Source of the DNA: Burkholderiales bacterium
GTDB lineage: Bacteria; Pseudomonadota; Gammaproteobacteria; Burkholderiales; Ga0077523
Reading direction: 5' to 3'
Assembly (NCBI GenBank): GCA_019747905.1
Contig: JAIEQG010000087.1
Coordinates: forward strand, 71,905-135,904
Length of the DNA stretch: 64,000 nucleotides
Shown: positions 1-64,000 of the stretch, in pieces
How positions within the stretch are numbered: the stretch's first letter is position 1
How the letters are laid out: each line of letters starts with the position of its first letter
Notes under the pieces: generated by a model
Told to the model about the DNA's origin: nothing
Database searches by the model: none
The model's input: only the letters and a program-made list of their open reading frames with translations
Program-made: the position numbers and the translations under genes

Positions 1-1
1 G

Positions 2-346
2 GCGGGCCAGCCGGAACTGGAGCAGGCGATCCGCTTTCTCGTGGGTGTCTCGCCCGCGATGCTGCAGCGAACCTATGTCGCCGACCCGACGCGTGTGAAC
101 CTCGCCAAGCGCACCGGCCCCTCGACGCCCATGGCGTGCATGATCTGCGCCGGCGTGGCCGCGACCGAAGCGGTGAAGCTGATGCTGGGCCGGGGCGACA
201 TCATCGCGGCACCGAGAGGGTTCCACTACGACGCCTACCGCAACAAGTACGTGAAGACGTGGCGGCCGTGGGGCCACCGCAATCCGATCACGCGGGTGAT
301 GCTGGCGATCATCAAGGCGCAGTTGCGGCGTATGGGGGCGATGTGA
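2..346 (+). CDS. 3' part of a ThiF/MoeB-like (E1-type) adenylyltransferase-family gene; 5' end lies upstream of the window
   Basis: Frame 2 is open from base 2 (AGQPELEQAIRFLVGVSPAM...) to TGA at 344-346, so the listed 41..346 ORF is only the tail of a longer gene. The tail ...STPMACMICAGVAATEAVKLMLGRG... resembles the distal part of a ThiF-type fold. Family call is by eye only. Confidence 0.4.
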   Translation, partial: AGQPELEQAIRFLVGVSPAMLQRTYVADPTRVNLAKRTGPSTPMACMICAGVAATEAVKLMLGRGDIIAAPRGFHYDAYRNKYVKTWRPWGHRNPITRVMLAIIKAQLRRMGAM

Positions 347-390
347 TGCGGCAGCGTTCTGGTCTCGCGACGAGCTTGCCCGCACCCTGA

Positions 391-424
391 CCCTCCCCCA
401 CGAGCATGCGCTCGTGGGGGAGGG
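391..424. repeat. GC-rich extragenic palindrome (15-bp stem, 4-nt loop)
   Basis: CCCTCCCCCACGAGC-atgc-GCTCGTGGGGGAGGG is a perfect inverted repeat. It sits in the 324-bp gap between two convergent genes. Confidence 0.8.
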
Positions 425-491
425 GATGTCGCGAGTGGGAGGTACTTCGCGTGCGGTGACGGATCGCGCGCCGGCGCTTCCGAAGTACGCT

Positions 492-518
492 CCCTCCCCC
501 GGCTACGCCGGGGGAGGG
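492..518. repeat. GC-rich extragenic palindrome (11-bp stem), same arm core as 391-424
   Basis: CCCTCCCCCGG-ctacg-CCGGGGGAGGG. It shares the CCCTCCCCC/GGGGGAGGG arms with the first hairpin and is followed by GGGGAGGGTTGGGGTGGGGG (511-530). Confidence 0.75.
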
Positions 519-670
519 TTGGGGTGGGGGCAAGCCATCGTGCCCATGCAGGCCGACGATATCTCGCGCAACCGACCGCGTCTGGTGTGTCAGCCCTCGC
601 CGGGCCGCCCCAAGAGGGCTGGCCCCCTCGGGGGGAGAGGCCCGCAGGCCTATCGGGGGGGGGCCTCACC

Positions 671-2272
671 TCAGAAATCGTACCGCGTCTCGACGTACAC
701 ACGATCGCGGTCGCGGTAGCGGCCGATGAAACCGGTGATCGGGCCCTCGAAGATGTCGACGCCGAAAGCCACGCGCAGATTGGGTTGCAGCTTCCAGATG
801 AGCCGCGGGCGTGACAGGTACTCGCGCCGGTTGAGGCTCTGAATGTGCAGGATCTCCGCTTCCCACTTCGAGAACAGCTTCACGTTGAGCAGGAAGCTCA
901 TCCCGCTTTCGACTCGGTCGAAGTAAAGATCGGGGTCGTGCTCGCGGTAGATCCGCTGGAAGCCCTGCACGTTGAGCCGGGTATCGCGCGGCAACGTGAA
1001 GTCGAAGCCGAGTACCCAGTCCCAGGTGTCCTGTCGGACCAGTCCGGTCGGTTCGCTGGTGCGGGTTACGTTGAAACTGCGGCCATCGGTGTAGATGACT
1101 TCACCTTTGAGCACGGCCGGACCGAGGTCCTTGGACAAGGTGCCGCCCGCCTGCCAGATGCGATCGTGGCGCGCCTGCCAGGTGACCGTCGGCACGGGTG
1201 CGACGACGATCTCGCGCTGGAAAGTAGCGGAGGCATCCGTGCTGCGGTAGTAGAACGCAGTCAGGTCCCAACCAGCCTTGAGCGTGGAGGCGCGCGCCCC
1301 GTAGTTGGAGTTGTTGAGATCACGGTCGGGAATGACCTCGGCGCGAAATTGCTGCTGGAAGCCGGGCGGCGGCGGCGCCTGGATCGGGAAGAACTCCGAT
1401 CCGGGTTTGCCGATGTTGTCGTAGCTGTTGTACGGGATCCAGATCACCTCGAGGTGCGAGTCGCCGGCGAAGTATTCGGCGCGCGCCGCCCATTGAGGAA
1501 TGCGGATGATGTCGAACGTGGGCAGCACGAAGGAGCGCAGGTCCTTGGCCGAGACGACGTCGGCGAAGAACAGGCCCACCATCTCGCCCCAGACGATGTT
1601 CTGGCGGCCGAGCCTCAGGTCGACCGGTCCGGCGCTCGTGTCGACATAGGTTTCGCCGACGAGGAAGTCGGTGCGCTGGTCGCGCTTGACCTCGTCGTTG
1701 TAGAAGCCGGAGTTGAAGTACACCGGGTCGACGTCCCCGCGGATCGTCGCTTTCCACTTGAGATTGGCGCCCAGCTGACCCGACGCGCCCACCTGGCCCC
1801 GGAACACGCCGCGCGACCAGTGCGACGGGTCGGCATACGTATAGGCCGTCTCCTGCTGGACGAAGCCCTTGAACTTGATGCTCGCCGGGCGTGCTTCCGG
1901 TTCCTTGGTCTTGGCGGCCGCTGCGGTACCGAAGAGTTCATCCTTGCTCGAGGGAGCCGTGTCGCCGAACAACTCGTCCTTGGACGACGGCGCCTTGGGT
2001 TCCGTTTTGGCGGCGGGTGCGGCAGCTGGCGCAGCGGTTGGTGCCGCCGGCTTGGTGGTGCCGAACAGGTCGTCCTTGCTGAGCGGCAGATCCTCTTGCG
2101 CTGCCTTCGCCGGGGCCGGCTTGGGCTGCGCGGGTTTCTTCTTGGGATCGGTCTGCGCCACCCGGGCCGGTTTCTTGGCCTCGGCGCCCCACGACGCGGC
2201 GGGCAAGGCGACAGCGATGGCGATCAGAAGCAGCGCAAGCGATCTCGGCATGGAGCGGTCCTGGGTGTGCAT
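671..2272 (-). CDS. Putative outer-membrane beta-barrel protein (DUF1302-like)
   Basis: 533-codon ORF. MPRSLALLLIAIAVALPAASWGA looks like a Sec signal peptide (alternative start at Met8, 2251). A Pro/Ala/Lys-rich linker carries three S(S)KD[DE]LFG motifs. The rest is rich in short aromatic/polar alternations and ends ...VYVETRYDF, a C-terminal Phe typical of OM barrels. Family name is by resemblance only. Confidence 0.55.
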   Translation of the reverse strand: MHTQDRSMPRSLALLLIAIAVALPAASWGAEAKKPARVAQTDPKKKPAQPKPAPAKAAQEDLPLSKDDLFGTTKPAAPTAAPAAAPAAKTEPKAPSSKDELFGDTAPSSKDELFGTAAAAKTKEPEARPASIKFKGFVQQETAYTYADPSHWSRGVFRGQVGASGQLGANLKWKATIRGDVDPVYFNSGFYNDEVKRDQRTDFLVGETYVDTSAGPVDLRLGRQNIVWGEMVGLFFADVVSAKDLRSFVLPTFDIIRIPQWAARAEYFAGDSHLEVIWIPYNSYDNIGKPGSEFFPIQAPPPPGFQQQFRAEVIPDRDLNNSNYGARASTLKAGWDLTAFYYRSTDASATFQREIVVAPVPTVTWQARHDRIWQAGGTLSKDLGPAVLKGEVIYTDGRSFNVTRTSEPTGLVRQDTWDWVLGFDFTLPRDTRLNVQGFQRIYREHDPDLYFDRVESGMSFLLNVKLFSKWEAEILHIQSLNRREYLSRPRLIWKLQPNLRVAFGVDIFEGPITGFIGRYRDRDRVYVETRYDF

Positions 2273-2307
2273 TTCAGCCCTTGCGGCCTCTCGGGAGGAA
2301 CTTCACG

Positions 2308-3066
2308 TCAAGTCTCGGCCGGCACGGGCGCGGCGGTGCGTCTTGGCACGGGGGTGGTCTGCCACTGACCGTCCTTGCGGACGCCGAGCAGGCGCATCAC
2401 CCCGTCCTCGATGGTGACAAGGCGGTCGGCAGCGTCGATCACCTTCTTGTCGTGGGTGGAGAAGATGAAGGTGGTACGGGAGCGGCGATTGATGTCGCGC
2501 ATGAGCGCGAGGATGCCCTCGCCGGTCTTGTGATCGAGGTTGGCGGTGGGTTCGTCGGCCAGCACGATCTCGGGTTTCGTGACCAATGCACGAGCGATCG
2601 CGACGCGTTGCCGCTGGCCACCGGAGAGTTGGTTGGGCCGGTGCTTGCCGAACTTCTCGAGGCCGACCATCTGCAGCATCGCGTTGACGCGCTCTGCGCG
2701 ATCCTCCTTGTCGAGTTCCGGCATCTGCAGCAGGGGATACTCGACGTTCTCGAAGGCCGTAAGAACCGGAAAGAGGTTGAAGGTCTGGAAGACGAAACCG
2801 ATGTTGCGGGCGCGCAGGTTGGCGAGCTGGTCGGGCGTGCGGCCCGACACGTCGTGGCCGGCGATGGCAACCTTTCCCTTGGACGGGGTGTCGATGCAAC
2901 CGATGATGTTGAGCAGGGTGGACTTGCCGCTGCCGGACGGGCCGGCGATGGCCAGGAAGACGCCGCGCTCCACCGTGAGGGTTACATCGTCCAGGGCGAG
3001 CACTGTGTGCTCCCCCAGCCGGTACTCCTTGGTGACTCTATCGACTTCGACGACCGGCTCAGCCAT
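2308..3066 (-). CDS. ABC transporter ATP-binding protein, LolD/MacB-like subfamily
   Basis: Walker [10 protein letters not shown], signature [15 protein letters not shown], Walker [14 protein letters not shown]-loop FSTHD. The N-terminal pattern VTKEY..G...V.AL..V.L.V..G is typical of the LolD/MacB/FtsE group. Confidence 0.9.
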
Positions 3067-3134
3067 GGGTTTTCGTGGTACTTGAGGTTTTTGGAATTAT
3101 CATACTGAGCCACAAGGAAAAAGACGAGACGACA

Positions 3135-3920
3135 ATGTTACGGATCCCGGCCTTTCAGCGGCTCGCCAGGCACCTCACGTGTGCGGCGGCCGTTTCAATG
3201 CTCTTTTCGGCGGTTCCCGGAGTTTCTCAAGCCGAGGAGGATCCGGACGCTGCCGCCCGCGCCATCCTCCAGAGGTCCGACGAGATCCGCTTCCCGGTGA
3301 CGGGCTTCGAAGTGGCGGTCCGGATCCGCTCGATAGACGCGGGCGGCGCCCCGGAGGTGCGCGAGTTCAAGGTGCTGTCAAAGGGCAACGAGAACACCAT
3401 CGTCCTCACCACCTCGCCGGCGTCCGAGCGAGGGCAGATCCTGCTCATGAAGGCCCGCGACCTCTGGTTGTTCGTGCCAAACGTGTCGCAGCCCGTGCGT
3501 CTGTCGCTGTCGCAACGCCTGACGGGGGTGGTTTCCAATGGAGACATCGCCCGGGCCAATTTCAGTGGCGACTACACGCCCAAGCTGGTCGGGAGCGAGA
3601 CCATCGAGGGGCAGGCCTACCATGTGCTTGAGCTGACGGCGATCGATCGTGCGGTCACCTACCAGAAGGTCAAGTATTGGGTGAAGCAGTCCAGCAACGC
3701 GCCGCTCAAGGCCGAGTTCTACTCGCTGTCGGGGCGTCTCCTCAAGACCTGCAGCTACGAAGACTACAAGCAGCTCGGCGGCAAGGTGCGGCCGACCAAG
3801 CTCGTGATGGTCGACGCGCTCAAGGAAGAGACCCGGTCCTTCATGGACTACGAGGACATGAAGAATCGCGAATTGCCGGACAAGGTGTTCACCAAGGAGT
3901 ACTTGAAGAAGCTGGAGTGA
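3135..3920 (+). CDS. LolA-like outer-membrane lipoprotein-sorting (carrier) protein family
   Basis: I chose the ATG at 3135 (MLRIPAFQRL...AVSMLFSAVPGVSQA signal peptide) rather than the listed 3075. The mature part (ILQRSDEIRFP..GFEV.V.I......EVREFKVLSKGNENTIVLTTSPASERGQILLMKARDLWLFVPNVSQPVRLS..QRLTG.VSNGDIARANF) matches my memory of the LolA_like / lipoprotein-sorting family. Confidence 0.65.
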   Translation: MLRIPAFQRLARHLTCAAAVSMLFSAVPGVSQAEEDPDAAARAILQRSDEIRFPVTGFEVAVRIRSIDAGGAPEVREFKVLSKGNENTIVLTTSPASERGQILLMKARDLWLFVPNVSQPVRLSLSQRLTGVVSNGDIARANFSGDYTPKLVGSETIEGQAYHVLELTAIDRAVTYQKVKYWVKQSSNAPLKAEFYSLSGRLLKTCSYEDYKQLGGKVRPTKLVMVDALKEETRSFMDYEDMKNRELPDKVFTKEYLKKLE

Positions 3921-4017
3921 CCCGCGGGGTCGATTTTCGCCTCGGGAGCGCCGCGATCAGCGGCGCTGCCGGCCCGTCCGTCCCAAGAAACCCCGGTTGC
4001 GCGCCGTGGATCACGCC

Positions 4018-6816
4018 ATGACCAGAAATTCAGCCCTGCTCGCTGTTGCCCTGCTGCTAGCCTGCCCCGCCGGGGCCTGGGCGCGCGAGGACAAGGCCGC
4101 AGGCTTCTACGAAGACGCCCTGACCCGCCTGGATAAGCAGGACGAGGCCGGCGCGATCATCCAACTCAAGAATGCCTTACAGGCCGACCCGAGAATGGTC
4201 TCGGCACATCTACTGCTCGGCCGCGCCTATCTCCAGAGCGGTGTGCCCGACGCCGCCCAGGAATCGCTCGAAACGGCGCAACGGCTGGGTGCGGATCGGA
4301 GCCAGGTGGCGCTTCTGCTCGCGCGGGCCATGGTGGATCAGGGTAAGGCGAAGGAGGTCATCGATCGCTTTCCACCGGAAGTCGTGCCGCCCAACGAGCG
4401 GGTGGACCTGTTGGTGGTACGGGGCGAGGCATACCGGCAACAGGCAGACATGCGAGCGGCAACCCAAAGCTACGAAGCTGCGCGGGCGTTCGATCCGCTT
4501 TCCGTTACTGCCGCCCTAGCCTTGGCCGATGCCTATGCCAAGCAGGGGCGAGAAGCGGAGGCGGGCAGACTTGCCGACGAAGCGGTGTCCCGGTCGCCAG
4601 GCGAGGCCCGCGTCTGGTACACGAAGGGTTCGGTGTTGCACGCTTCGCGCAACTTCGACGGAGCCTTGGCAGCCTATGCTCAGGCGATCAAACTGCAACC
4701 GAAACATGTCGATGCTCGTCTTGCCCGTGTCTCCTTGTTGTTCGATCTGGGACGGGACAAGGAGGCGCTGCCCGATCTCGACTACCTCAAGAAGGAAGTC
4801 CCGCAGGAGCCCCGCGGTGCCTACTACCGGGCGCTGAATGCGACGCGGACAGGCGATGCGAAGGGGACGCACGACTCGCTGACCGAGGTTACCGCGCTGC
4901 TCGATCCGGTCCCGGCCGACGTGCTGCGCGCCCGGGCTCCTGAGCTGTTGATGATCGGGGCACTTGCCCATCACGGTCTGAACGAGCAGGAAAAGGCCAT
5001 TCGCTATCTGGAAGCCTTCCTGCAGGGCAGCCCCACAAGTGCCGGGGCTCGCAAGCTCCTGGCATCGATTCACATCGGAAGGCGTGAATTCAACCGTGCA
5101 ATCGACATACTCGAGGTGGGGCAACGACATGCCCCGAGGGACCCGCAATTGTTGGCGCTGCTGGCTAGCGCCTACATGGCAGTCGGCAAGAATCAGATGG
5201 CCGCGCGTTTCCTCGAGCGCGCGATGGAGAAGGGCGGCGATTCGCCCGAGGTGAATGCAACCCTCGGCTTCAACCTCCTGCAGAATGGTCAGCAGGACCT
5301 CGGCATCCAGTACCTGCAGAAGGCGTTCGACAAGGACCCGACGCGCGGCAACCTGGGCACGTCGCTCGTGGCACTCTACATTCGGCGATCCGAGCCCAAG
5401 AAGGCTCTGGCGATAGCGGAACGGCTACTGCAGCGCCAACCCGACAATGCCATGGTCCTGAACTTGATGGGGGCAGCCAAGTCCGCACTCGGCGACAAGG
5501 CCGGTGCGCGGGTTGCCTATGAAAAGGCGGCAAAATCTGACCCCGGCTTGTCCGCGGCGCGCTTGAACCTGGCCAAACTTGATCTGGCCGATCGCAATTT
5601 CGACGCCGCCCGAACGCGGCTTCTGGCACTGAACAAAGCCCAAGCCAAGGATCCTCAGCCTATGTACGAGCTGGCGCGGCTCGAGAGCATGGCCGGACGG
5701 CCAGTCGAGGCGACCCGCTGGCTCGAGCGGCTGCGGGCGGCTGATCCGGGACATATTCCTGGTGGGTTGCTGCTTGCGGAACTCTTCATGCAGGGCGAGC
5801 AGCCAAAGAAGGCGCTGGAGGTCCTCCAGGCGCTGCAGCCAGGGGCTCAGAACAATCTCGACGTCAATGGAGCGCTGGCGGCGGCGCTCATCGTTAACGA
5901 CGATCCCAAGGGTGCCCAGACGATATTGGCCCGAATGACCCGTGTGGCCGAGTACGACCCGGCGTGGCAGCATCGCATCGCGCAGTTGCAGGTTCGGGCA
6001 GGCAACACGCAGGGAGCTGTCTACAGCCTCGACAAGGCGCTGGAGGCAGACACCAAGTATCTACCCGCGCGCGTATTACAAGTGGAGATCGACGTCAGTG
6101 AAAACCGACTCGACCAAGCCGAGTCGCGGGCGCGTGCTTTGTTGGCCACGCATCCGGCAGAGGGCGAAGGCTATCGGCTTCTAGGAGACGTGTCTGTTCG
6201 GCGCGGGAGGTTCCAGGATGCCGCGGGTTTCTACCGTACTGCGCTAGGCAAGGCGCCCGTGACACCGAACGCCCTACGGGTCTACAACGCCGTCCTTGCC
6301 AGTGGTGACGGCAAGGGAGCTACGGCGTTCCTCGAAAACTGGATCAAGTCGCATCCTGACCCGATTGCCGGTCAAGCGCTTGCCGAAGGGTATCTCCGAC
6401 TCGGAGACCTTCAGGCGGCCAAGCTGCGATACGAGGCGCTGGTCAAGTCAGGCAACGAGGTACCCGGTGTCCTGAACAATCTCGCCATCATCTCCGATCG
6501 CCTCGGGAACGGGGAAAAGGCCGTCGAATATGCCCAGCGCGCCGTCAAGATAGCGCCCGGCAACCCCGGGATTCTCGATACATTGGGCTGGCTGCTGGTC
6601 AGACGAGGGGATTTCGACGCCGGACTCAAATCCCTGCGCGAAGCCAGAGTTCGTGACCCACGCAATCCCGAGATACGATTCCACCTGGCCAGTGCCCTGG
6701 CGATGGGCGGCCGCAACGTTGAGGCCCGTCAAGAACTTACGCTGCTCCTGTCGGATTCACCATCGTTCCCGGGCGCCAGCGATGCCCGTGCGTTGCTGAA
6801 AGAACTCGGAGGTTGA
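4018..6816 (+). CDS. prsT: PEP-CTERM system TPR-repeat lipoprotein (PrsT-like)
   Basis: About 930 aa made almost entirely of TPR-like helical repeats (recurrent A..Y..AL..-P....A...LA motifs). The N-terminus MTRNSALLAVALLLAC has a lipobox (LLAC). Size, lipobox and all-TPR build match TIGR02917 PrsT, and PEP-CTERM genes are nearby. ATG 4018 is preferred over the listed TTG 3997. Confidence 0.7.
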   Translation: MTRNSALLAVALLLACPAGAWAREDKAAGFYEDALTRLDKQDEAGAIIQLKNALQADPRMVSAHLLLGRAYLQSGVPDAAQESLETAQRLGADRSQVALLLARAMVDQGKAKEVIDRFPPEVVPPNERVDLLVVRGEAYRQQADMRAATQSYEAARAFDPLSVTAALALADAYAKQGREAEAGRLADEAVSRSPGEARVWYTKGSVLHASRNFDGALAAYAQAIKLQPKHVDARLARVSLLFDLGRDKEALPDLDYLKKEVPQEPRGAYYRALNATRTGDAKGTHDSLTEVTALLDPVPADVLRARAPELLMIGALAHHGLNEQEKAIRYLEAFLQGSPTSAGARKLLASIHIGRREFNRAIDILEVGQRHAPRDPQLLALLASAYMAVGKNQMAARFLERAMEKGGDSPEVNATLGFNLLQNGQQDLGIQYLQKAFDKDPTRGNLGTSLVALYIRRSEPKKALAIAERLLQRQPDNAMVLNLMGAAKSALGDKAGARVAYEKAAKSDPGLSAARLNLAKLDLADRNFDAARTRLLALNKAQAKDPQPMYELARLESMAGRPVEATRWLERLRAADPGHIPGGLLLAELFMQGEQPKKALEVLQALQPGAQNNLDVNGALAAALIVNDDPKGAQTILARMTRVAEYDPAWQHRIAQLQVRAGNTQGAVYSLDKALEADTKYLPARVLQVEIDVSENRLDQAESRARALLATHPAEGEGYRLLGDVSVRRGRFQDAAGFYRTALGKAPVTPNALRVYNAVLASGDGKGATAFLENWIKSHPDPIAGQALAEGYLRLGDLQAAKLRYEALVKSGNEVPGVLNNLAIISDRLGNGEKAVEYAQRAVKIAPGNPGILDTLGWLLVRRGDFDAGLKSLREARVRDPRNPEIRFHLASALAMGGRNVEARQELTLLLSDSPSFPGASDARALLKELGG

Positions 6817-6896
6817 GTGTCGAAAGTGTTTACAGCGCTATTCATGCAACCGCATTGATGGCCGACAAATCCTTGTTGTTTTGAGAGATTTTGCAC

Positions 6897-6912
6897 TGGC
6901 TTGTGGCTTGCT
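6897..6912 (+). promoter_or_regulatory. Putative sigma54 (RpoN) -24/-12 promoter of PEP-CTERM gene 1
   Basis: TGGCttgtggcTTGCT compared with consensus TGGCACG-N4-TTGCW, with correct GG/GC spacing. It ends 47 nt upstream of GTG 6959, with a GGGGGA RBS in between. The same element occurs at the same distance before the second PEP-CTERM gene (49493-49508). Confidence 0.65.
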
Positions 6913-6958
6913 TTACGGGTGGCTAGCCAAACCACGAATTCTGGGCGGGGGATAGACC

Positions 6959-7873
6959 GTGAATCTGAAGCGAATCTTTGTGACGTCGATCGGCGTGCTG
7001 GCACTGGGGTCTGGCGGCCTGGTGCAAGCGGCTACGACTTATAACTGGACCTGGTCCACGACGCTGTCTGGGAACCCACCCGCCGACAATACGACTTGGA
7101 CTCCATCGACAACGACCGGCGACTGGTGCAGCGGAATGAATTCCGCGTCCATGTCGACCTACGGCAATTGCGCGCGCTTCGGTGGTTCCGAGACCCCCGC
7201 AGGTTCCCTGACCAACGTCCTGCAGGTCAAGGCCTACTCGAACACAGGGGCAGGCAGTTCTCAGAGCACCTACGACATCGAAAGTGCCTACCTCGCCTTC
7301 TGGGGTTCGAGCGGCATGGGCGTTGTCAATCGGAATACAGGCGGTTCGGATCCGCCCGAGGGTGCAACGGGCGGGCCAACTCCGAGCAGCACCTCGCCCG
7401 AGCATTCGATCGACAACAACGGCCGCTACGATATGATTCTGCTGACGTTCGATCGTGCCGTCAGCTTGACGGGGGTCGATATTGGCTGGAGCGAGAACGA
7501 TAGCGACATCACCGTGATGGCACTCGGTGGCAGCTACTCGGAACTGGCGGGCAAGGATTACGGCAGCCTGGCCGCAGCGGGCTGGTCGTATGTGGGCCAT
7601 TTCGCCAACGCCGACGTTTCCGGGGCCTACTCGATCGCATCCGCCACGCAGGGGATCGAGTCGCGCTATTGGCTGGTAGGTGCGCGCAACCCGGCAGTTG
7701 GTGGTGCGTCGGGTGATTCCTACAAGGATTACATCAAGATCAAGGGTTTCACCGCCACGGAGAAGTACGGCAACAAGGTGCCCGAACCTGGCGCAATGTC
7801 GATAGCCTTGATCGCACTGGCCAGCGGTGCCTTCGTCACACTACGTCGTCGTAGCCGGCGCGTGGCGGACTAA
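6959..7873 (+). CDS. PEP-CTERM sorting-domain protein (exosortase substrate) 1
   Basis: Signal peptide MNLKRIFVTSIGVLALGSGGLVQA. The C-terminus ...KVPEPGAMSIALIALASGAFVTLRRRSRRVAD has the VPEP motif, a TM helix and an Arg cluster, which is the PEP-CTERM signature. The N-terminal region is Thr/Ser/Trp-rich. Confidence 0.85.
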   Translation: MNLKRIFVTSIGVLALGSGGLVQAATTYNWTWSTTLSGNPPADNTTWTPSTTTGDWCSGMNSASMSTYGNCARFGGSETPAGSLTNVLQVKAYSNTGAGSSQSTYDIESAYLAFWGSSGMGVVNRNTGGSDPPEGATGGPTPSSTSPEHSIDNNGRYDMILLTFDRAVSLTGVDIGWSENDSDITVMALGGSYSELAGKDYGSLAAAGWSYVGHFANADVSGAYSIASATQGIESRYWLVGARNPAVGGASGDSYKDYIKIKGFTATEKYGNKVPEPGAMSIALIALASGAFVTLRRRSRRVAD

Positions 7874-8016
7874 CAGCCGGATCTCGACGACGGCGGGTCG
7901 TTCATTTCGGTACGACCTGTAAATGCTTGTGGCCGGCCGCCGCCCGCCCATATGACTTTCAGGTACGTGAACAGCGGAAGCTAGACTTCACTTAGACCTA
8001 TAGTCAACCCGGCGCC

Positions 8017-8908
8017 TCACAAAGCGTCCCTTTCAAAGGCCTCGGGACTGACGCCACCTAGATGGCTGTGACATCGGGTTCGATTGTAGAAGATCTTGAT
8101 GTAGTCGAAGACGTCGGTCCGGGCCAGCTCCCGGGTCTTGTAGATGCGCTTGCCGATGCGCTCCTTCTTCAACCTGCTGAATAAGGACTCGGCGACGGAA
8201 TTGTCCCAGCAATTGCCGCGACGGCTCATGCTCGGCTCCAGTTGATGAGCTCGGCAGAAGCGCTGCCAGTCATCGATGCCGTATTGCGTGCCCTGTCGGA
8301 ATGGACGATGACCGGCTGTGCTGGCTTGCGCCGCCACAGCGCCATCAGCAGAGCATCCAGGACCAGTTCGCGTGCCAGGGTCGGCTTCATCGACCAGCCC
8401 ACGACCTTGCGGGCATACAGGTCCAGGACAGCGGCCAGACAGAGCCAGCCCTGGCAGGTTCGGATGTAGGTGATGTCGGTAACCCAGACCCGGTCCGGCG
8501 CATCGACCGTGACCTCGCGATTGAGTCGGTTCGGCGAAAGGAGCGAGGGCCGGCCGGCCACCGGGCGGGGAGCCTTGTAGCCGCGCAGCGCCCTGATCTT
8601 GTTGACCCGCATGATACGAGCGACGCGATGCTTGCCTCAGGTGTCGCCGGCTTCACGCAGATCGCCGAATACCCGCGGCGAGCCGTACACGCCGCCGCTG
8701 GCTGCATACGAATCGCGAATGACGCCCAGCAGTCGCTGGTCGTCGCTCGCCCGATCCGACAACGGCTTGTGCAACCATCGATAGAAGCCGGCAAGTGCCA
8801 CCTGCAGAACCCGGCACATCGTGGCGATGCGGAATTCATGGCGGTGATCGTTGATGAATCGGTACTTTACTCGGGCTCCTTGGCAAAGTACCGCGCGGCC
8901 CTTTTTAG
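8017..8908 (-). pseudogene. IS3-family orfB (DDE transposase) with one nonsense codon and one frameshift
   Basis: An in-frame TGA at 8639-8637 sits where family members have Cys (...REAGDT*GKHRVARIMR...). A 1-nt deletion near 8293-8299 changes the expected HSDQGTQY to HSDRARNT, and the correct frame resumes as GTQYGIDDWQRFCRAH... Confidence 0.8.
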
Positions 8909-9151
8909 GATGTCGCGCTCCTCTTCCGTGCGGCGCAGCTGCGCGCGCAACTTCAGGATGTCGCTCTTCGCCTCGATCAGATCGGCCGCCTGCTTCTCCG
9001 TCTTGTCCGGCGTCACCGCCTTCACCCACTTGTACAAACTGTGGCTGGACACGCCCAGCCGCGCCGAAATCTCAGAGACGCAATGGCCCCGATCAAGAAC
9101 CTAGCGGGCTACCTCTTCTTTGACCTCCGGTGCAATTCTCTGGGTACCCAT
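8867..9151 (-). pseudogene. IS3-family orfA with an in-frame nonsense codon
   Basis: Reading from ATG (9151-9149) gives MGTQRIAPEVKEEVAR-TAG(9103-9101)-VLDRGHCVSEISARLGVSSHSLYKWVKAV...AKEPE. The premature stop falls at codon 17, inside the HTH region. Confidence 0.8.
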
Positions 9152-9418
9152 GCACTCCCCATCCTATGCTTGAACCATAGAACCGAAATGCCTACACAGC
9201 CGGCGAAGTCCGACCCTACCGAATCAATGTTGCTACCGGCGATCGCCGCTGCGGCGGCGATCGGCGAGAGACGATCAAAGGTGTCTGCTCGGCGAACGGT
9301 GGCATAGAGCCACCAATTCGGCCCCGCAGATCCCGACGCGAGGGGCTGGTACGGCGCAACCGATTCGGCTAGGATTGCAGGCTTCTTTTCATCGCTGAAT
9401 CTGCGGTGAAGGATCAGA

Positions 9419-9494
<76 letters not shown>

Positions 9495-9566
9495 TAACTC
9501 CTGAAAAGGCTGCGGTGCGCAGCAGCCTCTTCGACGGGTAGAGAGTTTCACGAGACCGACGCCTAC

Positions 9567-10925
9567 GTGAGAAACGCGCGTCTTCGCGAAAGGATCGGCT
9601 CGATCCTTTCGTCGCTGATCCTTGGGGCGCTGCTTGCCTTCATTGTCCACTACGCATACTGGGACACAGGGGCTTTCGGCGACGAAGGATCGTCGTGCAC
9701 GCTCGGGCAGGAGATCCTCCACGGCCACGTGCCGTATCGGGACTATTTCAACGAGAAGATGCCGCTCCAGTACGTCTGGACTGCGGCGGTGATGAGCGTG
9801 TCGACGACCGGGGTGGCCGGTGCCCGGATAGCTGCCGCATTGAGCCTCACGGGCGTGTTCGCACTTATCGTCCATGTCCTGCGATCCGGCGTTTCCGCGT
9901 GGAGCAAGTGGCCGTGGCTGGTGGTGGCCATTCTCGTCTGCGCCGGCATGTGGGGGTATAACAATACGGCCGAATCTAGCCTGGCTCTACTGTTCGGCGC
10001 GGCCGCCTTATTGATCTCGCGGCGAGACGGTCCGGTGGGTTACTCCGGTGCCGTCATGCTCGGCGCACTCCACGGTCTCGCGATCGGCTTTCGTATCACC
10101 AGTGTTGCGGCCGCAATTGTTGTGCTGGGGTCGCCGTGGATCGCGGGGCATCGAACGGCTTTCGCGATAGGTGTGTCCGGCGCGGTCGTCGGATGGACCG
10201 CGTTGCTGTCCGCGATCGGCGTGCAGCCGTCGGATCTCGTGGCGGCCATGTTCTTTCACCTGGGATCCGACGAGGTCGTCCACTACTTCAGAGGCATTGA
10301 GCCAGAGGAACGGATCTGGGCGCTGGCCTGGGTCGCAGCCGGAACGGGGGCCTTGGTCGCTTGCAGCGGTCGGTATCATGCTGCTTGGGCAGTCGCCTGG
10401 CTGCTCGCGCTGGCGATTCCGTTCTTCGCGAGGATGGATGCATTCCGGCTGTGGCCATCGACGGTCGCGGCGGCGGTGTTGCTCTTCCCTTGGCTGATGC
10501 GGGCGAGATTGGTGTTCGGTGCGATAGTGGCGTTCGGTGTCGCAACCCCCCTAATCTATTCTCTGAAAGCGCCCAGCACGTTCGATCACTACTCGGAGAT
10601 CACGACCTACGTGCGCAGCCGAACCGGGCCGCAGGACTCGATCTGGGTCGCCCCGTGGAGCCCCTATGTGTACTGCCTTACCGAACGGGAGACCGCGACC
10701 CGCTACTACTTCCTGCTCCCTTGGATCGCACAGGACACAGTCAAGGCAGAGATCCTGCACGACCTCGAACGTAACCGCCCGGCGCTCATCGTCGACGTTT
10801 CCCGCGGGCGACGTTCGCTCGCGACGGAGCTCCCCGGACTCCAGGAACTACTGGATGCGCGTTACGAGCCGCCCGTCCGGACGCCAAGGGCCGTCTACTA
10901 CCATCGCAGGCAGCATGATGGTTGA
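9567..10925 (+). CDS. Polytopic membrane protein, GT-C fold glycosyltransferase-like (ArnT/PMT_2-like)
   Basis: 452 aa with many predicted TM helices. The first loop has GDEGSSCTLGQEILHGHVPYRDYFNEKMPLQYVW, which fits the DE...G..PY.D.F..K.PL.Y.W pattern of family 39/83 lipid-linked sugar transferases. GTG start. Confidence 0.55.
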   Translation: MRNARLRERIGSILSSLILGALLAFIVHYAYWDTGAFGDEGSSCTLGQEILHGHVPYRDYFNEKMPLQYVWTAAVMSVSTTGVAGARIAAALSLTGVFALIVHVLRSGVSAWSKWPWLVVAILVCAGMWGYNNTAESSLALLFGAAALLISRRDGPVGYSGAVMLGALHGLAIGFRITSVAAAIVVLGSPWIAGHRTAFAIGVSGAVVGWTALLSAIGVQPSDLVAAMFFHLGSDEVVHYFRGIEPEERIWALAWVAAGTGALVACSGRYHAAWAVAWLLALAIPFFARMDAFRLWPSTVAAAVLLFPWLMRARLVFGAIVAFGVATPLIYSLKAPSTFDHYSEITTYVRSRTGPQDSIWVAPWSPYVYCLTERETATRYYFLLPWIAQDTVKAEILHDLERNRPALIVDVSRGRRSLATELPGLQELLDARYEPPVRTPRAVYYHRRQHDG

Positions 10926-10995
10926 AGGAGAGCGTCGCTTCGCCAATTGCTGAGGCCGCCCGTCGATGGTCCACGGTCACGGTACGATGTACCCC

Positions 10996-12012
10996 ATGCG
11001 AGTAATTCTGCGAGTGCTGGCTGCGCTGTTCGCCTTCGTCGTCCTGCCTTGCGAGGCTGCGCCGGAAAAGCCCCGGGTCGTCCTCGCCGTCGGCGGCAAG
11101 ACCACGCTCTACTACCTGCCGCTCGCGCTTGCCGACAGGCTCGGCTACTTCCGCGACGAAGGCCTCGAAGTCGAGATCAACGATTTCCCTGGCGGATCCA
11201 AGGCGCTGCAGGCGCTGATCGGCGGGAGCGCCGACGTGGTGTCCGGTGCCTTCGAACACACCATCACCATGCAGACTCTCGGCCAGAAGGTGCAGGCCTT
11301 CGTGCTGCAGAACACGAATCCCGGCATCTCGCTCGGCATCGCGCGGGCACAGGCCGCCAATTACTCGTGGCCCAAGGATCTGAAGGGGATGAAGATCGGC
11401 ATCAGCGCGCCGGGGTCGAGCACGCAGATGCTGGTGAACCACCTGCTCTCGTCGGTGGGACTCACGGCCGACGATGTCTCCTGGGTCGGCGTGGGAACGG
11501 GCAGCACCGCGGTCGCGGCGATGCGCACCGGTCGCATCGACGCGCTTTGCAGCGCCGAGCCCGTCATGTCGCTGCTCGAGCGCTCCGGCGATCTCAAGGT
11601 GGTGGTCGAGACCACCACCGACGCTGGTGTGCGGTCCGTGTTCGGCGGGCCGCTGCCGGCCGCGACACTGTACGCGAAGGCCGCGTTCATCCAGGCCAAT
11701 CCCGGCACCATTCAGGCGTTGACCAACGCCATGGTGCGCGCGCTCAAGTGGTTGCAGAAGGCCACGCCGGACGAAGTGGCCGACGCGGTGCCGCCCGAGT
11801 ATCTGCTCGGTGATCGCGCGCTCTATCTCGCCGCCTACGAGAAACTGCGCAACACCTACTCGAAGGATGGTCGTATTTCCAAGGTGCTGGTGAAGAACAG
11901 CTACGAAACGCTGCTCAAGCACAACACGGCGGTGCGGCGGGCGCCGGTGCTGTGGCTCGAGCAGACCCACACGAACGCGTTCGTGGAGCAGGCGCTGAAG
12001 AAGTTTCCGTGA
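10996..12012 (+). CDS. ABC transporter substrate-binding protein, NitT/TauT (NMT1/SsuA-like) family
   Basis: Signal peptide MRVILRVLAALFAFVVLPCEA (ATG 10996; the listed ORF starts at 10966). The mature part ...YYLPLALADRLGYFRDEGLEVEINDFPGGSKALQALIGGSADVV... is typical of sulfonate/nitrate/taurine-type binding proteins. It is followed by a cognate ATPase and permease. Confidence 0.75.
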   Translation: MRVILRVLAALFAFVVLPCEAAPEKPRVVLAVGGKTTLYYLPLALADRLGYFRDEGLEVEINDFPGGSKALQALIGGSADVVSGAFEHTITMQTLGQKVQAFVLQNTNPGISLGIARAQAANYSWPKDLKGMKIGISAPGSSTQMLVNHLLSSVGLTADDVSWVGVGTGSTAVAAMRTGRIDALCSAEPVMSLLERSGDLKVVVETTTDAGVRSVFGGPLPAATLYAKAAFIQANPGTIQALTNAMVRALKWLQKATPDEVADAVPPEYLLGDRALYLAAYEKLRNTYSKDGRISKVLVKNSYETLLKHNTAVRRAPVLWLEQTHTNAFVEQALKKFP

Positions 12013-12821
12013 GCGCCGCCGGCGAAGCGCTGCGCCTCGAACGCATCACCTGCGCTTTCACCCGGCGCGATGGTACGCGCTACGAGGCTGTTCGCGACGC
12101 GACGCTCGCAGTGGGCGCGCATGAGTTCGTCAGCGTCGTGGGGCCTACCGGCTGCGGCAAGACGACGCTGCTCAACGCCGCGGCGGGTCTGCTTTCCCCG
12201 GTGAGCGGCCAGGTGCTGGTGCAAGGTGTCCCGTTGACCGGCATCAACGCCGAAGCCGGCTACCTGTTCCAGGCCGATGCGCTCATGCCGTGGAAGACGG
12301 CGCTCGACAACGTGGCAGTCGGCCTCCTGCTGCGCGGAGTCGCGGCGCGCGAAGCTCGCGAACGCGCCCGCGAGTGGCTCGGTCGCGTCGGTCTGCGCGC
12401 GTTCGCCGATCGCTTTCCGCACGAGCTCTCCGGTGGCATGCGCAAGCGCGTGGCGCTCGCGCAGACGTTGATTCTCGATCCGAAGCTGCTGCTCATGGAC
12501 GAGCCGTTCTCGGCGCTCGATGTACAGACCCGCAGCCTGATGGAGAACGAGTTGCTCGCGTTGTGGCAACTCGACCGCAAGTCCGTGCTGTTCGTCACGC
12601 ACGATCTGGAGGAGGCGATCGCATTGTCCGATCGCGTGATCGTGCTGTCGGCCGGACCGGCGTCGCGGCCGGTCGCGGAGTTCATCATCGACCTGCCGCG
12701 CCCTCGCGACGTGGCCGAAGTGCGCCTGGTGCCGGAGTTCCTCGACGTGCACCGCCGGATCTGGGCGACTCTGCGCGAGGAGGTGTCGCGGGCGCACGCC
12801 GCCTCGGCGGAAGCGGCGTGA
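12009..12821 (+). CDS. ABC transporter ATP-binding protein, NitT/TauT family
   Basis: The GTG at 12009 overlaps the upstream stop (GTGA), indicating translational coupling. Walker A GPTGCGKTT, signature LSGGMRKRVALAQTL, Walker B LLLMDEPFSALD, H-loop FVTHDLEEA. Confidence 0.9.
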   Translation: MSAAGEALRLERITCAFTRRDGTRYEAVRDATLAVGAHEFVSVVGPTGCGKTTLLNAAAGLLSPVSGQVLVQGVPLTGINAEAGYLFQADALMPWKTALDNVAVGLLLRGVAAREARERAREWLGRVGLRAFADRFPHELSGGMRKRVALAQTLILDPKLLLMDEPFSALDVQTRSLMENELLALWQLDRKSVLFVTHDLEEAIALSDRVIVLSAGPASRPVAEFIIDLPRPRDVAEVRLVPEFLDVHRRIWATLREEVSRAHAASAEAA

Positions 12822-13585
12822 TGCGCCTGCGCGCCTGGCAACTCGCCTTGCTCCTGGCGCTGCTGCTTCTGTGGCACGTGCTGGTGCAGATCGAGTGGTT
12901 GCCGAGATTCTTCTTCGGCGAACCGCTCGCGGTCGCGCGCCGCATCCTGGCGTGGTTCAGGAGCGGCGAGATCCTGCCCCACCTCGCCGTGACTCTGGGC
13001 GAGACGGTGGTTGCCTTCATCGTGGGCACCGCCGGTGGCGTCGCGGCGGGGCTGTGGCTGGGCATCTCGCCGTTCGCGGCGCGCCTGCTCGACCCGTACA
13101 TCAAGGGCTTCAATGCGATGCCACGGGTCATTCTCGCGCCGATCTTCGCGGTGTGGTTCGGGCTCGGTATGACCGGCAAGATCGTGCTGGGCATCACGCT
13201 CGTCTTCTTCGTGGTGTTCTTCAGCGTGTTTCACGGCGTGCGGGACGTGAGCCCGGTGATCGTCGCCAACGCCCGCATGCTCGGGGCGTCGCGCACCGGT
13301 TTGCTGAAGCATGTCTACCTGCCGAGTGCGCTGTCGTGGGCCTTCGCCAGCCTGCATACGGCGGTCGGCATGGCGTTCGTGGGCGCCGTGGTCGGCGAAT
13401 ACCTGGGGTCCGCGCGCGGGGTTGGTTACCTCATCTTGCAGGCCGAAGGCACTTTCGACATCGATACCGTACTGGCCGGCGTCGTGGTTCTGACGATCTG
13501 CGCGCTGGGCCTCGACAAGCTGGTTTCCATGGCCGAAACCCACTTGTTGCGCTGGCGCCCCGAATCCCGGCGCGACGAAGCTTGA
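12821..13585 (+). CDS. ABC transporter permease, NitT/TauT family (BPD_transp_1)
   Basis: The ATG at 12821 overlaps the upstream TGA by 1 nt. There are about six hydrophobic segments and an EAA-type loop ...ANARMLGASRTGLLKHVYLPSAL... This is only the distal part of the listed 12290..13585 ORF. Confidence 0.85.
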   Translation: MRLRAWQLALLLALLLLWHVLVQIEWLPRFFFGEPLAVARRILAWFRSGEILPHLAVTLGETVVAFIVGTAGGVAAGLWLGISPFAARLLDPYIKGFNAMPRVILAPIFAVWFGLGMTGKIVLGITLVFFVVFFSVFHGVRDVSPVIVANARMLGASRTGLLKHVYLPSALSWAFASLHTAVGMAFVGAVVGEYLGSARGVGYLILQAEGTFDIDTVLAGVVVLTICALGLDKLVSMAETHLLRWRPESRRDEA

Positions 13586-13905
13586 TGGCGGGCTCGACTC
13601 CGCAGAAGAAGATGTTTTCTATCAAATGGTTGAGATGTTTTGTCAGCGCCGCCGACAGTGCAAATTTCGATGCCGACCGCATAGCGAAAACCTGCCGGAT
13701 CGGTTAGATTCGAAGCGCATGGATCGGGGCTTTTTCGACAGTGCCAGCGCCCCATTCCGGCTCGATCAGGGAATAGAAGCACGGCAGACCCGACCGTCCT
13801 CGACGGTCCCTCAAACCGGCCTGCCGCATAACCAATAACGGGGGTGACCGCCCCGAACACGCCGCAGGGGCGGCCCCGAAACCCTGCGGACGTTGGAGAC
13901 CCGCC

Positions 13906-16900
13906 ATGATCTGGCGATTCGACTCGATCCGTTCCCTCATGGCGCCAGTGGGTACCCGTCGGCGCAAGGGTCAGAAGGCGGGAGCCGCTTCCGCCGATGC
14001 CCCCAATCGAGACAGGAAGGCGCCACCGTTCCGCCGCCGGCCCCTGTTCGAGGCACTCGAGCAGCGGCTGCTCATGTCGGCCGACACCGTCCAGATCATC
14101 CAGGGCGGCACCCAGGTGGACGGCAACATCACCGCCGCGGGCGAGACCGACCGTTACTCGTTCACGCTCACCGAAGCGAAGCAGCTCTACTTCGATGCGC
14201 TGACCGACACGCCCTTCAACTGGTCGCTCGAGGGGCCTGCCGGCACGCTGGTGAATGCGCGCAGTTTCCAGGGCTCCGATGCCCAGGACCTCAGCACTTC
14301 GCCGGTCCTCGACTTGAAACCCGGCGACTACATGCTCAGCGTCGACGCCAACCTCGACGCCACCGGTGCCTATGGCTTCCGCCTGCTCGATCTGGGTCAG
14401 GCCGGCACACTGACGCCGAACATCACGGTGTCCGGGCAACTCGATCCCGGCCGCGAGACGGATGCCTATCGGTTCACCGTGCAGGAGGGCGAGCGCTTCT
14501 TCTTCGATTCGCGGTCGGTGTCGAACACCAATGGCCAATGGCGCCTCGTCGATCCGTTCGGCGACCAGGTGTTCGCGACCAATATCGGCACCGACATCGA
14601 GCCGCCGGTCCTGACCAAGCCGGGTACGTACACGCTGTTGCTCGAAGGGCGACGCACCCAGGCCACGCCGATCAACTACCAGTTCAACGTGCAGAAGGTG
14701 GTCGACGAGAACGCAGCGCTCACGCTCGGCGCCCTCGTGAACGGCAGCATCGCGCATGCGGGCCAGCAGGACTTCTATTCGTTCGCGCTCGCGCAGCGCT
14801 CGCGCGTGTATCTCGACTCGCTCACGAACACCGGGATCCACTGGACGCTGACCGGGCCCAGCGGCGTGATCGTCGATTCGCGTGGCCTCAGTTCCACGGA
14901 CTCGAGTACCGTCGGATCCAATCCGGTGCTCGATCTGGTGGCCGGGAGCTACACGCTCCGGCTCGATGCTGCCGGCGATGCGACCGGCGACTACGCATTC
15001 CGCGTGCTGAACCTCTCGGCGGCCCCGACGCTGGTGCCGCTGCCCAGCGGCTCCACCCCGACCACTGCGACTCTCAATCCGGGTGCGAGCACGCTCCTGT
15101 ACGGCATCGACGCAGCCGCCGGCGACCGTCTGTTCTTCGATCGCCAGAGCCAGAGCGGCGGTACCGTCCACTGGCGTCTGGTCGATCCCTACGGCGGCCT
15201 GCTCTTCTCCAGCAATTTTTCCACGGACGTCGGCAATCTCACCTTGACCGCCGCCGGGCGCTACACGCTGCTGATCGAAGGTCATCCGAGCAACGCCGTA
15301 CCGATCGATGTCGTCTTCAATGTCGAGCCGCGCGGGAACCTCGTCGCGGAACGCACCACCTCGTTCGGCGACGAATTCGACGGCACGCTGAGCAGCAACT
15401 GGCGGCTGGAAACGCCGCGCGATGGCCAGGCGTACCTCGGTACGCCGAACTATCGGTTCGAGACGCTCGATGGCGCCCAGGTGCTGCGTCTCGACAACGA
15501 TCTCAACAACTCTCAGCGTGTGGCCTTCGGTTCCACCAGCGTGTTGCCGTCCGCGGCGAGCTTCCGCTACGAACTGCGCTTCAACACGCTCACCCAGTCC
15601 TTCGCGACCGGGGTCGAAGGGCTGCTCGAATTCTGGTTGGTCGACGAGGCCGACCCGAGCCGGTTCATCGCGGCCGCGGTCTATGGCGGACCCACCGGGC
15701 TCGACCGGCGCCTGTTCTCCAACGCTCCGCAAGGCGGCGGCTTCGTGAATCAGACGCTCGCCTTCGCCGACAACACGTGGTACCGCGCCGTGATCGAAGG
15801 GTCGCCGACGCAGGCCATGAAGGTGTCGATCCTGAGCGACGCCGGCACGGAGCTCATGAGCCGGACCTTCACCGTCGGCACCGACCTCTTCGCGAACGGC
15901 TTCCGCGTGGGCTTCGGGCAGTCCACGTCATCGCCGAATCGACTCGCGCCGATGGACGTCGCGATCGACTACGCGCGCGTGACCGCCACGCCGCTTGCCA
16001 CGACACCGCTGGTGTTCGACACCCTCACCACAGGGACGCGTACCGTCGCCAACCAGCGCGACGTCTATACCTTCAGCGTCGCCGCCGACACGATCGTCTA
16101 TTTCGACACACGCACCGACACCGGTGCGATCAACTGGACTCTCAAGGGGCCGTCCGGGACGCTGGTCGCGAACCGTCCGCTCTCACAGTCCGACGCGCAG
16201 GACGGCCGACCGTTCTACCGGCTCGTGGCGGGCGAATACACGCTCACCTTCGCCGGCACCGGCACCGGCGCCTACACCTTCAAGCTCGGCAACGTGGCGA
16301 GCGGCACACCGATCACGCTCGGGACATCGGTCAGCGGTGTGTTGAGTCCCGGCAACGAAACCGACGTCTACCGCTTTGCTGCCAATGCCGGCGAACGCCT
16401 CTACGTCGACATGCAGACCGTGCAGAACGGCGACGGCTGGTGGCGGCTGCTCGATCCGAACGGCGACGAGGTATGGTCTGCCGGGATCAGCACCGACAGC
16501 GGCGTGCTGGCGATGCCGCACACGGGCACCTACACGCTGATGCTCGACGGCCGCCGTTACTACACGGTGGACAACGCGTACCGGTTCAACGTCTCCCGTG
16601 TCGTCGATACCACGCGGGCACTGGTCCCCGGTGAAAGCCAGGGTCTCGGACCCTACTGGTCGACGGGGCCGACCGGCAACGCGCTCGAGTTCGCAGATCT
16701 CGACTATGTCGAGGTGCCCCACGGCAGCGCCACCAATCTTGCGGGCAGCATGACGTTCGAGGCGCGCGTACGCATCGACAGCTTCGTCAACACGTGGACG
16801 CCGATCCTCTACAAGGGTGCCAACAGTCCCGGTACCGGCAATGAGTGGCAGTTGCGGACCTTCTCGCTGTACGTCAACAGCGATGGCCGACTGTCGATGA

Positions 16901-19900
16901 CTTCGGGTGCGCAGTTCGCCGATTCCGTTGCCGGTGTCGCGAAACTGGGGGAATGGATGCACGTGGCCGGCGTCATCGACCGGGCGGCGCAACAGATGCG
17001 GCTGTACGTGAACGGGCAGCAGGTCGCTGCGGCGTCGGTTTCGTCCACCGCTGCCGCGACCTTCGCGAACCCGCTGCAGATCGGCCGGTCGTTCGAAGGC
17101 TTCGACGACCACGCAGGACTGTTCGGCGCCGTCGACGAGGTGCGCCTGTGGAGCCGTACGCGCACGCAGGCGGAGATCGACGCCGGTCGCAACCGTGAAC
17201 TCAATGCGACCGAACTGGCCGACGCGAACCTCGCGTTGTACCTGCCGTTCAGCGAAGGCGCGGGGCGCACCACGACCGATCCGCGCGCGGGTGGCCTGGT
17301 CGGCACGCTGCGCAACGTCGGCGAACCGCTCGGCGACGTGGTGCAGGGCCGGCTGACGACCCCTGGCAACCGCGACATCTACACCTTCACGCTGGCCGAA
17401 GCGAAGCAGCTCTACCTCGACGCGCTCTCCAACATCAACTTGACCTGGACGCTCACAGGACCGCGCGGCGTCCTGGTCAATGCGCGCGACTTCCGCTTCT
17501 CCAACAGCGGCGAATTCGGCAACAACCCGGTGCTGAACCTCGCCGCCGGCGACTACACGCTCATCGTCGATGCGCCAGGCGATGTCGTCGGCCCGTATGC
17601 GTTCCGTCTGCGCGATCTTGCCACGGCCACCAACATCAACCCCGGTGTGCCGGTCGCCGCCGAATTGCGGCCCGGCAAGGAAACCGATTTCTATCGTTTC
17701 GATGTCCAGGCCGGCGACCGCTTCTATTTCGACGCCCAGGCCGTGGTCAACGCCGACGCGTACTGGCGCCTGATCAATCCGTTCGGAGAACAGGTCTTCC
17801 TGGGCGGCCTCAGCACCGACATCGAGACGTTCGCGCTCACGCAGACCGGGACCTACACCCTGCTGGTGGAGGGCCGGCGCTACAACATCGAGCCCAACGC
17901 CTACCAGTTCACGATCGAGAAGGTGGTGGACGCGGTGACGCCGATCACCGTCGGGCAGACTCTCAACCTCGGTCCGTACCGGGCGCCGGGCAGCATCGGC
18001 AACGGTCTCGAGTTCGCCGAGATGGACTATGTCGAAGTGCCTCACGGTGCGGCGACCGACCTGACCGGCAGCATGACGGTGGAGCTGTCGTTCCGCGTCG
18101 ACCGGCTGCTCGATACCTGGCAGCCGCTCATCTACAAAGGCGTGCAGGCGGAACTGGCGGGCAACGACTGGTTCCTGCGCACCTATGCGCTCTGGCTCAA
18201 CGCCGACGGTCGTATCTCGCTGGCGACGGCCGAGCAGGGTGTGTCGAGCGCCACAGGGACTGTGCAGGCGGGTCAGTGGTACCACGTGGCCGGTGTGATC
18301 GATCGCGCGACCGGGCAGATGCGTCTCATCCTGAACGGCGAGCAGGTGGCGAGCGGTACTGTGCGGACCACCCCGGTCGGGTCCTACGCCACTCCGCTCA
18401 CCATCGGACGCTCGTTCGTCGGCTGGGACGACCACAACGGCATCTTCGGCACCATCGACGAGGTGCGCCTGTGGAATCGCGCACGCACCATCGACGAGAT
18501 CCGTGCGGATCGCAACAACTCGCTCACGGGGGCCGAGTCCGGGCTGACCCTGTACCTGCCGTTCAGCGAAACGTCCGGTCTCACGACCTCAGGCCCAGTG
18601 GGCCCCGCTGGCGCACTGCGCAACATGGGCGACACCACGCCCGGCGTGGTGCAAGGGCGCATCACGCAGCCGGGTGCACGCAGCATTTACACCTTCTCCC
18701 TCGCGCAGGACAGCAAGCTCTACTTCGACGCACTGTCCGACGTGGAAGTGAACTGGACGTTGACCGGTCCGCGCGGCACGGTGGTCAACGCCCGCAGCTT
18801 CAGGTTCTCGAATTCGGGCGAGTTCGGTTCGAATCCGGTGCTGGACCTGGTGGCCGGCCAGTACACGCTGACCGTCGATGCGGGCGGCGACTTCACCGCG
18901 CCGTTCGCGTTCCGCCTGCTGGATCTGCTCGATGCCGCGCCGATCCTGCCGGACGTCGAGGTGACGGGCACACTCTTCCCCGGCAACGAAACCCAGTTCT
19001 ACCGTTTCGACGCGACCGCGGGCTCGCGCTACTACTTCGACATGCTGTCGGTCGCGAACGGTGACGGACAGTGGCGCTTGATCGATCCCTATGGCGATGT
19101 CGCCTGGTCCGCCAACGTCGGTACTGACGTCGACGTCACCACCTTGCGCAATGCGGGGACGTACACCCTGATTCTCGAAGGGCGCCGCTACAACACCGAA
19201 CCGAACGCCTACCGCTTCAGCGTACGCACGGTGACCGACGACACCGTCGCGATCGTGCCGGGGCAGAGCCACGGCATCGCGCCCGAATGGGGTGCGGGCA
19301 ACCTGGGCACCGGTCTGCATCTGTCCGGTACGGAGTATCTCGAAGCGGCTCATGGTGCAGGGACGAACCTCACCGGCGACCTCACCTTCGAGGCGTGGAT
19401 CAAGGTCGACCGGTTCGCGAATACCTGGATGCCCGTGGTCACCAAGGAAGAGGGCACGGGCTTCAGTCGTCGGGCCTACTCGATGTGGGTCCGCGACAAC
19501 GGAGCAGTCTGGTTCGGGACCAGCGACGCCGTTGGCAACCAGAACGTGGAGACCGCCGGCGGTCTCGTCTCGGCCGGCCAGTGGGTCCACGTCGCGGGGG
19601 TCATCGATCGCAGCGGTTCCGGGGGCAGCGCGCAGATTCGAGTGTTCGTGAATGGTGTGGCGGCCGGCGCGGTGGGCGTGCGGCCCGGCCCGGCGCTGTC
19701 CTTCTCGAACCCCCTGCTGATCGGTCGCGCGCTCGAGAACAACAACAGCTATGCGCTGTTCGAGGGCTCGATCGACGACGTGCGGCTCTGGAGCATCGCC
19801 CGCACGGCGGCACAGATCCAGACGGCGAAGGATGCGCCGTTGATCGGCGCCGAAGCCGGACTCGCGCTCTATCTGCCACTCGACCAGGCCGCGGGTCGAG

Positions 19901-22900
19901 CGGTGACCAACGGCGTCGTGGGCAGTGCCGCGGTTGCCTGGCGCAGCTACGACGACACGGCGCCGGGTGCCGTCCTCGGCAACATCGCGGTGCCCGGCCA
20001 GCGCGACCTGTACACGTTCAGCGTGTCTGCCGCGCAGCGGCTGTATCTCGATTCGCTGTACGACACCGATTTCACGTGGACCCTGACCGGCCCGCGCGGC
20101 ACGGTGATCGAGAACCGCCAGATGCGCTTCTCGAACTCCAGCGATCTGGGTGGGACCAACGGTGTGCTCGATCTCGTGCCGGGCGAGTATCGCCTCGCGA
20201 TCGACGCGGCCGGTGCCGCCACCGGCCGCTACGGCTTCCGCCTGCTCGATCTCGCGAACGCCACTCCGATCACGCCCGGCACGCCCTTCGGTGGCGCGCT
20301 CGATCCCGGGTCGTCGACCCAACTGTATCGTTTCGAAGGGACTGCGGGGCAGCGCGTCTATTTCGACCTGCAGACGCTCCAGGTGAACGACGGCATCTGG
20401 CGCCTGATCGATCCCTTCGGCGATCAGCTCATCTATACGGGCTTCGGCAACGACGTGGACGTCACCACGCTCGCCAACACCGGTACCTACACGCTGCTGT
20501 TCGAGGGGCGCCGGTACAACCTGGCCCCCAACGCGTTCACCTTCAACGTCCAGCCGGTCACCGATCGCACGCAGGCGCTCGCGATCGGGGCAACCATCTC
20601 GAGCACCATCGATATCGCCGGTCGCCGGGACATCTACGGCTTCTCGCTGACCGAGCGTCGCTCGCTGCTGATGGATGCGCTGGGCGGCGCGAACTTCAAC
20701 TGGACGTTACGCGGGCCCCTGGGAGACGTCGTGACGAGCCGGGCATTGCGCTCGTCCGATTCGAACACCGTAAGCGGTCCGGTGCTCGACCTGATCGCCG
20801 GCGACTACACCCTCACCGTCGACCCGGCCGCTGACGCCACCGGCAGCTACACCTTCCGGCTGCTCGATCTTGCCACCGCCACGCCGATCACCCAGCAGAC
20901 CGCCGGCGCACAATCGGTGGCCGGCATCCTGACACCCGGCAACGCCACGCGGATGTTCGCGTTCGACGCCGTCGCGGGCGACCGCGTGTTCTTCGACCAG
21001 CGCACCGTCACCGGCGGCTCGGCGTACTGGCGCCTGGTCGATCCTGGCGGCCGTCAGGTGTTCCTCTCGTTCTTCTCGGACGTGGCAGAGCGCACCCTGG
21101 CGCTCACCGGCCGCTATACGCTGCTGATCGAAGGCACGATCGACCAGACCGCCGATGTCACGTTCGAATTCAACGTCGAAGCGCGCGGCAACACGCCGCC
21201 GCCTGCCGTGGTTCCGAACGACATCGCGTTCGCCACGCTCGTGTCCAGCAACATCGCGGCCGCCGGCGAAGTCGACACCTACACCTTCACCCTGACCGAA
21301 GGCAAGCGCATCGTCTTCGACTCGCGCGCCGACGCGTTCTCGATGCTGTGGAGTCTCGAAGGGCCACGTGGTGCGGTCGTCGAGAACGTCCGCTTCTACA
21401 ACAGCGATTCTGCGCGGCTGGGCGTCGCCAACCCGGTACTCTCGCTCGACGCCGGCAACTACGTGCTGCGCGTGCGTGGCGAGTCGAACGTGACCGGTGC
21501 CTACGCTTTCCAGCTCCTCGACCTTGCGTCGGCCGCCGCGGTTACGTCGGGCCAGGTGGTCGACGGCACGTTGAACCCCGGCAGCGAAACCGACCTGTAT
21601 CGCATCGAAGGGTTGGCCGGCGAGCGCTGGTACTTCGACATGCAGCAGATCGCCAACCTCAACATGGCGTGGCGTCTGATCGGGCCGCTCGGTCAGCAAG
21701 TGGCCTATAGCGATCAGGGCAGCCTTCAAGCCCTCGACCTCGACGTGACGCTGCTGCAGACGGGCAGCTACGTCCTGCTGGTCGAAGGCCAGCCCTTCAA
21801 CTCGGCCGCGAACAACTATCGCTTCGTGGCACAGCGGGTCGCCGACGTGACCAGCGCCTTGACTCTCGGCGCGACGGTCAACGCGAGCATCGGCCAGCCG
21901 GGCGAGCGCGACACGTACACGTTCACGTTGGCCGACCGCAAGCAGGTGGTTTTCGATGTGCTCTCGGACATCGGATTCACCTGGACCCTCACGGGGCCGC
22001 GCGGCGTGGTCGTCAACGCCCGGTCGTTGCAGAGCACCGATGCGCAGGACTTCGGTTCGAACCCGGTGCTGGACCTGGTGGCAGGCACCTACACCCTGGT
22101 GATCGATGCTTCCGCCGATGCCGTCGGGACCTATTCCTTCCGCATGCTCGATCTAGCCGCGGCGGAGACGATCACGCCCGGGACGCCGCGCTCGGCGACT
22201 CTCAACCCGGGCAACGGCACGGCCATGTTCCGTTTCGACGCGGTGGCCGGCGAGCGCTATTACTTCGACATGCAGTCCTTCGCCAGCGGCAACGGTACCT
22301 GGCGGCTCATCGGACCGTACGGCGATTATCTGCTGACCAGTGGTTTCGCCAGCGACATCGACGTGACCACGCTCGTGTCCACGGGCACGCACACGCTGCT
22401 GTTCGAGGGCCGGCGCAACAACGGCCCGGCCTCCAGCATCGCGTTCACCTTCAACGTGCAGAAAGTGGTCGACGACACGCCTGTGCTGGCGCTGGGTACG
22501 ACCCAGAACGGTGCGATCGCTCACGCGGGCCAGCGAGACCTCTACACATTCACGCTGGCCGACCGCAAGCAGGTCGTCCTGGATGCGCTGTCGGACACGA
22601 GCTTCAACTGGACCCTGACCGGCCCGCGCGGGACGCTGGTCAACAATCGATCGCTGCAGAGCGTCGACGCCCAGGACTTCAACGGCAATCCCGTGCTCGA
22701 CCTCGTGGCCGGCGACTACGTGCTCGCCGTGGACGTGGGCGCGGAGACGACGGGCGCATATGCGTTCCGGCTGCTCGACCTCGCGATGGCCACGCCGATC
22801 ACCCCGGGCAGCCCCGTCACCGGCCAGCAACTGGTGCCCGGCAACGAGACGCGGATGTACCGCTTCGATGCCCAGGCAGGCGATCGCTTCTACTTCGATG

Positions 22901-25900
22901 CCCAGGCCACCAGCAGCGCGAACGGCCGCTGGCGCCTGATCAGTCCCTTTGGTGACCTGGTGTTCGAGCAAGCGCTCGGCACCGACGCCGAGATCTTCAC
23001 GCTGCCCAATGCCGGCGCCTACACGCTGCTGTTCGAAGGGCGCCGCAACAACGCGGCCACACCCATCACGTTCGCCTTCGCCGTGACGCCGGCGCCGGTG
23101 CGCGCGCCGCTGGCGCTCGACGGCCTGCAAGGCCAGCCCGGGCCGGATCTCGTTGCCACCGACGTCGAGGTGCTCGGGACCCTCGAATCGGGGCAGACTC
23201 TCACCGTGCGCTGGCTCGATCGCAACGCCGGTAACCTCGATGCCGGTATCAGCTGGCGCGATCGCGTGATCGTGCGCAACACCACGACCAACGAAGTCAT
23301 CGCGAACGTGCTGCTGCCGGTCACCATCGGCGGTGCGCAAGCGCCGTTGGCGCCCGGTCAGTCCCTGCAACGCGAGTTGGCGTTCGCGCTGCCGGAAGGG
23401 GCCCGCGGCGCCGGCAATCTGTCCGTGACCGTGACCGTCGACGTGGACAACGCGCTGGCCGAACAGAACGCGACCCAGACCGCGGAGAGCAACAACGAGA
23501 CCGCCATTTCGGTGACGAGCGTGCTGGCGACCTACGCCGATCTCTTGGTGGGCGGGCTGCAGGTGAATCCGCCCACGGCCTGGGCGGCGGGCGCTTCGGT
23601 CACGCTCTCCTGGCGCGTCGACAATTCCGGTACGCGCGCGGTGGATGCGGACTTCGTAGACGCGATCCAGGTCCGTAATCTCACCACCGGCGCGGTCGTC
23701 TACTCCACCAACCTGACCTACGACCCGGCGGTGCCGGGCAATGGCCCCATTGCGCCCGGAACCGGCCGCGACCGACAGCACACCTTCTCGTGGCCGACGT
23801 CGGGAGCCCAGGGCCTGTTCGAGTTCCAGGTGATCACCGATTCGGACGGCACCGTGTTCGAAGTGAACGGCACCGGCACGGGTGAGACCAACAACGCGAC
23901 CGCGCTCACCATCGCCTCCGCGCCTGACCTGGTCGTCGAGAACCTGCGGCTCGACCCGGGGCCGGTGGAATCCGGCGCGCTCCTGGTGCTGCGCTGGGAC
24001 GACGTCAACCTCGGTACGTTGCCCGTGGCGGCCAACTGGCGCGACCGCATCGAGGTGCTCAACACGCGCACCGGCGAGACGCTGCTGGTCTCCGACCTGC
24101 TGCACGATTCGGCTCCTGGAGTCGACGGCATGCTCGGTGCCGGCGAGCGCCACGCCCGTGCCTTCTCGTTCCGAGTGCCGGACGGTGCGCGCGGCGCGGG
24201 CTTGCTGCGAATCACGGTCACCGCCGATCGCACGGCCGCGAACGGTTCGGCCATCCTCGAGGCGAACACGGCGGGGAACGCCGAGGTCAACAACGCGGCC
24301 ATCGTCGAAGTCACCTCGGCCGAACGCGCGTATCCCGACCTGCGCGCGTACGACCTCAGTGCACCGCCGAACGCGCGGGGCGGCGACACGTTCCTGGTGA
24401 ACTGGTCGGTGGCGAACGACGGATCCGTGGATGCCGTCGGCGACTGGATCGATCGCGTCGTGTTGTCGCAGGACGCGATCTTCGGCAATGCCGACGATCA
24501 GGTGCTCGGCACGCGTACACGCACCGGCGGACTCGCAGCCGGCGCCTTCTACGACGCATCGCTGTCGGTGACGATCCCGACGCAGCTCGAAGGCAGCTTC
24601 AACCTGTTCCTGCGCTCGGACGCCACCGGCGTCGTGATCGAACCCGACACGCGCGCCAACAACGACACCGGGCCGCGCGCCGTCTCGCTGTCCACGCCGT
24701 TCGCCGATCTCGCCGTGGAAGCAGTGGCAGGGCCGCCCGCTGCGCCGTCCGGCAGCCGGCAGGACGTGACCTGGCGCGTGCGCAACGTCGGCGACACCGC
24801 GATCGCCGGGACGGCCACCTGGAAGGACCGCGTCTACCTGTCGCTCGACGATGTGCTCGACGCGGGCGATGTGCTGCTCGGTGATGCGGTCCGCAATGGC
24901 CCGCTCGCGGTTGGGGAGGCCTATACCAGCCGCACGACCGTCACGCTCCCGAATGCCATCTCCGGCGAATACCGGTTCATCGTGGTCTCCGACGTGGAGG
25001 CCCAGGTGTTCGAGCGTGGGCTCGAAGCGAACAACACCGGCGCAGCGTTGCTCGCAACGGCCGTGAGCGTGGCGCCATCGCCCGATCTCGCGGTCTCCGA
25101 CATCACCGTGCCGTCCACGGCGTTGACCGGTACCACGGTCCCGATCACGTGGAAGGTCACCAACATCGGTGAGGCCGCCGCGACCGGCACGTGGGTCGAT
25201 CGCATCTACCTGTCGCCGGACGGCACGCTCAACGGCGCGTCGCTCCTCACCACCGTGAATCGCCCCGTGCCGCCCGCCGGCCCGGAATCGCTCGCCGCCG
25301 GCGCGTTCTACACGGGTAGCGCCAACGTGGGGCTGCCGTCCATCGCCGATGGGACCTTCCGCATCGTGGTCGTGACCGACGCGGTGGGCCAGGTGTACGA
25401 GACCCTGCGGGAGGCGAACAACGAGGCGACGAGTACCACGACGTTGTCCGTTGTGCACAACGACCTCGAAGTGACACAGGTGACGGTACCGCCGACAGCG
25501 ACGTCCGCCGGCGTGCTCGACATTTCCTGGCAAGTGCGCAATGGGGGCTCGGCCGTCATCAGTCAACCCTGGGTCGATCGCATTTACCTGTCGCGCGACC
25601 AGTTGTGGGATGCGAACGATCGCCTCCTCACCGAGCGCGCCGGGCCCGGATCGCTGGCGGTGAACGCCACCTACGGCGGCAGCGTGAGCGTGACCGTGCC
25701 GGTCGAGGTGTCCGGCGACTGGTTCGTGCTCGTGCGCACCGATGCCGGCGGCACCATCGTCGAGTACAACGCGGAGAACGACAACGTCGGGACCGCGCCG
25801 CTCGCCGTTTCCCTCGCGCCCTACGCCGACCTGCAGGTCTCGAACGTCACCGCGCCCGCGCTCACCATCCAGGACCCGGCCCGGGTGACCATCGGCTGGA

Positions 25901-28900
25901 CCGTGACCAATGTCGGCACGGGTCTGGGCATCACCGATCGCTGGATCGACCGGATCGTCGCTTCGCGCGACGGTATCGCCGGCAACGGGGACGACATCAC
26001 GCTCGCTCAGTTCGAGCGAGCAGGCTTCCTTGCCGTGGGCGATCAGTACACCCGCAGCGAGAACCTGATCCTCGCGCCGCGCTTCTCCGGCCGTTACACG
26101 CTGTTCGTTATCAGCGACGCTGCCGGCACCGTGTTCGAGAACGCGCTCGAAACGAACAATGCCTCGGCGGCGCCGCAGCCGTTCGACGTGATGCCGGCGC
26201 CCTATGCCGACTTGCAGTTCGTGACCGCGTCGGTGGATGCCACGGCGGAGTCGGGCGGGACCTTCGACGTCTCGTGGCGGGTCGAGAACCGCGGCATCGC
26301 GCGCACCGACCAGGTGAGTTGGTCCGACTCCGTGTTCATCACGAGCGATCGCGAAGGCCGCAACGTCGTGTCCGGAGCGGGCGGATCCTTCGACCACCTG
26401 GGCGCTCTTTCTCCCGGGTTCGGCTACGACCGCACCGGGCAGGTCGCCGTCGACGACGGTCTGACCGGCACCTTCTACGTCTGGGTCAGGACCGGCGGAC
26501 CGTTCGAGTTCATCTACGACCAGGACAACACGACGTACGCCGGCCAGATCGTGATTTCTCTGGCGGCAAGTCCGAATCTGCAGGTGACCGACATCGTGGT
26601 ACCCACCGAGTCGCTCGAAGGCGAGCTGGTGGAACTCACCTGGACCGTGCGCAACACCGGCCAAGCCCGAGCCGAAGGGCCTTGGACCGATTCGGTCGTC
26701 ATGCGCAAGCTCGGCGGCGACACCACGGTCCCCCCCGTCTCCCTCGGCAGCTTCACGTATGCCGAAGGGTTGGACGTCAACACCTTCTATACCCGCACCG
26801 AGCGCATCCGGCTGCCGTCGAGGCTCGAGGGGGCGTGGCGGGTCGAAGTCACCACCAACCGGAACCAGTCGCTCTACGAGCACGGCGCGGCGGCCGCGGA
26901 CAACACCACGCAGGACGACACGGCGCTGCTGCTGTCGCTCAAGCCGCGCGCGGACCTGCAGATCGAGAGCCTGACCGGGCCCGATCGCGTCAGCGCCGGC
27001 GGCACGGTGTCGGTCACCTTCGACGTCGTGAACCGCGGACCGCTCGCCGCGAACGGGCGGTGGTTCGATGCCGTGTACCTGTCCCTCGACAACAAGCTTG
27101 GCGGGGACGACATCCTGATCGGGCGCATCCAGAACGGGTCGGCGCTGGAAGCGGTCGATGGCCGCTACTCGCAGGCGAGCAGCACGCTCACCATTCCGCT
27201 CAATTTCAGCGGCAGCGGCTTCCTGATCGGCGTGGCGGACATCGACAACGTCATCGACGAGTATCCGCGCGACGACAACAACGTGCTCGCGCGCGCCATT
27301 CTGGTCGATCCGCTGCCGCCGCCCGATCTCGTCATGAGCAACGTCGTGGCGCCCGATCAGGGCGTTTACAGCGGCGAGATCGAGGTGCGCTTCAGGGTGA
27401 CCAACAACGGGTCCGGCATCACCGATCGCGAGACCTGGAGCGACACCATCTGGCTCGCCCGCGACAAGACCCGTCCGACACCGGGCGGCAACGGCGGCAT
27501 CCTGCTCGGCACGTTCACCCACACCGGTCGCCTCGAAGTGGGCGAATTCTACGAGCGCACGGTGAAGGTCCGCCTGCCGTCGGTCATCGAGTCGGGTACC
27601 TACTACGTCACGCCGTGGACCGATGCGTTCAACGCGGTGGTCGAGACCAACTTCCCGCAGAACGTCAACCCGGACGACCCGTCCACACTCGACAGCAGCA
27701 ACTTCAAGGCACGGCGCATCGACGTCATCGGCAACCCGACGCCCGCGTTGCCGGATCTGATTCCGCTCGATGTGACCGCCGACCCGATCGGCTCCGTCGA
27801 CGGCCCGTTCACCGTGCGCTGGACCGTGAAGAACAACGCCGAGGGCGACGCGCCCGGCGACTGGTTCGACTACGTCTACGTGCACGACCAGCCGGACCTA
27901 TTCACTCCCGGAACGAAGAGCTGGCTGCTCGGTGCCGTCGGGCGGCCCCAAGGGCTCGCCTCGGGCGAGTCCTACGTGAGCAGTCTGTCGGTCGAGCTGG
28001 CGCCGGCCGTGAGGGCCCGCTACGTCACGGTGCTGGTGGACGCCGACCCCATCGTGCGCATCGTCGAGACCATCGAGACCAACAACTCGATGACCAGCAC
28101 GACCTCGATCGATACGCGCATCGCCGACCTACGCCTGGCGTCGGTGGAGGTCCCGGTGGGAGGGTTCTCCGGCGAAGAGATCGAAGTGCGCTGGACCGTG
28201 GTCAACGACGGCGGCGCCGTCTGGAAGGGCACCAGGAGTTGGCAGGACGTCATCTACGTGTCGCCGGACCCGGTGTTGCGTCCCGAGCGGGCGCTCAAGA
28301 TCGGATCCAAGACCTACGACAACAAGAACGGGTTCGCCGCGGGCGCTTCCTACACCGAGTCGCTCAAGGTCAGCCTGCCGCGCGGCATCGAAGGGCAGTA
28401 CTACATCTACGTCATGACCGACGATGCGCCGCGCCCCTCGCTCGACGTGAACCAGGGCGACAACACCCGGACCCGGGGCTTCTACAGCGGCCGGGTGTAC
28501 GAGGAAGCGTTCGACGCCCTCGACCCGCGCTCACTGAACAACCGCAACGTCGCCGGCATTCCGGTCATCTACCGCGAACCCGACCTGGTGGTCTCGACGC
28601 TCGTGACGCCGATCGATCCAGTCAACTCCGGCGACCTGATCAACATCCAGTTCACGGTCAGGAACGAAGGCAATCGGGCCACGCGCGAGGACTACTGGGT
28701 CGACCGCGTCTACCTGTCGCGCGACCCGTCGCTCGATTCGCGCGACCTCGAGCTCGGCACATTCATCCGTCGTGGCGGCCTGGCGGAGCAGGCGAGCTAC
28801 ACCCGGTCCCTGCAAACGCGTCTGCCTGACGGCGCATCCGGCCAGTGGTACATCATCGCCTACACCGACTCCGACGTCCGCGGCGCCACGCCCGCGGGCA

Positions 28901-31900
28901 GCGCGGCCGCGGCCGAGTTCTCGTTCGTGGGCCTGGCGGGCGACAGCGTCCCGGAGTTCCGCGGCGAAGGCAACAACATCACGTCGAAGGCCATCGACAT
29001 CGTTCTGCGCCCGGCGCCCAACCTGCAGGTGACCCGTGTGGAACCGGTGGAGCGCATGATCGCCGGCCAGTTCCTCGACTACTCCTACACGGTCACCAAC
29101 ACCGGTTCCGGTGCTACGCCACCGGAGCAGGGCGCCTGGGAGGACCGCATCTACCTGTCGGCCGACAACGTCCTCGACGTGAATGCCGACCGCTACGTCG
29201 AAACCGTCCGCCGCACCGGCGGCCTCGCGGCCGGCGCGCAGTACGAAGTCACGCGCTCGGTCCGGCTCTCGTCCGACATCGTCGGTGCCTACTACGTCTT
29301 TGTGCTCACGGATCCGAGCGAGCGGGGCTACCCGCGCGGCTATGTCTACGAGGGCGCCAACGAGACCGACAACGATCGTCCGTCTCCGCAGCCGGTGCTG
29401 ATCGAACTGCCACCCCCTTCGGACCTGGTGGTGGACCGGATCGTGGTGCCGGTGACCGGCATCGTGAACGGGCCGGTGAACATCGAGTATGTGGTGCGGA
29501 ACGACGGTGCCAATCCGGCGCAGGGCAGCTGGAGCGACGCAATCTACGTGTCGAGCGACGCCACGTGGGATCTGGGGGACCAATTGCTCGGGCGCGTGTC
29601 GCGCAGCGGTGGGCTGGCGGTGGGCGCTGAGTACACGGGCAGGCTGACCGCAACGTTGCCGCCCCTCAAGGAAGGCCAGTACCGCATCATCGTTCGGCCG
29701 GATATCTTCAACGAGGTCTACGAGGGCGTCGATGAACGCAACAACGCACGCGCCTCCAACGACACGCTGGCGGTGACCGTCGCCGAGCTGCCGCTCGGCG
29801 TCACCCTCGACACCACGCTGTCGGCCAACGAGTCCCGGCTCTACAAGGTGACGATCGGGGCGAACGAAACGTTGCGCGTGTCGCTCGACGCCCTCAACGA
29901 GGATTCGTCCAACGAGATCTACCTGCGCTACGGCGACGTGCCGAGCTCGGCCGAGTTCGACGCGACCTACGAGAATCCCCTGCAGGCCGACCAGATCGCG
30001 CGCATCCCCTCGACCCAGGCCGGCGACTACTACGTGCTGGTGCGCGGCAACGCGATCTCGGGCAGCAACGTGCCCATCAAGCTCAAGGCCGAGTCGTTGC
30101 CGTTCCAGATCACCGACGTCTACGAGGACCAGGGCGGCGACAGCCGCTGGGTCACCATGACCATCGAGGGCGCGCGCTTCAGCCCCGATGCGCTGGTGAA
30201 GCTGGTGCGGCCGGGCCTGAACGAGATCGAGCCGGTGCGCTACCAGGTGCTCAACGCCACCAAGATCATCGCGGTGTTCGATTTCCGCGAGCAGGAACGC
30301 GGCCTGTACGACGTCAAGGTGATCAACCCGGGCGGTGCCGAGGCGATCGTCGCCTACCGCTACCTCATCGAACGAGCGCTGCCGATCGACGCGACCATCG
30401 GCCTCGGCGGACCGCGCGTGGTGTCCGCCGGCGACACCGGGCTGTACGGCGTCTCGCTGCAGAGCCTCACCAACGTCGACACGCCCTACGTGTACTTCGA
30501 GTTCGGCGCGTCCGAGATGCTGGAGAACTGGTACGTCTACAACCTGCCGTACGTCAACTTCAACTCCAACGTCGGCGGTCGGCCGGACGGGTTGCGCGAC
30601 GACGTGCCGTGGTCCGACCTCGATTCCGAGATCAACACGCGCGGCTGGTCGATCACGTCGGGCTACGCCCTGGATCTCGCCAACGGCGGTTTCTCAGGGG
30701 CCAGCTTCACGGTGCAGACCTACGCGGGCCTGAAGGCGATGATCGACAAGGATCCGGAAGGCGTGCGCCGGGCGCTCGCCGACGCACGCCCCGAATGGAT
30801 CGCGGACGGCTCGTTCGAGGCGCGCATCGCCCCGCTGATCGCGCTCGCCAGCGACCCGTCTGCCCAGATCCCCGAACCCTGCAAAATCCCGTTCATCCCG
30901 TTCCGCTTCAACGTGTACGCCGCGGCCACACCGATGACTCGCGACGAGTTCGTCGCGCGCCACACGGCGCAGGCGCTCGCGCTGCGCACGGCGGTGCTGG
31001 CGGACAGCCAGGCGACCGTGGCACTCACCAACCTGGCGGCCGACGAGGAGACCTGGGTGCAGAGCTACCTGGGCGCCCTCGAGGAAGCGGGCCTGTTGCG
31101 GCCGGAGGACGAAGCTCCGCCCATCCGCGAGAGTGCCAAGGTGATCTCGACGATGGCCGTACTTTCGTCCGGCGTGCTGATCGGGCCGGCGGGTGCGGTC
31201 TACCAGTCGCAGGGCAGCCTGCTCGATTTCTTCGACGCCGTGCACGCGTGGTACGGGGACGACCGGCGGGTAGCCGCGCCCATCGCCGGCTTCGACCCGC
31301 GGGAATGCGACGGCCTCGAAGGGGTGATCCCGATTCCCGAGCTGCCGATGTTCGAGGACTACGACCTGGGACTGTCGCGTCCGACCTATTTCTCGGCGTT
31401 CGACATCTTCTCGCCCTACGGCAACGCCACCGGACTCGACAACTTCGCCTCCACCATCGGTTCGAGCAATCTGACGCTGCTCGAACTGCAGCAGTTGTTC
31501 GACGCGGCGGCGCAGGAGCGCACACTCGCCTCGATCAGCGGACCGCAGGGGTATGGGGTTGATCAGTTCCTCCCGGTCGCCGAGGCGCTCCCCTATACGA
31601 TACGGTTCGAGAATCCGTCGGATTCCTCGGGGCCGGTCTCCGAGATTCGCATCGTGTCCGAGCTGGATGCGTCGCTCAACGCCCGTAGTTTCCGTCTCGG
31701 CAGTCTCAAGATCGGCGACCTCAATATCCCGATCCCGGAAGGGAGTGCCAACTTCCAGCGCGACTACGATCAGTACGTCGCGTCGCGCGGCTTCGTCCTG
31801 CGCGTTTCCGCCGGCGCCGATCCGACCAGCAACACCGCCACCTGGCTCCTGCAGGCGATCGATCCGGAGTCGGGGGAGGTGCTGCGCGACGGCTTGCGCG

Positions 31901-34900
31901 GCCTGCTGCCGCCGAACGATGCGCAGGGCCGCGGTGCCGGCTTCGTGAGCTACACGGTGATCGCACCGGTCGGCACCCCCACGGGCGACGAGATCCGTGC
32001 GTCCGCGCGCGTGATCTTCAACAACGCCGCACCCATCGATACCCCGGAGCTCGTGCAGAAGATCGATGGGGTCGGCCCGGCCACCACGACGACGGTCCGC
32101 ACGCTCGGCACCACCGACTACGAAGTGTCGTGGACCGCGGTCGACGATGCCGGCGGGTCCGGTGTCAAGCACACCTCGATCTACGTGTCGAAGGACGGCG
32201 GCGACTGGACCATCTGGCAGCGGCAGAGCACCGCGTCCCAGGCCATCTTCAGCGGCGAAGCGGGCAGCAGCTACGAGTTCCTCGCCGTCTCCACCGACAA
32301 CGCCGGCAATCGCGAGATCCCCACTCAGAGCCAGACCGTACCCGACGACGGGTCGCAGCCGAATCTCGGCAATACGCCCAACGTGGGCAGTCAGACCGTG
32401 GACCCCGGCGTTCCACCACCGGTTTCCACGACACCGTCGGTGAACCCGCTGTTCCTGCAGGCTCAGGCAGGCATACCGGCGCCGACGCCGACGGCGAAGC
32501 TCTCGCAGTTCGATTCGGTGCTGGCGCCGTTCTCGGCCCAGTCCTTCGGCCTCGGCGTTGGCCAAAGCCACGCCGGCATCGGTCCGCTCGCGCTGCTCGC
32601 GCGCCCGGACGGCACCTACATCGCGAGCGGCGGCAGCAACCGCGGCCAGCTCTACGCGTTCGATCAGGACGGCGGGACGGTGCTCAACCCGATCGCGACG
32701 CTGGATCAGCCGATCTTCGATCTCGCCTACGACCTCGATGGCCAGCTCTGGGCCACCACGGGCGGCGGCCAGTTGCTGCAGCTCGATCCGAACGACTTCA
32801 GCGTGCTCGAGCGCTATGGCGAGAGCATCACGCAAGCGCTCGCGGTGGATCCGGCAGGGGGCAAGCTGTACGTGTCCTCCGGCGATGGTGTCGACATCTT
32901 CGACACCGTGTCGCGCACGTTCCGCCGCTTCAGCAACTATCGCGTCGACGACCTGCAGTTCTCGCCCACGGGCGAACTATGGGGCACCAGCTGGCCCGAT
33001 CGCGGCACGGTGGTGAAGTTCGACAACCGCGGCCGGCCGCAGGCGATGATCAAGCTCGATTCCGAGGTCGACTCGATCGCGTTCGGTCGGCCCGGCAGTG
33101 CGCTCGAGGGATTGCTCTTCATCTCCAACCATGCACCGCTCGGCGATCCGAACGGTGCCAAGCTGGTGATGGTGGATCTCACCACGCTGCAGCGGGTCGA
33201 TCTCGCCACCGGCGGGCCGCAGGCGGAATCGCTGCTGGCGCTGGCCGACGGGCGCTTGCTCGTGGCCAACTCGCAGCAGATCGACGTGGTGGCGCCGATC
33301 ACCGCACCCTCGGTGCTGCGCTCGAACCCGGCGCCGGGCACCATCGTGCCGCTGCCGCAGGGCACGATCAGCGTCACGTTCGATCGCGACATGAAGACCG
33401 GCGACGCGACGGCGCTCGATTCGGTGCTCAACCAGTCCAACTACCGCCTGGTCGCGGAGAACAGCGGTGCCGTCACCGTCGAGTCGGTCACGTATGACGC
33501 TGCCACCCGCACGGCGACCCTCACGTTCGACACGCTCCAGCCCGACCGGTACGTGCTGTCGGTGGATCAGCGCATCCGTTCGACCGGCAATCTGCAGCTC
33601 ACCGCCGCCTACAGCGCCGCATTCACGGCCGTGTCGGATTTCTCGGCGCTGGTGGACATCGAGTTCGCCGCGACCCGCTCCGACCGAGGGGACGGCACGG
33701 TCTCGTTCGACGTGCGCGTCACCAACCGCACCGACTACGATCTGCGCACGCCGCTCCTGCTGGTGCTGGATCCGTCGCGCTACTTCACCGGAACGCCGCT
33801 CGGCGCGAGCATCGTCTCGAACGGGCTCTGGTTCATCGACCTCGGACAAGGGCTCACGGGCTCGGCGCTCGCACCTGGTGCCACGACCATCGCGCACACC
33901 GTGTCCATCGCGAATCCGCAGGCCCAGCGCATCGAGTTCGGCATCGGCGTGTATGCGTTGCCCTATCCGAACGAGGCGCCGAGGTTCCTGTCGGCCCCGG
34001 TGACGGCGGCGACGGTCGGCCAACCCTATCGCTACGAAGCGCAGGCGCAGGATCCGGATGGCGTCGCCATCACCTACGTGCTCATGGACGCGCCGGAGGG
34101 CGTGGCGGTCAACACCGCGACTGGCGTCGTCACCTGGGTGCCCACCGCGGCTTCGCCCGCGATCGCTCCGGTGGTCCTCCGCGCGTACGATTCGCGCGGC
34201 GGCTACGTCGCGCAGGCATTCACGATCGCTGTGGCGGCGGGCAACCGGGCGCCGGTGATCGACAGCATTCCGGCGACCATCCGGTTGAGCGAAGGCCAGG
34301 CTGTGCGTTTCGCGGTCGGCGCTGCCGATCCCGACGGTCAGGCATTGCAGGTCTACGCAGACCGGCTGCCGCCGGGCGCGCGCTTCGATGCCGATGCCGG
34401 GATGTTCGAGTGGACGCCCGGCTACGACCAGGCGGGTGAGTACGCCGACGTGCGGTTCATCGCGTCCGACGGCATCGCCGAGACGGTGCGCAGCGTGAAG
34501 TTCTTCGTCGAGCAGGCGAATGCCGTACCGGTGCTTGCCGGCGTGCCGGAGCGCACGGTGCGTCAGGGCGACCCGATCCGCGTGCAGTTGCATGCCACGG
34601 ACTTCGAGGGCGAGCCGATCGTCTACTCCAGTCTCAATCTGCCCGGCGGTGCCTTCATCGACCCCAACACCGGTGCCTTCGAGTGGACGCCGTCGTTCAC
34701 GAACACCGGGCCGGTGTCGATCGTGTTCCGTGCGTCGGATGGCAGGGCCTCGAGCGAGACCACGGCCATCTTCACGGTGCTCAACGTCAATGCCGCGCCG
34801 CAGTTCGACTCGTTCGCCGGCGTCGCGGTGCTGGAAGGCGAGACCGTCTCGTTGCGTGCCTTCGCGTTCGACCCCGACAATCCGGACTTCGTGCCGCCCG

Positions 34901-37900
34901 ATCGCATCCAAGACGGCACCCTGACTGCACTCCAGGGAAGCCTGCCGACCGTCACGGTCGCCGCATCGAACCTGCCGGCCGGGGCCACCTTCGATCCGGC
35001 AACGCTGCAGTTCGCCTGGACGCCCTCGTACACCCAGGCGGGCACCCAACTGATCCGCTTCACGGCGACCGACGATGGCGACGGCACCGGTGTGCCGGCC
35101 GTCACGATCGTCGACGTGCCGATCGTCGTCGGCAACGCCAACCGCGCGCCGGTGCTGACCGAGCTCACCAACCAGAGCGCCGACCGCGGTGCCGTGGTGG
35201 ACGTGCCGTTCAGTGCGATCGACCCCGACGGCAACCCGATCGTCCTCACCGCGACCGGTCTGCCGCGCTTCGCTTCGTTGATCGACCAGGGGTCCGGCAA
35301 CTGGGTGCTCCGCCTCGCACCGGGAGATCAGGATCGCGGAGACTACGTCGTGACTCTGGCGGCCAGGGACGACGGTGACGGTGGAAGCCCCAAGGCGGCG
35401 CTCACCGCGAGCCGTACTTTCGTCATCACCGCCAACTCGCTGTCGGAGCCGCCGTTGCTCGACCCCGTGGGTCACAAGGTGGCGCTGATCGGTCAGGAGC
35501 TGGTGGTGCAACTGACCGCCACGGACCTGGATCAGGACCCGCTCACCTTCTCCGCCATCGGCCTGCCGCCGGGTGCCACGCTGCAGCCTGGCATCGGGTA
35601 CGGTACCGGGGTGCTGCGCTGGACGCCGACGGGCCCGGGCAGCTTCGACGTGACGCTGCGCGTGACCGATAACGGCAACAACGGTACCGGTCCGGTCGGC
35701 GAAGCGGTGGAGACCATCCGCATCGTCGCGCGTGCCACCAATGCGGCGCCGATCCTGCTGCCGATCGGCGACCGGACTGTGGGCGAAGGCGAACGGCTCG
35801 AGGTGGTACTCGCGGCGGTCGACCCGGACGGCGATCCGCTCACCTATTTCGCCGACAACCTGCCGGCCGGCGCCACGTTCGATGCGCGCACCGGCGTGTT
35901 GGTGTGGATTCCATCGTTCTTCGAAGCCGGCACCTATCGGGACATCGTGTTCGGCGTCGGCGACGGCGCGGCCACCAGCACCGAAAGCATCGCGATCACC
36001 GTCGAGCAGACCAACCGGTCGCCGTTCCTGGTCGGCATCCCGCCGATCGGCGGCCAGGAAGACCGCGTGCTGCAGTTCTCGCTGGTGGGATCGGATCCGG
36101 ACAACGACGCGATCGTGTATGCGCTGGTCGCCGGCAACCAACCCGGCGTGTTCTTCGATCCGCTCGCCGGCACCTTCGAGTGGACGCCGAACTTCGATCA
36201 GGCCGGGACGTACACGTTCACGTTCGAAGCGCGCGACTTCGCCGGCCTCGTCGATGCCATCGATGTGCAGGTGTCGATCGCCGACGTGAATCGGGCGCCG
36301 GTCATCCAGCTCACCAATCGTCTCGCGCAACTGGGCGAGCGCCTCGAGTTCACGATCGGCGGGTCCGATCCGGATACCAACGAGACGCTCGTGTTCTCGG
36401 CCGCCGGATTGCCGGAAGGCGCGACCCTGGACCCGGTGACGGGGCGTTTCATCTGGACACCGGGTCCCGGCCAGTCGGGCGATCATCTGGTTCAGGTCAG
36501 TCTGAGCGACGGCAAGACCGCCACCATCCGTCCGCTCGTGATCCGTGCCGCGCAGCAGCCGCAGGAACCGGCGCTGTCGGTGGAGGTCACGCCGTCGTTC
36601 CCCTCGGTCCCGGGGCAGACCGTGACCGCCACCGTGCTCGCGGAAGCCTTCTCCGCCATCGCGAGCCGCAGCCTTACACTGAACGGCGTCGCTCTCACGC
36701 TCGACGAGCGCGGGCGCGCCACGTTCCTCGCCGGTGCGCCGGGGCTGTATACGCTGGTCGCGGGAGCCACCGATCTCGACGGCGTCACCGCGCGAGTGGA
36801 GAAGATCTTGCGCGTGCGCGACCCGGCGGATACCGCCGCGCCGGTCGTCACGTTCGACGTCGGCGTCGGCGGGCGCAAGCTGGTTTCGCCCTTCGCCATC
36901 GGCGGCGAGGTCGCCGACACCAATCTCGACAGCTGGATGCTTGAGATCGCACGCGCATCGGGCGACGCGTTCGTCACGCTCGCCTCGGGACGCACCACGA
37001 TCGACGGGGTCCTCACGACGCTCGATCCACGTACGCTCGAGAACGGCTTCTATCGCCTGCGGTTGTCGGCGGTGGACATCGCCGGACGTCGCTCGGAGCG
37101 GTTGGCGGACATCGAAGTCGCGACCACCGAGAAGCTCGGCCGTTACCTCACCGCGGTCACCGACTACACGGTGAATCTCGGCGGCAAGACTCTCGATCTC
37201 GTGCGCCGCTACGACTCCCTCGCGGCCGGCATCGAGTCGAGCTTCGGCTACGGCTGGAGCCTCGCGCTGCGCGACGTTCGCATCGAGACCGACGTGCCGC
37301 TCACCGGCAACGAAGCCTCGGGTGGGCATGGTCCGCTGCGTACGGGCTCGCGGCTGTATGTGACCACGCCCAGTGGCGAGCGGGTCGGGTTCACGTTCGC
37401 GCCGGAACAGGTGAACGGTCCGGGTTACGCGTATTTTCTGCCGAAGTGGATCGCCGATCCGGGTGTCGACTGGACTCTCGAATCGGTCGACGTCAAGCTG
37501 CAGCGCGGCAACGACCGGTTCTACGTGCTCGCGGACGGCGCAGCCTACAACCCGGCTGCTCTGTCGGGTGAGCGTGCCCAGTACACCTTGACCGCAACAG
37601 ACGGCACGCGCTATGCCATCGATGCCGCGCGCGGCGTGACCGGCATCACGTTCGCGGATGGCACCCGGTTCGCGGTGAGCGACAGCGGCATCACCGGTCC
37701 GGGCAACGACAATGTTGCCTTCGTCCGCGACGCGGCAGGGCGCCTCGAACGGATCCAGACCAACGACGGGCGGTTGTTCGACTACGACTACGACGCCGCC
37801 GGCAATCTCGTGTCGGTGCGCAATCTCGCGCTGGGCAGCTCGTTGCGGTACGCCTACGCCGATCCCGAGGCGCACTTGCTCACGCTTGTCACCGGACCCA

Positions 37901-40900
37901 CCGGCGGCCAGACCGTCGAGTACGGTGCCGGCGTTACCGTCCGCACCATCAACGCCGACCTCGGCGCGGCGCTCAATTATCTCTCGCGCACCTTCACCGG
38001 TACGCTCGATGCAGGCGCAACCGAGCTTTACAGCTTTGCCGTGCGGCCCAGCGAGATCGGCCTGCCCCAGGGCGGTGCTGCGCTGATCGGCGTGATCGTG
38101 GAAGCGGCGGCGGGTTCCGCGCTGCAGCCTGCGCTTCCGGCGATCGACGGTCTCACGCCGATCGCATCCAGGGCCGAGGGCGGTCGTGCCTTCGCGCTCT
38201 ATCGCATCGACGAGGCCGGTCTCAATACACTGCGGGTGTCGGGTTCGGGATCCGGCGGCTACACGCTGTCGTTCTTCGCGGCGGGCGACGCCGACGGCGA
38301 TGCCGATGTCGACGGCGCCGATGCAGCGCTGCTGGCCACGGCGCGCGGTGCCGGCGCCTATCTCGCTGCCGGCGATGCGGATCGCAACGGCGTGGTGGAC
38401 GCATCGGATACCCAGTTGCTGTTCGCCAACCTGGGGTTCGCGCCGAACCGGGCGCCGACCGCGCTGGCCGGGACCGGTTTCACGCACGTGGACCTCGAGA
38501 CGCCGATCGCGATGCTGCCGCTCGCGACCGACCCGGAAGGCGATCCGCTGATCGTGCGCCTGACCGGAGCGACCAACGGTACGGTACGACTCTCCGGCGA
38601 CGGGCGCACCGCGCTGTTCACGCCCGAGGCGGGATTCTCCGGCACCGCCACGTTCAGCTTCGTGGCCGACGACGGCTTCACCCTGTCCGCGCCGAACACG
38701 GTCACCGTCACCGTGAGCGCCGCGCCGCTCGTGAGCATCGACTTCATGGCGCGCCAGCCGCGCATCGGCATCGGCGGCGGCACGCAGCTGCAATTCATCG
38801 GCGACTTCGCCGATCAGACCGGCGTGCTGCTGCCGGGCACGTACCTGAGCCTTTCCAGCACCAACGGTACGGCCGGGCAGGTGCGGGCGGATGGGCGGTT
38901 CCTCGGCGCTGCCCAGGGCTACGGCGCCATCGTGGCCGCGCGCGGTGATATCCAGGCCGCCACCGCCTTCATGGTGGGTGCGCCCGCGGACATCGCCGAC
39001 GCGGCACTGGCGACACTCGGCCTCACCTCCTATCCCGGCGCCGTCACGCTGGTGGCCAACACCGGCTCGCGCCAGATCCTGCTGTCCGACCCGCTCGAAC
39101 GGGACGTGGCGGGCGGAGTCTCGGGCACGCGCTACTTCTCGAGCGATCCCTCGATCATCGAGATCACGGCCGACGGTCGCATTCTCGGCAAGGCACCCGG
39201 CGAGGCGATCGTCACCGCTATCCACAAGATGGCCGAGTCGCGCATCGCCGTGAAGGTGGCGACGCCGCAATCGGGTCCTGCCACCGTCGGAGCCGACGGC
39301 GGAGTCGTGCAGGGCGACAACGGCATGATCGTCGCCGTGGCCCCCGGTGCTCTGGACGGCGAAACGACGGTCTCGTTGCAGACAGCCGATCCCGCCAGCT
39401 TCGGGGTGCCGGTGCCGCCCGCGGATCTGGGGTGGCAGCTCGGTGCGGCGTTCCGCCTCGACGTCGGCGGCGACCCGATGAAGACTGCCGCGCAGCTCGC
39501 CATTCCCACGGCACTGGCCGCAGGAACCGCGGTTTCGTTCTATCGCCTGCTGGATGTGCCGGCGCCCGACGGTTCCGTCACCCGCGGCTGGCTCGAGGTG
39601 GAGACCGGGGTGGTCGATGCCGACGGCGTCGCGCGCACGTCTTCGCCGCCCTATCCCGGCATCACCGGCAGCGGCGACTACGTCGTGCTCGGCATCACGC
39701 CGGGTCAGCTGGTGCGGGCCAACATCACGCTGGAAGACATCGCGGAAGTGAGTTTCGGCCTGTTCCAGGCGGCTCAGGCGCTGCGGCCGTTGATCGCGGT
39801 CTCGCCCGGACTCACCATGTGGGCGGCCGCCTCCGCCGCGGCGACGTACGTGCTGACCCTGCCGCCCGGGCAGCACAACATCACCGTGCGCGCGCTCGGA
39901 CCCGACGGCAACGTGTACGACTCGACGCCGCGACGGGTGGAGATCCAGCAGGGCGCGAACCTGCAGGTGCGCTCGGACATCGTCGCCAACTTCGATCCGA
40001 ACGCCACCCGGCCGCAGATCGGCGGCCTGTTCGGTCTCTCGCCGGCGCGGGTCCAGCTCGAGGACATCGGCAGCGGACTCGAACCGATCCTCACCATCCG
40101 CGGCCAGAAACTGCTGTGGGCACCGCCCGGCGCGCCGGCAGTTAGCGGCAGCCAGCTGGGAACGGAGAATGCCGACGTGCGGGTGATCTTCCGCGCCGAC
40201 GGACGCGAGGTGGCCTCGGCAACCGTGATCCAGAGCAACAACCTCGCCGGCGGACTGCAGGAGATCAAGGTTCGCGTGCCGCAGAGCGTCGCGATCGGCA
40301 CGGTGACCTTCGAGGTCAAGCGCACCGGTTACACGCTCATCAGCCTGCCCGACGGGTCGCCCTACTGGCTCCCTTACACCTCGGAATCGAGCGACGCGGT
40401 GCGCGTGAATCCGGAAGCACGCTTCGTGTTCGCGGCCGGCGGCGGGGCGGACAACGTGCTCGCCATCTCGATGGCGGCCGGCACGAACTACGACGCGAAC
40501 GAGATCGTGGCCCGCATTCCGGTGGGCGATCAGCAGTCGAGCGTGCCGTACATCGATGCGAACGGCAATCCTGCCGTTCGTACCGACGTCGGCGTGCCGA
40601 ACGTGCCGCGCGCCGTGGCGGTCACCGGCGACAACACCCGGGCGTACGTGACGCTGCGGGGCATTCGTCCGAACGGTGAAGGTACCGGCGTCGCCGTCGT
40701 CGATGCGATCACGCTGCAGCAGATCGATGCCGTGCCCGATGTGGCGACGCTGCCGCTCACGCAGGGCGTGCAGTACATCCGTCTCAACGTGCCCGATGCC
40801 CGTCCGTTCTGGATCGTGGTGGACGATGCGCAGCGGCTCGCGTTCGTCGGTGACGAGGGCTATTCGCCATCGCTCACCGGCGAAATTTCGACCGGCGGTC

Positions 40901-43900
40901 GCATCTACGTGATCGACATCGACCCGTCTTCGGAGACCTATAACCAGCAGATCGGCACTCTCACAATACGCTTGGGCAGCACCGATCTGGCGCCGCTCGG
41001 GTTGCGCGGCATGGTGATGTCCGGAGACGGACAGCTGCTGCTCGCCGCACCGGACAAGTGGGCACCCGGGCAGCTCGCCACGGGGACGCGGATCAAGCCC
41101 GGCAACCTCATCGTCGGCGACGTGCGCAACATGCGTGCGCAGCTCGCGGTGTCGTCCAACCTCAAGGTGGAACAGGTGCTCAACGTCGGGCCCGATCCCT
41201 ACGGCATCTCCACCACGTCCGACGCGAACCGCATCATCTTCACCAACAAGGGCTTCGATGGCGATGCCCAGCCGGGTGTGGGTCTCGCGCGCGCCGGCGG
41301 TATCGGACTGCTGACGCGCACGCCCGGCAGCCGGACCTGGAACACCCCGACCTACCTCGACATGACCCTGGGATCGGCAGTCGACGACCTCGATCTCAAC
41401 AGCGCCCAGGGCGTGATCGTTACGTCCGATCTCAAATATGCGTTCGTCACCGGGTTCAACACCTTCAAGCAGGGGGTGCCGTCGGCCGACCCCGACATCT
41501 CGCGGCGCAACCCCGCCGGCGGTAACGTCGGTGTCATCCGCGACCCGTTCAACCTGTTCCCCGCGATGTCCAAGAAGGGCCTGGTCGCCGTGACCCGGCA
41601 ACTGCCATGGTCCAGCCCGGACAACCTCGCGCTCTCGTCGGACGGCAAGGTGCTGTGGGTGGCCTATGCGGGCATCGGGCAGGTCGCCGGCTACAGCGTG
41701 GAGGCACTCATCAACGCCGTGGAGACGATGCTCGCCACGACGCCGCCCGGATGGCCGCAAAGCGATCCCAGATTCGGTCTCACGCTCAACTACTACAACG
41801 CAATCAACAATTTCATCTTCGACGCGAGCGGGCCGGTCTACGTCAGTACCAATCCCGGTGCCGGGCCGCCGCTGATCGATGCGGCCACCGGTGCCCAACT
41901 CGTGAACGGGTTCGGTGCGCCACTGTATCGAGCCCCGAGCGGTGAACTCTTGTTCGCACCGAACACGCTGATCGATCTCAAGGCCGACTTCCGCATGCCG
42001 ATCGGCGCCAGCACCACGGTGTTCTCGAACTTCGATCCGGCACGCGCGCCGCTCAACGGCGGCATCCTCGTTCGGGGGCTCGCGTCGCAGAACCAGGTGC
42101 TGACGCTCATCGGCCCCGATGCGAACGCACAGACGCCGGACAGCACGCCCAAGTTCGAGTGGAAGGTCAACTCGAACGACGTGGAGACCACGTTGTACGT
42201 GACGGCGTCGCGCGGCGGCGAAGGGCTGTTCCCGAAGCTGCTGCCGGACGGAACCGACGCGTATGCCCATCGCATCCTGACCAAGACGTTCGCCCCCGGG
42301 GCTGCCGGTGCGACCCAGTCGTTCGAGCTGCCGCGCGAACTCCAGTTGACCCAGGGCCAGACCTACTACTGGGCCGTCGAAGCGCGAGCCGGCGACGGAC
42401 GGGTCTATCGCGATTGGCGTTCGTTCAAGGTGGAAACCCCGACGACGCCGGGCGTGCCGCCCACGGGGTACAACGGCGTCGTGGTGCTGATCGACGGCTT
42501 CGAGCTGCCCTACACGTCACTAGAGCTGGAAGGGCGCGAGAAGGTCACCAACAACCGCATGCGCGATTTCGCCGATCGAATCGCGGGTGGCTACGGCGGG
42601 GTGATCCTCGAACAGAGCGACTCCGGCTGGGTGGTGCGCGGCGGTCCGGCGTCGGCCGCGGCGGATCCGTATCAGGCGGCACTCGGCGGGGCGGTCGTGC
42701 TGATGCCGAAGTGGGCGAAGGAAGTCGTCATGAACGACTCCGGCTTCGCCGAAGCCGCGGCCGATCAGATCTTCGCCGCCATCGCCACTCTCCTCAAGGA
42801 CCCGGTCCATGGCACGCAGTTCCGCGATGCCGCGTGGAATTTCGTCGGGTTCTCGCGCGGCGCCTCGGTGGCGTCCGAAGTGATCCAGCGCCTCGCCACC
42901 TTCTTCCCGGCGAGCGCGCCCGACGGTCTGCAGAACGTCCGTCTCACGACTCTCGACGCGGTGGATCCGCCCAACGTCGACATCGCCGCCACGCTGGCGC
43001 AGCTCTCCAGCACCGCGGCCGACGCGGGCCGCCTGTTCGACCGCTACGTGCAGGCGATCACCAGCTATCAGGTCGTCACCGGCGAGACCCACATCGACTA
43101 CAGCCGGCTGTTCGATCCCGACGTCCGCACCTGGTCGAACATCTACTTCCACGACAACTACTACGGCGGGCGGCCGGGGGGCGGGTCGATCCCGTCGTCC
43201 GATCTCGAACTGGATCTCACCGGGCGTGCCGGCTTCACCGGCGGCGAGATCTTCCCCGGCATGCCGCTCGCGAATGCGCGCACGCTGTCCTGGTACGTCG
43301 GCACTGCGTCGTTGTCGGCGCGGCAGGCGCCGTTCGTCGACAAGGCCGTGCCCACGGCCGATCGCATCTGGCGCTCGGTGGTGGATGTCGGCTACCAGCC
43401 CAAGACCTCGTGGCTGTCCGACACATCGCCCGACGGGCTCGCTTTCAACAGCAGGTTCGCGCCCTACTCGAACACTCCCTGGTATCGCGCGCGCGACAAC
43501 GAGGCCACCGGCAGTGTTCTCGGCCTGAGTTTCTCGGGCACCGTGCCGGTATGGAGCATCACCGATCCGATCGGGAACGGCACCTTCGATCCCTTGACCG
43601 ACACCGCGCCATGGGAAGGCATCGGACAGGGCTGGTTCTACTCGTACCTCGGCGGGGCGACGTTGATTCCGTTCCGTCAGTCCCCCAACTTCGAGCGCGA
43701 GCAACCGTTCCGCGACAACACCGAGTTCGGACGCGGCGACGGTGCGGTGCCTTCCATCTACAACGGCAACTTCCAGGCGTCGGCGCGACCGGTCGTCGGA
43801 CGGTTCGTGCCGACCGGGTCCTTAAGCGTGATCGAGCCGTGGCTCGAAGTGCCGGGGTGGTCCTTGCGCGGGAGCGACGGCGGCCGGCTGCAGGGGCTGC

Positions 43901-46900
43901 AACTCATCCCGACATACACCACGGCGCTTGCGGGCGGTCTGCGCGGGCAGTTGCTGAACGCGGCCACCGCGTCGGGTTTCAGCGTCGATCCCGGCCGCGA
44001 CGCCGGCCTCGCGTACGATGCCCTCCGACGTTTCGGTCAGTTCTACCTGACCGAATACGATTCGATCCTCCAGGGCGCCAATCTGGCCGGCGGGGCGTTC
44101 GGCCTGAGGGACATGGTGACGGCGATGGTGCCGGCCTTCAACCAATACCTGGCGAGCCTTGCGAGCCAGGGAGCGCGTCTGGCGGTGCTCGATGCGCTGA
44201 AGGTGTACGAACCCGACCTGACCGGGGTTGCCTCGGGAGGAGATGTGGCGACCAGGGCGGCCATGAAGCTGGCTCAGGAATACTTCGCCAACTGGTCGTT
44301 CCGTCTCGACAACGCGGCGCCGAGCGCGGGTACGGCGAAACTGCAGCACAACTGGATGTTCGTGCCGCCGTCCGTGTCCTATCTCACGTTCGCACTCGAT
44401 CCGGAGGGTGTCGCCACCGGCTCGCTCAACGTAACGATGGAAACGACGAGCGGCAGTGTCGTCACCCTTGGCACGATCAACCTGGACGCGCTGCCCGACG
44501 GGTTTACCACGCAACGGATCGCACTACCTTCTTCAGTCAAGGGGGAGGTGGTCAAGCTGACCTTCGAACTCGCGGCATCGGGGTCGACCAGCGTGCTGAT
44601 CGACGACATCAAGTTCGACGGTCTGCTGGTGAGCGATACCAGCGGGGCCGCGGGCGACAGCCAGGTACTGTTCCTCGACGATACGGATCCGAACGGCTCG
44701 GGAACGCCCGCGCCGGGGACCGACATCGTGTACGCGCCGAACAAGAACATCCACGAGATCACGATCACGAATCCGGGCACCGACAGCATCGTCGTGCGCG
44801 TGGCGGTCGAAGCGAACGACTTCCTCGTCGGTCTCGATGCCGGTGGGGTAGAGACGCTCTACAACGACGGGCAGGACCATAACCTCGGCGACACCATCAT
44901 CACCGGCGGGTCCAGTCTCACGCTGAAATTCAAGTCGGCGCTCGATCTGCAGGACCTGTTCGGGTCCGGGCGCGTCGACGTCAACACCTTCACCTACGAC
45001 CAGTGGCTGATGCAGGGGATCCTGAAGCTGTCGGTGCTGGACGCGGTCGGCGGCAACGAGCTCTCGGGCCAGGACGTCAGGCTGTACTACCTGGCCGACA
45101 TCGGCGACAGCGACGTGGATGACGGCGTGCTGGAGATTGCGCGCACGCGCGATGGCACGACAAGATCGTTGCAGATTCTCAACGACACGGACCTGGAGAT
45201 CGAAACGGCCGGTACGCTGCCGGCTCGCTTCCAGGTCACGACCGCGGGCGGGCCGGTATCCGAACTGCAGTTCACGGCAGTGGGGAACGACGGTAGCCCG
45301 GTGTCGGATACGCTCAAGATCAGATCGAACGACGCGGTGCTGGGTGAACTCAAGGTCCGTGGCCAATCGGTGCGACAGATTGGCATCCATGTGGATCTGG
45401 CTCAGTTCAAGAACTACTTCCGGAACTTCTACAACGCCCTCGTGGCGTACCAGACCAACCCCGGCACCTCGAACCTGACGGCGTTCGATCAGGTGCCGAC
45501 GGCTCTGATCGATCCGGACATGCCAGGGCTGGGTCCGCGGATCGATGGCTATCAGCCGTTCATCGACCGGATGTCCTTGGGTAACCTCGAGGCGAATCTG
45601 GATGCGCTGATCGCGGGATTGCGTTCGGCCATCGAAGACGTCTACGCCGGCTTCTACGGTTCGGCGCTAAATCTCGTCTTCACTTCGGGTGCATCCAACG
45701 TCGTCGTCAATGTCAGCGACGCCAGTTCGCCCCTGGGGTCCTCCCAACAGGATGTCGACTACAAGGAGATGTTCGGTGTCGACGGGTTCCTGGACGGCAC
45801 CCAGTTCACCAACCCGCCGGCGAGTCCGACCTGGACCGCTCGCCGGGACCTGACGCCGGCAGCGATCCGCTTCAGGGTGGATTCCACCCTGAACAACAAT
45901 CCCAGCGACAGCATGAATCTGTTCCCGGCGATGAACATCCTGACCATCTCCGCATCGATCCTGTCGACTTCGCTACCGACATCGGTCGGCACCGCGGAGA
46001 ACTATGGCCGATGGACCGGGTTCACGATCGCTCACGAGCTGGCGCATTCGCTGGGCCTGTTCGACGAGTACTACACTCCCAACAATACGGGCTTCCTGCC
46101 GATCGACGCCAAGCTCACGAGCTTTGCGAACCCCGTGCCCAACAGCGGTGCGCCAGACTACCGGTTCAGCACGAGCTTCATGAACGATTCGGCGCTCGCG
46201 CTCGACGCAGCGGGACGCATCCGAATCGACGTGGAGAAGTTCCACAAGGGCTTGTTCGCTCTGGCGCTCAACGACCAGGCTCTCGCGGACCAGTACTGGG
46301 GCTACGACAGCAACCAGGCCGCCATTGGCTTCAAGTTCGGCGACGACCTCGGGACGCTCCTGGCCGTCAACGCGTACAACTACCCAGGGAAGTTCGTCCC
46401 CAAGGACTCCGGGCTTCTGGACATGTCGGATGCATTCGTAGGGAACGCCGCGGCGGTTCAGCAAGTGTCGTCGCCACTGCTGACCATGCCGCCCTTGGCC
46501 GAATGGGCACTGCGCGGGGCGGCGCAGCAGCAAGGAGGCAGGTTCGACCTTGCCGAAGACGCTGCCTTGCTGACCCGCGCGGCACGTACGCTCGCTGTCC
46601 CGACTGCCGCGCGCACCCTTTCGTTCCAGATCCTCGATGCGGATTTCGACGCGATCGGCCGCGGGCCGCAGGATGCCTTCGAGGTGGCGCTGCTCGACCC
46701 GACGACGGGCGCGTCGCTGCTTGGCAGCATCGGGCTCACGCGCACCGATGCGCTGCTGAACATTCAGGCGGACGGTGCGCTCCGACGCGCCGCGGGCGTG
46801 AACCTGTCCGGCATTGCAGGCGATGTTTTCCCAGGCGATGTCACGTCTCCGATCGTCGTCACGATCGACCTGACAGGTCTCAATGTGTCGAACGGTGTCG

Positions 46901-49413: not shown

Positions 49414-49492
49414 TGGGGTTCAGCGTCGAGCAATTTGACAAATGGGGGCAACGCGGGACAATCAATCTTTAATAATCAGTGCATTATGGTCT

Positions 49493-49508
49493 TGGCCCGT
49501 CGATTGCT
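49493..49508 (+). promoter_or_regulatory. Putative sigma54 (RpoN) -24/-12 promoter of PEP-CTERM gene 2
   Basis: TGGCccgtcgaTTGCT compared with TGGCACG-N4-TTGCW, with correct GG/GC spacing. It ends 48 nt upstream of ATG 49556. An AT-rich tract (aatcaatctttaataatc) lies just upstream. It mirrors 6897-6912. Confidence 0.7.
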
Positions 49509-49555
49509 GCTAGAATAAACCTATCGAAATGTGAGAATCACAAGGTCAGATTAAA

Positions 49556-50212
49556 ATGCGGCTCTTCAAGTGGATTTCGGCTGTTCTCGGAACGTTTCTG
49601 CTGGCCCCGGCAAACGCGTTCGCCTTCCCTGTCGACGTCTCGTTCACCAGATGCATCTACGACGCGGCGCCGACGCCGCAGTGCATCGATGTCGTCCCGA
49701 CGCTTCCGTATGTGAACGAGGTACTCAACATCACATTCTCGGTCACCGGTGGCGCCAGCGGCATCAGCGGACTGTACGTTGACCTCATCCCTGACACGCT
49801 CTTCCCTTCCTTCGACGAAAGCAACCTCGCTTACATGAAGAAAGCGAACGACTCCGGTGCAGCGACTGACACGGGGTACGATTACCTACCAGGCGTTTCC
49901 GTCCAGTGGCGTCTGTATCCTAAAGCGGTCGGCGCGATCTTCAACGTCGCCGACGGTGGGATCGTCGATATCGTCTTCACAGAAATCCTGGCCAAGGCGG
50001 ATCCCGCGAGGCCCTTCACGTCGGTGATGGGCTTCCAAATCTGTACCGTTAATCCTAACGGGGACTCGACGTGTGAGCCGGGTTCGGTTCCTGTCAGCTT
50101 CGTGGTTCCGAACGGCGCCAACAGGGTTCCCGAACCCACCTCTCTGTGGCTGGTGTTGGCTGCGCTCGTGGCGGGCGCCGCGGTATTCCGCAAGGGTTCG
50201 AACCGCTCCTGA
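49556..50212 (+). CDS. PEP-CTERM sorting-domain protein (exosortase substrate) 2
   Basis: Signal peptide MRLFKWISAVLGTFLLAPANAFA. The C-terminus ...ANRVPEPTSLWLVLAALVAGAAVFRKGSNRS has VPEP, a TM helix and a basic tail. Its codon usage is visibly less GC-rich than that of the neighbouring genes. Confidence 0.85.
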   Translation: MRLFKWISAVLGTFLLAPANAFAFPVDVSFTRCIYDAAPTPQCIDVVPTLPYVNEVLNITFSVTGGASGISGLYVDLIPDTLFPSFDESNLAYMKKANDSGAATDTGYDYLPGVSVQWRLYPKAVGAIFNVADGGIVDIVFTEILAKADPARPFTSVMGFQICTVNPNGDSTCEPGSVPVSFVVPNGANRVPEPTSLWLVLAALVAGAAVFRKGSNRS

Positions 50213-50241
50213 CGAACAAGAAGCGAGCGATGTGCACACTG

Positions 50242-50268
50242 TCGGCGCCGTAAGGCGCCGATTTTTTT
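50242..50268 (+). terminator. Rho-independent terminator after PEP-CTERM gene 2
   Basis: TCGGCGCC-gtaa-GGCGCCGA is a perfect 8-bp GC stem followed by TTTTTTT, 30 nt after the stop codon. Confidence 0.85.
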
Positions 50269-50475
50269 GCTCACGAAAGCCATGCTTCCGTCGTTCGAGA
50301 TCAATGCCCTCAGGGGCATTGCCGCGCCAGGGCGGCTGTCGATGCTGGGCCGTTCCAGTGGTTCCCGAGACACGGCTTTCGCGCCATGGTCCCAGAGGCC
50401 CGGCGCCACGAGGTGCGCTGCCGGCATGCCCTATAATTCAGATCGTTATCCCTGTCGATCGCCGTCGGACAGCCC

Positions 50476-51729
50476 ATGCAGCTCATCGCCTTCGGAGTCA
50501 ACCACCAGACCGCACCGCTCGCCATCCGCGAGCAGGTGGCGTTTCCGGCCGAGCATCTGCGGCCGGCGCTGCGCAATCTGGTCGAACACACTCCGGTGCG
50601 GGAAGCGGCAATCATCTCCACCTGCAACCGCACCGAGGTTTACTGTTCGACTGCGGAGCCGTTGCAGGTCAAGCGCTGGCTCGCGCAGTACCACAGTCTC
50701 TCGACCGATCGGCTCGATCCGTTTCTCTACGAGTTTCCGAGCGAGCAAGCGGTGAGCCACGCGTTCCGGGTCGCGAGCGGCCTCGATTCGATGGTCATCG
50801 GCGAGGCCCAGATCCTCGGCCAGATGAAGCAGGCGGTGCGGGAAGCGGAAGAGGCGGGCACGCTCGGCACCGTGCTGCACAAGCTGTTCCAGCACACGTT
50901 CTCGGTGGCCAAGGAAGTGCGCACGCGCACGGACATCGGCGCGAGTTCCGTTTCCCTCGCGGCGGCTGCGGTGCGAGTGGCCGAGCGGATCTACCCGGAT
51001 CTCGCCGAGCAGTCGATGCTGTTCATCGGCGCCGGCGAGATGATCGAGCTCTGTGCGACGCATTTCTGCGCCCGAAAACCGCGGGCGGTGACGTTCGCGA
51101 ATCGCACCACGGAGCGCGCGGCCGAGCTCGCCCAGCGCTTCTCGGCGCGTGCGGTGGCTTTGCCCGACTTGCCGGAGCACGTCGCGCAGCACGACATCAT
51201 CGTCACCTGTACGGCAAGCCCCTTGCCGATCCTCGGCAAGGGGCTCATCGAACGCGCGTTGCGGGCGCGGCGGCACCGCCCGATCCTGATCGTCGATCTC
51301 GCGGTGCCGCGTGACGTCGAGCCGGAGGTGGGCAATCTCGGCGACGTGTTCCTCTACACCGTCGACGATCTCGGCCGCATCGTGCAGGAAGGTGTCGACA
51401 ATCGCCTGTCGGCCGTGACCCAGGCCGAGGCCATCATCACCGAGGGCGTGAACGATTTCATGCAGTGGCTGCAGACCCGCAAGAGCGTGCCGACCATTCG
51501 CGCGTTGCGCGACCACGCCGAACGCCTGCGGCGGCACGAGATGGAGCGGGCAGCGAAGGCGCTCGCCCGAGGCGACGATCCGGCCGCCGTCCTCGAAGCG
51601 CTCTCGCACGGCATCACCAACAAGTTCCTGCACGCGCCGACTGCCGCCCTGCACGAGGCCGACGCCGAAGAGCGCGACCGCCTCGTGGTGCTGCTGTCGC
51701 GGCTGTACTCCTTCCCCCGCGAGGAATGA
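50476..51729 (+). CDS. hemA: Glutamyl-tRNA reductase
   Basis: 417 aa. [23 protein letters not shown]..., the catalytic-Cys motif [14 protein letters not shown]-binding FIGAGEM, and a conserved dimerisation tail. It is followed by prfA as in the classical hemA-prfA-prmC arrangement. Confidence 0.95.
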
Positions 51730-52808
51730 AGCCGAGCATCCGGGCGAAGCTCGCGCAGCTCTCCGCGCGGCTCGAGGAGATCAATCGCCTCCTCGCTTCC
51801 GAGGGGGCGACGGCGGACCTGGACACTTATCGGCGCCTCACGCGGGAGCACTCTGAGATCGAGCCGGTCGTGGAGCTCTATCAGGAACACGAGCAGGGCC
51901 GGCACGATCTCGACACGGCCCAGGAGATGACCCAGGACCCCGAGATGCGCGATTTCGCGGAAGGCGAGATCCGCAGCGCCCGCGAGAAACTGACTCGCCT
52001 CGAAGCCGAACTGCAGCGGCAGTTGCTGCCCAAGGATCCGAACGACGAGCGCAATCTGTTCCTGGAGATTCGCGCCGGCACGGGCGGCGACGAATCGGCG
52101 CTGTTCGCGGGGGATCTCTTCCGCATGTACTCGCGCTATGCCGAGCGCAACCGGTGGCGGGTCGAAGTGATTTCGCACAGCGCGTCCGAGATCGGCGGGT
52201 ATCGCGAAATCATCGCCAAGGTGATCGGGCAGGGCGCGTACTCGAAACTCAAGTTCGAATCGGGCGCCCACCGCGTGCAGCGCGTGCCGGTGACCGAGAC
52301 GCAGGGCCGGATCCACACGTCCGCATGCACCGTCGCCGTGCTGCCGGAAGCGGACGAGGTGAGCGAGGTCGTGATCAACCCGGCCGAGATCCGCATCGAC
52401 ACCTTCCGCGCCTCGGGTGCGGGCGGTCAGCACATCAACAAGACCGACTCCGCGGTGCGCGTGACACACCTGCCCAGCGGCATCGTGGTCGAATGCCAGG
52501 ACGACCGGTCGCAGCACAAGAACAAGGCACAGGCCCTCGCAGTGCTCGCGGCCCGCATCCGCGACACCCAAGTTCGCGAGCAGGCCGCGAAGACCGCGGC
52601 GACCCGCAAGTCCCTGGTGGGAACGGGCGATCGTTCGGAGCGCATCCGCACCTACAATTTTCCGCAGGGGCGGGTCACCGATCACCGCATCAACCTGACG
52701 CTCTACAAGATCGACGCGATCATGGACGGCGACCTGGATGAACTGACTGGCGCGCTGGTGGCGGAGCATCAGGCCGAGCAGCTCGCCGCGCTCGCCGAAG
52801 AAGTCTGA
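51726..52808 (+). CDS. prfA: Peptide chain release factor 1
   Basis: The ATG at 51726 overlaps the hemA stop (ATGA). 360 aa. [23 protein letters not shown]..., the codon-recognition region [17 protein letters not shown], and the GGQ motif [16 protein letters not shown]. Confidence 0.95.
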
Positions 52809-52809
52809 G

Positions 52810-53739
52810 TTGACGTCCCCCCCGAAGGGTCTACGGCCCTCTTGGGCCGGCCCGGCGAGGGCCGAGGCGGACTTCGTCGGCGGCGTGACGACTCTCGGGA
52901 TGCGGTTGCGTAGCGACGCACAGAGGGTGGCGGCTGCGACCGGAGTCGGATTCGACGAGGCGCTGGCGGCGATCCACCGTCTTTGCGAGGCGCGAATGCA
53001 GATGAACGCAGCGCAGCGCATCGCGCTTGAACGCGATCCGGTCGACGCCTTCGACCTTGCCGACCATGAACAGGGCGTCGCGCGGCTGGCCGCGGGCGAA
53101 CCGCTCGCGTACATCGTCGGCGAGCAACCGTTCCGCGAAGGTGTGTTCGTCGTGACCCCCGATGTGCTGATTCCACGCCCCGACACCGAGGTGCTGGTCG
53201 CCTGCGCGCTGGAGCATTTGCCGTCGCGGGATGGAATGAAGGTGCTGGATCTGGGTACCGGCAGCGGTTGCATCGCCATGTCGATCGCGCTCGAGCGGCC
53301 GAACGCCGAGGTCACCGCGGTCGATGCGAGCCCGGCAGCACTGGAGGTCGCGCGGCTCAACGCGCAGCGCCTGCGTGCAGCCAACGTGCAATTCGTGCGA
53401 TCCGACTGGTTCGAAGGCCTGGTGGACGGGCGATTCGACGTCATCGTCGCCAATCCTCCGTACATCGCTACCGCCGATCCGCATCTTGAGGATCTGACCC
53501 ACGAACCGAGGGCCGCGCTCGTGGCGGGTCCCGACGGGCTCGACGCCATCCGCCGCATCGTGGCCGGCGCCGCCGATTACCTGGAGCCGGGCGGGGTCCT
53601 GCTGGTGGAGCACGGGTACGACCAGCGCCCTGCCGTCCTGGCCCTGTTCCAGGCAGCCGGTCTGCTCGATGTCTGCGGGGTGGACGACCTCGCCGGCCGT
53701 GCCCGGGTCGTCGTGGGCCGCCGTCCGGGGCGGCCGTGA
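52810..53739 (+). CDS. prmC: Release-factor glutamine N5-methyltransferase
   Basis: SAM-binding [12 protein letters not shown] and catalytic IVANPPYI (NPPY). Its position directly after prfA is as expected. The start is uncertain: TTG 52810 (2 nt after the prfA stop) or ATG 52900, the latter giving a more typical 279 aa. Confidence 0.85.
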
Positions 53740-53852
53740 CTGGCCCTACGACGGGTGTGGTTGTTGCCCTCCGGGCCGACCGGCTAACATTGACATCCAC
53801 CGGGCGCAACGGCCGCCGGGCCGTCCCGCCTTCCTTCCCAGGAGCCGCATTC

Positions 53853-54161
53853 ATGGATACGCAGGAACGCATACGCAAGCAGGTCACCGACAACCCGGTC
53901 GTGCTCTACATGAAGGGCACGCCCGACGCGCCGATGTGCGGGTTCTCCGCCGCGGCCGTGCAGATTCTCGAGGCGTGCGGTGTCGAGGAAGTCGCCACGG
54001 TCAACGTCCTGGAGGACGACGAGGTGCGCCAGGGCATCAAGCAGTTCTCGAGCTGGCCCACGATTCCCCAGCTCTACGTGAAGGGCGAATTCGTCGGCGG
54101 TGCCGACATCATGCGCGAGATGTACCAGAGCGGAGAGCTGCAGAAACTGTTCGCGAAGTGA
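53853..54161 (+). CDS. grxD: Monothiol glutaredoxin (Grx4 family)
   Basis: AGGAG RBS at 53840-53844 and ATG at 53853. 102 aa. [17 protein letters not shown] (CGFS active site), [19 protein letters not shown]. The listed ORF (53736) carries a spurious N-terminal extension. Confidence 0.92.
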
Positions 54162-54180
54162 GCGTGCCCGAACCTACGTC

Positions 54181-54213
54181 GCGGGCCGGCAGCATGCCGG
54201 CCCGCTCGTTTTT
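54181..54213 (+). terminator. Rho-independent terminator after grxD
   Basis: GCGGGCCGGC-agcat-GCCGGCCCGC is a perfect 10-bp stem followed by TCGTTTTT, 20 nt after the stop. Confidence 0.8.
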
Positions 54214-54372
54214 CAGGGCAGGCGGTGTGCCGCACGCGCTTCCGGAGCTATCATCCACGGAAGAACGAAGACCACTCGAGTGGCGGCCACGGGGGTTGCC
54301 ATGCCATCGAAGCGCCGACTGCACGGCGCGCAGACGGCCCGCTCGGGCTGTAAGGGTTAGGGGACTCCAGCA

Positions 54373-57300
54373 ATGATGGAATTGGTACGGCTGGCCTTGC
54401 GCCGGCCGTATACCGTGGCCGTGCTGTCGCTGCTCGTGCTGCTGCTGGGCGTGCTCGCCACCACGCGGATGATCGTCGACTTCTTCCCGAAGATCGACAT
54501 TCCGGTCGTGTTCGTAGGATGGCAGTACTCCGGCCTGTCGGCGGAGGAGATGGAGCGGCGCGTCGTCATCATTTCCGAGCGCGCGTACTCGACCACGGTC
54601 GCGGGCATCGAGCGCATCGAGTCGAACTGCATTCCCGGCATCGGACTGGTGAAGGTCTTCTTCCACCCGGGCATGGACATCGGCGCGGCCATCGCGCAGA
54701 TCAACGCCATCAACGGCACGGTGCTGCGCATCCTGCCGCCGGGCATCTCGCCGCCGGTGATCATCACCTACAACCCGGCGACGGTCCCGATCGTCAACAT
54801 GACCTTCTCCAGCAAGACGCTGCCGGAAGGTCGCATGTTCGACCACGCGTTCAACTTCGTACGCGTGAAGCTGTTCACCATTCCCGGCCTGCAGGTGCCG
54901 GCGCCGTTCGGGGGGCGTCTGCGCCAGATCTCGGTGGATCTCAATCCGACCTTGATGACCGCGAAGGGCATCTCGCCCAATGACGTGGTGAACGCGATCC
55001 AGACGTCCAACCTGCTCATTCCGTCCGGCACCGCCCGCATCGGCACGTTCGACTACAACGTGATGATGAACTCGAGCCCGGCGACCGTGGACGATTTCAA
55101 CCGGATGCCGCTCCGGGTGCAGGGCGGAGTGCCGGTAACGATCGGCGACGTGGCGAAGGTGGAGGACGGCTTCACGGTCCAGAGCAACATCGTGCACGTG
55201 GACGGCCGTCGCGCCACCTACCTCACGATCCTCAAGCATGCCGATGCTTCGAGCCTCGACGTGGTGGCCGGCGTCTACAAGCTGCTCGACGAGATCCGCG
55301 CCGGTGCACCCGAGGGCATGGACATCACGCTCGATTTCGACCAGTCGAAGTTCGTGCGGGCCGCGATCCTCAACGTCGCGAGCGAGGCCGTTCTCGCTTC
55401 GGCCCTGGTGTCGCTGATGATCCTGCTGTTCCTCGGGAGCTGGCGCAATACCATCGTCGTGATCACGTCCATACCGTGCGCCATGTTCGCGGGCGTGATC
55501 TGCCTGTACCTGACCGGCAACACCATCAACCTGATGACGCTGGGCGGCCTGGCGCTCGCAACCGGGATCCTGGTGGACGATGCCACGGTGGCGGTGGAGA
55601 ACATTCACCGTCATCGCGCGCTCGGGCAACCGCTCACCGTGGCGATCATCGAGGGCTCGCGCGAAGTTGCCCTGCCGCGCACCATGGCCACGCTGGCCAT
55701 CTGCATCGTGTTCTTCCCGGTCTCGTTCCTGTACGGGGCGTCCAAGTTCCTGTTCACGCCGCTGGCGCTCGCCGTGGTGTTCGCGCTGCTTGCTTCCTAC
55801 GTGCTGTCGTTCACCCTCGTGCCGATGCTCTCCCGCTTTCTGCTCGAGGGCGAACACCATGGCGAACCGCCGCCAGGTGCCCGGCGATCGTTCGGGGCGC
55901 GCTTCAACGACGGTCGCGAATGGCTGCTGGAACGTCTCACGAACTTCTACGGCGGCATACTCACGATGGTCATGCACCATCGATTCTTCATGATCGTCGT
56001 GGTGCTGGTCTTCGGTGGCGTCAGCGCGGCACTGGTGAAGGTGGTGGGGACCGATTTCTTCCCGACCCCCGACGTCGGGATCATGAAGCTGCACTTCCGG
56101 GCACCGATCGGCACGCGCATCGAGGAAACCGAGAAATACGTGCTCGCCATCAACGACGATCTGCGCCGGATCATTCCCGAGGCCGAGATCGACCGGATCA
56201 ACGACATGGTCGGCGTGCCGCTGTTCTTCAACCTGGCGCTGGTGCCCACCGACAACATCAGCGGCATGGACGCCGAGATCCTCATCCTGCTCAAGAAGCC
56301 GCACAAGCCGGTCGAGCACTACATGCGCGAGATCCGCAAGGTGCTTCCGCCGAAGTATCCGGGCTCGGAGTTCTACTTCCAGAACGCCGACATCGTCACC
56401 CAGGTGCTCAACTTCGGCCTCCCCGCCCCGATCGACATCCAGGTGCAGGACTCGAACTTCGAGCGTGCCCAGGTCTACGCAGCGCGCGTGAAACGCGCGA
56501 TCGAAGAGACGGCCGGCACCGCCGACGTGCGGCAGATGCAGGTGCTCAACTACCCCGCGCTAAAGGTCGACGTGGACCGCATGCGGGCCGCGCGTCTCGG
56601 GCTCACGCAGCGCGATGTCGCGACCAGCGCCCTGGTGTCGCTCGCGTCGAGCGCGATCATCAGCCCGTCGTACTTCCTGAACCCGAACGGCGTGAACTAC
56701 ACGGTGTCGGTGCAGACGCCACCGGAGCGCCTCGCGAGCGTGGACCAGTTGATGGCCATTCCGGTGTCGCCGGTCGTGAGCCCGGTGCTCCAGCCGACCG
56801 GGCCGCGCGTGCTGAGGGCCGAACGCGGGGCCCCGGTGATCTCGCTCGGTAACGTGGCGACGGTCAAGCAGGAGTCGAGCTACCAGTCGGTGTCGCACTA
56901 CACGGTGCAGCGCGTGATCGACATCGCGGCCAACCTGGACGACCGCGACCTCGGCAGTACCGTGCGCGACATCGAGAAGCGCATCGCCGAAATCACCTCG
57001 GAGAAGGATTTTCCGAAGACGACCAAGATCGTGACGCGCGGCCAGTACGAGGTCATGCAGTCCTCGTTCAAGAGCCTGCTGCTCGGCCTGGTGCTCGCCG
57101 TGGTTCTCGTCTACGCGCTGCTCGTGGTGCTGTTCCAGTCCTGGACCGACCCGTTCATCATCATGATGGCGGTGCCTGGTGCGCTGATCGGGATCCTCTG
57201 GACGCTCACGCTCACCGGCACTTCGGTCAACGTCATGTCCCTGATGGGGGCGATCATGGCGGTGGGCATCGGCGTGTCGAACTCGATCCTGATCGTGAGC

Positions 57301-57624
57301 TTCGCCAACGACTATCGTGTGGCGAATCCCGACGTGCACGTGATCGACGCCGCCATCGAGGCAGGTCGCACCCGGCTGCGTCCGGTGCTGATGACGGCAT
57401 TGGCCATGATCATCGGCATGATCCCCATGGCGCTCGGCCTGGGCGAGGCCGGAGAGCAGAATGCCCCGCTCGGCATCGCCGTGATCGGGGGTCTCATCCT
57501 TGCGACGGTCTCCACGCTGTTCGTGGTGCCCGTCGTCTACACCTTGTTGCGCAGGAAGATGCCGACCCTGCACGAACTCGATGCCCGCTTCGAGCGCGAG
57601 TCGCAGGGCGTCGGCGCGGTCTAG
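54373..57624 (+). CDS. RND efflux transporter permease (AcrB/AcrD/AcrF family)
   Basis: 1083 aa with the 12-TM/2-large-loop layout. The N-terminus ...RRPYTVAVLSLLVLLLGVLATTRMIVDFFPKIDIPVV.V...Y.G.SAEEME..V... is typical of ACR_tran proteins. The internal duplication is visible (...SLLLGLVLAVVLVYALLVVLFQSW..P). Confidence 0.9.
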   Translation: MMELVRLALRRPYTVAVLSLLVLLLGVLATTRMIVDFFPKIDIPVVFVGWQYSGLSAEEMERRVVIISERAYSTTVAGIERIESNCIPGIGLVKVFFHPGMDIGAAIAQINAINGTVLRILPPGISPPVIITYNPATVPIVNMTFSSKTLPEGRMFDHAFNFVRVKLFTIPGLQVPAPFGGRLRQISVDLNPTLMTAKGISPNDVVNAIQTSNLLIPSGTARIGTFDYNVMMNSSPATVDDFNRMPLRVQGGVPVTIGDVAKVEDGFTVQSNIVHVDGRRATYLTILKHADASSLDVVAGVYKLLDEIRAGAPEGMDITLDFDQSKFVRAAILNVASEAVLASALVSLMILLFLGSWRNTIVVITSIPCAMFAGVICLYLTGNTINLMTLGGLALATGILVDDATVAVENIHRHRALGQPLTVAIIEGSREVALPRTMATLAICIVFFPVSFLYGASKFLFTPLALAVVFALLASYVLSFTLVPMLSRFLLEGEHHGEPPPGARRSFGARFNDGREWLLERLTNFYGGILTMVMHHRFFMIVVVLVFGGVSAALVKVVGTDFFPTPDVGIMKLHFRAPIGTRIEETEKYVLAINDDLRRIIPEAEIDRINDMVGVPLFFNLALVPTDNISGMDAEILILLKKPHKPVEHYMREIRKVLPPKYPGSEFYFQNADIVTQVLNFGLPAPIDIQVQDSNFERAQVYAARVKRAIEETAGTADVRQMQVLNYPALKVDVDRMRAARLGLTQRDVATSALVSLASSAIISPSYFLNPNGVNYTVSVQTPPERLASVDQLMAIPVSPVVSPVLQPTGPRVLRAERGAPVISLGNVATVKQESSYQSVSHYTVQRVIDIAANLDDRDLGSTVRDIEKRIAEITSEKDFPKTTKIVTRGQYEVMQSSFKSLLLGLVLAVVLVYALLVVLFQSWTDPFIIMMAVPGALIGILWTLTLTGTSVNVMSLMGAIMAVGIGVSNSILIVSFANDYRVANPDVHVIDAAIEAGRTRLRPVLMTALAMIIGMIPMALGLGEAGEQNAPLGIAVIGGLILATVSTLFVVPVVYTLLRRKMPTLHELDARFERESQGVGAV

Positions 57625-57641
57625 GACCCTAGGAGATCAAG

Positions 57642-58820
57642 ATGCGGGGCAATCGTTCGTTCGGTGTCTTCTACGTGATCGGGATCGTCCTGATCGCGTT
57701 GGCCGCCGGTGCCTGGTGGTACTTCCTGAAGGGTCGCGAAGGCAAGGAGGCCGAGGAGGCCAGGACCAAGGCGGCCCAGCTTGCCGCCGGACCGAACGTG
57801 ACGGTCGCCAAGTCGCAGCGCGGGCCGAACGTGCGGCGACTCACGCTGGTCGGCGAAGCGCTGCCGGTGAAATCGACGACGCTGTACAGCAAGGTGGGCG
57901 GATACCTCACGCGCATCAACGTCGACGTGGGCGACCGGGTGTCGCCCGGACAGGTGATCGCCGAGATCCAGTCCCCCGAACTCGACGCGCAGATAGCCAC
58001 CATCACATCGTCGCTCGACAACAAGCGCCAGATCGCGCGGCGCACCGAGGATCTCGCGAAACAGGGTTTCTACTCCCAGCAGACGCTCGACAATGCCAAC
58101 ACGGAAGTGCGCGTCGCCGAATCGCAGATCAACGAGATCAAGACCCTCGCCACCTATCGCACGATCCGCGCGCCGTTCGCCGGCGTGGTGACCGGGCGGT
58201 TCGCCGACCCCGGGGCGCTGGTCACCAACGCAGCCAGCAACCAGACGGCGGCGCTGCCGCTGGTGACCGTTGCCGATATCTCGCGCCTCAAGGTGACGGT
58301 GTACGTGGAACAGGCCGATGCGCCCTACGTGAAGCCCGGGCTCGATGTCGAAGTAGTCGATGCAGCGGTACCGGATCGCAAGGTCACGGCCAAGGTGATC
58401 CGCGTTTCCGGCGAACTCGATGCCCGCACGCGGACGCTGCGTACGGAAGTGGAATTCGACAACAAGGATCGAACCTTCGTTGCGGGCAGTTTCGTCAACG
58501 CGTCGCTGCTGATCCCGGCCACGAGCTTCATCGAAGTGCCGGCAGGTGCGTTGATCAATCGTGACAAGAAGACCTGGGTGGCGACGCTCGACAGCGAGAA
58601 CAAGGTGCACCTCGTGCCGATCACCATGGCAGGGACCGACGGCAAGGTGTTGCGCATCGCCGCCGGGCTCGACGAAGGCGTCACCGTGGTGGTGAGCCCG
58701 CCTGCCGGTCTCACCGATGGCGCGAAGGTCAATCCGCAACAGCCTCCCGGGGTACCCCAAGCGCAGCCCAAGCCGGCAGATGCGAAGCCGGTGGCCGTGC
58801 AACCCGCACAGAAGAACTAG
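57642..58820 (+). CDS. RND efflux periplasmic adaptor (membrane fusion protein, HlyD_D23-like)
   Basis: AGGAG RBS at 57631-57635. One N-terminal TM helix, a lipoyl-like segment (VGGYLTRINVDVGDRVSPGQVIAEIQSPEL), a coiled-coil hairpin, then IRAPFAGVVT.R..DPGALV and beta-barrel segments. The tail is Pro/Ala/Lys-rich. Confidence 0.8.
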   Translation: MRGNRSFGVFYVIGIVLIALAAGAWWYFLKGREGKEAEEARTKAAQLAAGPNVTVAKSQRGPNVRRLTLVGEALPVKSTTLYSKVGGYLTRINVDVGDRVSPGQVIAEIQSPELDAQIATITSSLDNKRQIARRTEDLAKQGFYSQQTLDNANTEVRVAESQINEIKTLATYRTIRAPFAGVVTGRFADPGALVTNAASNQTAALPLVTVADISRLKVTVYVEQADAPYVKPGLDVEVVDAAVPDRKVTAKVIRVSGELDARTRTLRTEVEFDNKDRTFVAGSFVNASLLIPATSFIEVPAGALINRDKKTWVATLDSENKVHLVPITMAGTDGKVLRIAAGLDEGVTVVVSPPAGLTDGAKVNPQQPPGVPQAQPKPADAKPVAVQPAQKN

Positions 58821-58854
58821 CTGCTGGTTGCGCTTGCCGGGTCGGGCCGACGGG

Positions 58855-61602
58855 TCAGGCCGAGGCCAGGACTGGCGTCAACCCGAGCCGCACATCCCGG
58901 CGCAGCAGATCTTCGATGTCGACAGCCACCCGCGGGTGACTGAAGAGATACCCTTGAATCTCGTCGCAGCCGAGCGCGGCCAGGAACTCCAGTTGTGCCT
59001 GCGTTTCCACGCCCTCGGCGACCACCTTGAGCCGCAGGCTGTGCGCCAGTGCGATGACCGCTCGGGCGATCGCGGCGTCATCGTGGTCGTGCGGCACGTC
59101 GCGTACGAACGAGCGATCGATCTTGAGGCTGTCGATGGGCAGCCGCTTCAGGTAGGCAAGCGAAGAATAGCCGGTGCCGAAGTCGTCCACTGCGATGCCG
59201 ACCCCGATGTCCTTCAAGCTCTTCAACTGCTTCGCGACGTGCTTGATGTTCTTCATCATGACGCTTTCGGTGATCTCGAGTTCCAGGCACTGGGGATCGA
59301 TGCCGGTCACCTGGATCACTTCGCGAATCTCGTCGACCAGGTGGGCGCCGTAGAACTGGCGCGCCGACAGGTTGACCGCCATCCGTAATCGCGGCAAGCC
59401 GCGCTTGCGCCAGCCGTGTGCTTGCGCGCACGCACTGCCGAGCACCCACGAGCCGAGGGTGCCGATGAGTCCGGTCTCCTCGGCCAGCGCGATGAACTGG
59501 CCGGGCGGGACCAGACCTTCCGGAGTCGACCAGCGGACCAGGGCTTCCACGCCGGTGATGCGGCCGTCGACGACCGAGACCTGAGGCTGGTAGTGCAGCA
59601 CGAACTGGCGCAACTCCATCACGGCGCGCCGCAGCCGTGCTTCGAGGGAAAGCACGTCGATCGCCGGGACATGGGGTTGCGAGGAGAAGAACTCGAAGGT
59701 GTTCTTGCCCTGCTCCTTCGCGCGGTACATCGCGATGTCGGCGTGCTTCAGGAGTGTCTGCGCGTCGAGACCGTCGGCGGGATAGCTCGCGATGCCGATG
59801 CTGGCCGAGAGCAGGAACTCGCGATTCGCGGCCACGATCGGCTGCTCGATGGTGCGCAGCAGCTTGCGACACAGCTCCGGCATCCGGTCAGGATGCTCGA
59901 GTTCCTCGATCAGGATGACGAATTCGTCGCCGCCCAGCCGTGCGGTGAGATCGGCGGCGCGCATGGTACCCACCAGGCGCCGGCCGATCTCGCGCAACAC
60001 CTCGTCACCCACGTCGTGACCCAGGCTGTCGTTGATGTTCTTGAAGCGGTCGAGGTCGATGAACAGGACGGCGAGCCGCTTGCCCCAGCGTTCCGCACGC
60101 GACAGCGCGTGGGTGAGCTGCGCCGTGAACAGGGCACGATTGGCAAGCCCGGTCAGCTCGTCGTAGTGCGCCATGTGGCGGATGCGTTCTTCGGCCGCGC
60201 GCCGGCTGCTGATGTCCTGCAGCGAACCGGACGCCTTCACAGGTCGGCCGCGTGTACCCATCTGGGCCGCGCCGGTGGCGCGGGTCCAGATGCGGCGCCC
60301 CTTGGCGGTGATGAGTTCCAGCTCGATGTCCCAGGACTTGCCGTCGTTCAAGGTCGATTCGAACGCGTCGCGGATCGTGGTCCGGGCTTCCGGTGCGAAG
60401 AACTCGAGAGCGGAATCGAGTGTCGGCACGTAGTCCGCCGGCGCGACCTCGTGAATGCGGTACATCTCGGCGCTCCAGTACAGGTGGCCCGAGGCGATGT
60501 CGATCTCCCAACCGCCGACGCTGGCCGCGCGCTGCGTTGCTTCGAGGAGCACGGTTTGCCGGTGCAGCTCCGCTTCGCGCGAGAGCAGGATCGATTCCGC
60601 GAGATCGCGCCGCGCGGTCTCCTGGCGCTGGATGCGCACACTCCACACACCAGCGAACGTGACGACGCTCAACAACAGGCCGAAAAGGACGAAGGGGACC
60701 TGCACACGATGGCGCCACGCAGTCCAGACTACTTCCATCGGTACGGTCAGGTACGCTGTCATCGGCTGGGAACTGAGGCGCCGGAAGGCGAGCAGGCGAC
60801 GGTTGCCGGCGATGCTGCTCACGCCTTCGGCAATTCCGGCTTGCGGGTAGCCGTCGCGCTCCAGCAGCTCGGTCAGGTAGCTGCCGTGCCGTTCGCCGTA
60901 GACCTTGGCCGGGTCAGCCACGAGCGGCAGTCGGCTTTGCAGGTAGCTGTCGTCGCGCAGCAGGCCGATCACCGAGCCTTCGGGCAGCGAAACCCCGCGC
61001 CACAGCGCCTGCTGGTCCGCGAGGCGCAAGGCAGCGGAGAGCACGTAGCTGACCTCGCCATCGCTCCCCGACTCGCGCAGGCGCATGCTCATGACCCATT
61101 CGCCCAGGATGACCCCATAGAACGGGCGACCGACGGATACGCCGTCGATGGTCAGGGCCCGTTCGAAGTCCGCGCGGAAGGTCGGATTGGTCATGGGGTT
61201 GGCGGCCACGATGCGGTCGTCGGTGAAGGTCGAGACCAGCACGTGCCCATCGGGTGACAGCATGTTGACCGCGGCGAGTTCCGTCGCCTGGCTGTGGAAC
61301 CGGGCGAGAACCTTGTGTACGGCCGGCAGGTTCCTGAGCCCCCCCGCGGTTCGCACATCGACTGCGAGGGTCGGCAGTTGTTCGGCGTAGCGGCGGAAGA
61401 ACACGTCGCAGGAGCGCGCCGCGAGATCGACGAGATTGGCGAGCTGACCAGCCTGTTCTTCCTTGACCGTGCGCCACGCGTAGACGGCGAACACGACCCA
61501 CAGTACGAGCACCAGCACGACGATGCTCGCGAAGCTGGCCTTCAAGCGTCGCGTCGAGCGCGAAGTGGCAGGGGGTGCGGTCGCTGGGGCGTTTGCGGTC
61601 AC
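58855..61602 (-). CDS. Membrane sensor protein with periplasmic domain, PAS, GGDEF and EAL domains (c-di-GMP turnover)
   Basis: 915 aa with a GTG start. It has a TM helix, a periplasmic region of about 270 aa and a second TM helix. These are followed by a PAS-like segment (GGWEIDIASGHLYWSAEMYRIHEV...), GGDEF (RLGGDEFVILIEE) and EAL motifs (EALVRW, DDFGTGYSSLAYLKRLPIDSLKIDRSF, AEGVET). Confidence 0.9.
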   Translation of the reverse strand: MTANAPATAPPATSRSTRRLKASFASIVVLVLVLWVVFAVYAWRTVKEEQAGQLANLVDLAARSCDVFFRRYAEQLPTLAVDVRTAGGLRNLPAVHKVLARFHSQATELAAVNMLSPDGHVLVSTFTDDRIVAANPMTNPTFRADFERALTIDGVSVGRPFYGVILGEWVMSMRLRESGSDGEVSYVLSAALRLADQQALWRGVSLPEGSVIGLLRDDSYLQSRLPLVADPAKVYGERHGSYLTELLERDGYPQAGIAEGVSSIAGNRRLLAFRRLSSQPMTAYLTVPMEVVWTAWRHRVQVPFVLFGLLLSVVTFAGVWSVRIQRQETARRDLAESILLSREAELHRQTVLLEATQRAASVGGWEIDIASGHLYWSAEMYRIHEVAPADYVPTLDSALEFFAPEARTTIRDAFESTLNDGKSWDIELELITAKGRRIWTRATGAAQMGTRGRPVKASGSLQDISSRRAAEERIRHMAHYDELTGLANRALFTAQLTHALSRAERWGKRLAVLFIDLDRFKNINDSLGHDVGDEVLREIGRRLVGTMRAADLTARLGGDEFVILIEELEHPDRMPELCRKLLRTIEQPIVAANREFLLSASIGIASYPADGLDAQTLLKHADIAMYRAKEQGKNTFEFFSSQPHVPAIDVLSLEARLRRAVMELRQFVLHYQPQVSVVDGRITGVEALVRWSTPEGLVPPGQFIALAEETGLIGTLGSWVLGSACAQAHGWRKRGLPRLRMAVNLSARQFYGAHLVDEIREVIQVTGIDPQCLELEITESVMMKNIKHVAKQLKSLKDIGVGIAVDDFGTGYSSLAYLKRLPIDSLKIDRSFVRDVPHDHDDAAIARAVIALAHSLRLKVVAEGVETQAQLEFLAALGCDEIQGYLFSHPRVAVDIEDLLRRDVRLGLTPVLASA

Positions 61603-61639
61603 GGCTTGTCGGGGTTCCGTGCAGTGGGGCTGTTTCGTC

Positions 61640-64000
61640 CTAGGCGGCGTCGCGTACCGATGGCATGGGCAGGCGGGTGCCTCGGCGCAGCAGTTCCTCC
61701 AACTCGGCGGGCGGCAGTGGTTTGCTGAAGAGATAGCCCTGGATCTGGTCGCAGCCCAGGTCGCGCAGGAAATCGAGTTGCGCCTCGGTTTCCACGCCCT
61801 CGGCCACCACCTCCAGCCGCAGGCTGTGCGCGAGCGCGATGACGGCGCGCGTGATGGTGGCTTCGTCCGAATCGGCCAGCACGTCCTGCACGAACGAGCG
61901 ATCCACCTTCAGGCTGTCGATGGGCAGGCGCTTCAGGTAGGAGAGCGACGAATACCCGGTGCCGAAATCGTCGATAGCGATGTGCAGTCCGAGCCGCTTC
62001 AGCTCGGCCAGGCGCTCGGCCATCTGCTGCACGTTCTGCATCATGACGCTCTCGGTGATCTCGAGTTCGAGCGCGCCCGGGTCCACGCCGGTCTCGGCGA
62101 GGAGTTCTCGCACCTGGGTCACGAAATCGTCGGCGTAGAGCTGCCGGGCGGAGATGTTCACCGCGACGCGCAGCGGCGGCAGTCCGGCTGCTCGCCACGC
62201 GAGTACCTGGCGGGCTGCCGACTGCAGCACCCATTGCCCGATCGCACCGATCAGGCCGGTCTCCTCGGCGAGCGGGATGAACTCCGCCGGCGGTACCATG
62301 CCGCGGTCGGGAGAAGCCCAGCGCACCAGCGCCTCGACCCCGGTGATGTGCCCGCGCACGACCGAGATCTTCGGCTGGTAGTGCAGCACGAACTGGGTCA
62401 TGTCGCTCATCGCGCGCTTCAGGCGCGACTCGAGGGACAGGCGATCCACGTTCACGTTGTCGTGGCGCGAGGTGTAGAACTCGAACGTGTTCTTGCCGCG
62501 TTCCTTGGCGCGATACATCGCGATGTCGGCGTGCTTCACCAGAGTCTGCATGTCGCGGCCGTCGGTCGGGAACGTCGCGATGCCGACGCTGCCGGTCAGG
62601 ATGAACTCCTGGCCCTGCGCGAACACCGGTTCCTCGATCCGCGTCAGCAGCTTGCGGGCGACTTCGGCTGCGTCTTCCGGCGTACCGACTTCCTCGGCGA
62701 TCACGACGAACTCGTCGCCACCGAAGCGTGCGACCAGATCCGCCGCGCGCACGGCCTCGGTGAGCCGGCGGCCGATGATCTTGAGCACCGCATCGCCGAC
62801 GTCGTGACCGAGCGTGTCGTTGATGATCTTGAATCGATCGAGATCGATGAACAGCAGACAGAAGCGCTTGTTGTAGCGGTCGGCATGCGACAGGGCGCGC
62901 GCCAGGTGATAACCGAACAGGTTGCGGTTCGCGAGGCCGGTGAGATCGTCGTAGTGCGCGAGGCGCCGGATGCGTTCGTCGGCCCGTCGGCGGTCGGTCA
63001 CGTCCTGCAGCGCGCCCGACAGGCGCACCGGCATGCCGTTCGCGCCCAGCTCCGCGGCCCCGGTGGCGCGCACCCAGATACGGCGGCCGCGAGCCGTGAC
63101 CAACTCGAGTTCGAGGTCCCAGGGATCACCGATGCGCATCGCGGCTTCCACCGCGGCGCGCATGGTGCCGCGGCTTTCGGGGGCGTAGAACTCGATGGCG
63201 CTCTCGACCGTGGGTTGGAGGTCCGCGGGCGAGATTTCGTGGATGCGGTAGGTCTCTTCGGTCCAGTAGAGCTGGTTGCTGGCGATGTCGAGCTCCCACC
63301 CGCCGATGTGCGCCGCGTGCTGGGTCTGGGCCAGCAGCGCGGTCTGGCGCTTGAGTTCGGCGGCACCGGTGCGCAGCGCGGTCTCCGCGAGATCGCGTTC
63401 GCGTTCGCGGGCCACCTGCTGGTTGCTGGTCCAGGCGGCGGCGAAGACCAGGCCGGCGAGCGCCAGGGCGAAGAGTACGAAGGGAACTTGCACGCGTTCG
63501 CGCCAGGCTGACCAGAACGCCGCGCGCGGGACGGTGAGGTACGCCGCAACCGGGTAGTCCGCCAGGCGCTGGAACGTGGTGATCCGGGGCACGTGGTCGA
63601 CGCCGCCGATCGCATCGACCTCACCGGATTCCGGAAAGCCGTGCTCGGACATGTACTGCCAGACAGCCGACTTGCCCGGTGCGGCATAGAACTCCATCGG
63701 GCTCGCCGGCAGCGGCAGCCGCGAGAGCGGAAACCCGTCATTGCGCACGAGCCCGATCGCCGCCTCCTGAGGCAGGCGCAGGCCGCGCCAGAGCGTTTGC
63801 TGGTTGTCGAGGCGGACCACGGCCGAAATGACGAACGCCGTGCGCCCGGTGCGCGGGTCGAGCACGCGCATGCGCAACGGGATGATCCAGTCCTGCACGA
63901 ACACGCCGTACATCGCACGGCCAACGACCAGGCCATCGCGCCGGAGGGCATCCGCAAAGCCGTCACTGAACGCGGTGTCGGTGCGAAAGCGTGCGACCGC
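61640..64000 (-). CDS. Paralogous sensor PAS-GGDEF-EAL protein; 5' end beyond the window
   Basis: The frame stays open to base 64000 (AVARFRTDTAFSDGFADALRRDGLVVGRAMYGV...). This aligns with aa 130-165 of the neighbouring paralog, so the listed Met at 63913 is internal. GGDEF (RFGGDEFVVIAEE) and EAL (EALVRW, DDFGTGYSSLSYLKRLPIDSLKVDRSF) are intact. Confidence 0.9.
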   Translation of the reverse strand, partial: AVARFRTDTAFSDGFADALRRDGLVVGRAMYGVFVQDWIIPLRMRVLDPRTGRTAFVISAVVRLDNQQTLWRGLRLPQEAAIGLVRNDGFPLSRLPLPASPMEFYAAPGKSAVWQYMSEHGFPESGEVDAIGGVDHVPRITTFQRLADYPVAAYLTVPRAAFWSAWRERVQVPFVLFALALAGLVFAAAWTSNQQVARERERDLAETALRTGAAELKRQTALLAQTQHAAHIGGWELDIASNQLYWTEETYRIHEISPADLQPTVESAIEFYAPESRGTMRAAVEAAMRIGDPWDLELELVTARGRRIWVRATGAAELGANGMPVRLSGALQDVTDRRRADERIRRLAHYDDLTGLANRNLFGYHLARALSHADRYNKRFCLLFIDLDRFKIINDTLGHDVGDAVLKIIGRRLTEAVRAADLVARFGGDEFVVIAEEVGTPEDAAEVARKLLTRIEEPVFAQGQEFILTGSVGIATFPTDGRDMQTLVKHADIAMYRAKERGKNTFEFYTSRHDNVNVDRLSLESRLKRAMSDMTQFVLHYQPKISVVRGHITGVEALVRWASPDRGMVPPAEFIPLAEETGLIGAIGQWVLQSAARQVLAWRAAGLPPLRVAVNISARQLYADDFVTQVRELLAETGVDPGALELEITESVMMQNVQQMAERLAELKRLGLHIAIDDFGTGYSSLSYLKRLPIDSLKVDRSFVQDVLADSDEATITRAVIALAHSLRLEVVAEGVETEAQLDFLRDLGCDQIQGYLFSKPLPPAELEELLRRGTRLPMPSVRDAA

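Follow-up and report, generated by a model that had tools for sequence, protein, structure and literature searches.

The 11,835-residue giant protein encoded in this 64,000-nucleotide stretch of Burkholderiales DNA (the window) and the small PEP-CTERM protein encoded directly after it may constitute a two-part surface-anchoring system, in which an exosortase-anchored cohesin docks a giant adhesin. From sequence profiles and structure models we give this reading about even odds. We found no published description of such an arrangement.

The giant gene occupies positions 13906-49413 of the plus strand (35.5 kb) and encodes a protein of the LEPR-XLL type, whose N-terminal LEPR-XLL motif (LFEALEQRLLMSAD; 14044-14085, residues 47-60) scores 23.2 bits with NF012209 (cutoff 17). 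Profile searches identified PPC, SO2946-like_C, three Laminin_G_3, ten or more CARDB and nine He_PIG domains, together with Big_9/Cadherin_4/5, PKD and two RHS/YD repeats. As far as sequence can tell, these non-enzymatic Ig-like, lectin-like, CARDB and cadherin-like repeats fit an adhesin or matrix scaffold. A giant homologue of 11,185 residues is annotated on the contig of locus L004. Near the C-terminus, a conserved beta-module ('LPDFMRGPGQ...LVFSIDYDPRL...'; 48469-48876, residues 11522-11657) sits where an X-module would, directly before a dockerin (48877-49074, residues 11658-11723). The module is kept from the window as far as Accumulibacter, and profile searches gave it no family assignment. 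The dockerin is recognized by Pfam Dockerin_1 (26.5 bits versus a cutoff of 22.9, or 20.9 bits for a shorter fragment), its C-terminal profile A6 matches solved dockerins (4fl4_A at E 7.6e-4 and ten or more others), and both of its Ca-binding loops of the DxDxDxxxxxxD type, DLDGDAKLTSAD and DFNVDGRINAWD, are readable in the sequence. The protein ends in ...SLLARLVRGVARLGR before the stop codon, and inspection of the translation shows neither a PEP motif nor a TM helix at this C-terminus, as expected from the earlier note, which had described the giant as lacking a PEP-CTERM tail.

Only 142 nt separate the giant's stop codon from the ATG of gene 2 (49556-50212, plus strand). Its 218-residue product comprises a predicted Sec signal peptide (residues 1-23, ending in ...ANAFA before F), a cohesin-like beta-sandwich (residues ~26-183) and a PEP-CTERM sorting signal (residues 191-213, tail VPEPTSLWLVLAALVAGAAVFRKGSNRS), which scores 19.8 bits with TIGR02595 (cutoff 16). 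The protein reaches only 20.8 bits with the PepA model (cutoff 80), NCBIfam has no model for the small family, and Pfam Cohesin does not reach the window's protein at all. The resemblance of its sole globular domain to cohesins emerges from a chain of profiles and from the predicted fold. Using the domain alone, with the signal peptide and tail cut off, hhalign connects the window's subgroup to the rest of type A (97.6%, E 3.6e-12) and the rest of type A to type B (90%, E 1.7e-6), with reversed-sequence controls at 0.1%. The type B profile in turn matches the solved cohesins 5nrm_A and 5nrk_A (E 3.7e-4) as well as 6kg8_A and 5lxv_A, and Pfam PF00963 is precomputed on type B members. When the profile is restricted to type A members, a search of PDB sequences yields no cohesin at E<=10, and Pfam Cohesin matches just 1 of 16 type A members, weakly (E 0.018).

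The AF2 model of gene 2 has a pLDDT of 83.5 and a pTM of 0.71, obtained from an alignment in which type A sequences are combined with those of type B, which are true cohesins; the model from four close sequences is poor (pLDDT 33.7). When the first model is compared with the PDB by Foldseek, cohesins account for ten of the first 20 matches and 16 of the first 50, including 2jh2 (TM 0.59), 3ul4 (0.51), 4dh2, 4ums, 6kge, 5nrm, 5lxv and 4iu3, at modest E-values (1e-4 to 1e-3) and rmsd values of 4.5-8 Å. Other beta-sandwiches, namely the SpaD pilin, Als adhesin, PsaA and integrin, also match. We refer to the domain as cohesin-like on the strength of this profile chain and fold.

The two genes are linked well beyond the window. 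When the search starts from the small protein, the C-terminus of a giant is found directly upstream of the small gene in every locus (L001, L003-L010, L021 and L066, and L002 and L067-L070). With the giant's C-terminal beta-module as query, 44 loci were recovered, 35 of them with readable downstream DNA. A cohesin-like PEP-CTERM gene follows the giant in nine of these, 106-257 nt past its stop codon or overlapping it (L058, L062), and in two more the slot is filled by another PEP-CTERM gene. Unrelated PEP-CTERM proteins occupy it in L028 and L051. The pair occurs in two clades with giant modules just 31-43% identical and with different flanking genes, hemA in one and DUF3467/TIM/PGK in the other. 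In L022, two genes that each end in the module and a dockerin flank the small gene. Gene 2 is thus a partner gene conserved beside giant homologues in both of these divergent clades, and the comparison of orthologue neighbourhoods for recurrent PEP-CTERM linkage, which the earlier note had suggested, favors its idea for this gene. Between the window and L001, the small protein is 36% identical and the dockerin module 78%, and this much faster divergence of the small protein counts against a docking pair; relative to L003 and L066, hemA is 96% and 93% identical and the small protein 58% and 31%. Faster change in the small protein than in hemA is a pattern typical of an exposed surface protein. 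The sources of the related loci include bioreactor sludge and Accumulibacter assemblies.

It is possible, if on the unlikely side, that the giant and gene 2 are functionally coupled by something other than cohesin-dockerin binding. The small protein might then belong to the matrix, assist maturation or assembly, or act as a co-adhesin, and the dockerin might find its partner in the beta-module before it, in a cohesin encoded elsewhere in the genome, in another giant molecule or in the DUF3467/HlyD/M50 machinery of related loci. Such a coupling would suit the majority of homologous giants: about 20 of the 35 keep the dockerin module but have DUF3467 + GAF-HlyD + PqqD/M50-HlyD genes in place of a neighbouring cohesin gene, so that the dockerin needs another partner or role there. 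It would also suit type B giants, which bear their own cohesin after the dockerin, a competing partner, and the unrelated PEP-CTERM proteins of L028 and L051; moreover, type A is assigned to the cohesins by indirect evidence. A cohesin-like motif ('VNVP...LVFSIDYDPRL') is visible by eye in the pre-dockerin module, but profile comparison reveals no similarity of this module to cohesins. However, the small protein has a single globular domain, which does connect to cohesins by profile chain and fold, and the simplest reading of a cohesin encoded 142 nt away from a dockerin is that the two are partners.

Upstream of gene 2, a candidate PrsR enhancer site (motif 1, GTCGAGCAATTTGACA; 49425-49440) precedes a sigma-54 -24/-12 element (TGGCCCGTCGATTGCT; 49493-49508) located 63 nt before the ATG. 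The same combination precedes PEP-CTERM gene 1 (GTCGAAAGTGTTTACA at 6819-6834; TGGCTTGTGGCTTGCT at 6897-6912, 62 nt before the start), all on the plus strand, in line with the sigma54-type promoters noted earlier for both genes. The motif 1 pattern GTCG-N6-TTKACA has only these two occurrences in the window and agrees with the TTTACA motif 1 of Haft 2006, a cis site with a phyletic profile equal to that of PrsK/PrsR/PrsT (PMC1569441). Sigma-54 sites of equal quality number only 10 on both strands of the window, and those at 6897 and 49493 are the only intergenic ones lying about 60 nt upstream of a same-strand gene; a loose pattern with one mismatch is not above chance (5 found versus 4.4 expected). 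At the orthologous loci L022, L023 and L008, the intergenic region also contains GTCG-N6-TTGACA, and the sigma-54 element keeps its position (58-63 nt) while the surrounding sequence diverges. Genes 1 and 2 have in common candidate sites that match the published PrsR/sigma-54 bipartite promoter. An intrinsic terminator directly after gene 2 (50241-50272, plus strand; a 9-bp stem with 7 GC pairs, then TTTTTTG) makes it a single-gene unit. The region upstream of the giant contains no sigma-54 site and no motif 1.

Gene 1 (6959-7873, plus strand) encodes the exosortase-dependent surface protein XDP1 (NF041927, 182.6 bits versus a cutoff of 125; PEP-CTERM tail VPEPGAMSIALIALASGAFVTLRRRSRR). It follows prsT, the XrtA/PEP-CTERM TPR lipoprotein gene (4018-6816, plus strand; TIGR02917, 597.3 bits versus 312.2 over residues 12-918). 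The prsT ORF opens at TTG 3997, with ATG 4018 as the likely start, followed by a lipobox, 'LLLAC'; the protein is annotated as 932 aa on other contigs. These are ordinary XrtA/PEP-CTERM components, and a PEP-CTERM gene adjoining prsT is already known from Aquincola (PMC9850573). The earlier description of the region holds in most respects: prsT, both PEP-CTERM genes, the 35.5-kb ORF and the 142-nt gap lie where it had placed them, a six-frame regex scan of the window found no further genuine PEP-CTERM ORF, and exosortase, prsK and prsR are absent among the window's genes. The interruptions that it listed are also present, as a fragmented IS3-family element (8017-9052, minus strand), tRNA-Phe (9419-9494) and an ABC importer (substrate-binding protein, 10966-12012; ATPase, 11952-12821; permease, ~12818-13585). 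Its 'GT-C' label for the gene at 9567-10925 finds no backing, as the gene matches nothing in Pfam at E<=10 or in NCBIfam at E<=0.01.

We consider it improbable that the whole 47-kb stretch from prsT and XDP1 to the giant and gene 2 is one PEP-CTERM/EPS island, with the giant as a general scaffold for exosortase-processed proteins. The promoter elements common to XDP1 and gene 2, the requirement of prsT for floc formation in Aquincola (PMC9850573) and the suitability of the giant's lectin-like and Ig-like repeats for matrix binding would all agree with it. However, prsT and XDP1 are located 6 kb upstream of the giant, past the IS3 remnant, tRNA-Phe, the function-unassigned gene and the ABC importer, the giant itself has no PEP-CTERM cis site, the 64 kb hold no exosortase, prsK, prsR or EPS gene, and regulon members need not adjoin. 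The earlier note had tied the giant to exosortase-processed proteins as a matrix scaffold; the tie stands for gene 2, its conserved neighbour, and nothing shows a link of the giant to prsT or XDP1. The non-enzymatic repeats fit the scaffold role, and the missing sigma-54 site and motif 1 speak against the wider reading. That the adjacency is inherited gene order without functional meaning, gene 2 being one more PrsR-regulon unit, is already disfavoured and very improbable: PEP-CTERM genes are mostly transcribed singly, each from a sigma-54 promoter of its own (PMC1569441), gene 2 comes with both a promoter and a terminator, and synteny among several type A loci is weak evidence because they come from close relatives (hemA 93-96% identical), but the pair persists across divergent clades with different flanks, all placeable small-family members sit after a giant, L022 has module-bearing genes on both sides, and the rarity of the small family (19 representatives among 1.84 billion) makes chance co-location unlikely.

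The anchoring system proposed here is best read as a Gram-negative analogue of ScaE-CttA. In Ruminococcus flavefaciens, ScaE, which consists of one cohesin and an LPXTG signal for sortase, binds the adhesin CttA by its C-terminal X-module-dockerin (PMC4266597; PDB 4iu3). As in ScaE-CttA/ScaB, a small one-cohesin protein with a C-terminal sorting signal would partner a large adhesin, and the giant, like CttA, has a dockerin at its end, preceded by a beta-module. The pulling geometry would also be the same, with the adhesin N-terminal to the dockerin and the anchor C-terminal to the cohesin, and 4iu3_A appears in the Foldseek hits of the gene 2 model. Unlike the LPXTG signal, which serves sortase and peptidoglycan, that of gene 2 is PEP-CTERM, for exosortase in Gram-negatives; the host is an uncultured member of the Burkholderiales rather than a cellulolytic Firmicute, the client is a LEPR-XLL repeat protein that lacks CBM and glycoside hydrolase domains, PrsR/sigma-54 control is predicted for the anchor, and its cohesin similarity is detectable by profile chain and fold only. 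With prsT and an adjoining PEP-CTERM gene, the window resembles XrtA systems with PrsK/PrsR/PrsT, and gene 2 resembles the PepA-type single-gene units of Zoogloea and Aquincola, with motif 1 and a sigma-54 promoter (PMC1569441, PMC9850573); Aquincola pepA is RpoN1-dependent (PMC9850573). Order and habitats (sludge, Accumulibacter loci) match those of floc-associated PEP-CTERM systems. Unlike known PEP-CTERM proteins, which have no defined binding partner, gene 2 carries a cohesin-like passenger paired with a dockerin protein.

In its thousands of residues, its Ig-like and cadherin-like repeats and its likely role in adhesion or biofilm, the giant resembles RTX/T1SS adhesins of the LapA, MpIBP and SiiE type. 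In contrast to these, domain searches detected neither RTX nonapeptide repeats nor an N-terminal retention module, the N-terminus is LEPR-XLL and no T1SS genes adjoin; retention would depend on a dockerin and a separate anchor protein rather than on a plugged TolC-like pore. Peer et al. reportedly surveyed in 2009 the non-cellulosomal cohesin and dockerin modules scattered over bacteria and archaea, and mostly treated them as isolated cases of unknown function. The modules described here likewise belong to an organism without a cellulosome, but the cohesin-like and dockerin genes lie side by side, their pairing recurs, and the anchoring signal gives the pair a direction.

This pairing is a more specific relation than the one that the earlier note had hypothesized. 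In the proposed mechanism, the small protein would be exported and its tail processed by the genome's exosortase, implied to be of the XrtA type by the presence of prsT. It would then be fixed at the cell surface or within the exopolysaccharide layer, where its cohesin would bind the dockerin of the giant, itself presumably secreted. With a dockerin end and a cohesin-like PEP-CTERM neighbour, the giant would probably be attached to the cell or to the slime matrix around it, much in the way that Gram-positive bacteria tether cellulosome components. Because only the anchor has a PrsR-box/sigma-54 promoter and a terminator, it would be anchoring, rather than synthesis of the giant, that is switched on with the PEP-CTERM regulon, XDP1 included.

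The giant open reading frame (13906-49413, plus strand) runs uninterrupted for 11,835 residues and, as the earlier note had read it, carries no PEP-CTERM tail: its C-terminus (...LVRGVARLGR, then the stop codon) has neither a PEP motif nor a TM helix. At the N-terminus, 'RRRPLFEALEQRLLMSAD', residues 47-60 match the LEPR-XLL domain NF012209 (23.2 bits; cutoff 17), and no classical hydrophobic signal peptide is seen there in the translation. The body is built of non-enzymatic modules (PPC, SO2946-like_C, three Laminin_G_3, at least ten CARDB, about nine He_PIG, Big_9/Cadherin_4/5 or 'tandem-95', and PKD), and long stretches match no family. Two RHS/YD repeats lie amid the Ig-like repeats (37729-37830, residues ~7942-7973; RHS_repeat 34 bits, TIGR01643 21 bits), with no RHS core or toxin tip detected around them. 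Toward the C-terminus, a conserved beta-module beginning with LPDFMRGPGQ (residues 11522-11657) directly precedes a dockerin (PF00404, residues 11658-11723), which scores 26.5 bits (cutoff 22.9), a shorter fragment reaching only 20.9 bits. This dockerin has two canonical calcium loops, DLDGDAKLTSAD and DFNVDGRINAWD, and the module profile A6 matches over ten dockerins of solved structure, 4fl4_A most strongly (E 7.6e-4). The beta-module was also considered as a cohesin, a reading that found no support from Pfam, the PDB profile search or hhalign. A 900-residue C-terminal query returned mostly generic tandem-95/Big_9 matches, and only four proteins (P0005, P0026, P0063 and P0090) span most of it, of which P0005 and P0026 were used further.

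Gene 2 (49556-50212, plus strand) starts 142 nt past the giant's stop codon and encodes a 218-residue protein, in which a Sec signal peptide (ending in ANAFA, followed by F) precedes a domain of ~160 residues and a PEP-CTERM tail (TIGR02595, 19.8 bits against a cutoff of 16) closes the chain. A six-frame scan leaves it and gene 1 as the only genuine PEP-CTERM ORFs of the window, and the PEP motif, TM helix and basic cluster are visible in both translations. The gene 2 family is rare, since of 1.84 billion cluster representatives only 19 belong to it at E<=0.001, and is covered by no NCBIfam model. An assignment to PepA was rejected, the score being 20.8 bits against a cutoff of 80 and due essentially to the tail alone. 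We distinguish type A, which includes the window protein, from type B (P0143-P0150), an Accumulibacter-like group in the same genomic position. The type A tail (P0126-P0140; 50126-50209 in the window) is unusually uniform (VPEPATLWLAxAALIAGGxVFRxxSKRS), with passenger domains only ~25-35% identical, and differs from the tail of gene 1 in the same window. This uniformity may reflect either a dedicated exosortase that recognizes the tail or a constraint beyond sorting.

The passenger domain of the gene 2 protein is connected to cohesins through a chain of profiles. Some type B members contain a Pfam Cohesin domain (PF00963); the type B relative at locus L002 scores 19.4 bits, below the cutoff of 24.1, one of 16 type A members matches (E 0.018), and the window protein itself has no PF00963 match at E<=10. 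After removal of signal peptides and tails, hhalign linked the window subgroup to the rest of type A (97.6%, E 3.6e-12) and the latter to type B (90%, E 1.7e-6), against 0.1% for reversed-sequence controls. The type B profile in turn matches the solved cohesins 5nrm_A and 5nrk_A (E 3.7e-4), as well as 6kg8_A and 5lxv_A. A profile of type A only finds no cohesin among PDB sequences at E<=10, so the cohesin matches of the mixed profile (E ~1) cannot be credited to type A. The AF2 model of the gene 2 protein has a pLDDT of 83.5 and a pTM of 0.71 with a 25-sequence alignment that includes true cohesins; with the four close homologues only, the model is poor (pLDDT 33.7). In a Foldseek search of the PDB with the former model, cohesins are the commonest top matches, accounting for 10 of the best 20 and 16 of the best 50, among them 2jh2 (TM 0.59), 3ul4 (0.51), 4dh2, 4ums, 6kge, 2vn5, 5nrm, 5lxv and the ScaE cohesin 4iu3. 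For the nine-stranded jelly-roll beta-sandwich of cohesins, these scores are only 0.40-0.59 in TM and 1e-4 to 1e-3 in E, other beta-sandwiches match too, and the alignment behind the model had contained true cohesins. Homology to cohesins is thus likely, not proven, and we call the domain cohesin-like because of the missing Pfam match, the null result with the type A profile, the mixed AF2 alignment and the scores of other beta-sandwiches.

The pairing of the two genes was followed across related metagenomic loci (L-numbers). Seen from the small protein, every readable locus has a giant C-terminus directly upstream. The pair is kept in close relatives (L003-L010 and L021), including an 11,185-aa giant gene, and in L066; in L001 the giant C-terminus is 72% identical to that of the window, and type B loci L002 and L067-L070 likewise have a giant C-terminus upstream of the small gene. 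Seen from the giant, a search with two patterns of the conserved module ([LM]PDFMRGP and LVF[ST]IDYD) gave 44 metagenomic loci; 35 loci, the window included, are readable for at least 800 nt past the giant stop. A cohesin-like PEP-CTERM gene follows in nine of the 35, at 106-257 nt or, in L058 and L062, overlapping the giant; three of these are type A (the window, L022 and L023) and six are type B (L024, L026, L027, L058, L061 and L062). The comparison of neighbourhoods that the earlier note had suggested does reveal recurrent PEP-CTERM linkage, with a gene of the gene 2 type behind giant homologues in two divergent clades. Two further loci (L028 and L051) have a PEP-CTERM gene in the same slot, whose product shows no similarity to the cohesin-like family.

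Some relatives carry additional genes next to the small gene. In L022, an 827-aa protein encoded after it (12187-14670) ends in the same beta-module and dockerin (LPDFIRGPGQ..., E 3.5e-33), so that the anchor gene is there flanked by two possible clients. The same gene (819-827 aa, with Cadherin/Big_9/He_PIG/PKD) is present in L003-L006, which together with L022 are the closest relatives, and is missing from the window. In L001 (3225-7682) and L023 (12245-20614), the small gene is followed by one for another LEPR-XLL giant ('RKRALFEPLESRLLLSAD'), which is longer than 2,789 aa and runs off the contig.

We propose that the giant and the gene 2 protein are client and anchor joined by cohesin-dockerin binding, a reading to which we give a probability of roughly one half. 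The gene 2 protein would be exported by Sec, its PEP-CTERM tail would be handled by the exosortase that prsT implies, and it would come to lie either at the surface of the cell or within the exopolysaccharide layer; the giant's dockerin would bind its cohesin-like domain. Binding, processing and final location are all steps that we infer. Divergence is much faster in the small protein than in the dockerin module, and the positions that usually determine dockerin specificity (10, 11, 13, 14 and 17 of each repeat) vary, which is compatible with co-diversification, without proving it.

The two proteins might instead be coupled by some route other than direct cohesin-dockerin binding, which we consider unlikely, though it is the likeliest of the alternatives. 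In its favor, most homologous giants have the dockerin module with no neighboring cohesin, which means that in those loci the dockerin must bind a different partner or serve a different role. In about 20 of the 35 loci, the giant is followed by a DUF3467 gene, usually together with a GAF-HlyD gene. Loci of this kind are L031, L037, L041, L044-L050, L053, L055, L056 and L064, mostly with a GAF-HlyD adaptor of ~640 aa; in L037 (9254-13940), the sole annotated one, a PqqD/M50-like metalloprotease-HlyD protein of ~750 aa comes next (daptide_HExxH-like, 130 bits, below the cutoff). The DUF3467, GAF-HlyD and M50 genes may act together in processing or exporting these giants; DUF3467, GAF-HlyD and PqqD/M50 motifs are absent from the window. 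The type B giants also lend weight to this alternative in having their own cohesin after the dockerin, the HMM of the type B small proteins (cohB) matching L058 (E 2e-5) and L062 (E 5e-7); with both modules, they could chain together. Type B giants in general (L002 at ~3200-3998, L024, L026, L027, L058 and L060-L062) extend 250-300 residues past the dockerin, and the L002 tail looks cohesin-like by eye.

Regulatory sites set gene 2 apart from the giant. A loose search of the window for TGGCAC-N5-TTGC found five sites against 4.4 expected, which is not above chance. When a site must keep the GG-N10-GC frame and agree with the consensus at 9 or more of 11 positions, only ten remain on both strands, and two of them lie 62-63 nt before the two PEP-CTERM start codons. 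These are the -24/-12 elements at 6897 and 49493, in agreement with the sigma-54-type promoter that had been proposed for each PEP-CTERM gene. In L022, L023 and L008, the element before the small gene is likewise placed 58-63 nt upstream, despite divergent surroundings. Farther upstream, GTCG-N6-TT(T/G)ACA (motif 1) occurs before both genes and nowhere else in the window, at 6819-6834 for gene 1 (spacer of 62 nt to the sigma-54 element) and at 49425-49440 for gene 2 (52 nt); because the pattern was derived from these same two sites, what really supports it is that L022, L023 and L008 have it as well. Proteobacterial PEP-CTERM genes have a bipartite site, in which a motif 1 that contains TTTACA is separated by 32-92 nt from a sigma-54 motif 2 (Haft et al., PMC1569441), and both genes have this arrangement upstream. 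The phyletic profile of the site is that of PrsK, PrsR and PrsT (PMC1569441); given these coinciding profiles, prsT and the cis site suggest that PrsK and PrsR may be encoded in the genome. Within the 64-kb window itself there is no exosortase, prsK or prsR, as had been stated; to the left, the further contigs with the ABC ATPase gene stop at the edge of the window. A strong terminator (50241-50272) follows gene 2, which is therefore a single-gene unit, and neither a sigma-54 site nor motif 1 lies upstream of the giant. Since, of the pair, only the anchor has a PrsR/sigma-54 site, retention of the giant would be co-regulated with gene 1 and the rest of the PEP-CTERM regulon.

The hypothesis of the earlier note, in its wider reading, takes the whole region from prsT to gene 2 as one island, in which the giant is a matrix scaffold working with exosortase-processed proteins. 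The pairing of giant and gene 2 is real, recurrent and suggestive of a mechanism, a link of prsT and gene 1 to the giant is unsupported, and we regard the single island as improbable. The part with prsT and gene 1 is ordinary: prsT (4018-6816, plus strand, in an ORF opening at 3997 with 4018 as the likely ATG) scores 597.3 bits for TIGR02917 (cutoff 312.2), and gene 1 (6959-7873, plus strand) scores 182.6 bits for NF041927, the NCBIfam equivalog 'exosortase-dependent surface protein XDP1' (cutoff 125). In Aquincola, the PEP-CTERM gene adjoining prsT is RpoN1-dependent and prsT is required for flocs (PMC9850573). Directly upstream of prsT (671-3920) are genes for a DUF1302 outer-membrane protein (minus strand), a LolD/MacB-like ABC ATPase (minus strand) and a LolA-like/TP_0789-like protein (plus strand), an order that recurs on further contigs from this organism (L071-L073). 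The interruptions listed between prsT and the giant are present: an ABC importer (substrate-binding protein, ATPase and permease), tRNA-Phe (9419-9494, plus strand), and, adjoining the latter, a decayed IS3-family element on the minus strand (8017-9052) with OrfA intact (61 aa) and OrfB in three fragments. Lying between the prsT-XDP1 pair and the remaining region, this element may mark an old insertion point. The label of a GT-C gene for 9567-10925 (plus strand), directly past the tRNA, is unsupported, with no Pfam match at E<=10 and no NCBIfam match at E<=0.01; the hydrophobic product of 452 aa is probably a polytopic membrane protein. The window has a GC content of ~66%, and beyond gene 2 it holds hemA (50476-51729), prfA, prmC, an RND efflux pair (AcrB 54373-57624, MFP 57642-58820) and two tandem PAS-GGDEF-EAL genes for c-di-GMP turnover (58855-61602 and 61640-63913, both on the minus strand), the latter ~9 kb downstream of the adhesin locus, past the RND pair.

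That the adjacency of giant and gene 2 is meaningless synteny is very improbable, because the adjacency outlasts the flanking gene order: between paired clades, the giant module is only 31-43% identical, and the flanks are hemA-prfA-prmC in one and DUF3467/TIM/PGK in the other. Functional coupling of the two genes is, in our judgment, quite probable. Compared with the window, hemA is 96% identical in L003 and 93% in L066, where it adjoins the pair, and the small protein 58% and only 31%, which suggests, on these identities, diversifying selection on a surface-exposed protein or its replacement.

The closest known case to the proposed anchor and client is found in Ruminococcus flavefaciens, where ScaE, with a single cohesin and an LPXTG sortase signal, holds the C-terminal X-module-dockerin of the adhesin CttA so firmly that rupture takes 600-750 pN (PMC4266597). 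The layout is the same, an adhesin with beta-module and dockerin plus a cohesin with C-terminal sorting signal, with PEP-CTERM/exosortase in place of LPXTG/sortase and the giant's pre-dockerin beta-module in the position of the X-module. The pair does not correspond to a cellulosome, as the giant has no CAZyme or CBM, the partner has a single cohesin-like domain, and the window holds no scaffoldin; nor does the giant belong with the RTX/T1SS adhesins, since over its whole length there are no RTX repeats (HemolysinCabind) and no retention module. It also has no toxin domain. Our literature search returned nothing combining PEP-CTERM with a dockerin or a cohesin domain; LEPR-XLL is mentioned only in passing, in two papers of the literature searched, and PEP-CTERM proteins, with no cohesin or dockerin, figure in a secretome study of Accumulibacter granules. 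The components are all of known kinds, and an exosortase-sorted cohesin-like anchor adjoining a dockerin-ended giant appears to be undescribed.

Floc formation in wastewater bacteria needs PEP-CTERM proteins, none of which has a known binding partner or mechanism, and cohesin and dockerin modules have no established role outside cellulosomes. A cohesin-like domain with an exosortase signal beside a dockerin-ended giant links both problems in a simple model, in which a client is held by an anchor that PrsR/sigma-54 would control. More tentatively, and at slightly less than even odds, exosortase-sorted single-cohesin proteins may serve as surface or EPS docks for dockerin-ended LEPR-XLL giants in floc-forming Betaproteobacteria including Accumulibacter, with more than one client in some relatives (L022), and be switched on via PrsK/PrsR and sigma-54. 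If true, the anchor and client would provide the first defined molecular partner for a PEP-CTERM protein and a Gram-negative counterpart of sortase-anchored ScaE, that is, a case of non-cellulosomal cohesin-dockerin anchoring. It would also explain how some 10,000-residue adhesins stay on Gram-negative cells or in the matrix, and would bear on how granules and flocs form in activated sludge, those of Accumulibacter among them.

Follow-up and report, generated by a model that had tools for sequence, protein, structure and literature searches.

Two -24/-12 elements, one ahead of each PEP-CTERM gene in a 64,000-nt stretch of an uncultured Burkholderiales genome, very probably form the core of PrsR-type, enhancer-dependent sigma-54 promoters of the 'PEP-CTERM box' type; from sequence comparison we put the probability of this reading at about 0.87. 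The stretch (contig C163, positions 71905-135904; hereafter the window) belongs to a 4.9-Mb assembly of 164 contigs with 66% G+C and 91.5% completeness. The initial annotation of the window had described the two 16-mers as near-consensus sigma-54 elements under PrsK/PrsR control, and had missed a 17-nt enhancer, YGTCG-N6-YTKACA, that is present at both promoters.

Two PEP-CTERM genes in the neighbourhood of prsT and a giant gene

Family-model searches confirmed that the window contains only two PEP-CTERM genes. The first (6959-7873, plus strand) encodes a 304-aa exosortase-dependent surface protein of the XDP1 family (NF041927, 182.6 bits; cut-off 125) in which a signal peptide is followed, at the C-terminus, by VPEP, a transmembrane helix and RRRSRR. 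Upstream of it lies prsT (3997-6816, plus strand), coding for the TPR lipoprotein of the XrtA/PEP-CTERM system (TIGR02917, 597 bits against a cut-off of 312). The second, hereafter gene 2 (49556-50212, plus strand), encodes a 218-aa PEP-CTERM protein (TIGR02595, 19.8 bits against a cut-off of 16, and 24.1 bits in the genome scan) that likewise has a signal peptide and, at the C-terminus, VPEP, a transmembrane helix and RKGSNR. With the PepA model gene 2 scores 20.8 bits, the cut-off being 80, and the window proteins are therefore not PepA.

Gene 2 is preceded by a giant ORF of 11,835 aa (ATG at 13906, end at 49413), which has no sigma-54 promoter and whose product has no PEP-CTERM tail. Because gene 2 has a strong intrinsic terminator of its own, GTCGGCGCCGTAAGGCGCCGAT followed by TTTTTTT (50241-50262, plus strand), we regard it as a single-gene unit, with the appearance of a dedicated partner of the giant protein that is regulated separately. 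For XDP1 we detected no terminator downstream of the gene, the stretch up to the adjacent transposase remnant included. This remnant, a frameshifted IS3-type transposase directly downstream of XDP1, is made up of two neighbouring short ORFs (8017-8612, minus strand) with rve, rve_2 and rve_3 integrase-core domains within the poorly coding region 7874-9566.

A -24/-12 element and an upstream 17-nt motif at both genes

Both 16-mers were found where the initial annotation had placed them, with the canonical GG-N10-GC spacing. In the 142-nt noncoding region between prsT and XDP1, TGGCTTGTGGCTTGCT (6897-6912, plus strand) combines TGGC with TTGCT, its GG falling at 6898-6899 and its GC at 6910-6911. 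It scores 16.6 bits (rank 11 genome-wide) with a sigma-54 matrix that is an approximate rendering of the mrNrYTGGCACGrNNNTTGCWNNw consensus. The region between the giant gene and gene 2, likewise noncoding and 142 nt long, contains TGGCCCGTCGATTGCT (49493-49508, plus strand), again with TGGC and TTGCT, with GG at 49494-49495 and GC at 49506-49507 (15.4 bits, rank 30 genome-wide). The final base of the element lies 46 nt before the XDP1 GTG (6959) at site 1 and 47 nt before the gene 2 ATG (49556) at site 2; the distances of 47 and 48 nt given previously hold if the count runs to the start base itself. The GGGGGA reported for the XDP1 leader is present at 6947-6952, ahead of the GTG. Transcription is predicted to start near 6923, giving a leader of about 36 nt, and near 49519, giving one of about 37 nt. 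In agreement with the initial annotation, no such element precedes prsT (best score 2.6 bits) or the giant gene (best score 1.4 bits).

The description of the elements as near-consensus stands in part. GG and GC are in place at both sites, and site 2 has 11 of the 12 specified bases of TGGCACG-N4-TTGCW, with C for A at -22; site 1 has 10 of 12, with TT for AC at -22/-21. When scored with an organism-specific matrix, trained on 20 other sigma-54-like promoters of the genome and dominated by TGGCAC, site 2 ranks 9th among the non-training matches. The TT-for-AC substitution drops site 1 to 151st in the same ranking, so that 'near-consensus' is overstated for this site.

Further upstream, each promoter carries a 17-mer that corresponds to motif 1, or the PEP-CTERM box, and is the predicted PrsR enhancer. 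At promoter 1 this is TGTCGAAAGTGTTTACA (6818-6834, plus strand), which reaches 21.1 of 26.1 bits when scored by a matrix derived only from the XDP1 loci of other genomes; its centre lies at about -97 relative to the predicted transcription start and a 62-nt spacer separates it from the TGG of site 1. At promoter 2 the corresponding sequence is CGTCGAGCAATTTGACA (49424-49440, plus strand; 18.0 bits), centred at about -87, with a spacer of 52 nt to the TGG of site 2. The spacer of promoter 1 features a T-rich block, AAATCCTTGTTGTTTTGAGAGATTTTG (6867-6893, plus strand), which is kept in the three closest XDP1 loci and is a possible bend or architectural-protein site; no match to the IHF consensus with at most one mismatch was found in this spacer. 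Between the enhancer and promoter 2 there are two IHF-like sites (49460-49486, plus strand), AATCAATCTTTAA at 49460-49472 and AATCAGTGCATTA at 49474-49486, each with one mismatch to WATCAANNNNTTR at a chance rate of about 0.015 per spacer, and we infer that IHF may bind here.

This arrangement has a close precedent. Haft et al. (2006, BMC Biol 4:29; PMC1569441) described an element upstream of 99 of 167 proteobacterial PEP-CTERM genes (59%) that consists of motif 1, 17 nt long with a final TTTACA, then 62.8 +/- 10.6 nt of spacer (range 32-92) and motif 2, a 17-nt sigma-54 -24/-12 site at a mean of 71 nt (minimum 23) from the start codon. Both motifs are present at both window promoters, the spacers of 62 and 52 nt are in the published range and the distances of 46 and 47 nt between motif 2 and the start agree with the published distances. 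Both downstream genes code for proteins that combine a signal peptide with a PEP-CTERM domain, genes for PrsR, PrsK and PrsT are present in the genome, and gene 2 with its own terminator shares the single-gene organisation of the published cases. There are also differences: the intergenic regions are 142 nt each here as against more than 200 nt in the 2006 survey, and the best-conserved target in our set is, unlike there, an XDP1-family gene directly after prsT.

A further sequence resembling motif 1 was noted in the window. The TGTC-N9-GACA palindrome TGTCAGCGCCGCCGACA (13641-13657) lies in intergenic DNA 249 nt ahead of the giant gene ATG; as a minus-strand motif 1 it scores 16.0 bits, and only about 14 noncoding matches genome-wide reach at least 16 bits. 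The stretch from this palindrome to the giant gene contains no sigma-54 element (best 1.4 bits). Either PrsR could bind here and act without a sigma-54 promoter, or the match is a chance occurrence.

Conservation of both boxes and their spacing

Orthologues of XDP1 were drawn from genomes of the genus and from other families of the order. In 13 other genomes the gene is preceded by YGTCG-N6-YTKACA 60-65 nt upstream of a GG-N10-GC/TTGCT element, and in most orthologues the end of this element lies 39-61 nt ahead of the start codon, in one 122 nt ahead. The XDP1 proteins are only 30-63% identical and the remaining intergenic DNA has diverged, yet both boxes and their spacing are kept; the alignment of the loci displays the invariant islands TGTCG, TTACA, CTGG and TTGCTT. 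In 12 other loci a prsT orthologue lies directly upstream of XDP1. For gene 2 two orthologues were available, 63% and 27% identical, and here too both boxes are kept, with an identical spacer of 52 nt and with GCGTC, TTGACA, AATCA, TGG and TTGCT invariant. An orthologue of the giant gene directly precedes gene 2 in both orthologous loci (L048 and L049, genomes G027 and G007), the giant proteins being 78% and 61% identical to that of the window over the C-terminal 450 aa.

Such conservation bears on a different view of the sites, according to which the genes are transcribed by sigma-70 RNA polymerase, GG-N10-GC is fortuitous and the TTGACA in motif 1 of promoter 2 is a -35 hexamer. A sigma-70-like sequence, TTGACA-16-GACAAT, does match at 10 of 12 positions at 49435-49462, reusing the TTGACA of motif 1, and the mediocre score of site 1 with the organism-specific matrix would fit this view as well. 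However, the -10 of this candidate is not conserved in the gene 2 orthologues, whereas GCGTC, TTGACA, TGG and TTGCT are invariant, and no sigma-70-like promoter was found in the prsT-XDP1 intergenic region. Furthermore, the occurrence of both boxes at fixed spacing in 13 genomes for XDP1 and two for gene 2 is unexpected for a fortuitous match. A sigma-70 promoter is thus excluded at site 1, where there is no candidate, and unlikely at site 2, and we consider the sigma-70 view as a whole very unlikely.

The spacers between motif 1 and the promoter cluster at 52, 60-65 and 74 nt, approximately one helical turn apart. The Rayleigh test for helical phasing gives p ~5e-7, a value computed on orthologous sites, which are not independent. 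Since the sites lack phylogenetic independence, we retain the clustering as an observation only; the spacer classes fit face-of-helix phasing.

Chance expectation and genome-wide distribution

The initial annotation had held that two such matches at two chosen genes were very unlikely to arise by chance. Noncoding DNA of the genome contains 22 matches of at least 15.4 bits, compared to 3.6 +/- 1.6 expected under an order-3 Markov null of noncoding DNA, and the density of such matches is 22 times that of coding DNA. Under the same null the chance rate at the score of the sites is ~7e-4 per 200-nt upstream region, which makes two chance matches at two chosen genes very unlikely and argues against the fortuitous GG-N10-GC that sigma-70 transcription would entail. 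Together with the conserved boxes, these figures bear out the original claim. The other top intergenic matches precede flgB, flgH, three prepilin-type genes, a lytic transglycosylase gene and a response regulator gene, from which we conclude that the organism has a recognisable sigma-54 regulon.

In the window itself, TGGC-N7-TTGCW occurs five times as against 0.8 expected, a slight excess beyond what two promoters explain. The three remaining matches (7363-7378, 46309-46324 and 50744-50759, all minus strand) are antisense in coding DNA, score at most 13.5 bits and are taken as chance.

We compared upstream regions across a gene set obtained by crude calling (~4,400 genes, 89% coding). TGGC-N7-TTGC lies within 200 nt upstream of 2 of the 46 mapped PEP-CTERM genes, both of them in the window, and of 36 among 4,260 other genes; requiring TTGCW leaves 2 of 46 and 14 of 4,260 (p = 0.012). 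A composite score, in which the motif-1 matrix from other genomes' loci only is added to the sigma-54 matrix at a spacing of 40-95 nt, gave a much sharper separation: at a threshold of 22, seven of 46 PEP-CTERM genes and 4 of 4,246 other genes carry the architecture (Fisher p = 3e-12), and an eighth composite site is located at a contig edge (C78). The two window promoters rank first and second among the composite sites genome-wide.

The genome-wide enrichment for which the initial annotation had proposed a test is therefore present for the composite architecture, and it extends to a minority of the PEP-CTERM genes. About 39 of the 46 lack the architecture, and the coverage of about 15% compares with 59% in the survey of Haft et al. 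As so many of these genes have no such element, it is not a general PEP-CTERM promoter in this organism, and the remaining PEP-CTERM genes must be under different control. General sigma-54 control of all PEP-CTERM genes is ruled out by the counts of 2 of 46 for the strict motif and 7 of 46 for the composite.

The scan also returned sites away from PEP-CTERM genes. The third-best composite site (CGTCGATTTTTCTTACA, 74 nt, CTGGAACCCGTCTTGCTA, and 39 nt to the start) belongs to a gene outside the window at C163:14783-15283 (minus strand), ~5 kb from prsK, whose product, a secreted Cys-rich protein of 166 aa, matches no family. On the strength of the composite site, this protein probably belongs to the PrsR regulon without being a PEP-CTERM protein. 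The possibility that this gene and a 253-aa gene on C163, which also has a composite site, are missed PEP-CTERM genes was ruled out, as neither product has a PEP-CTERM tail. Very strong motif-1 matches of 19-22 bits were in addition observed in noncoding DNA of C150 (position 17881), C99 (8286), C153 (9068) and C111 (27515), all on the minus strand and numbered in strand coordinates. For none of them is there a sigma-54 element 100 nt or less away, and most lack a called gene downstream, so that they constitute orphan PEP-CTERM boxes.

Regulators, exosortase and the missing rpoN gene

The contig that contains the window, C163, encodes PrsK, PrsR, PrsT and XrtA. PrsR (C163:6124-7449) scores 714 bits against a cut-off of 503, PrsK, whose gene adjoins that of PrsR, 793 bits against 300, and XrtA (C163:49176-49946) 305 bits against 208. 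Besides PrsR the genome encodes about nine proteins that carry a sigma-54-interaction domain, bringing the number of activators to ~10 in all.

With so many NtrC-family paralogues at hand, the promoters might be true sigma-54 promoters on which another enhancer-binding protein of this family acts, the 17-mer being its site, and the binding of PrsR to motif 1 is itself a prediction from phylogenetic profiles (Haft 2006, PMC1569441). In that work, however, the profile of the DNA element is what led to PrsR, PrsK and PrsT, matching them exactly, and the 17-mer is the published motif 1. It is furthermore enriched specifically at PEP-CTERM genes and occurs directly after prsT in 12 genomes, and in Zoogloea, according to the account given in PMC9012009, prsK/prsR mutants lose pepA-dependent floc formation. 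We therefore regard an activator other than PrsR as improbable, though less so than sigma-70 transcription.

The sigma factor gene requires separate consideration, because rpoN was not found in the assembly either with an HMM or with tblastn using the RpoN of a congener. Its absence could be taken in favour of sigma-70 transcription, or to mean that the lineage has lost rpoN and that the sites are decaying, non-functional relics; one further genome of the genus, G012, is likewise without a match. Against a loss, all 8 same-order genomes and 11 of the 12 same-genus ones carry rpoN. The genes that lie to the left of lptB-rpoN-hpf in G007, a congener with a closed genome, map to the end of contig C135 (48483 of 48483), and those to the right come within ~155 nt of where contig C21 ends (C21:5634-5789). 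With the flanks of lptB-rpoN-hpf at two contig ends, we interpret the absence of rpoN as an assembly gap and not as gene loss, which also counts against this point of the sigma-70 view. The inferred position of rpoN in the unassembled C135-C21 gap would explain the absence but is not proof. In addition, the ~10 sigma-54 activators are retained and -24/-12 sites are in strong excess in the noncoding DNA ahead of flagellar and pilin genes, all of which makes the relic explanation scarcely credible.

A proposed mechanism of PrsR-dependent activation

The initial proposal that the sites are sigma-54 promoters under PrsK/PrsR is supported by the enhancer, its conservation and enrichment, the presence of PrsK, PrsR, PrsT and XrtA and the recognisable sigma-54 regulon, and PrsR-type promoters remain our preferred reading. 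Drawing on established sigma-54 biology and the cited papers, the mechanism may be pictured as follows. Sigma-54 RNA polymerase would bind GG-N10-GC (6898-6911 and 49494-49507) as a closed complex, while the membrane kinase PrsK would phosphorylate the NtrC-type response regulator PrsR. Phosphorylated PrsR would in turn bind the quasi-palindromic 17-mer YGTCG-N6-YTKACA, with its centre some 97 or 87 bp upstream of the transcription start, and DNA looping, probably helped by IHF at promoter 2, would bring it to the polymerase. ATP hydrolysis by PrsR would then open the promoter, allowing transcription from ~6923 and ~49519, and XDP1 and the small PEP-CTERM protein would be processed by the exosortase XrtA.

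Discussion

Classical sigma-54 promoters of the NtrC/NifA type combine an upstream activating sequence such as TGT-N10-ACA with an IHF-induced bend and a TGGCAC-N5-TTGC element. The window promoters resemble them in having an enhancer ~90-100 bp upstream of the predicted transcription start, a TGT...ACA quasi-palindrome and the invariant GG and GC, and, at promoter 2 only, an IHF-like site in the loop region. They differ in the spacing of the upstream sequence, which is TGT-N11-ACA (TGTC-N9-GACA), in the presence of a single copy in place of tandem sites and in the pyrimidine-rich -24 box, which reads TGGCTT or TGGCCC and not TGGCAC.

The literature to which the initial annotation had pointed is real (PMC9850573, PMC9012009, PMC1569441) and provides the closest functional parallels. 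In Aquincola tertiaricarbonis RN12, expression of pepA is RpoN1-dependent, with a mapped transcription start behind TGGCAC/CTGCTT and an upstream enhancer (PMC9850573). For pepA of Zoogloea resiniphila MMB, dependence on RpoN and on PrsK/PrsR has been shown (Gao et al. 2018, as cited in PMC9012009). As far as these accounts go, the likeness extends to the Burkholderiales-type organism, a PEP-CTERM gene beside prsT and a -24/-12 promoter with an upstream enhancer; in Aquincola and, by the same secondary account, in Zoogloea the dependence rests on experiment, whereas the organism of the window is known as a metagenome-type assembly. Further differences are that the window proteins are not PepA, and that pepA lies upstream of prsT in Aquincola whereas XDP1 lies downstream of it here. 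In the literature searched for the regulation of XDP1 we found no mention of this family.

Taken together, the scheme is an ordinary example of an already-described control architecture. This architecture was predicted along with its regulators in 2006, and genetics in Zoogloea and Aquincola has verified both, so that the current understanding of this control is unchanged. What is specific here is modest: the target kept most widely is the XDP1 gene that directly follows prsT, and the gene for a presumed partner of the giant surface protein is a second target. On a more speculative note, we offer a joint reading that we hold only tentatively and think more likely to be wrong than right, in which the unit prsT-PEP-CTERM box-sigma-54 promoter-XDP1, with its fixed 62-63-nt spacer, would be the core target that PrsR had ancestrally in this Burkholderiales lineage. 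The product of gene 2 would be a partner switched by PrsR, such as a tether or receptor anchored through exosortase, that conditionally couples the giant protein to the exopolysaccharide matrix, and the spacers of 52, 62-63 and 74 nt would reflect an obligatory face-of-helix requirement for PrsR.

For the biology of this uncultured Burkholderiales bacterium, our preferred reading of PrsR-type promoters assigns two of its genes to the probable PrsK/PrsR/sigma-54 regulon, which governs matrix proteins of flocs and biofilms. Only a minority of the genome's PEP-CTERM genes would belong to it, XDP1 being the most conserved of them, and the predicted coordinates of enhancers, promoters and transcription starts are now precise and testable.

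Follow-up and report, generated by a model that had tools for sequence, protein, structure and literature searches.

The window analysed here, a stretch of 64,000 nucleotides from a contig of a Burkholderiales bacterium, contains an open reading frame at 13906..49413, which like all features described below is located on the forward strand. It starts with ATG and encodes a protein of 11,835 amino acids (aa), in the following called the giant, with a mass of 1,252 kDa (1.25 megadalton) and a pI of 4.45. The protein is acidic, contains two cysteines in total (positions 5659 and 5801) and shows no transmembrane segment over its 11,835 aa. The one uninterrupted frame described in an earlier note on this DNA was reproduced by the ORF listing and by the translation, which has a single stop at its end. 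The GC content of the three codon positions (0.648/0.496/0.865) indicates a strong coding signal, and the sequence contains no N bases. At a GC content of 66% about 0.024 stops are expected per random codon, and by our own arithmetic the chance of 11,835 open codons is about e^-284, so that an open frame of this length is not explicable by chance.

The giant gene is genuine and intact. The opposite view, that an assembly artefact, a chimera or a pseudogene mimics a single ORF that is absent from the cell, has to be considered, since the source is a metagenome-assembled contig. In all ten independent same-species assemblies a contig break falls within the gene, so that for this species one contig documents the ORF in full length. 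Frame changes are present in related long-read assemblies, and a query of a protein collection with aa 8451-11020 of the giant did not return the giant itself. Against these points, the frame is unbroken and the codon bias uniform across 35.5 kb. The internal repeats share at most 70% DNA identity and the longest exact repeat comprises 23 nt, which makes the repeat collapse suspected as a possible error in the earlier note unlikely; we rejected this artefact, because long or near-identical repeats that could be mis-joined are lacking. The same module order was found in three other lineages. In a sister species the ORF comprises at least 11,185 aa, is ended solely by the contig edge and has its last 9.8 kb open in three independent assemblies. 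The start is conserved as well, with loci of 94%, 79% and 75% identity aligning from residue 1, and a complete-chromosome MAG (OZ257154.1) has an open frame over the N-terminal 4,280 aa at 79% identity. Locus L012, which by its contig name alone also looks long-read-assembled, is collinear with aa 4633-11834 of the giant, and for the Aquabacterium locus L011 the collinearity covers aa 4530-9274; the frame changes seen in L011/L035, an Aquabacterium bin labelled ONT, are compatible with indel errors of nanopore reads. We consider an artefact very improbable.

The first 67 residues form a basic leader (pI 11.8) without a hydrophobic or classical signal peptide. It encloses a LEPR-XLL motif (...FEALEQRLLMSAD; aa 47-60, 14044..14085), which is kept in relatives and matched the NCBIfam LEPR-XLL model NF012209 ("LEPR-8K") with 22.2 bits at a cut-off of 17, in agreement with the N-terminus proposed earlier. 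The N-terminal ~6,200 aa are composed of beta-sandwich modules. Twenty PPC-like units in 10 pairs (aa 68-3058, 14107..23079; self-HMM and Pfam) are followed by 17 CARDB-like repeats (aa 3080-5274, 23143..29727; Pfam and self-HMM). Between PPC pairs, Pfam identified four inserts of ~240 aa, one of the SO2946-like_C type (15517-15969) and three Laminin_G_3/ConA-like (16702-17178, 17908-18645 and 19216-19968). Both repeat counts, and the assignment of the inserts to ConA/LamG-like folds, are those of the earlier note. The adjoining region (29833..32340) comprises a 21st PPC unit (aa 5310-5381; Pfam PPC 33.1 bits), a putative IPT-like stretch, a block of ~385 aa that has no profile match and holds both cysteines, a DUF7619-like stretch (33.1 bits, Pfam) and a putative FN3-like stretch.

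The last ~5,600 aa are more varied. They begin with a beta-propeller-like module (aa 6233-6395) and a Big_5 module (aa 6466-6574; both within 32602..33627, Pfam), and collinearity with the homologues P0044 and P0047 starts in about this region. The propeller had been called NHL-like; generic beta-propeller matches were obtained, but nothing specific for NHL. Nine He_PIG/cadherin-like repeats follow (aa 6704-7539, 34015..36522; Pfam), and the self-HMM detected these nine and then one and three more copies downstream. The region 37138..38715 contains a YD/RHS fragment with two RHS_repeat matches and a weak DUF6531 match, then an EF-hand pair (DADRNGVVDASD, aa 8157) that forms the first dockerin-like module, and lastly a cadherin-like domain (aa 8181-8270). 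With 16.6 bits this dockerin-like module misses the Pfam cut-off of 22.9. A Big_2-type Ig region (aa 8276-8442, 38731..39231; 24.0 bits, cut-off 22.8) leads to a ZU5-like domain, behind which Ig-like spacers, a second beta-propeller region of ~530 aa (aa 8870-9400) and a further Ig-like domain (TPKFEW...YYWAVE) are located (39799..42441). This stretch has no Pfam match in the giant; the YVTN-like propeller postulated for it is indicated by the collinear region of homologues, which matches PF10282 or is named YVTN.

The second propeller is followed by an alpha/beta-hydrolase-like domain, a CBM/MAM-like jelly roll ending ...IDDIKF (44293..44625) and an HExxHxxGxxD module. The predicted structure of the jelly roll (pLDDT 70-88) matched CBM29, CBM16, CBM4 and MAM domains in Foldseek with E values from 2e-6. 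Behind the HExxH module the region 46504..48084 comprises a candidate second jelly roll (aa 10867-11022), three cadherin-like/Big_9 repeats, He_PIG and PKD; the jelly roll is indicated by its ...IDDVRF motif and by conservation in homologues, and has no Pfam match. The C-terminal end (48529..49410) is formed by a cohesin-like module (aa 11542-11628), a Dockerin_1 module (aa 11661-11723; 24.6 bits, cut-off 22.9) and a tail of 112 aa containing neither a sorting motif nor a PEP motif nor a transmembrane segment. The cohesin-like match exists, but stays below its cut-off (16.1 versus 24.1 bits), and its profile found no match in the PDB. Curated cut-offs were exceeded by LEPR-XLL, PPC, SO2946-like_C, Laminin_G_3, CARDB, Big_5, He_PIG, Big_9/Cadherin_5, RHS_repeat, Big_2, PKD_4 and the C-terminal Dockerin_1, and most of the domain map drawn in the earlier note holds.

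The ZU5-like domain (aa 8455-8600, 39268..39705) had been missed. It is the most conserved module and the hallmark of the C-terminal family, whose 26 homologues all possess it. The AF2 model has a mean pLDDT of 83 with a core above 90. In a Foldseek search against the PDB each of the 16 best matches was an ankyrin ZU5-domain entry (probability 1.00, E 2.4e-5 to 3.6e-3), with target-based TM-scores of up to 0.64. The Pfam ZU5 model fails to detect the domain. A census of the ZU5 fold comprised 1,655 cluster representatives. Between the final two strands lies a conserved loop, A-[RH]-T-x-[ST]-P-P, which reads ARTSSPP in the giant. Autoproteolytic ZU5 domains have been reported with a CxH active-site motif (Zhang et al. 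2012, PMC3482391); the C-terminal CxH autopeptidase motif is absent from the domain of the giant, which contains no cysteine.

The earlier note spoke of candidate hydrolases. The alpha/beta-hydrolase-like (lipase-like) domain (42451..43308) was recognized by alignment and structure model. It contains the elbow GFSRG at aa 9648-9652 with Ser 9650, and the model (pLDDT 60-78 in this region) shows the strand-elbow-helix pattern, with a strand at 144-149 and a helix at 151-166. The motif and the alpha/beta pattern thus speak for the lipase-like assignment, but a profile or fold match to known hydrolases was not obtained. The family profile found no match in the PDB, the best Pfam match was PE-PPE at a sub-threshold E of 0.06, and no hydrolase was present among the top 50 of 129 fold matches at E <= 0.001. 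The model of aa 9501-10250 has a mean pLDDT of 52.8, and its fold matches came from the jelly roll alone. Where the family alignment has the motifs THGF, DPHD and GxxHxRV, both the giant and P0027 read IDGF, DAVD and ANART; the catalytic His and the oxyanion HG motif are thereby absent. The domain of the giant, devoid of three family-conserved histidines, is probably inactive.

The HExxH module (45403..46485) contains the zinc-site motif HELAHSLGLFDEYY at 46033-46074 (aa 10710-10723). HELAHSLGLFD at aa 10710-10720 fits the pattern HExxHxxGxx[HD] and is the sole HExxH of the giant. The motif is conserved in P0027 and L012, and P0049 has E in place of the final D. As a candidate for a Met-turn, a tripeptide SFM about 50 residues after HExxH is common to the giant and P0027 and is missing in L012. 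Peptidase_M64 was matched with 14.2 bits (cut-off 26, E 0.025), and 31 of the 34 weak matches to PDB profiles were metzincins (E >=0.023), aligned over the zinc helix only. The designation as candidate hydrolases is overstated, since the lipase-like domain appears degenerate in this protein. A glycoside hydrolase or another confident catalytic domain was not found in profile searches over the 11,835 aa.

Directly downstream of the giant a gene for a 218-aa protein is located (49556..50212), which according to its GenBank name and TIGR02595 (19.8 bits, cut-off 16) combines a signal peptide with a ~165-aa domain and a PEP-CTERM anchor. This partner is conserved at the same position in orthologous loci (synteny in L013-L016, orthologues P0053-P0055), and the neighbour of the giant in L012 is 29% identical to it (E 4e-11). 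An hhalign comparison of the partner with the cohesin-like module revealed no detectable similarity (probability 0.1). PrsT (3997-6816; TIGR02917, 597 bits, cut-off 312) and XDP1, an exosortase-dependent surface protein with a PEP-CTERM tail (6959-7873; NF041927, 182.6 bits, cut-off 125), are encoded 6-10 kb upstream of the giant with an ABC transporter operon in between, and this proximity may be coincidental. PEP-CTERM genes drive floc formation in a related genus (PMC9850573). Two GGDEF-EAL genes also lie near the giant; with PrsT, XDP1 and the conserved PEP-CTERM neighbour they belong to the context of a possible matrix role. The flanks of the window carry a sulfonate-type ABC importer, hemA-prfA-prmC and an AcrB pump with a membrane-fusion protein. 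Within the window no ABC, MFP or OMP genes of a type I secretion system (T1SS) were detected; the sole membrane-fusion protein pairs with the AcrB-type RND pump. A conserved exporter beside LEPR giants was considered and rejected as a general rule: HlyD and M50/PqqD-like genes occur upstream in two loci, in one of them accompanied by a SecA-like gene, and elsewhere the neighbours are unrelated housekeeping genes.

Judged by sequence comparison, the giant belongs to a widespread but unstudied family of very large Burkholderiales proteins. A search for LEPR-XLL/PPC N-termini yielded 27 species-representative genomes, among them those of cultured strains of Pelomonas, Ramlibacter and Plasticicumulans. 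Of the 27 loci, 15 show LE[PAQS]R motifs, and most have an ORF without a stop over more than 4,000 aa up to the end of the DNA fetched. Usually the LEPR-XLL motif is linked to Planctomycetota and Verrucomicrobiota; among these loci such an origin is limited to L030, L042 and L043. The C-terminal part, with 26 homologues, is conserved across orthologues at 44-78% identity, and collinear orthologues of the giant occur in other Burkholderiales. Among family members the C-termini are exchangeable: a full RHS/YD shell is present in the Aquabacterium orthologue and in P0038, P0045 and P0048, whereas P0036 ends with an Endonuclease_NS domain, P0052 with a PT-HINT domain and P0046 with an S8 peptidase. 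As a member of this family the giant serves well as an example, but does not open a new class. The "undescribed architecture" of the earlier note is overstated, given the NF012209 match, the collinear orthologues, the 27 genomes with such N-termini and the recurrence of the C-terminal 5,600 aa, whose combination of ZU5, RHS, propeller and lipase/peptidase was already sketched by Zhang et al. (PMC3482391). The ranking among the largest bacterial proteins needs qualification: lengths of >=10,000 aa are rare, yet predicted proteins extend to 85,804 aa, and 10,000 aa counts as "large" with "giant" reserved for >=30,000 aa (West-Roberts et al., bioRxiv 10.1101/2023.11.21.568195).

From the composition, the pI, the lack of transmembrane segments and RTX repeats, and domain types known mainly from secreted or surface proteins, we infer an extracellular character. 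In our opinion the giant is probably a secreted or cell-surface adhesion and matrix scaffold megaprotein of this bacterium. It would be exported in an unfolded state; it has two cysteines in 11,835 aa, a pI of 4.45 and no transmembrane segment. Outside the cell it would fold to a long Ca2+-stabilised beads-on-a-string fibre, whose lectin and CBM-like modules may attach to polysaccharide or to other cells. The distal head would carry one plausibly active putative zinc peptidase and the probably inactive lipase-like domain, the ZU5-like domain may serve as a processing or docking site, and the terminal cohesin-like/dockerin pair could join a fibre to other fibres or to a partner. Biologically, the giant would mediate adhesion between cells or between cells and particles and build a floc or biofilm matrix, jointly with PEP-CTERM proteins.

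Two other functions compete with the scaffold. Zhang et al. (PMC3482391) described ZU5 with RHS repeats and propellers as a polymorphic-toxin architecture, and together with the exchangeable C-termini of the family this would allow the giant to be an effector of contact-dependent competition, in which the ZU5, YD and propeller scaffold delivers lipase-like and metallopeptidase effectors that are released at the target cell. We regard this as unlikely, since the giant has a YD fragment only, the RHS core motif PxxxxDPxGL is absent, no toxin domain is recognisable, and the C-terminus is conserved rather than polymorphic in orthologues and terminates in cohesin-like/dockerin modules. Neither a variable toxin at the C-terminus nor an immunity gene next to it was found; the downstream gene encodes a secreted PEP-CTERM protein and not a cytoplasmic immunity protein. 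The missing CxH motif of the ZU5-like domain points in the same direction.

The same authors proposed that large surface proteins combining ZU5 with adhesion modules and lipases degrade or remodel extracellular matrix (PMC3482391), and a cellulosome-like scaffold that chiefly degrades lipid, protein and polysaccharide rather than adheres would agree with the dockerin above and the weak cohesin match below cut-off, the CBM-like jelly roll, the LamG lectin folds and the HExxH motif kept in orthologues. This function, too, seems improbable for a protein in which no glycoside hydrolase or confident catalytic domain was found, the lipase-like domain is devoid of three conserved histidines and more than 80% of the length consists of non-catalytic beta-sandwich repeats. 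More speculative still is an exosortase-linked system of the giant and the small PEP-CTERM protein. Here the small protein would be planted on the surface by exosortase and capture the dockerin or cohesin-like module, the ZU5-like domain would cleave itself at the A-R-T-x-S-P-P loop and split stalk from head, and a megadalton self-assembling floc-matrix scaffold would be exported by a pathway dependent on the LEPR-XLL leader.

To our knowledge, proteins of such size are rare and almost never studied beyond a few RTX adhesins. In most assemblies the family is fragmented or frameshifted, and the locus described here provides a clean uninterrupted reference copy. Genetics is feasible, as Pelomonas and Ramlibacter, both cultivable Burkholderiales, and the gammaproteobacterium Plasticicumulans also possess members of the family. 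Testable questions are how a LEPR-XLL-leader protein without signal peptide leaves a diderm cell, whether bacterial ZU5-like domains without the reported CxH motif process themselves, and whether giant fibres and exosortase/PEP-CTERM proteins act together when flocs form, a process relevant to activated sludge. The ZU5-like and the His-depleted hydrolase-like domains, to which Pfam is blind, demonstrate that motif-only domain lists can both miss and over-call function.

Compared with known systems, the giant shares with the T1SS RTX adhesins (LapA, BapA/SiiE) the megadalton size, tandem Ig-like repeats, acidity, a nearly Cys-free composition and a presumed Ca2+-dependent extracellular fibre for adhesion and biofilm, but leader and domain set differ, T1SS genes are missing from the window, and the RTX nonapeptide GGxGxD does not occur in the 11,835 aa. 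An autotransporter C-terminal beta-barrel or an N-terminal TPS domain was not matched by Pfam in any tile. The exclusion of RTX/LapA-like, autotransporter, TPS, complete Rhs and PEP-CTERM proteins in the earlier note therefore stands, PEP-CTERM being a property of the neighbours. With cellulosomal scaffoldins the giant has in common a Dockerin_1 above cut-off, a cohesin-like module before it and CBM-like modules; it differs by the sub-threshold cohesin, the lack of evident glycoside hydrolase partners, the Gram-negative host and the location of both modules on one chain. The ZU5 surface proteins and RHS polymorphic toxins (PMC3482391) likewise show a ZU5 fold next to propeller and YD/RHS, adhesion, lipase-like and peptidase-like modules, and homologues of the giant carry RHS shells, HINT or nuclease ends, whereas the giant itself is without CxH, complete RHS shell and toxin/immunity pair and has its ZU5-like domain ~8,450 aa from the N-terminus instead of near it. 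The giants of Omnitrophota and others (bioRxiv 10.1101/2023.11.21.568195) are also long mosaic ORFs with dockerin, adhesion and carbohydrate-binding modules, many segments of which are visible only through structure prediction; they comprise 30,000-85,804 aa with many transmembrane regions and SecA-like domains, whereas the present protein, with 11,835 aa and no transmembrane segment, falls in their "large" class. The LEPR-XLL giant proteins (NF012209) are a family defined by a 24-residue motif alone and are without experimental description. They share with the giant the motif behind a basic stretch, the very large, repetitive, acidic and extracellular-type sequence and the dockerin, to which the protein of this betaproteobacterium adds a part of ~5,600 aa with ZU5, YD, propeller and enzyme-like modules.

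The ORF listing of the window contains a reading frame at 13906..49413 (+) with an ATG start, which encodes a protein of 11,835 aa, here called the giant. The translation has a single stop, located at its end, and the uninterrupted 35.5-kb ORF claimed in an earlier note on this DNA was therefore borne out. The GC content at the three codon positions (0.648/0.496/0.865) in a host genome with 66% GC identifies the ORF as real coding sequence. The product has a mass of 1,252 kDa and a pI of 4.45, and is poor in Cys (0.02%, two residues) and His (0.46%). It contains no TM-like segment, save one borderline window within an Ig repeat. Residues 1-67 are strongly basic (pI 11.8) and show no hydrophobic signal-peptide core. 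Two long ORFs are located antisense to the giant, at 32977-42270 (-) with 3,097 aa and at 22153-27885 (-) with 1,910 aa; they were rejected as genes, because such shadow ORFs result from the codon bias of the giant (GC3 of 0.87).

The contig that carries the giant gene is 143 kb long and belongs to a Burkholderiales MAG; the genes for MBX9631957.1 to MBX9631962.1 follow downstream. Ten other assemblies contain the identical downstream gene together with 145-1,569 aa of the giant C-terminus, but all ten break within the giant gene, so the full-length version in this species rests on one contig. An artefact is nevertheless less well supported than a real gene. The internal repeats are old: copies share at most about 70% DNA identity and the longest exact repeat across the 35.5 kb is 23 nt, which makes collapse or mis-joining unlikely. 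In a sister species (about 76% identical) the recorded product on a 39.6-kb contig comprises 11,185 aa, truncated solely where the contig starts. The last 9.8 kb of the sister-species gene are stop-free in three assemblies, and the counterpart of its N-terminal part shows an open frame of about 4,280 aa in two loci, L020 (complete-chromosome MAG OZ257154.1) and L026. More distantly, the orthologous locus L012 is collinear with aa 4633-11834 (36-69% identity) and the Aquabacterium locus L011 with aa 4530-9274 (39-52% identity). Since L011 joins L035, which carries the LEPR N-terminus, the Aquabacterium giant gene spans more than 39 kb. Frame changes are present in both L012 and L011; in the latter, an ONT-labelled bin, they fit nanopore indel errors, and L012 is presumably a long-read assembly, judging only by its contig name. 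In L011 (JASGIQ010000001.1, 16005-26102) the part after the second propeller gives way to a YD shell of the RHS/teneurin type that exceeds 4,159 aa. The giant ORF is not an assembly artefact, but a real gene with a conserved architecture.

Self-built HMMs counted 20 PPC-like domains, 17 CARDB repeats and 9+1+3 He_PIG/cadherin units, exactly the repeat numbers given in the earlier note. Scanning of the giant in tiles against Pfam and NCBIfam identified LEPR-XLL at the N-terminus (22.2 bits, cut-off 17) and confirmed the PPC matches, SO2946-like_C and Laminin_G_3 as four inserts between PPC pairs, CARDB, Big_5, He_PIG, Big_9/Cadherin_5, two RHS_repeat matches, Big_2 and PKD_4. The proposed cohesin-like plus dockerin-like end was recovered in part: the terminal Dockerin_1 scored 24.6 bits (cut-off 22.9), but the cohesin-like module stayed below threshold (16.1 bits, cut-off 24.1), as did the first of the two proposed dockerins (16.6 bits). 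The region from aa 8450 to 10900 (about 2,450 aa) had no match in Pfam, NCBIfam or PDB sequences.

A search with aa 8451-11020 retrieved 26 proteins of 1,500-4,300 aa, mostly fragments, from Burkholderiales, Accumulibacter, Aquabacterium, Roseovarius, Xanthomonas and metagenomes. These homologues are collinear with the giant, some starting at aa ~6255, and the C-termini differ across the family (RHS shells, Endonuclease_NS, PT-HINT, S8 peptidase). The best-conserved element, found in 26/26 homologues, is aa 8440-8632. An AlphaFold2 model of this domain from a 24-sequence alignment reached a mean pLDDT of 83, with a core above 90, and in a Foldseek search against the PDB each of the top 16 matches was an ankyrin ZU5-domain entry (E 2.4e-5 to 3.6e-3), beyond which the E-values jumped to 0.04 and worse. 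Using the corresponding profile against 1.84 billion cluster representatives, 1,655 proteins with E <= 1e-3 and 240 with E <= 1e-30 were found, and the matching representatives reach 7,711 aa in length. Between its last two strands the ZU5-like domain contains a conserved A-[RH]-T-x-[ST]-P-P loop, at the position where cleavage takes place in ZU5, GPS and Nup98 domains. Self-processing would be possible, but is unsupported. An active ZU5 is defined by a CxH motif (Zhang et al. 2012, PMC3482391); in contrast, the domain of the giant has no Cys at all. The same study describes ZU5 as an autoprocessing domain in RHS-type polymorphic toxins. It also reports ZU5 from "large bacterial cell surface proteins" that contain adhesion modules and lipases, for which remodeling of extracellular matrices was proposed.

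Downstream of the ZU5-like domain, the lipase-like module of the earlier note corresponds to a hydrolase-like domain at aa 9516-9801. In the family alignment the motifs THGF, IGxSRG, TTLDPHD and GxxHxRVxxWY would fit the HG oxyanion motif, the nucleophile elbow and the triad Asp and His. At these positions IDGF, GFSRG, TTLDAVD and ANART are found in the giant and in its close orthologue, which retain the Ser but have lost three His. The model of aa 9501-10250 is poor (pLDDT 52.8), with a strand-elbow-helix visible at the Ser. The domain profile had no match in the PDB, and the best Pfam match was only PE-PPE (E 0.06). The domain is read here as a divergent and probably inactive alpha/beta-hydrolase-like domain. 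The jelly roll at aa 10130-10240 (pLDDT 70-88) matches the folds of CBM29, CBM16, CBM4 and MAM. HELAHSLGLFDEYY at aa 10710 is the sole HExxH in the His-poor giant, with an estimated chance expectation of about 0.01. The motif is kept in the homologue P0027, in L012 and in the Xanthomonas protein P0049, a sub-threshold Peptidase_M64 match falls on it, and in 31 of 34 weak PDB profile matches of the module the zinc helix is aligned to that of a metzincin. For this module, listed in the earlier note as HExxHxxGxxD, a zinc peptidase is plausible but not proven.

When aa 1-700 were used to scan the species representatives of GTDB, 27 loci were found, among them Pelomonas candidula, P. caseinilytica, Ramlibacter montanisoli, Plasticicumulans lactativorans, Caldimonas, Rubrivivax and complete-chromosome MAGs. 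The motif LE[PAQ]R-x-L[LM] is present in many of them, and the ORFs stay open for 4,000-6,500 aa, until the fetched DNA ends. The motif is hardly mentioned in the literature; the NCBIfam model bears the nickname LEPR-8K. No exporter was consistently adjacent to the LEPR-XLL giants at the related loci examined. In P. lactativorans (L021, 4434-9368) and Caldimonas (L025, 96-3258) an HlyD-type adaptor and an M50/PqqD-like protein of about 715 aa are encoded directly upstream of distantly related LEPR-XLL giants, and L021 additionally encodes a SecA-like ATPase there. These genes could constitute a dedicated export system; the HlyD/M50-PqqD-like set was not seen in the window or at any other of the related loci that were examined.

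Upstream of the giant, at a distance of 6-10 kb, are located PrsT, the TPR protein of the XrtA/PEP-CTERM system (3997-6816; 597 bits, cut-off 312), and XDP1, an exosortase-dependent surface protein with a PEP-CTERM tail (6959-7873; 182.6 bits, cut-off 125), which suggest an exosortase/floc-type neighbourhood. A sulfonate-type ABC importer follows before the giant. Between XDP1 and the importer, 9567-10925 (+) encodes a polytopic membrane protein of 452 aa without Pfam or NCBIfam match, and the left end of the window (671-3920) is occupied by a cluster of genes for a DUF1302 protein, a LolD/MacB-like ABC ATPase and a LolA-like protein. Directly downstream of the giant, 49556-50212 (+) encodes a protein of 218 aa that combines a signal peptide with a PEP-CTERM anchor and has only four relatives in a collection of 5.8 billion proteins. 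A separate sigma-70-like site (49435-49462) belongs to the gene, as does a strong terminator-like hairpin (50241-50262). In the sister species, too, the gene directly follows the giant, and so it does, with 29% identity (E 4e-11), in L012 (22113-22760); because the gene pair is conserved, a functional link of both proteins is suggested. No similarity of the small protein to the cohesin-like module of the giant was detectable. The sister species (L013-L016; 11103-13562 in L013) contains an extra cadherin/He_PIG protein of 819 aa between this gene and hemA, which is absent from the window. Further downstream are hemA-prfA-prmC, an RND pump and, still close to the giant gene, two tandem PAS-GGDEF-EAL genes for c-di-GMP turnover (58855-61602 and 61640-63913, both (-)), which would be in keeping with a region for biofilm or aggregation. 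Flocculation requires PEP-CTERM genes in Aquincola, a related genus (PMC9850573).

Taken together, the giant belongs both to the LEPR-XLL family and to the ZU5-type surface-protein family. We infer that it would be secreted and form a Ca2+-stabilised fibre, in which a stalk of PPC, lectin and CARDB modules may carry a head where binding modules are combined with one plausible peptidase and a probably inactive lipase-like domain, and the cohesin-like/dockerin end may mediate assembly. It would probably act in adhesion or in the floc matrix alongside PEP-CTERM proteins. Two rival readings, a polymorphic-toxin-type effector and a degradative scaffold, are less well supported.

The architecture had been regarded as undescribed, but very large mosaic surface proteins are already a known kind. 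A rank among the largest bacterial proteins has also to be qualified: proteins of at least 10,000 aa are classed as "large" by West-Roberts et al. (bioRxiv 10.1101/2023.11.21.568195), whose longest predictions reach 85,804 aa, and the giant falls only into this class. It is a clean further example of this known kind, and what had not been described before is a protein in which both module sets are fused, the ZU5-like domain without CxH and the conserved PEP-CTERM partner.

Follow-up and report, generated by a model that had tools for sequence, protein, structure and literature searches.

A module near the distal fibre end of a giant Burkholderiales protein, positioned beside a lipase-like module, appears to be an active zinc endopeptidase, metzincin-like and of the Asp type, that belongs to a new family, a reading to which we assign a probability of about 0.6. 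Its zinc-site signature is invariant in relatives that have otherwise diverged extensively, and a comparable signature occupies the equivalent slot of paralogous giants within an unrelated module.

A conserved zincin signature within a giant protein

The module is encoded within a single open reading frame of the window, by which we mean the whole 64,000-nucleotide stretch of DNA that was analysed. The features first needed are as follows:

13906–49413, + strand: giant open reading frame of the window, 11,835 aa
45373–46545, + strand: zincin-like module, aa 10490–10880, with bounds taken from homology to the family profile
46033–46065, + strand: HELAHSLGLFD, aa 10710–10720, with H, E, H, G and D unchanged across all 12 sequences

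We regard the 11,835-aa frame as a real gene because two further species of its genus have orthologues of similar length (11,885 and 11,881 aa). It is flanked by ordinary chromosomal genes (a TPR protein, an ABC transporter, hemA, prmC and AcrB/HlyD). Pfam and NCBIfam searches of the product identified an LEPR-XLL N-terminus, PPC, LamG, CARDB, He_PIG, Big_9/cadherin-like and PKD domains, an Rhs-repeat fragment and a C-terminal dockerin; the N-terminal match (window 14044–14085, aa 47–60) is to NCBIfam NF012209, the LEPR-8K / LEPR-XLL domain, at 23.6 bits relative to a cutoff of 17. The giant protein is very long, probably fibrous, and of a secreted or surface type.

The sequence WTGFTIAHELAHSLGLFDEYY spans nt 46012–46074 in frame with the giant ORF, the codon for H10710 beginning at nt 46033. 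A first-pass annotation of this DNA had reported HELAHSLGLFD at aa 10710–10720 (nt 46033–46065) as an extended zincin signature with Asp as the third ligand; the coordinates and residue numbers were correct on re-reading, and the signature is conserved across the family described below. The published metzincin motif is HExxHxxG/NxxH/D (PMC12237041). The HExxH core occurs only once in the 11,835-aa protein, at aa 10710, and His accounts for 0.46% of the residues. Given the composition of the whole protein, chance alone would yield 0.009 occurrences of HExxH and 7.7e-5 of HExxHxxGxx[HD]. All 11 relatives retain the HExxHxxGxxD signature unchanged although their identity to the window module is just 22–39%, so that it lies far beyond chance; a fortuitous motif is rejected on the low expectation combined with conservation.

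Extent and distribution of the module family

The 11 relatives consist of five phmmer matches, a few genome loci and one protein from a metagenome-assembled genome (MAG), and they originate from Burkholderiales genomes, one Methylobacterium and metagenomes. The five phmmer matches, all of them contig-end fragments or short pieces, were obtained from a search of 1.84 billion representative proteins. Among 25 species of the genus, the module is present in three besides that of the window, and one of these three has two or more paralogues of it. One more copy, in a 10,624-aa frame, came from a sample of 400 phylum genomes, and none from a sample of 400 class genomes. The copy in Methylobacterium sp. 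174MFSha1.1, located in a 10,320-aa frame, was one locus among the matches listed for a search with four sequences, and the copy in the Burkholderiales MAG belongs to a 5,527-aa partial protein annotated as 'tandem-95 repeat protein'. Every relative with a readable gene context is part of a giant frame (>10,000 aa on complete contigs), and in the homologues found the module is present once per giant protein and always in the same slot. No free-standing full-length module gene was seen among these relatives, and none of them carries a peptidase annotation.

A protein search with the family alignment returned no homologues, candidates being swamped by motif words. The degenerate DNA pattern T..HExxHxxGLxD(E/D)Y was found in at least 120 metagenome stretches. 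None of 105 motif-bearing proteins, drawn from the metagenome stretches listed and from earlier motif-only loci, belongs to the module family; these proteins are M6-like, reprolysin-like, eCIS-core-associated or unclassified. Two metagenome proteins (L090 and L063), unrelated to the module, combine an N-terminal eCIS_core domain (DUF4157) with a C-terminal T.AHEFGHVxGLxDEY…IMS metzincin-like motif, and one of the two also contains an OmpA domain.

Conserved residues and predicted structure of the active site

The family signature reads HExxHxxGLxD(E/D)Y, followed by a Met and then a helix. The corresponding features of the window are:

45991–46050, + strand: predicted active-site helix, aa 10696–10715 (AF2 helix 167–186, pLDDT 73–81)
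46066–46071, + strand: E10721 and Y10722, the second and third residues of the D-E-Y triplet, the latter invariant and a candidate 'tyrosine switch'
46102–46161, + strand: window-specific insertion of ∼20 aa (27 aa relative to P0006) between the Asp and the Met-turn
46168–46188, + strand: STSFMND, candidate Met-turn; Met in 10 of 11 sequences, aligning with the Met of InhA (PDB 4yu5)
46237–46266, + strand: helix after the Met, FHKGLFALAL (AF2 helix 249–258, pLDDT ∼80), candidate metzincin C-terminal helix

Residues H10710, E10711, H10714, G10717, L10718, D10720 and Y10722 are invariant in the 12 sequences, as are D10616, R10657 and G10701 upstream of the motif; E10721 is nearly invariant. Among the 11 sequences that extend far enough, ten have a Met 11–39 residues after the Asp, and the remaining one, a paralogue in G002, has Leu in its place. 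In the window this residue is M10759 (codon 46180–46182) within STSFMNDSA, aa 10755–10763. The STSFM segment had been named only tentatively in the first-pass annotation; its Met proves to be conserved to the extent given above, and in alignments it falls on the corresponding Met of InhA and on that of a metagenome M6 cluster. The helix that follows is also conserved, reading FHKGLFALALND in the window and LLALAFD in the family consensus. The window-specific insertion contains LTSFANP, a degenerate, Met-less copy of STSFMND, and is bracketed by a 16-nt direct repeat (46116–46131 and 46170–46185) whose copies are 81% identical and 54 nt (18 codons) apart; the repeat may reflect an old in-frame duplication, or chance.

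AlphaFold2 (AF2) gave a model with a pLDDT of 60.9 and a pTM of 0.65 when supplied with the 11-sequence alignment, whereas prediction from the single sequence (pLDDT 32) was of no use. The first-pass annotation had called for a structure prediction. In the model, HExxH is carried by a helix that stops just before Gly10717, as in metzincins, and three confident helices follow the Met, but the region in which the upper-subdomain sheet is expected is poorly modelled and no structural neighbour of the model (pLDDT 61) was found.

Together these features outline a possible mechanism. H10710 and H10714, on the active-site helix that ends at G10717, would serve as zinc ligands, and after the chain turns at G10717 the third ligand would be D10720 (roles by analogy with PMC12237041). 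E10711 would be the general base that polarises the catalytic water. A Tyr two residues past the third ligand can function as a 'tyrosine switch' (PMC12237041), and Y10722 of the D-E-Y triplet would occupy that role. M10759 within STSFM would form the Met-turn beneath the metal site, with the putative C-terminal helix coming next.

Relation to known peptidase families

At threshold, the module (aa ∼10490–10880) matches no Pfam, NCBIfam or PDB family. The best single Pfam match is to Peptidase_M64 (PF09471), which reached 21.7 bits relative to a gathering cutoff of 26 (E 1.3e-4, over 50 residues); with the window module itself the M64 match has an E of 0.025 and covers only the motif, and matches to Pfam M13 and DUF3810 are weaker and likewise motif-only. 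The best match to M6 (PF05547), at 13.9 bits relative to 22, is below threshold, as are those to the NCBIfam M6 domain TIGR03296 (15.6 bits relative to 110.8) and, weaker again, to metzin_BF0631. Pfam M7 gave no match in the module searches. A phmmer search of PDB sequences with the module returned only noise (a fibre protein, a decarboxylase). Family-profile searches of PDB sequences returned matches that were all sub-threshold, metzincins making up 43 of 46 in one search and nearly all of the 60 matches listed in another; these include adamalysins, ADAMTS-5, MMPs, InhA (4yu5), igalysins (3p1v and 4df9), an IgA protease and snapalysin. Database matches cover the motif and extend at most to the Met, and the N-terminal ∼200 residues upstream of the active-site helix resemble no known peptidase.

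Asp is the third ligand in snapalysins, thuringilysins (M6) and igalysins (M64) (PMC12237041). The M6 family (PF05547, PDB 4yu5) shares with the module the HExxHxxGLxDEY spacing, the Asp ligand, the D-E-Y triplet and a conserved Met ∼20 residues downstream that aligns with the family Met, and in both cases a large catalytic domain is embedded within a multidomain secreted protein. The alignment with InhA 4yu5 runs from the motif through D-E-Y and places the InhA Met on the family Met. One metagenome cluster is M6 by Pfam (E 1e-12), and its hhalign alignment to the module family covers 57 columns that start at the motif, take in 'wSiM' and reach the helix after it; such comparisons are partly circular, the clusters having been chosen by motif, but the extension to the Met and helix is non-circular. 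Unlike M6, the module has an Asp-to-Met segment that ranges from 11 to 39 residues, occurs only internally in giants (>10,000 aa where complete), scores below threshold and has no detectable likeness upstream of the active-site helix.

The M64 IgAse likewise combines an Asp third ligand, D-E-Y, a Met-turn and a C-terminal helix within a catalytic domain of ∼270–310 residues, and M64 enzymes have one extra residue before the Gly (PMC12237041). The module resembles M64 (3p1v/4df9, PF09471) in its Asp ligand, D-E-Y, Met and C-terminal helix; however, it lacks the extra residue of the HExxHxxxGxxD form, so that the 3p1v alignment requires a one-residue gap, and it has none of the Cys residues that bind the structural zinc of M64. 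Snapalysin (M7, PDB 1c7k) has the HExxHxxGxxD motif, a Tyr two residues past the Asp and a Met shortly downstream, as does the module, but its match is limited to the 18-residue motif (E 0.08–0.5). Snapalysin is a free-standing enzyme of ∼130 aa.

As judged by sequence, the active site of the module is closest to that of M6 and then to that of M64, with snapalysin more remote, and assignment to either M6 or M64 fails their score thresholds. The snapalysin likeness proposed in the first-pass annotation therefore stands for the shared Asp ligand but not for nearest kinship: snapalysin was rejected as the nearest relative, the closest family being M6/thuringilysin, with the same spacing and D-E-Y, followed by M64/igalysin. 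We consider it probable that the module family constitutes a new family of Asp-metzincin-like peptidases.

The module lies in a hypervariable stretch

44653–46905, + strand: hypervariable stretch, aa ∼10250–11000, 17–60% identical to same-genus orthologues, with flanks at 80–98%

The three orthologous giants are 75–77% identical overall and 80–98% identical in aa 9400–10000 and 11000–11200. The zincin module is the most divergent part: aa ∼10450–10900 are only 17–45% identical between same-genus orthologues, the lowest of sixty 200-aa bins, as opposed to 75–98% elsewhere. The edges of the stretch are abrupt. Between the window and its G019 orthologue, identity drops at about aa 10250, from 94% to 50%, and is >80% again near aa 11000–11050. 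Both substitution rates are elevated within the stretch, dN being 0.4–0.9 compared with 0.05–0.17 in the flanks and dS 1.1–2.2, close to saturation, compared with 0.4–0.8. Omega is 0.19–0.28 in the catalytic core (aa 10701–10800) and 0.4–0.86 in the blocks on either side. Recombinational replacement and diversifying selection, alone or together, would fit the pattern of divergence, and a rapidly changing scaffold with fixed catalytic residues fits either a changing substrate or target or recombinational replacement of the stretch.

Divergence is also mosaic along the giant gene as a whole. Between the window and G019, dS is 0.38 in aa 8001–9400 and ∼0.8 in aa 1–4000, and the closest orthologue is not the same throughout the gene, a pattern suggestive of interspecies recombination inside it. 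Immediately flanking the zincin module are beta-rich domains (window 46546–47025 and 44296–45372) whose last residues read …LIDDIKFDG and …IIDDVRFLFDG. Homologues conserve both, P0001 the upstream and P0002 the downstream one, and neither has a Pfam or NCBIfam match.

A lipase-like partner, and a different zincin in the same slot of paralogous giants

42463–43305, + strand: lipase-like (GFSRG) module, aa 9520–9800, which in every carrier precedes the zincin module by ∼1,000–1,100 aa
G005:C26:66000–77000 (L145), aa ∼983: paralogue module
G003:C15:117300–128300 (L146), aa ∼958: paralogue module

The first-pass annotation had also proposed that the protein bears two different hydrolytic modules near its C-terminal end. 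The two-module cassette is real, as the lipase-like module accompanies the zincin module in every giant homologue, including the Methylobacterium and MAG proteins; in the window the zincin module lies ∼1,060 aa after it. In two orthologues the lipase-like module is 87–91% identical to that of the window, as compared with 37–38% for the zincin module. More distant lipase-like copies (36–45% identical) are found in every other zincin-carrying giant and in four same-genus giants that are without the zincin module.

These four giants, from other species (G005, G003, G012 and G022), have lipase-like modules 38–40% identical to that of the window and no copy of the zincin family; their open frames are 12,221–12,327 aa in three cases and 5,512 aa in G022. 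In G005 and G003, the two that were read (giants of ∼12,300 aa), the equivalent slot contains a different HExxHxxGLxD…M module, LLTVISHEMGHALGLAD…RLMT, with the pattern LLTV(I/L)(S/T)HE(M/L)GHALGL(A/D)D…(R/T)LMT. Like the zincin module, it is positioned after the lipase-like module and 100–160 aa before a conserved jelly-roll and cadherin block. It differs in having no sequence similarity beyond the motif and in being more compact, with only 13 residues from the Asp to the Met. Its likeness to matrixins (M10) is weak, at 19–20 bits relative to 24. The strongest argument that the catalytic site is functional comes from this comparison, because the signature has been kept in two unrelated scaffolds at one slot.

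Alternative explanations

The conserved residues could instead form a structural metal site, or belong to a non-proteolytic zincin-like hydrolase or to a dead relic in a non-protease fold. The predicted fold is without a structural neighbour, the N-terminal ∼200 aa are without similarity to any peptidase, and constraint is weaker in the module than anywhere else in the giant protein, all of which would suit such a view. A dead relic, however, would not be expected to retain the Glu, both His, the Gly, the Asp, the Tyr and the Met down to 22% identity, nor would the catalytic signature be kept again in the unrelated paralogous module. Because of this conservation pattern the non-catalytic explanation is disfavoured, and we consider it improbable. 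Self-cleaving zincin domains occur in some large secreted proteins, and the module might similarly be an autoprocessing or maturation protease that cuts the giant protein in cis or between neighbours and thereby releases or trims its distal part. Its confinement to giants, with one copy per protein in a constant slot and no free-standing full-length gene seen, agrees with this possibility, which we nevertheless judge unlikely: housekeeping self-cleavage does not predict hypervariability of the scaffold unless the cleavage site co-varies.

In a third proposal, the module is a variable, effector-like head that attacks proteins of a competitor or host, and recombination swaps the hypervariable stretch much as it does in polymorphic toxin systems. 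The sharp shifts in identity at both edges, the joint rise of dN and dS between them, the different zincin in the same slot of paralogues and the Rhs-repeat fragment upstream are all in keeping with such a head. Yet the stretch is internal, being followed by ∼900 aa in which cadherin, PKD and dockerin domains are conserved; no immunity-like gene is evident in the flanks (hemA, prmC, AcrB, transporter); and no matches to toxin metallopeptidase families were found. An effector head seems very improbable.

Discussion

If the module is a zinc endopeptidase as we favour, its likeliest action would be to cut extracellular proteins (environmental, competitor or host) in trans, though we put this at somewhat below even odds, and cutting of the giant protein itself is less likely; an external, changing target is favoured because of the hypervariability. 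More speculatively, the ∼750-aa stretch could be an exchangeable 'protease slot' that has been replaced or diversified between species and filled by unrelated zincins in paralogues, with the zinc site and the lipase-like pairing maintained throughout. Such a slot would amount to a warhead of variable specificity on a fibre of >10,000 aa, its occupant in the window founding a new metzincin family whose upper subdomain would differ from all those solved; we offer this only as a doubtful extension.

The chemistry and the motif class are already known. Within the reach of our searches, no description exists of the family, of its hypervariability, of its confinement to giant proteins or of the way it pairs with the lipase-like module; a search of the literature for LEPR-XLL or tandem-95 giants containing a metzincin found nothing relevant. 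If active, the module would represent a new family of peptidases, one overlooked by present annotation, and it would give an enzymatic function to giant bacterial proteins that are otherwise adhesin-like. An invariant catalytic site within a scaffold that diverges several-fold faster than the remaining protein would provide a natural setting in which to study the evolution, or the exchange, of protease specificity, and the constant pairing of the lipase-like and zincin modules offers a concrete handle on the role of these enormous proteins.
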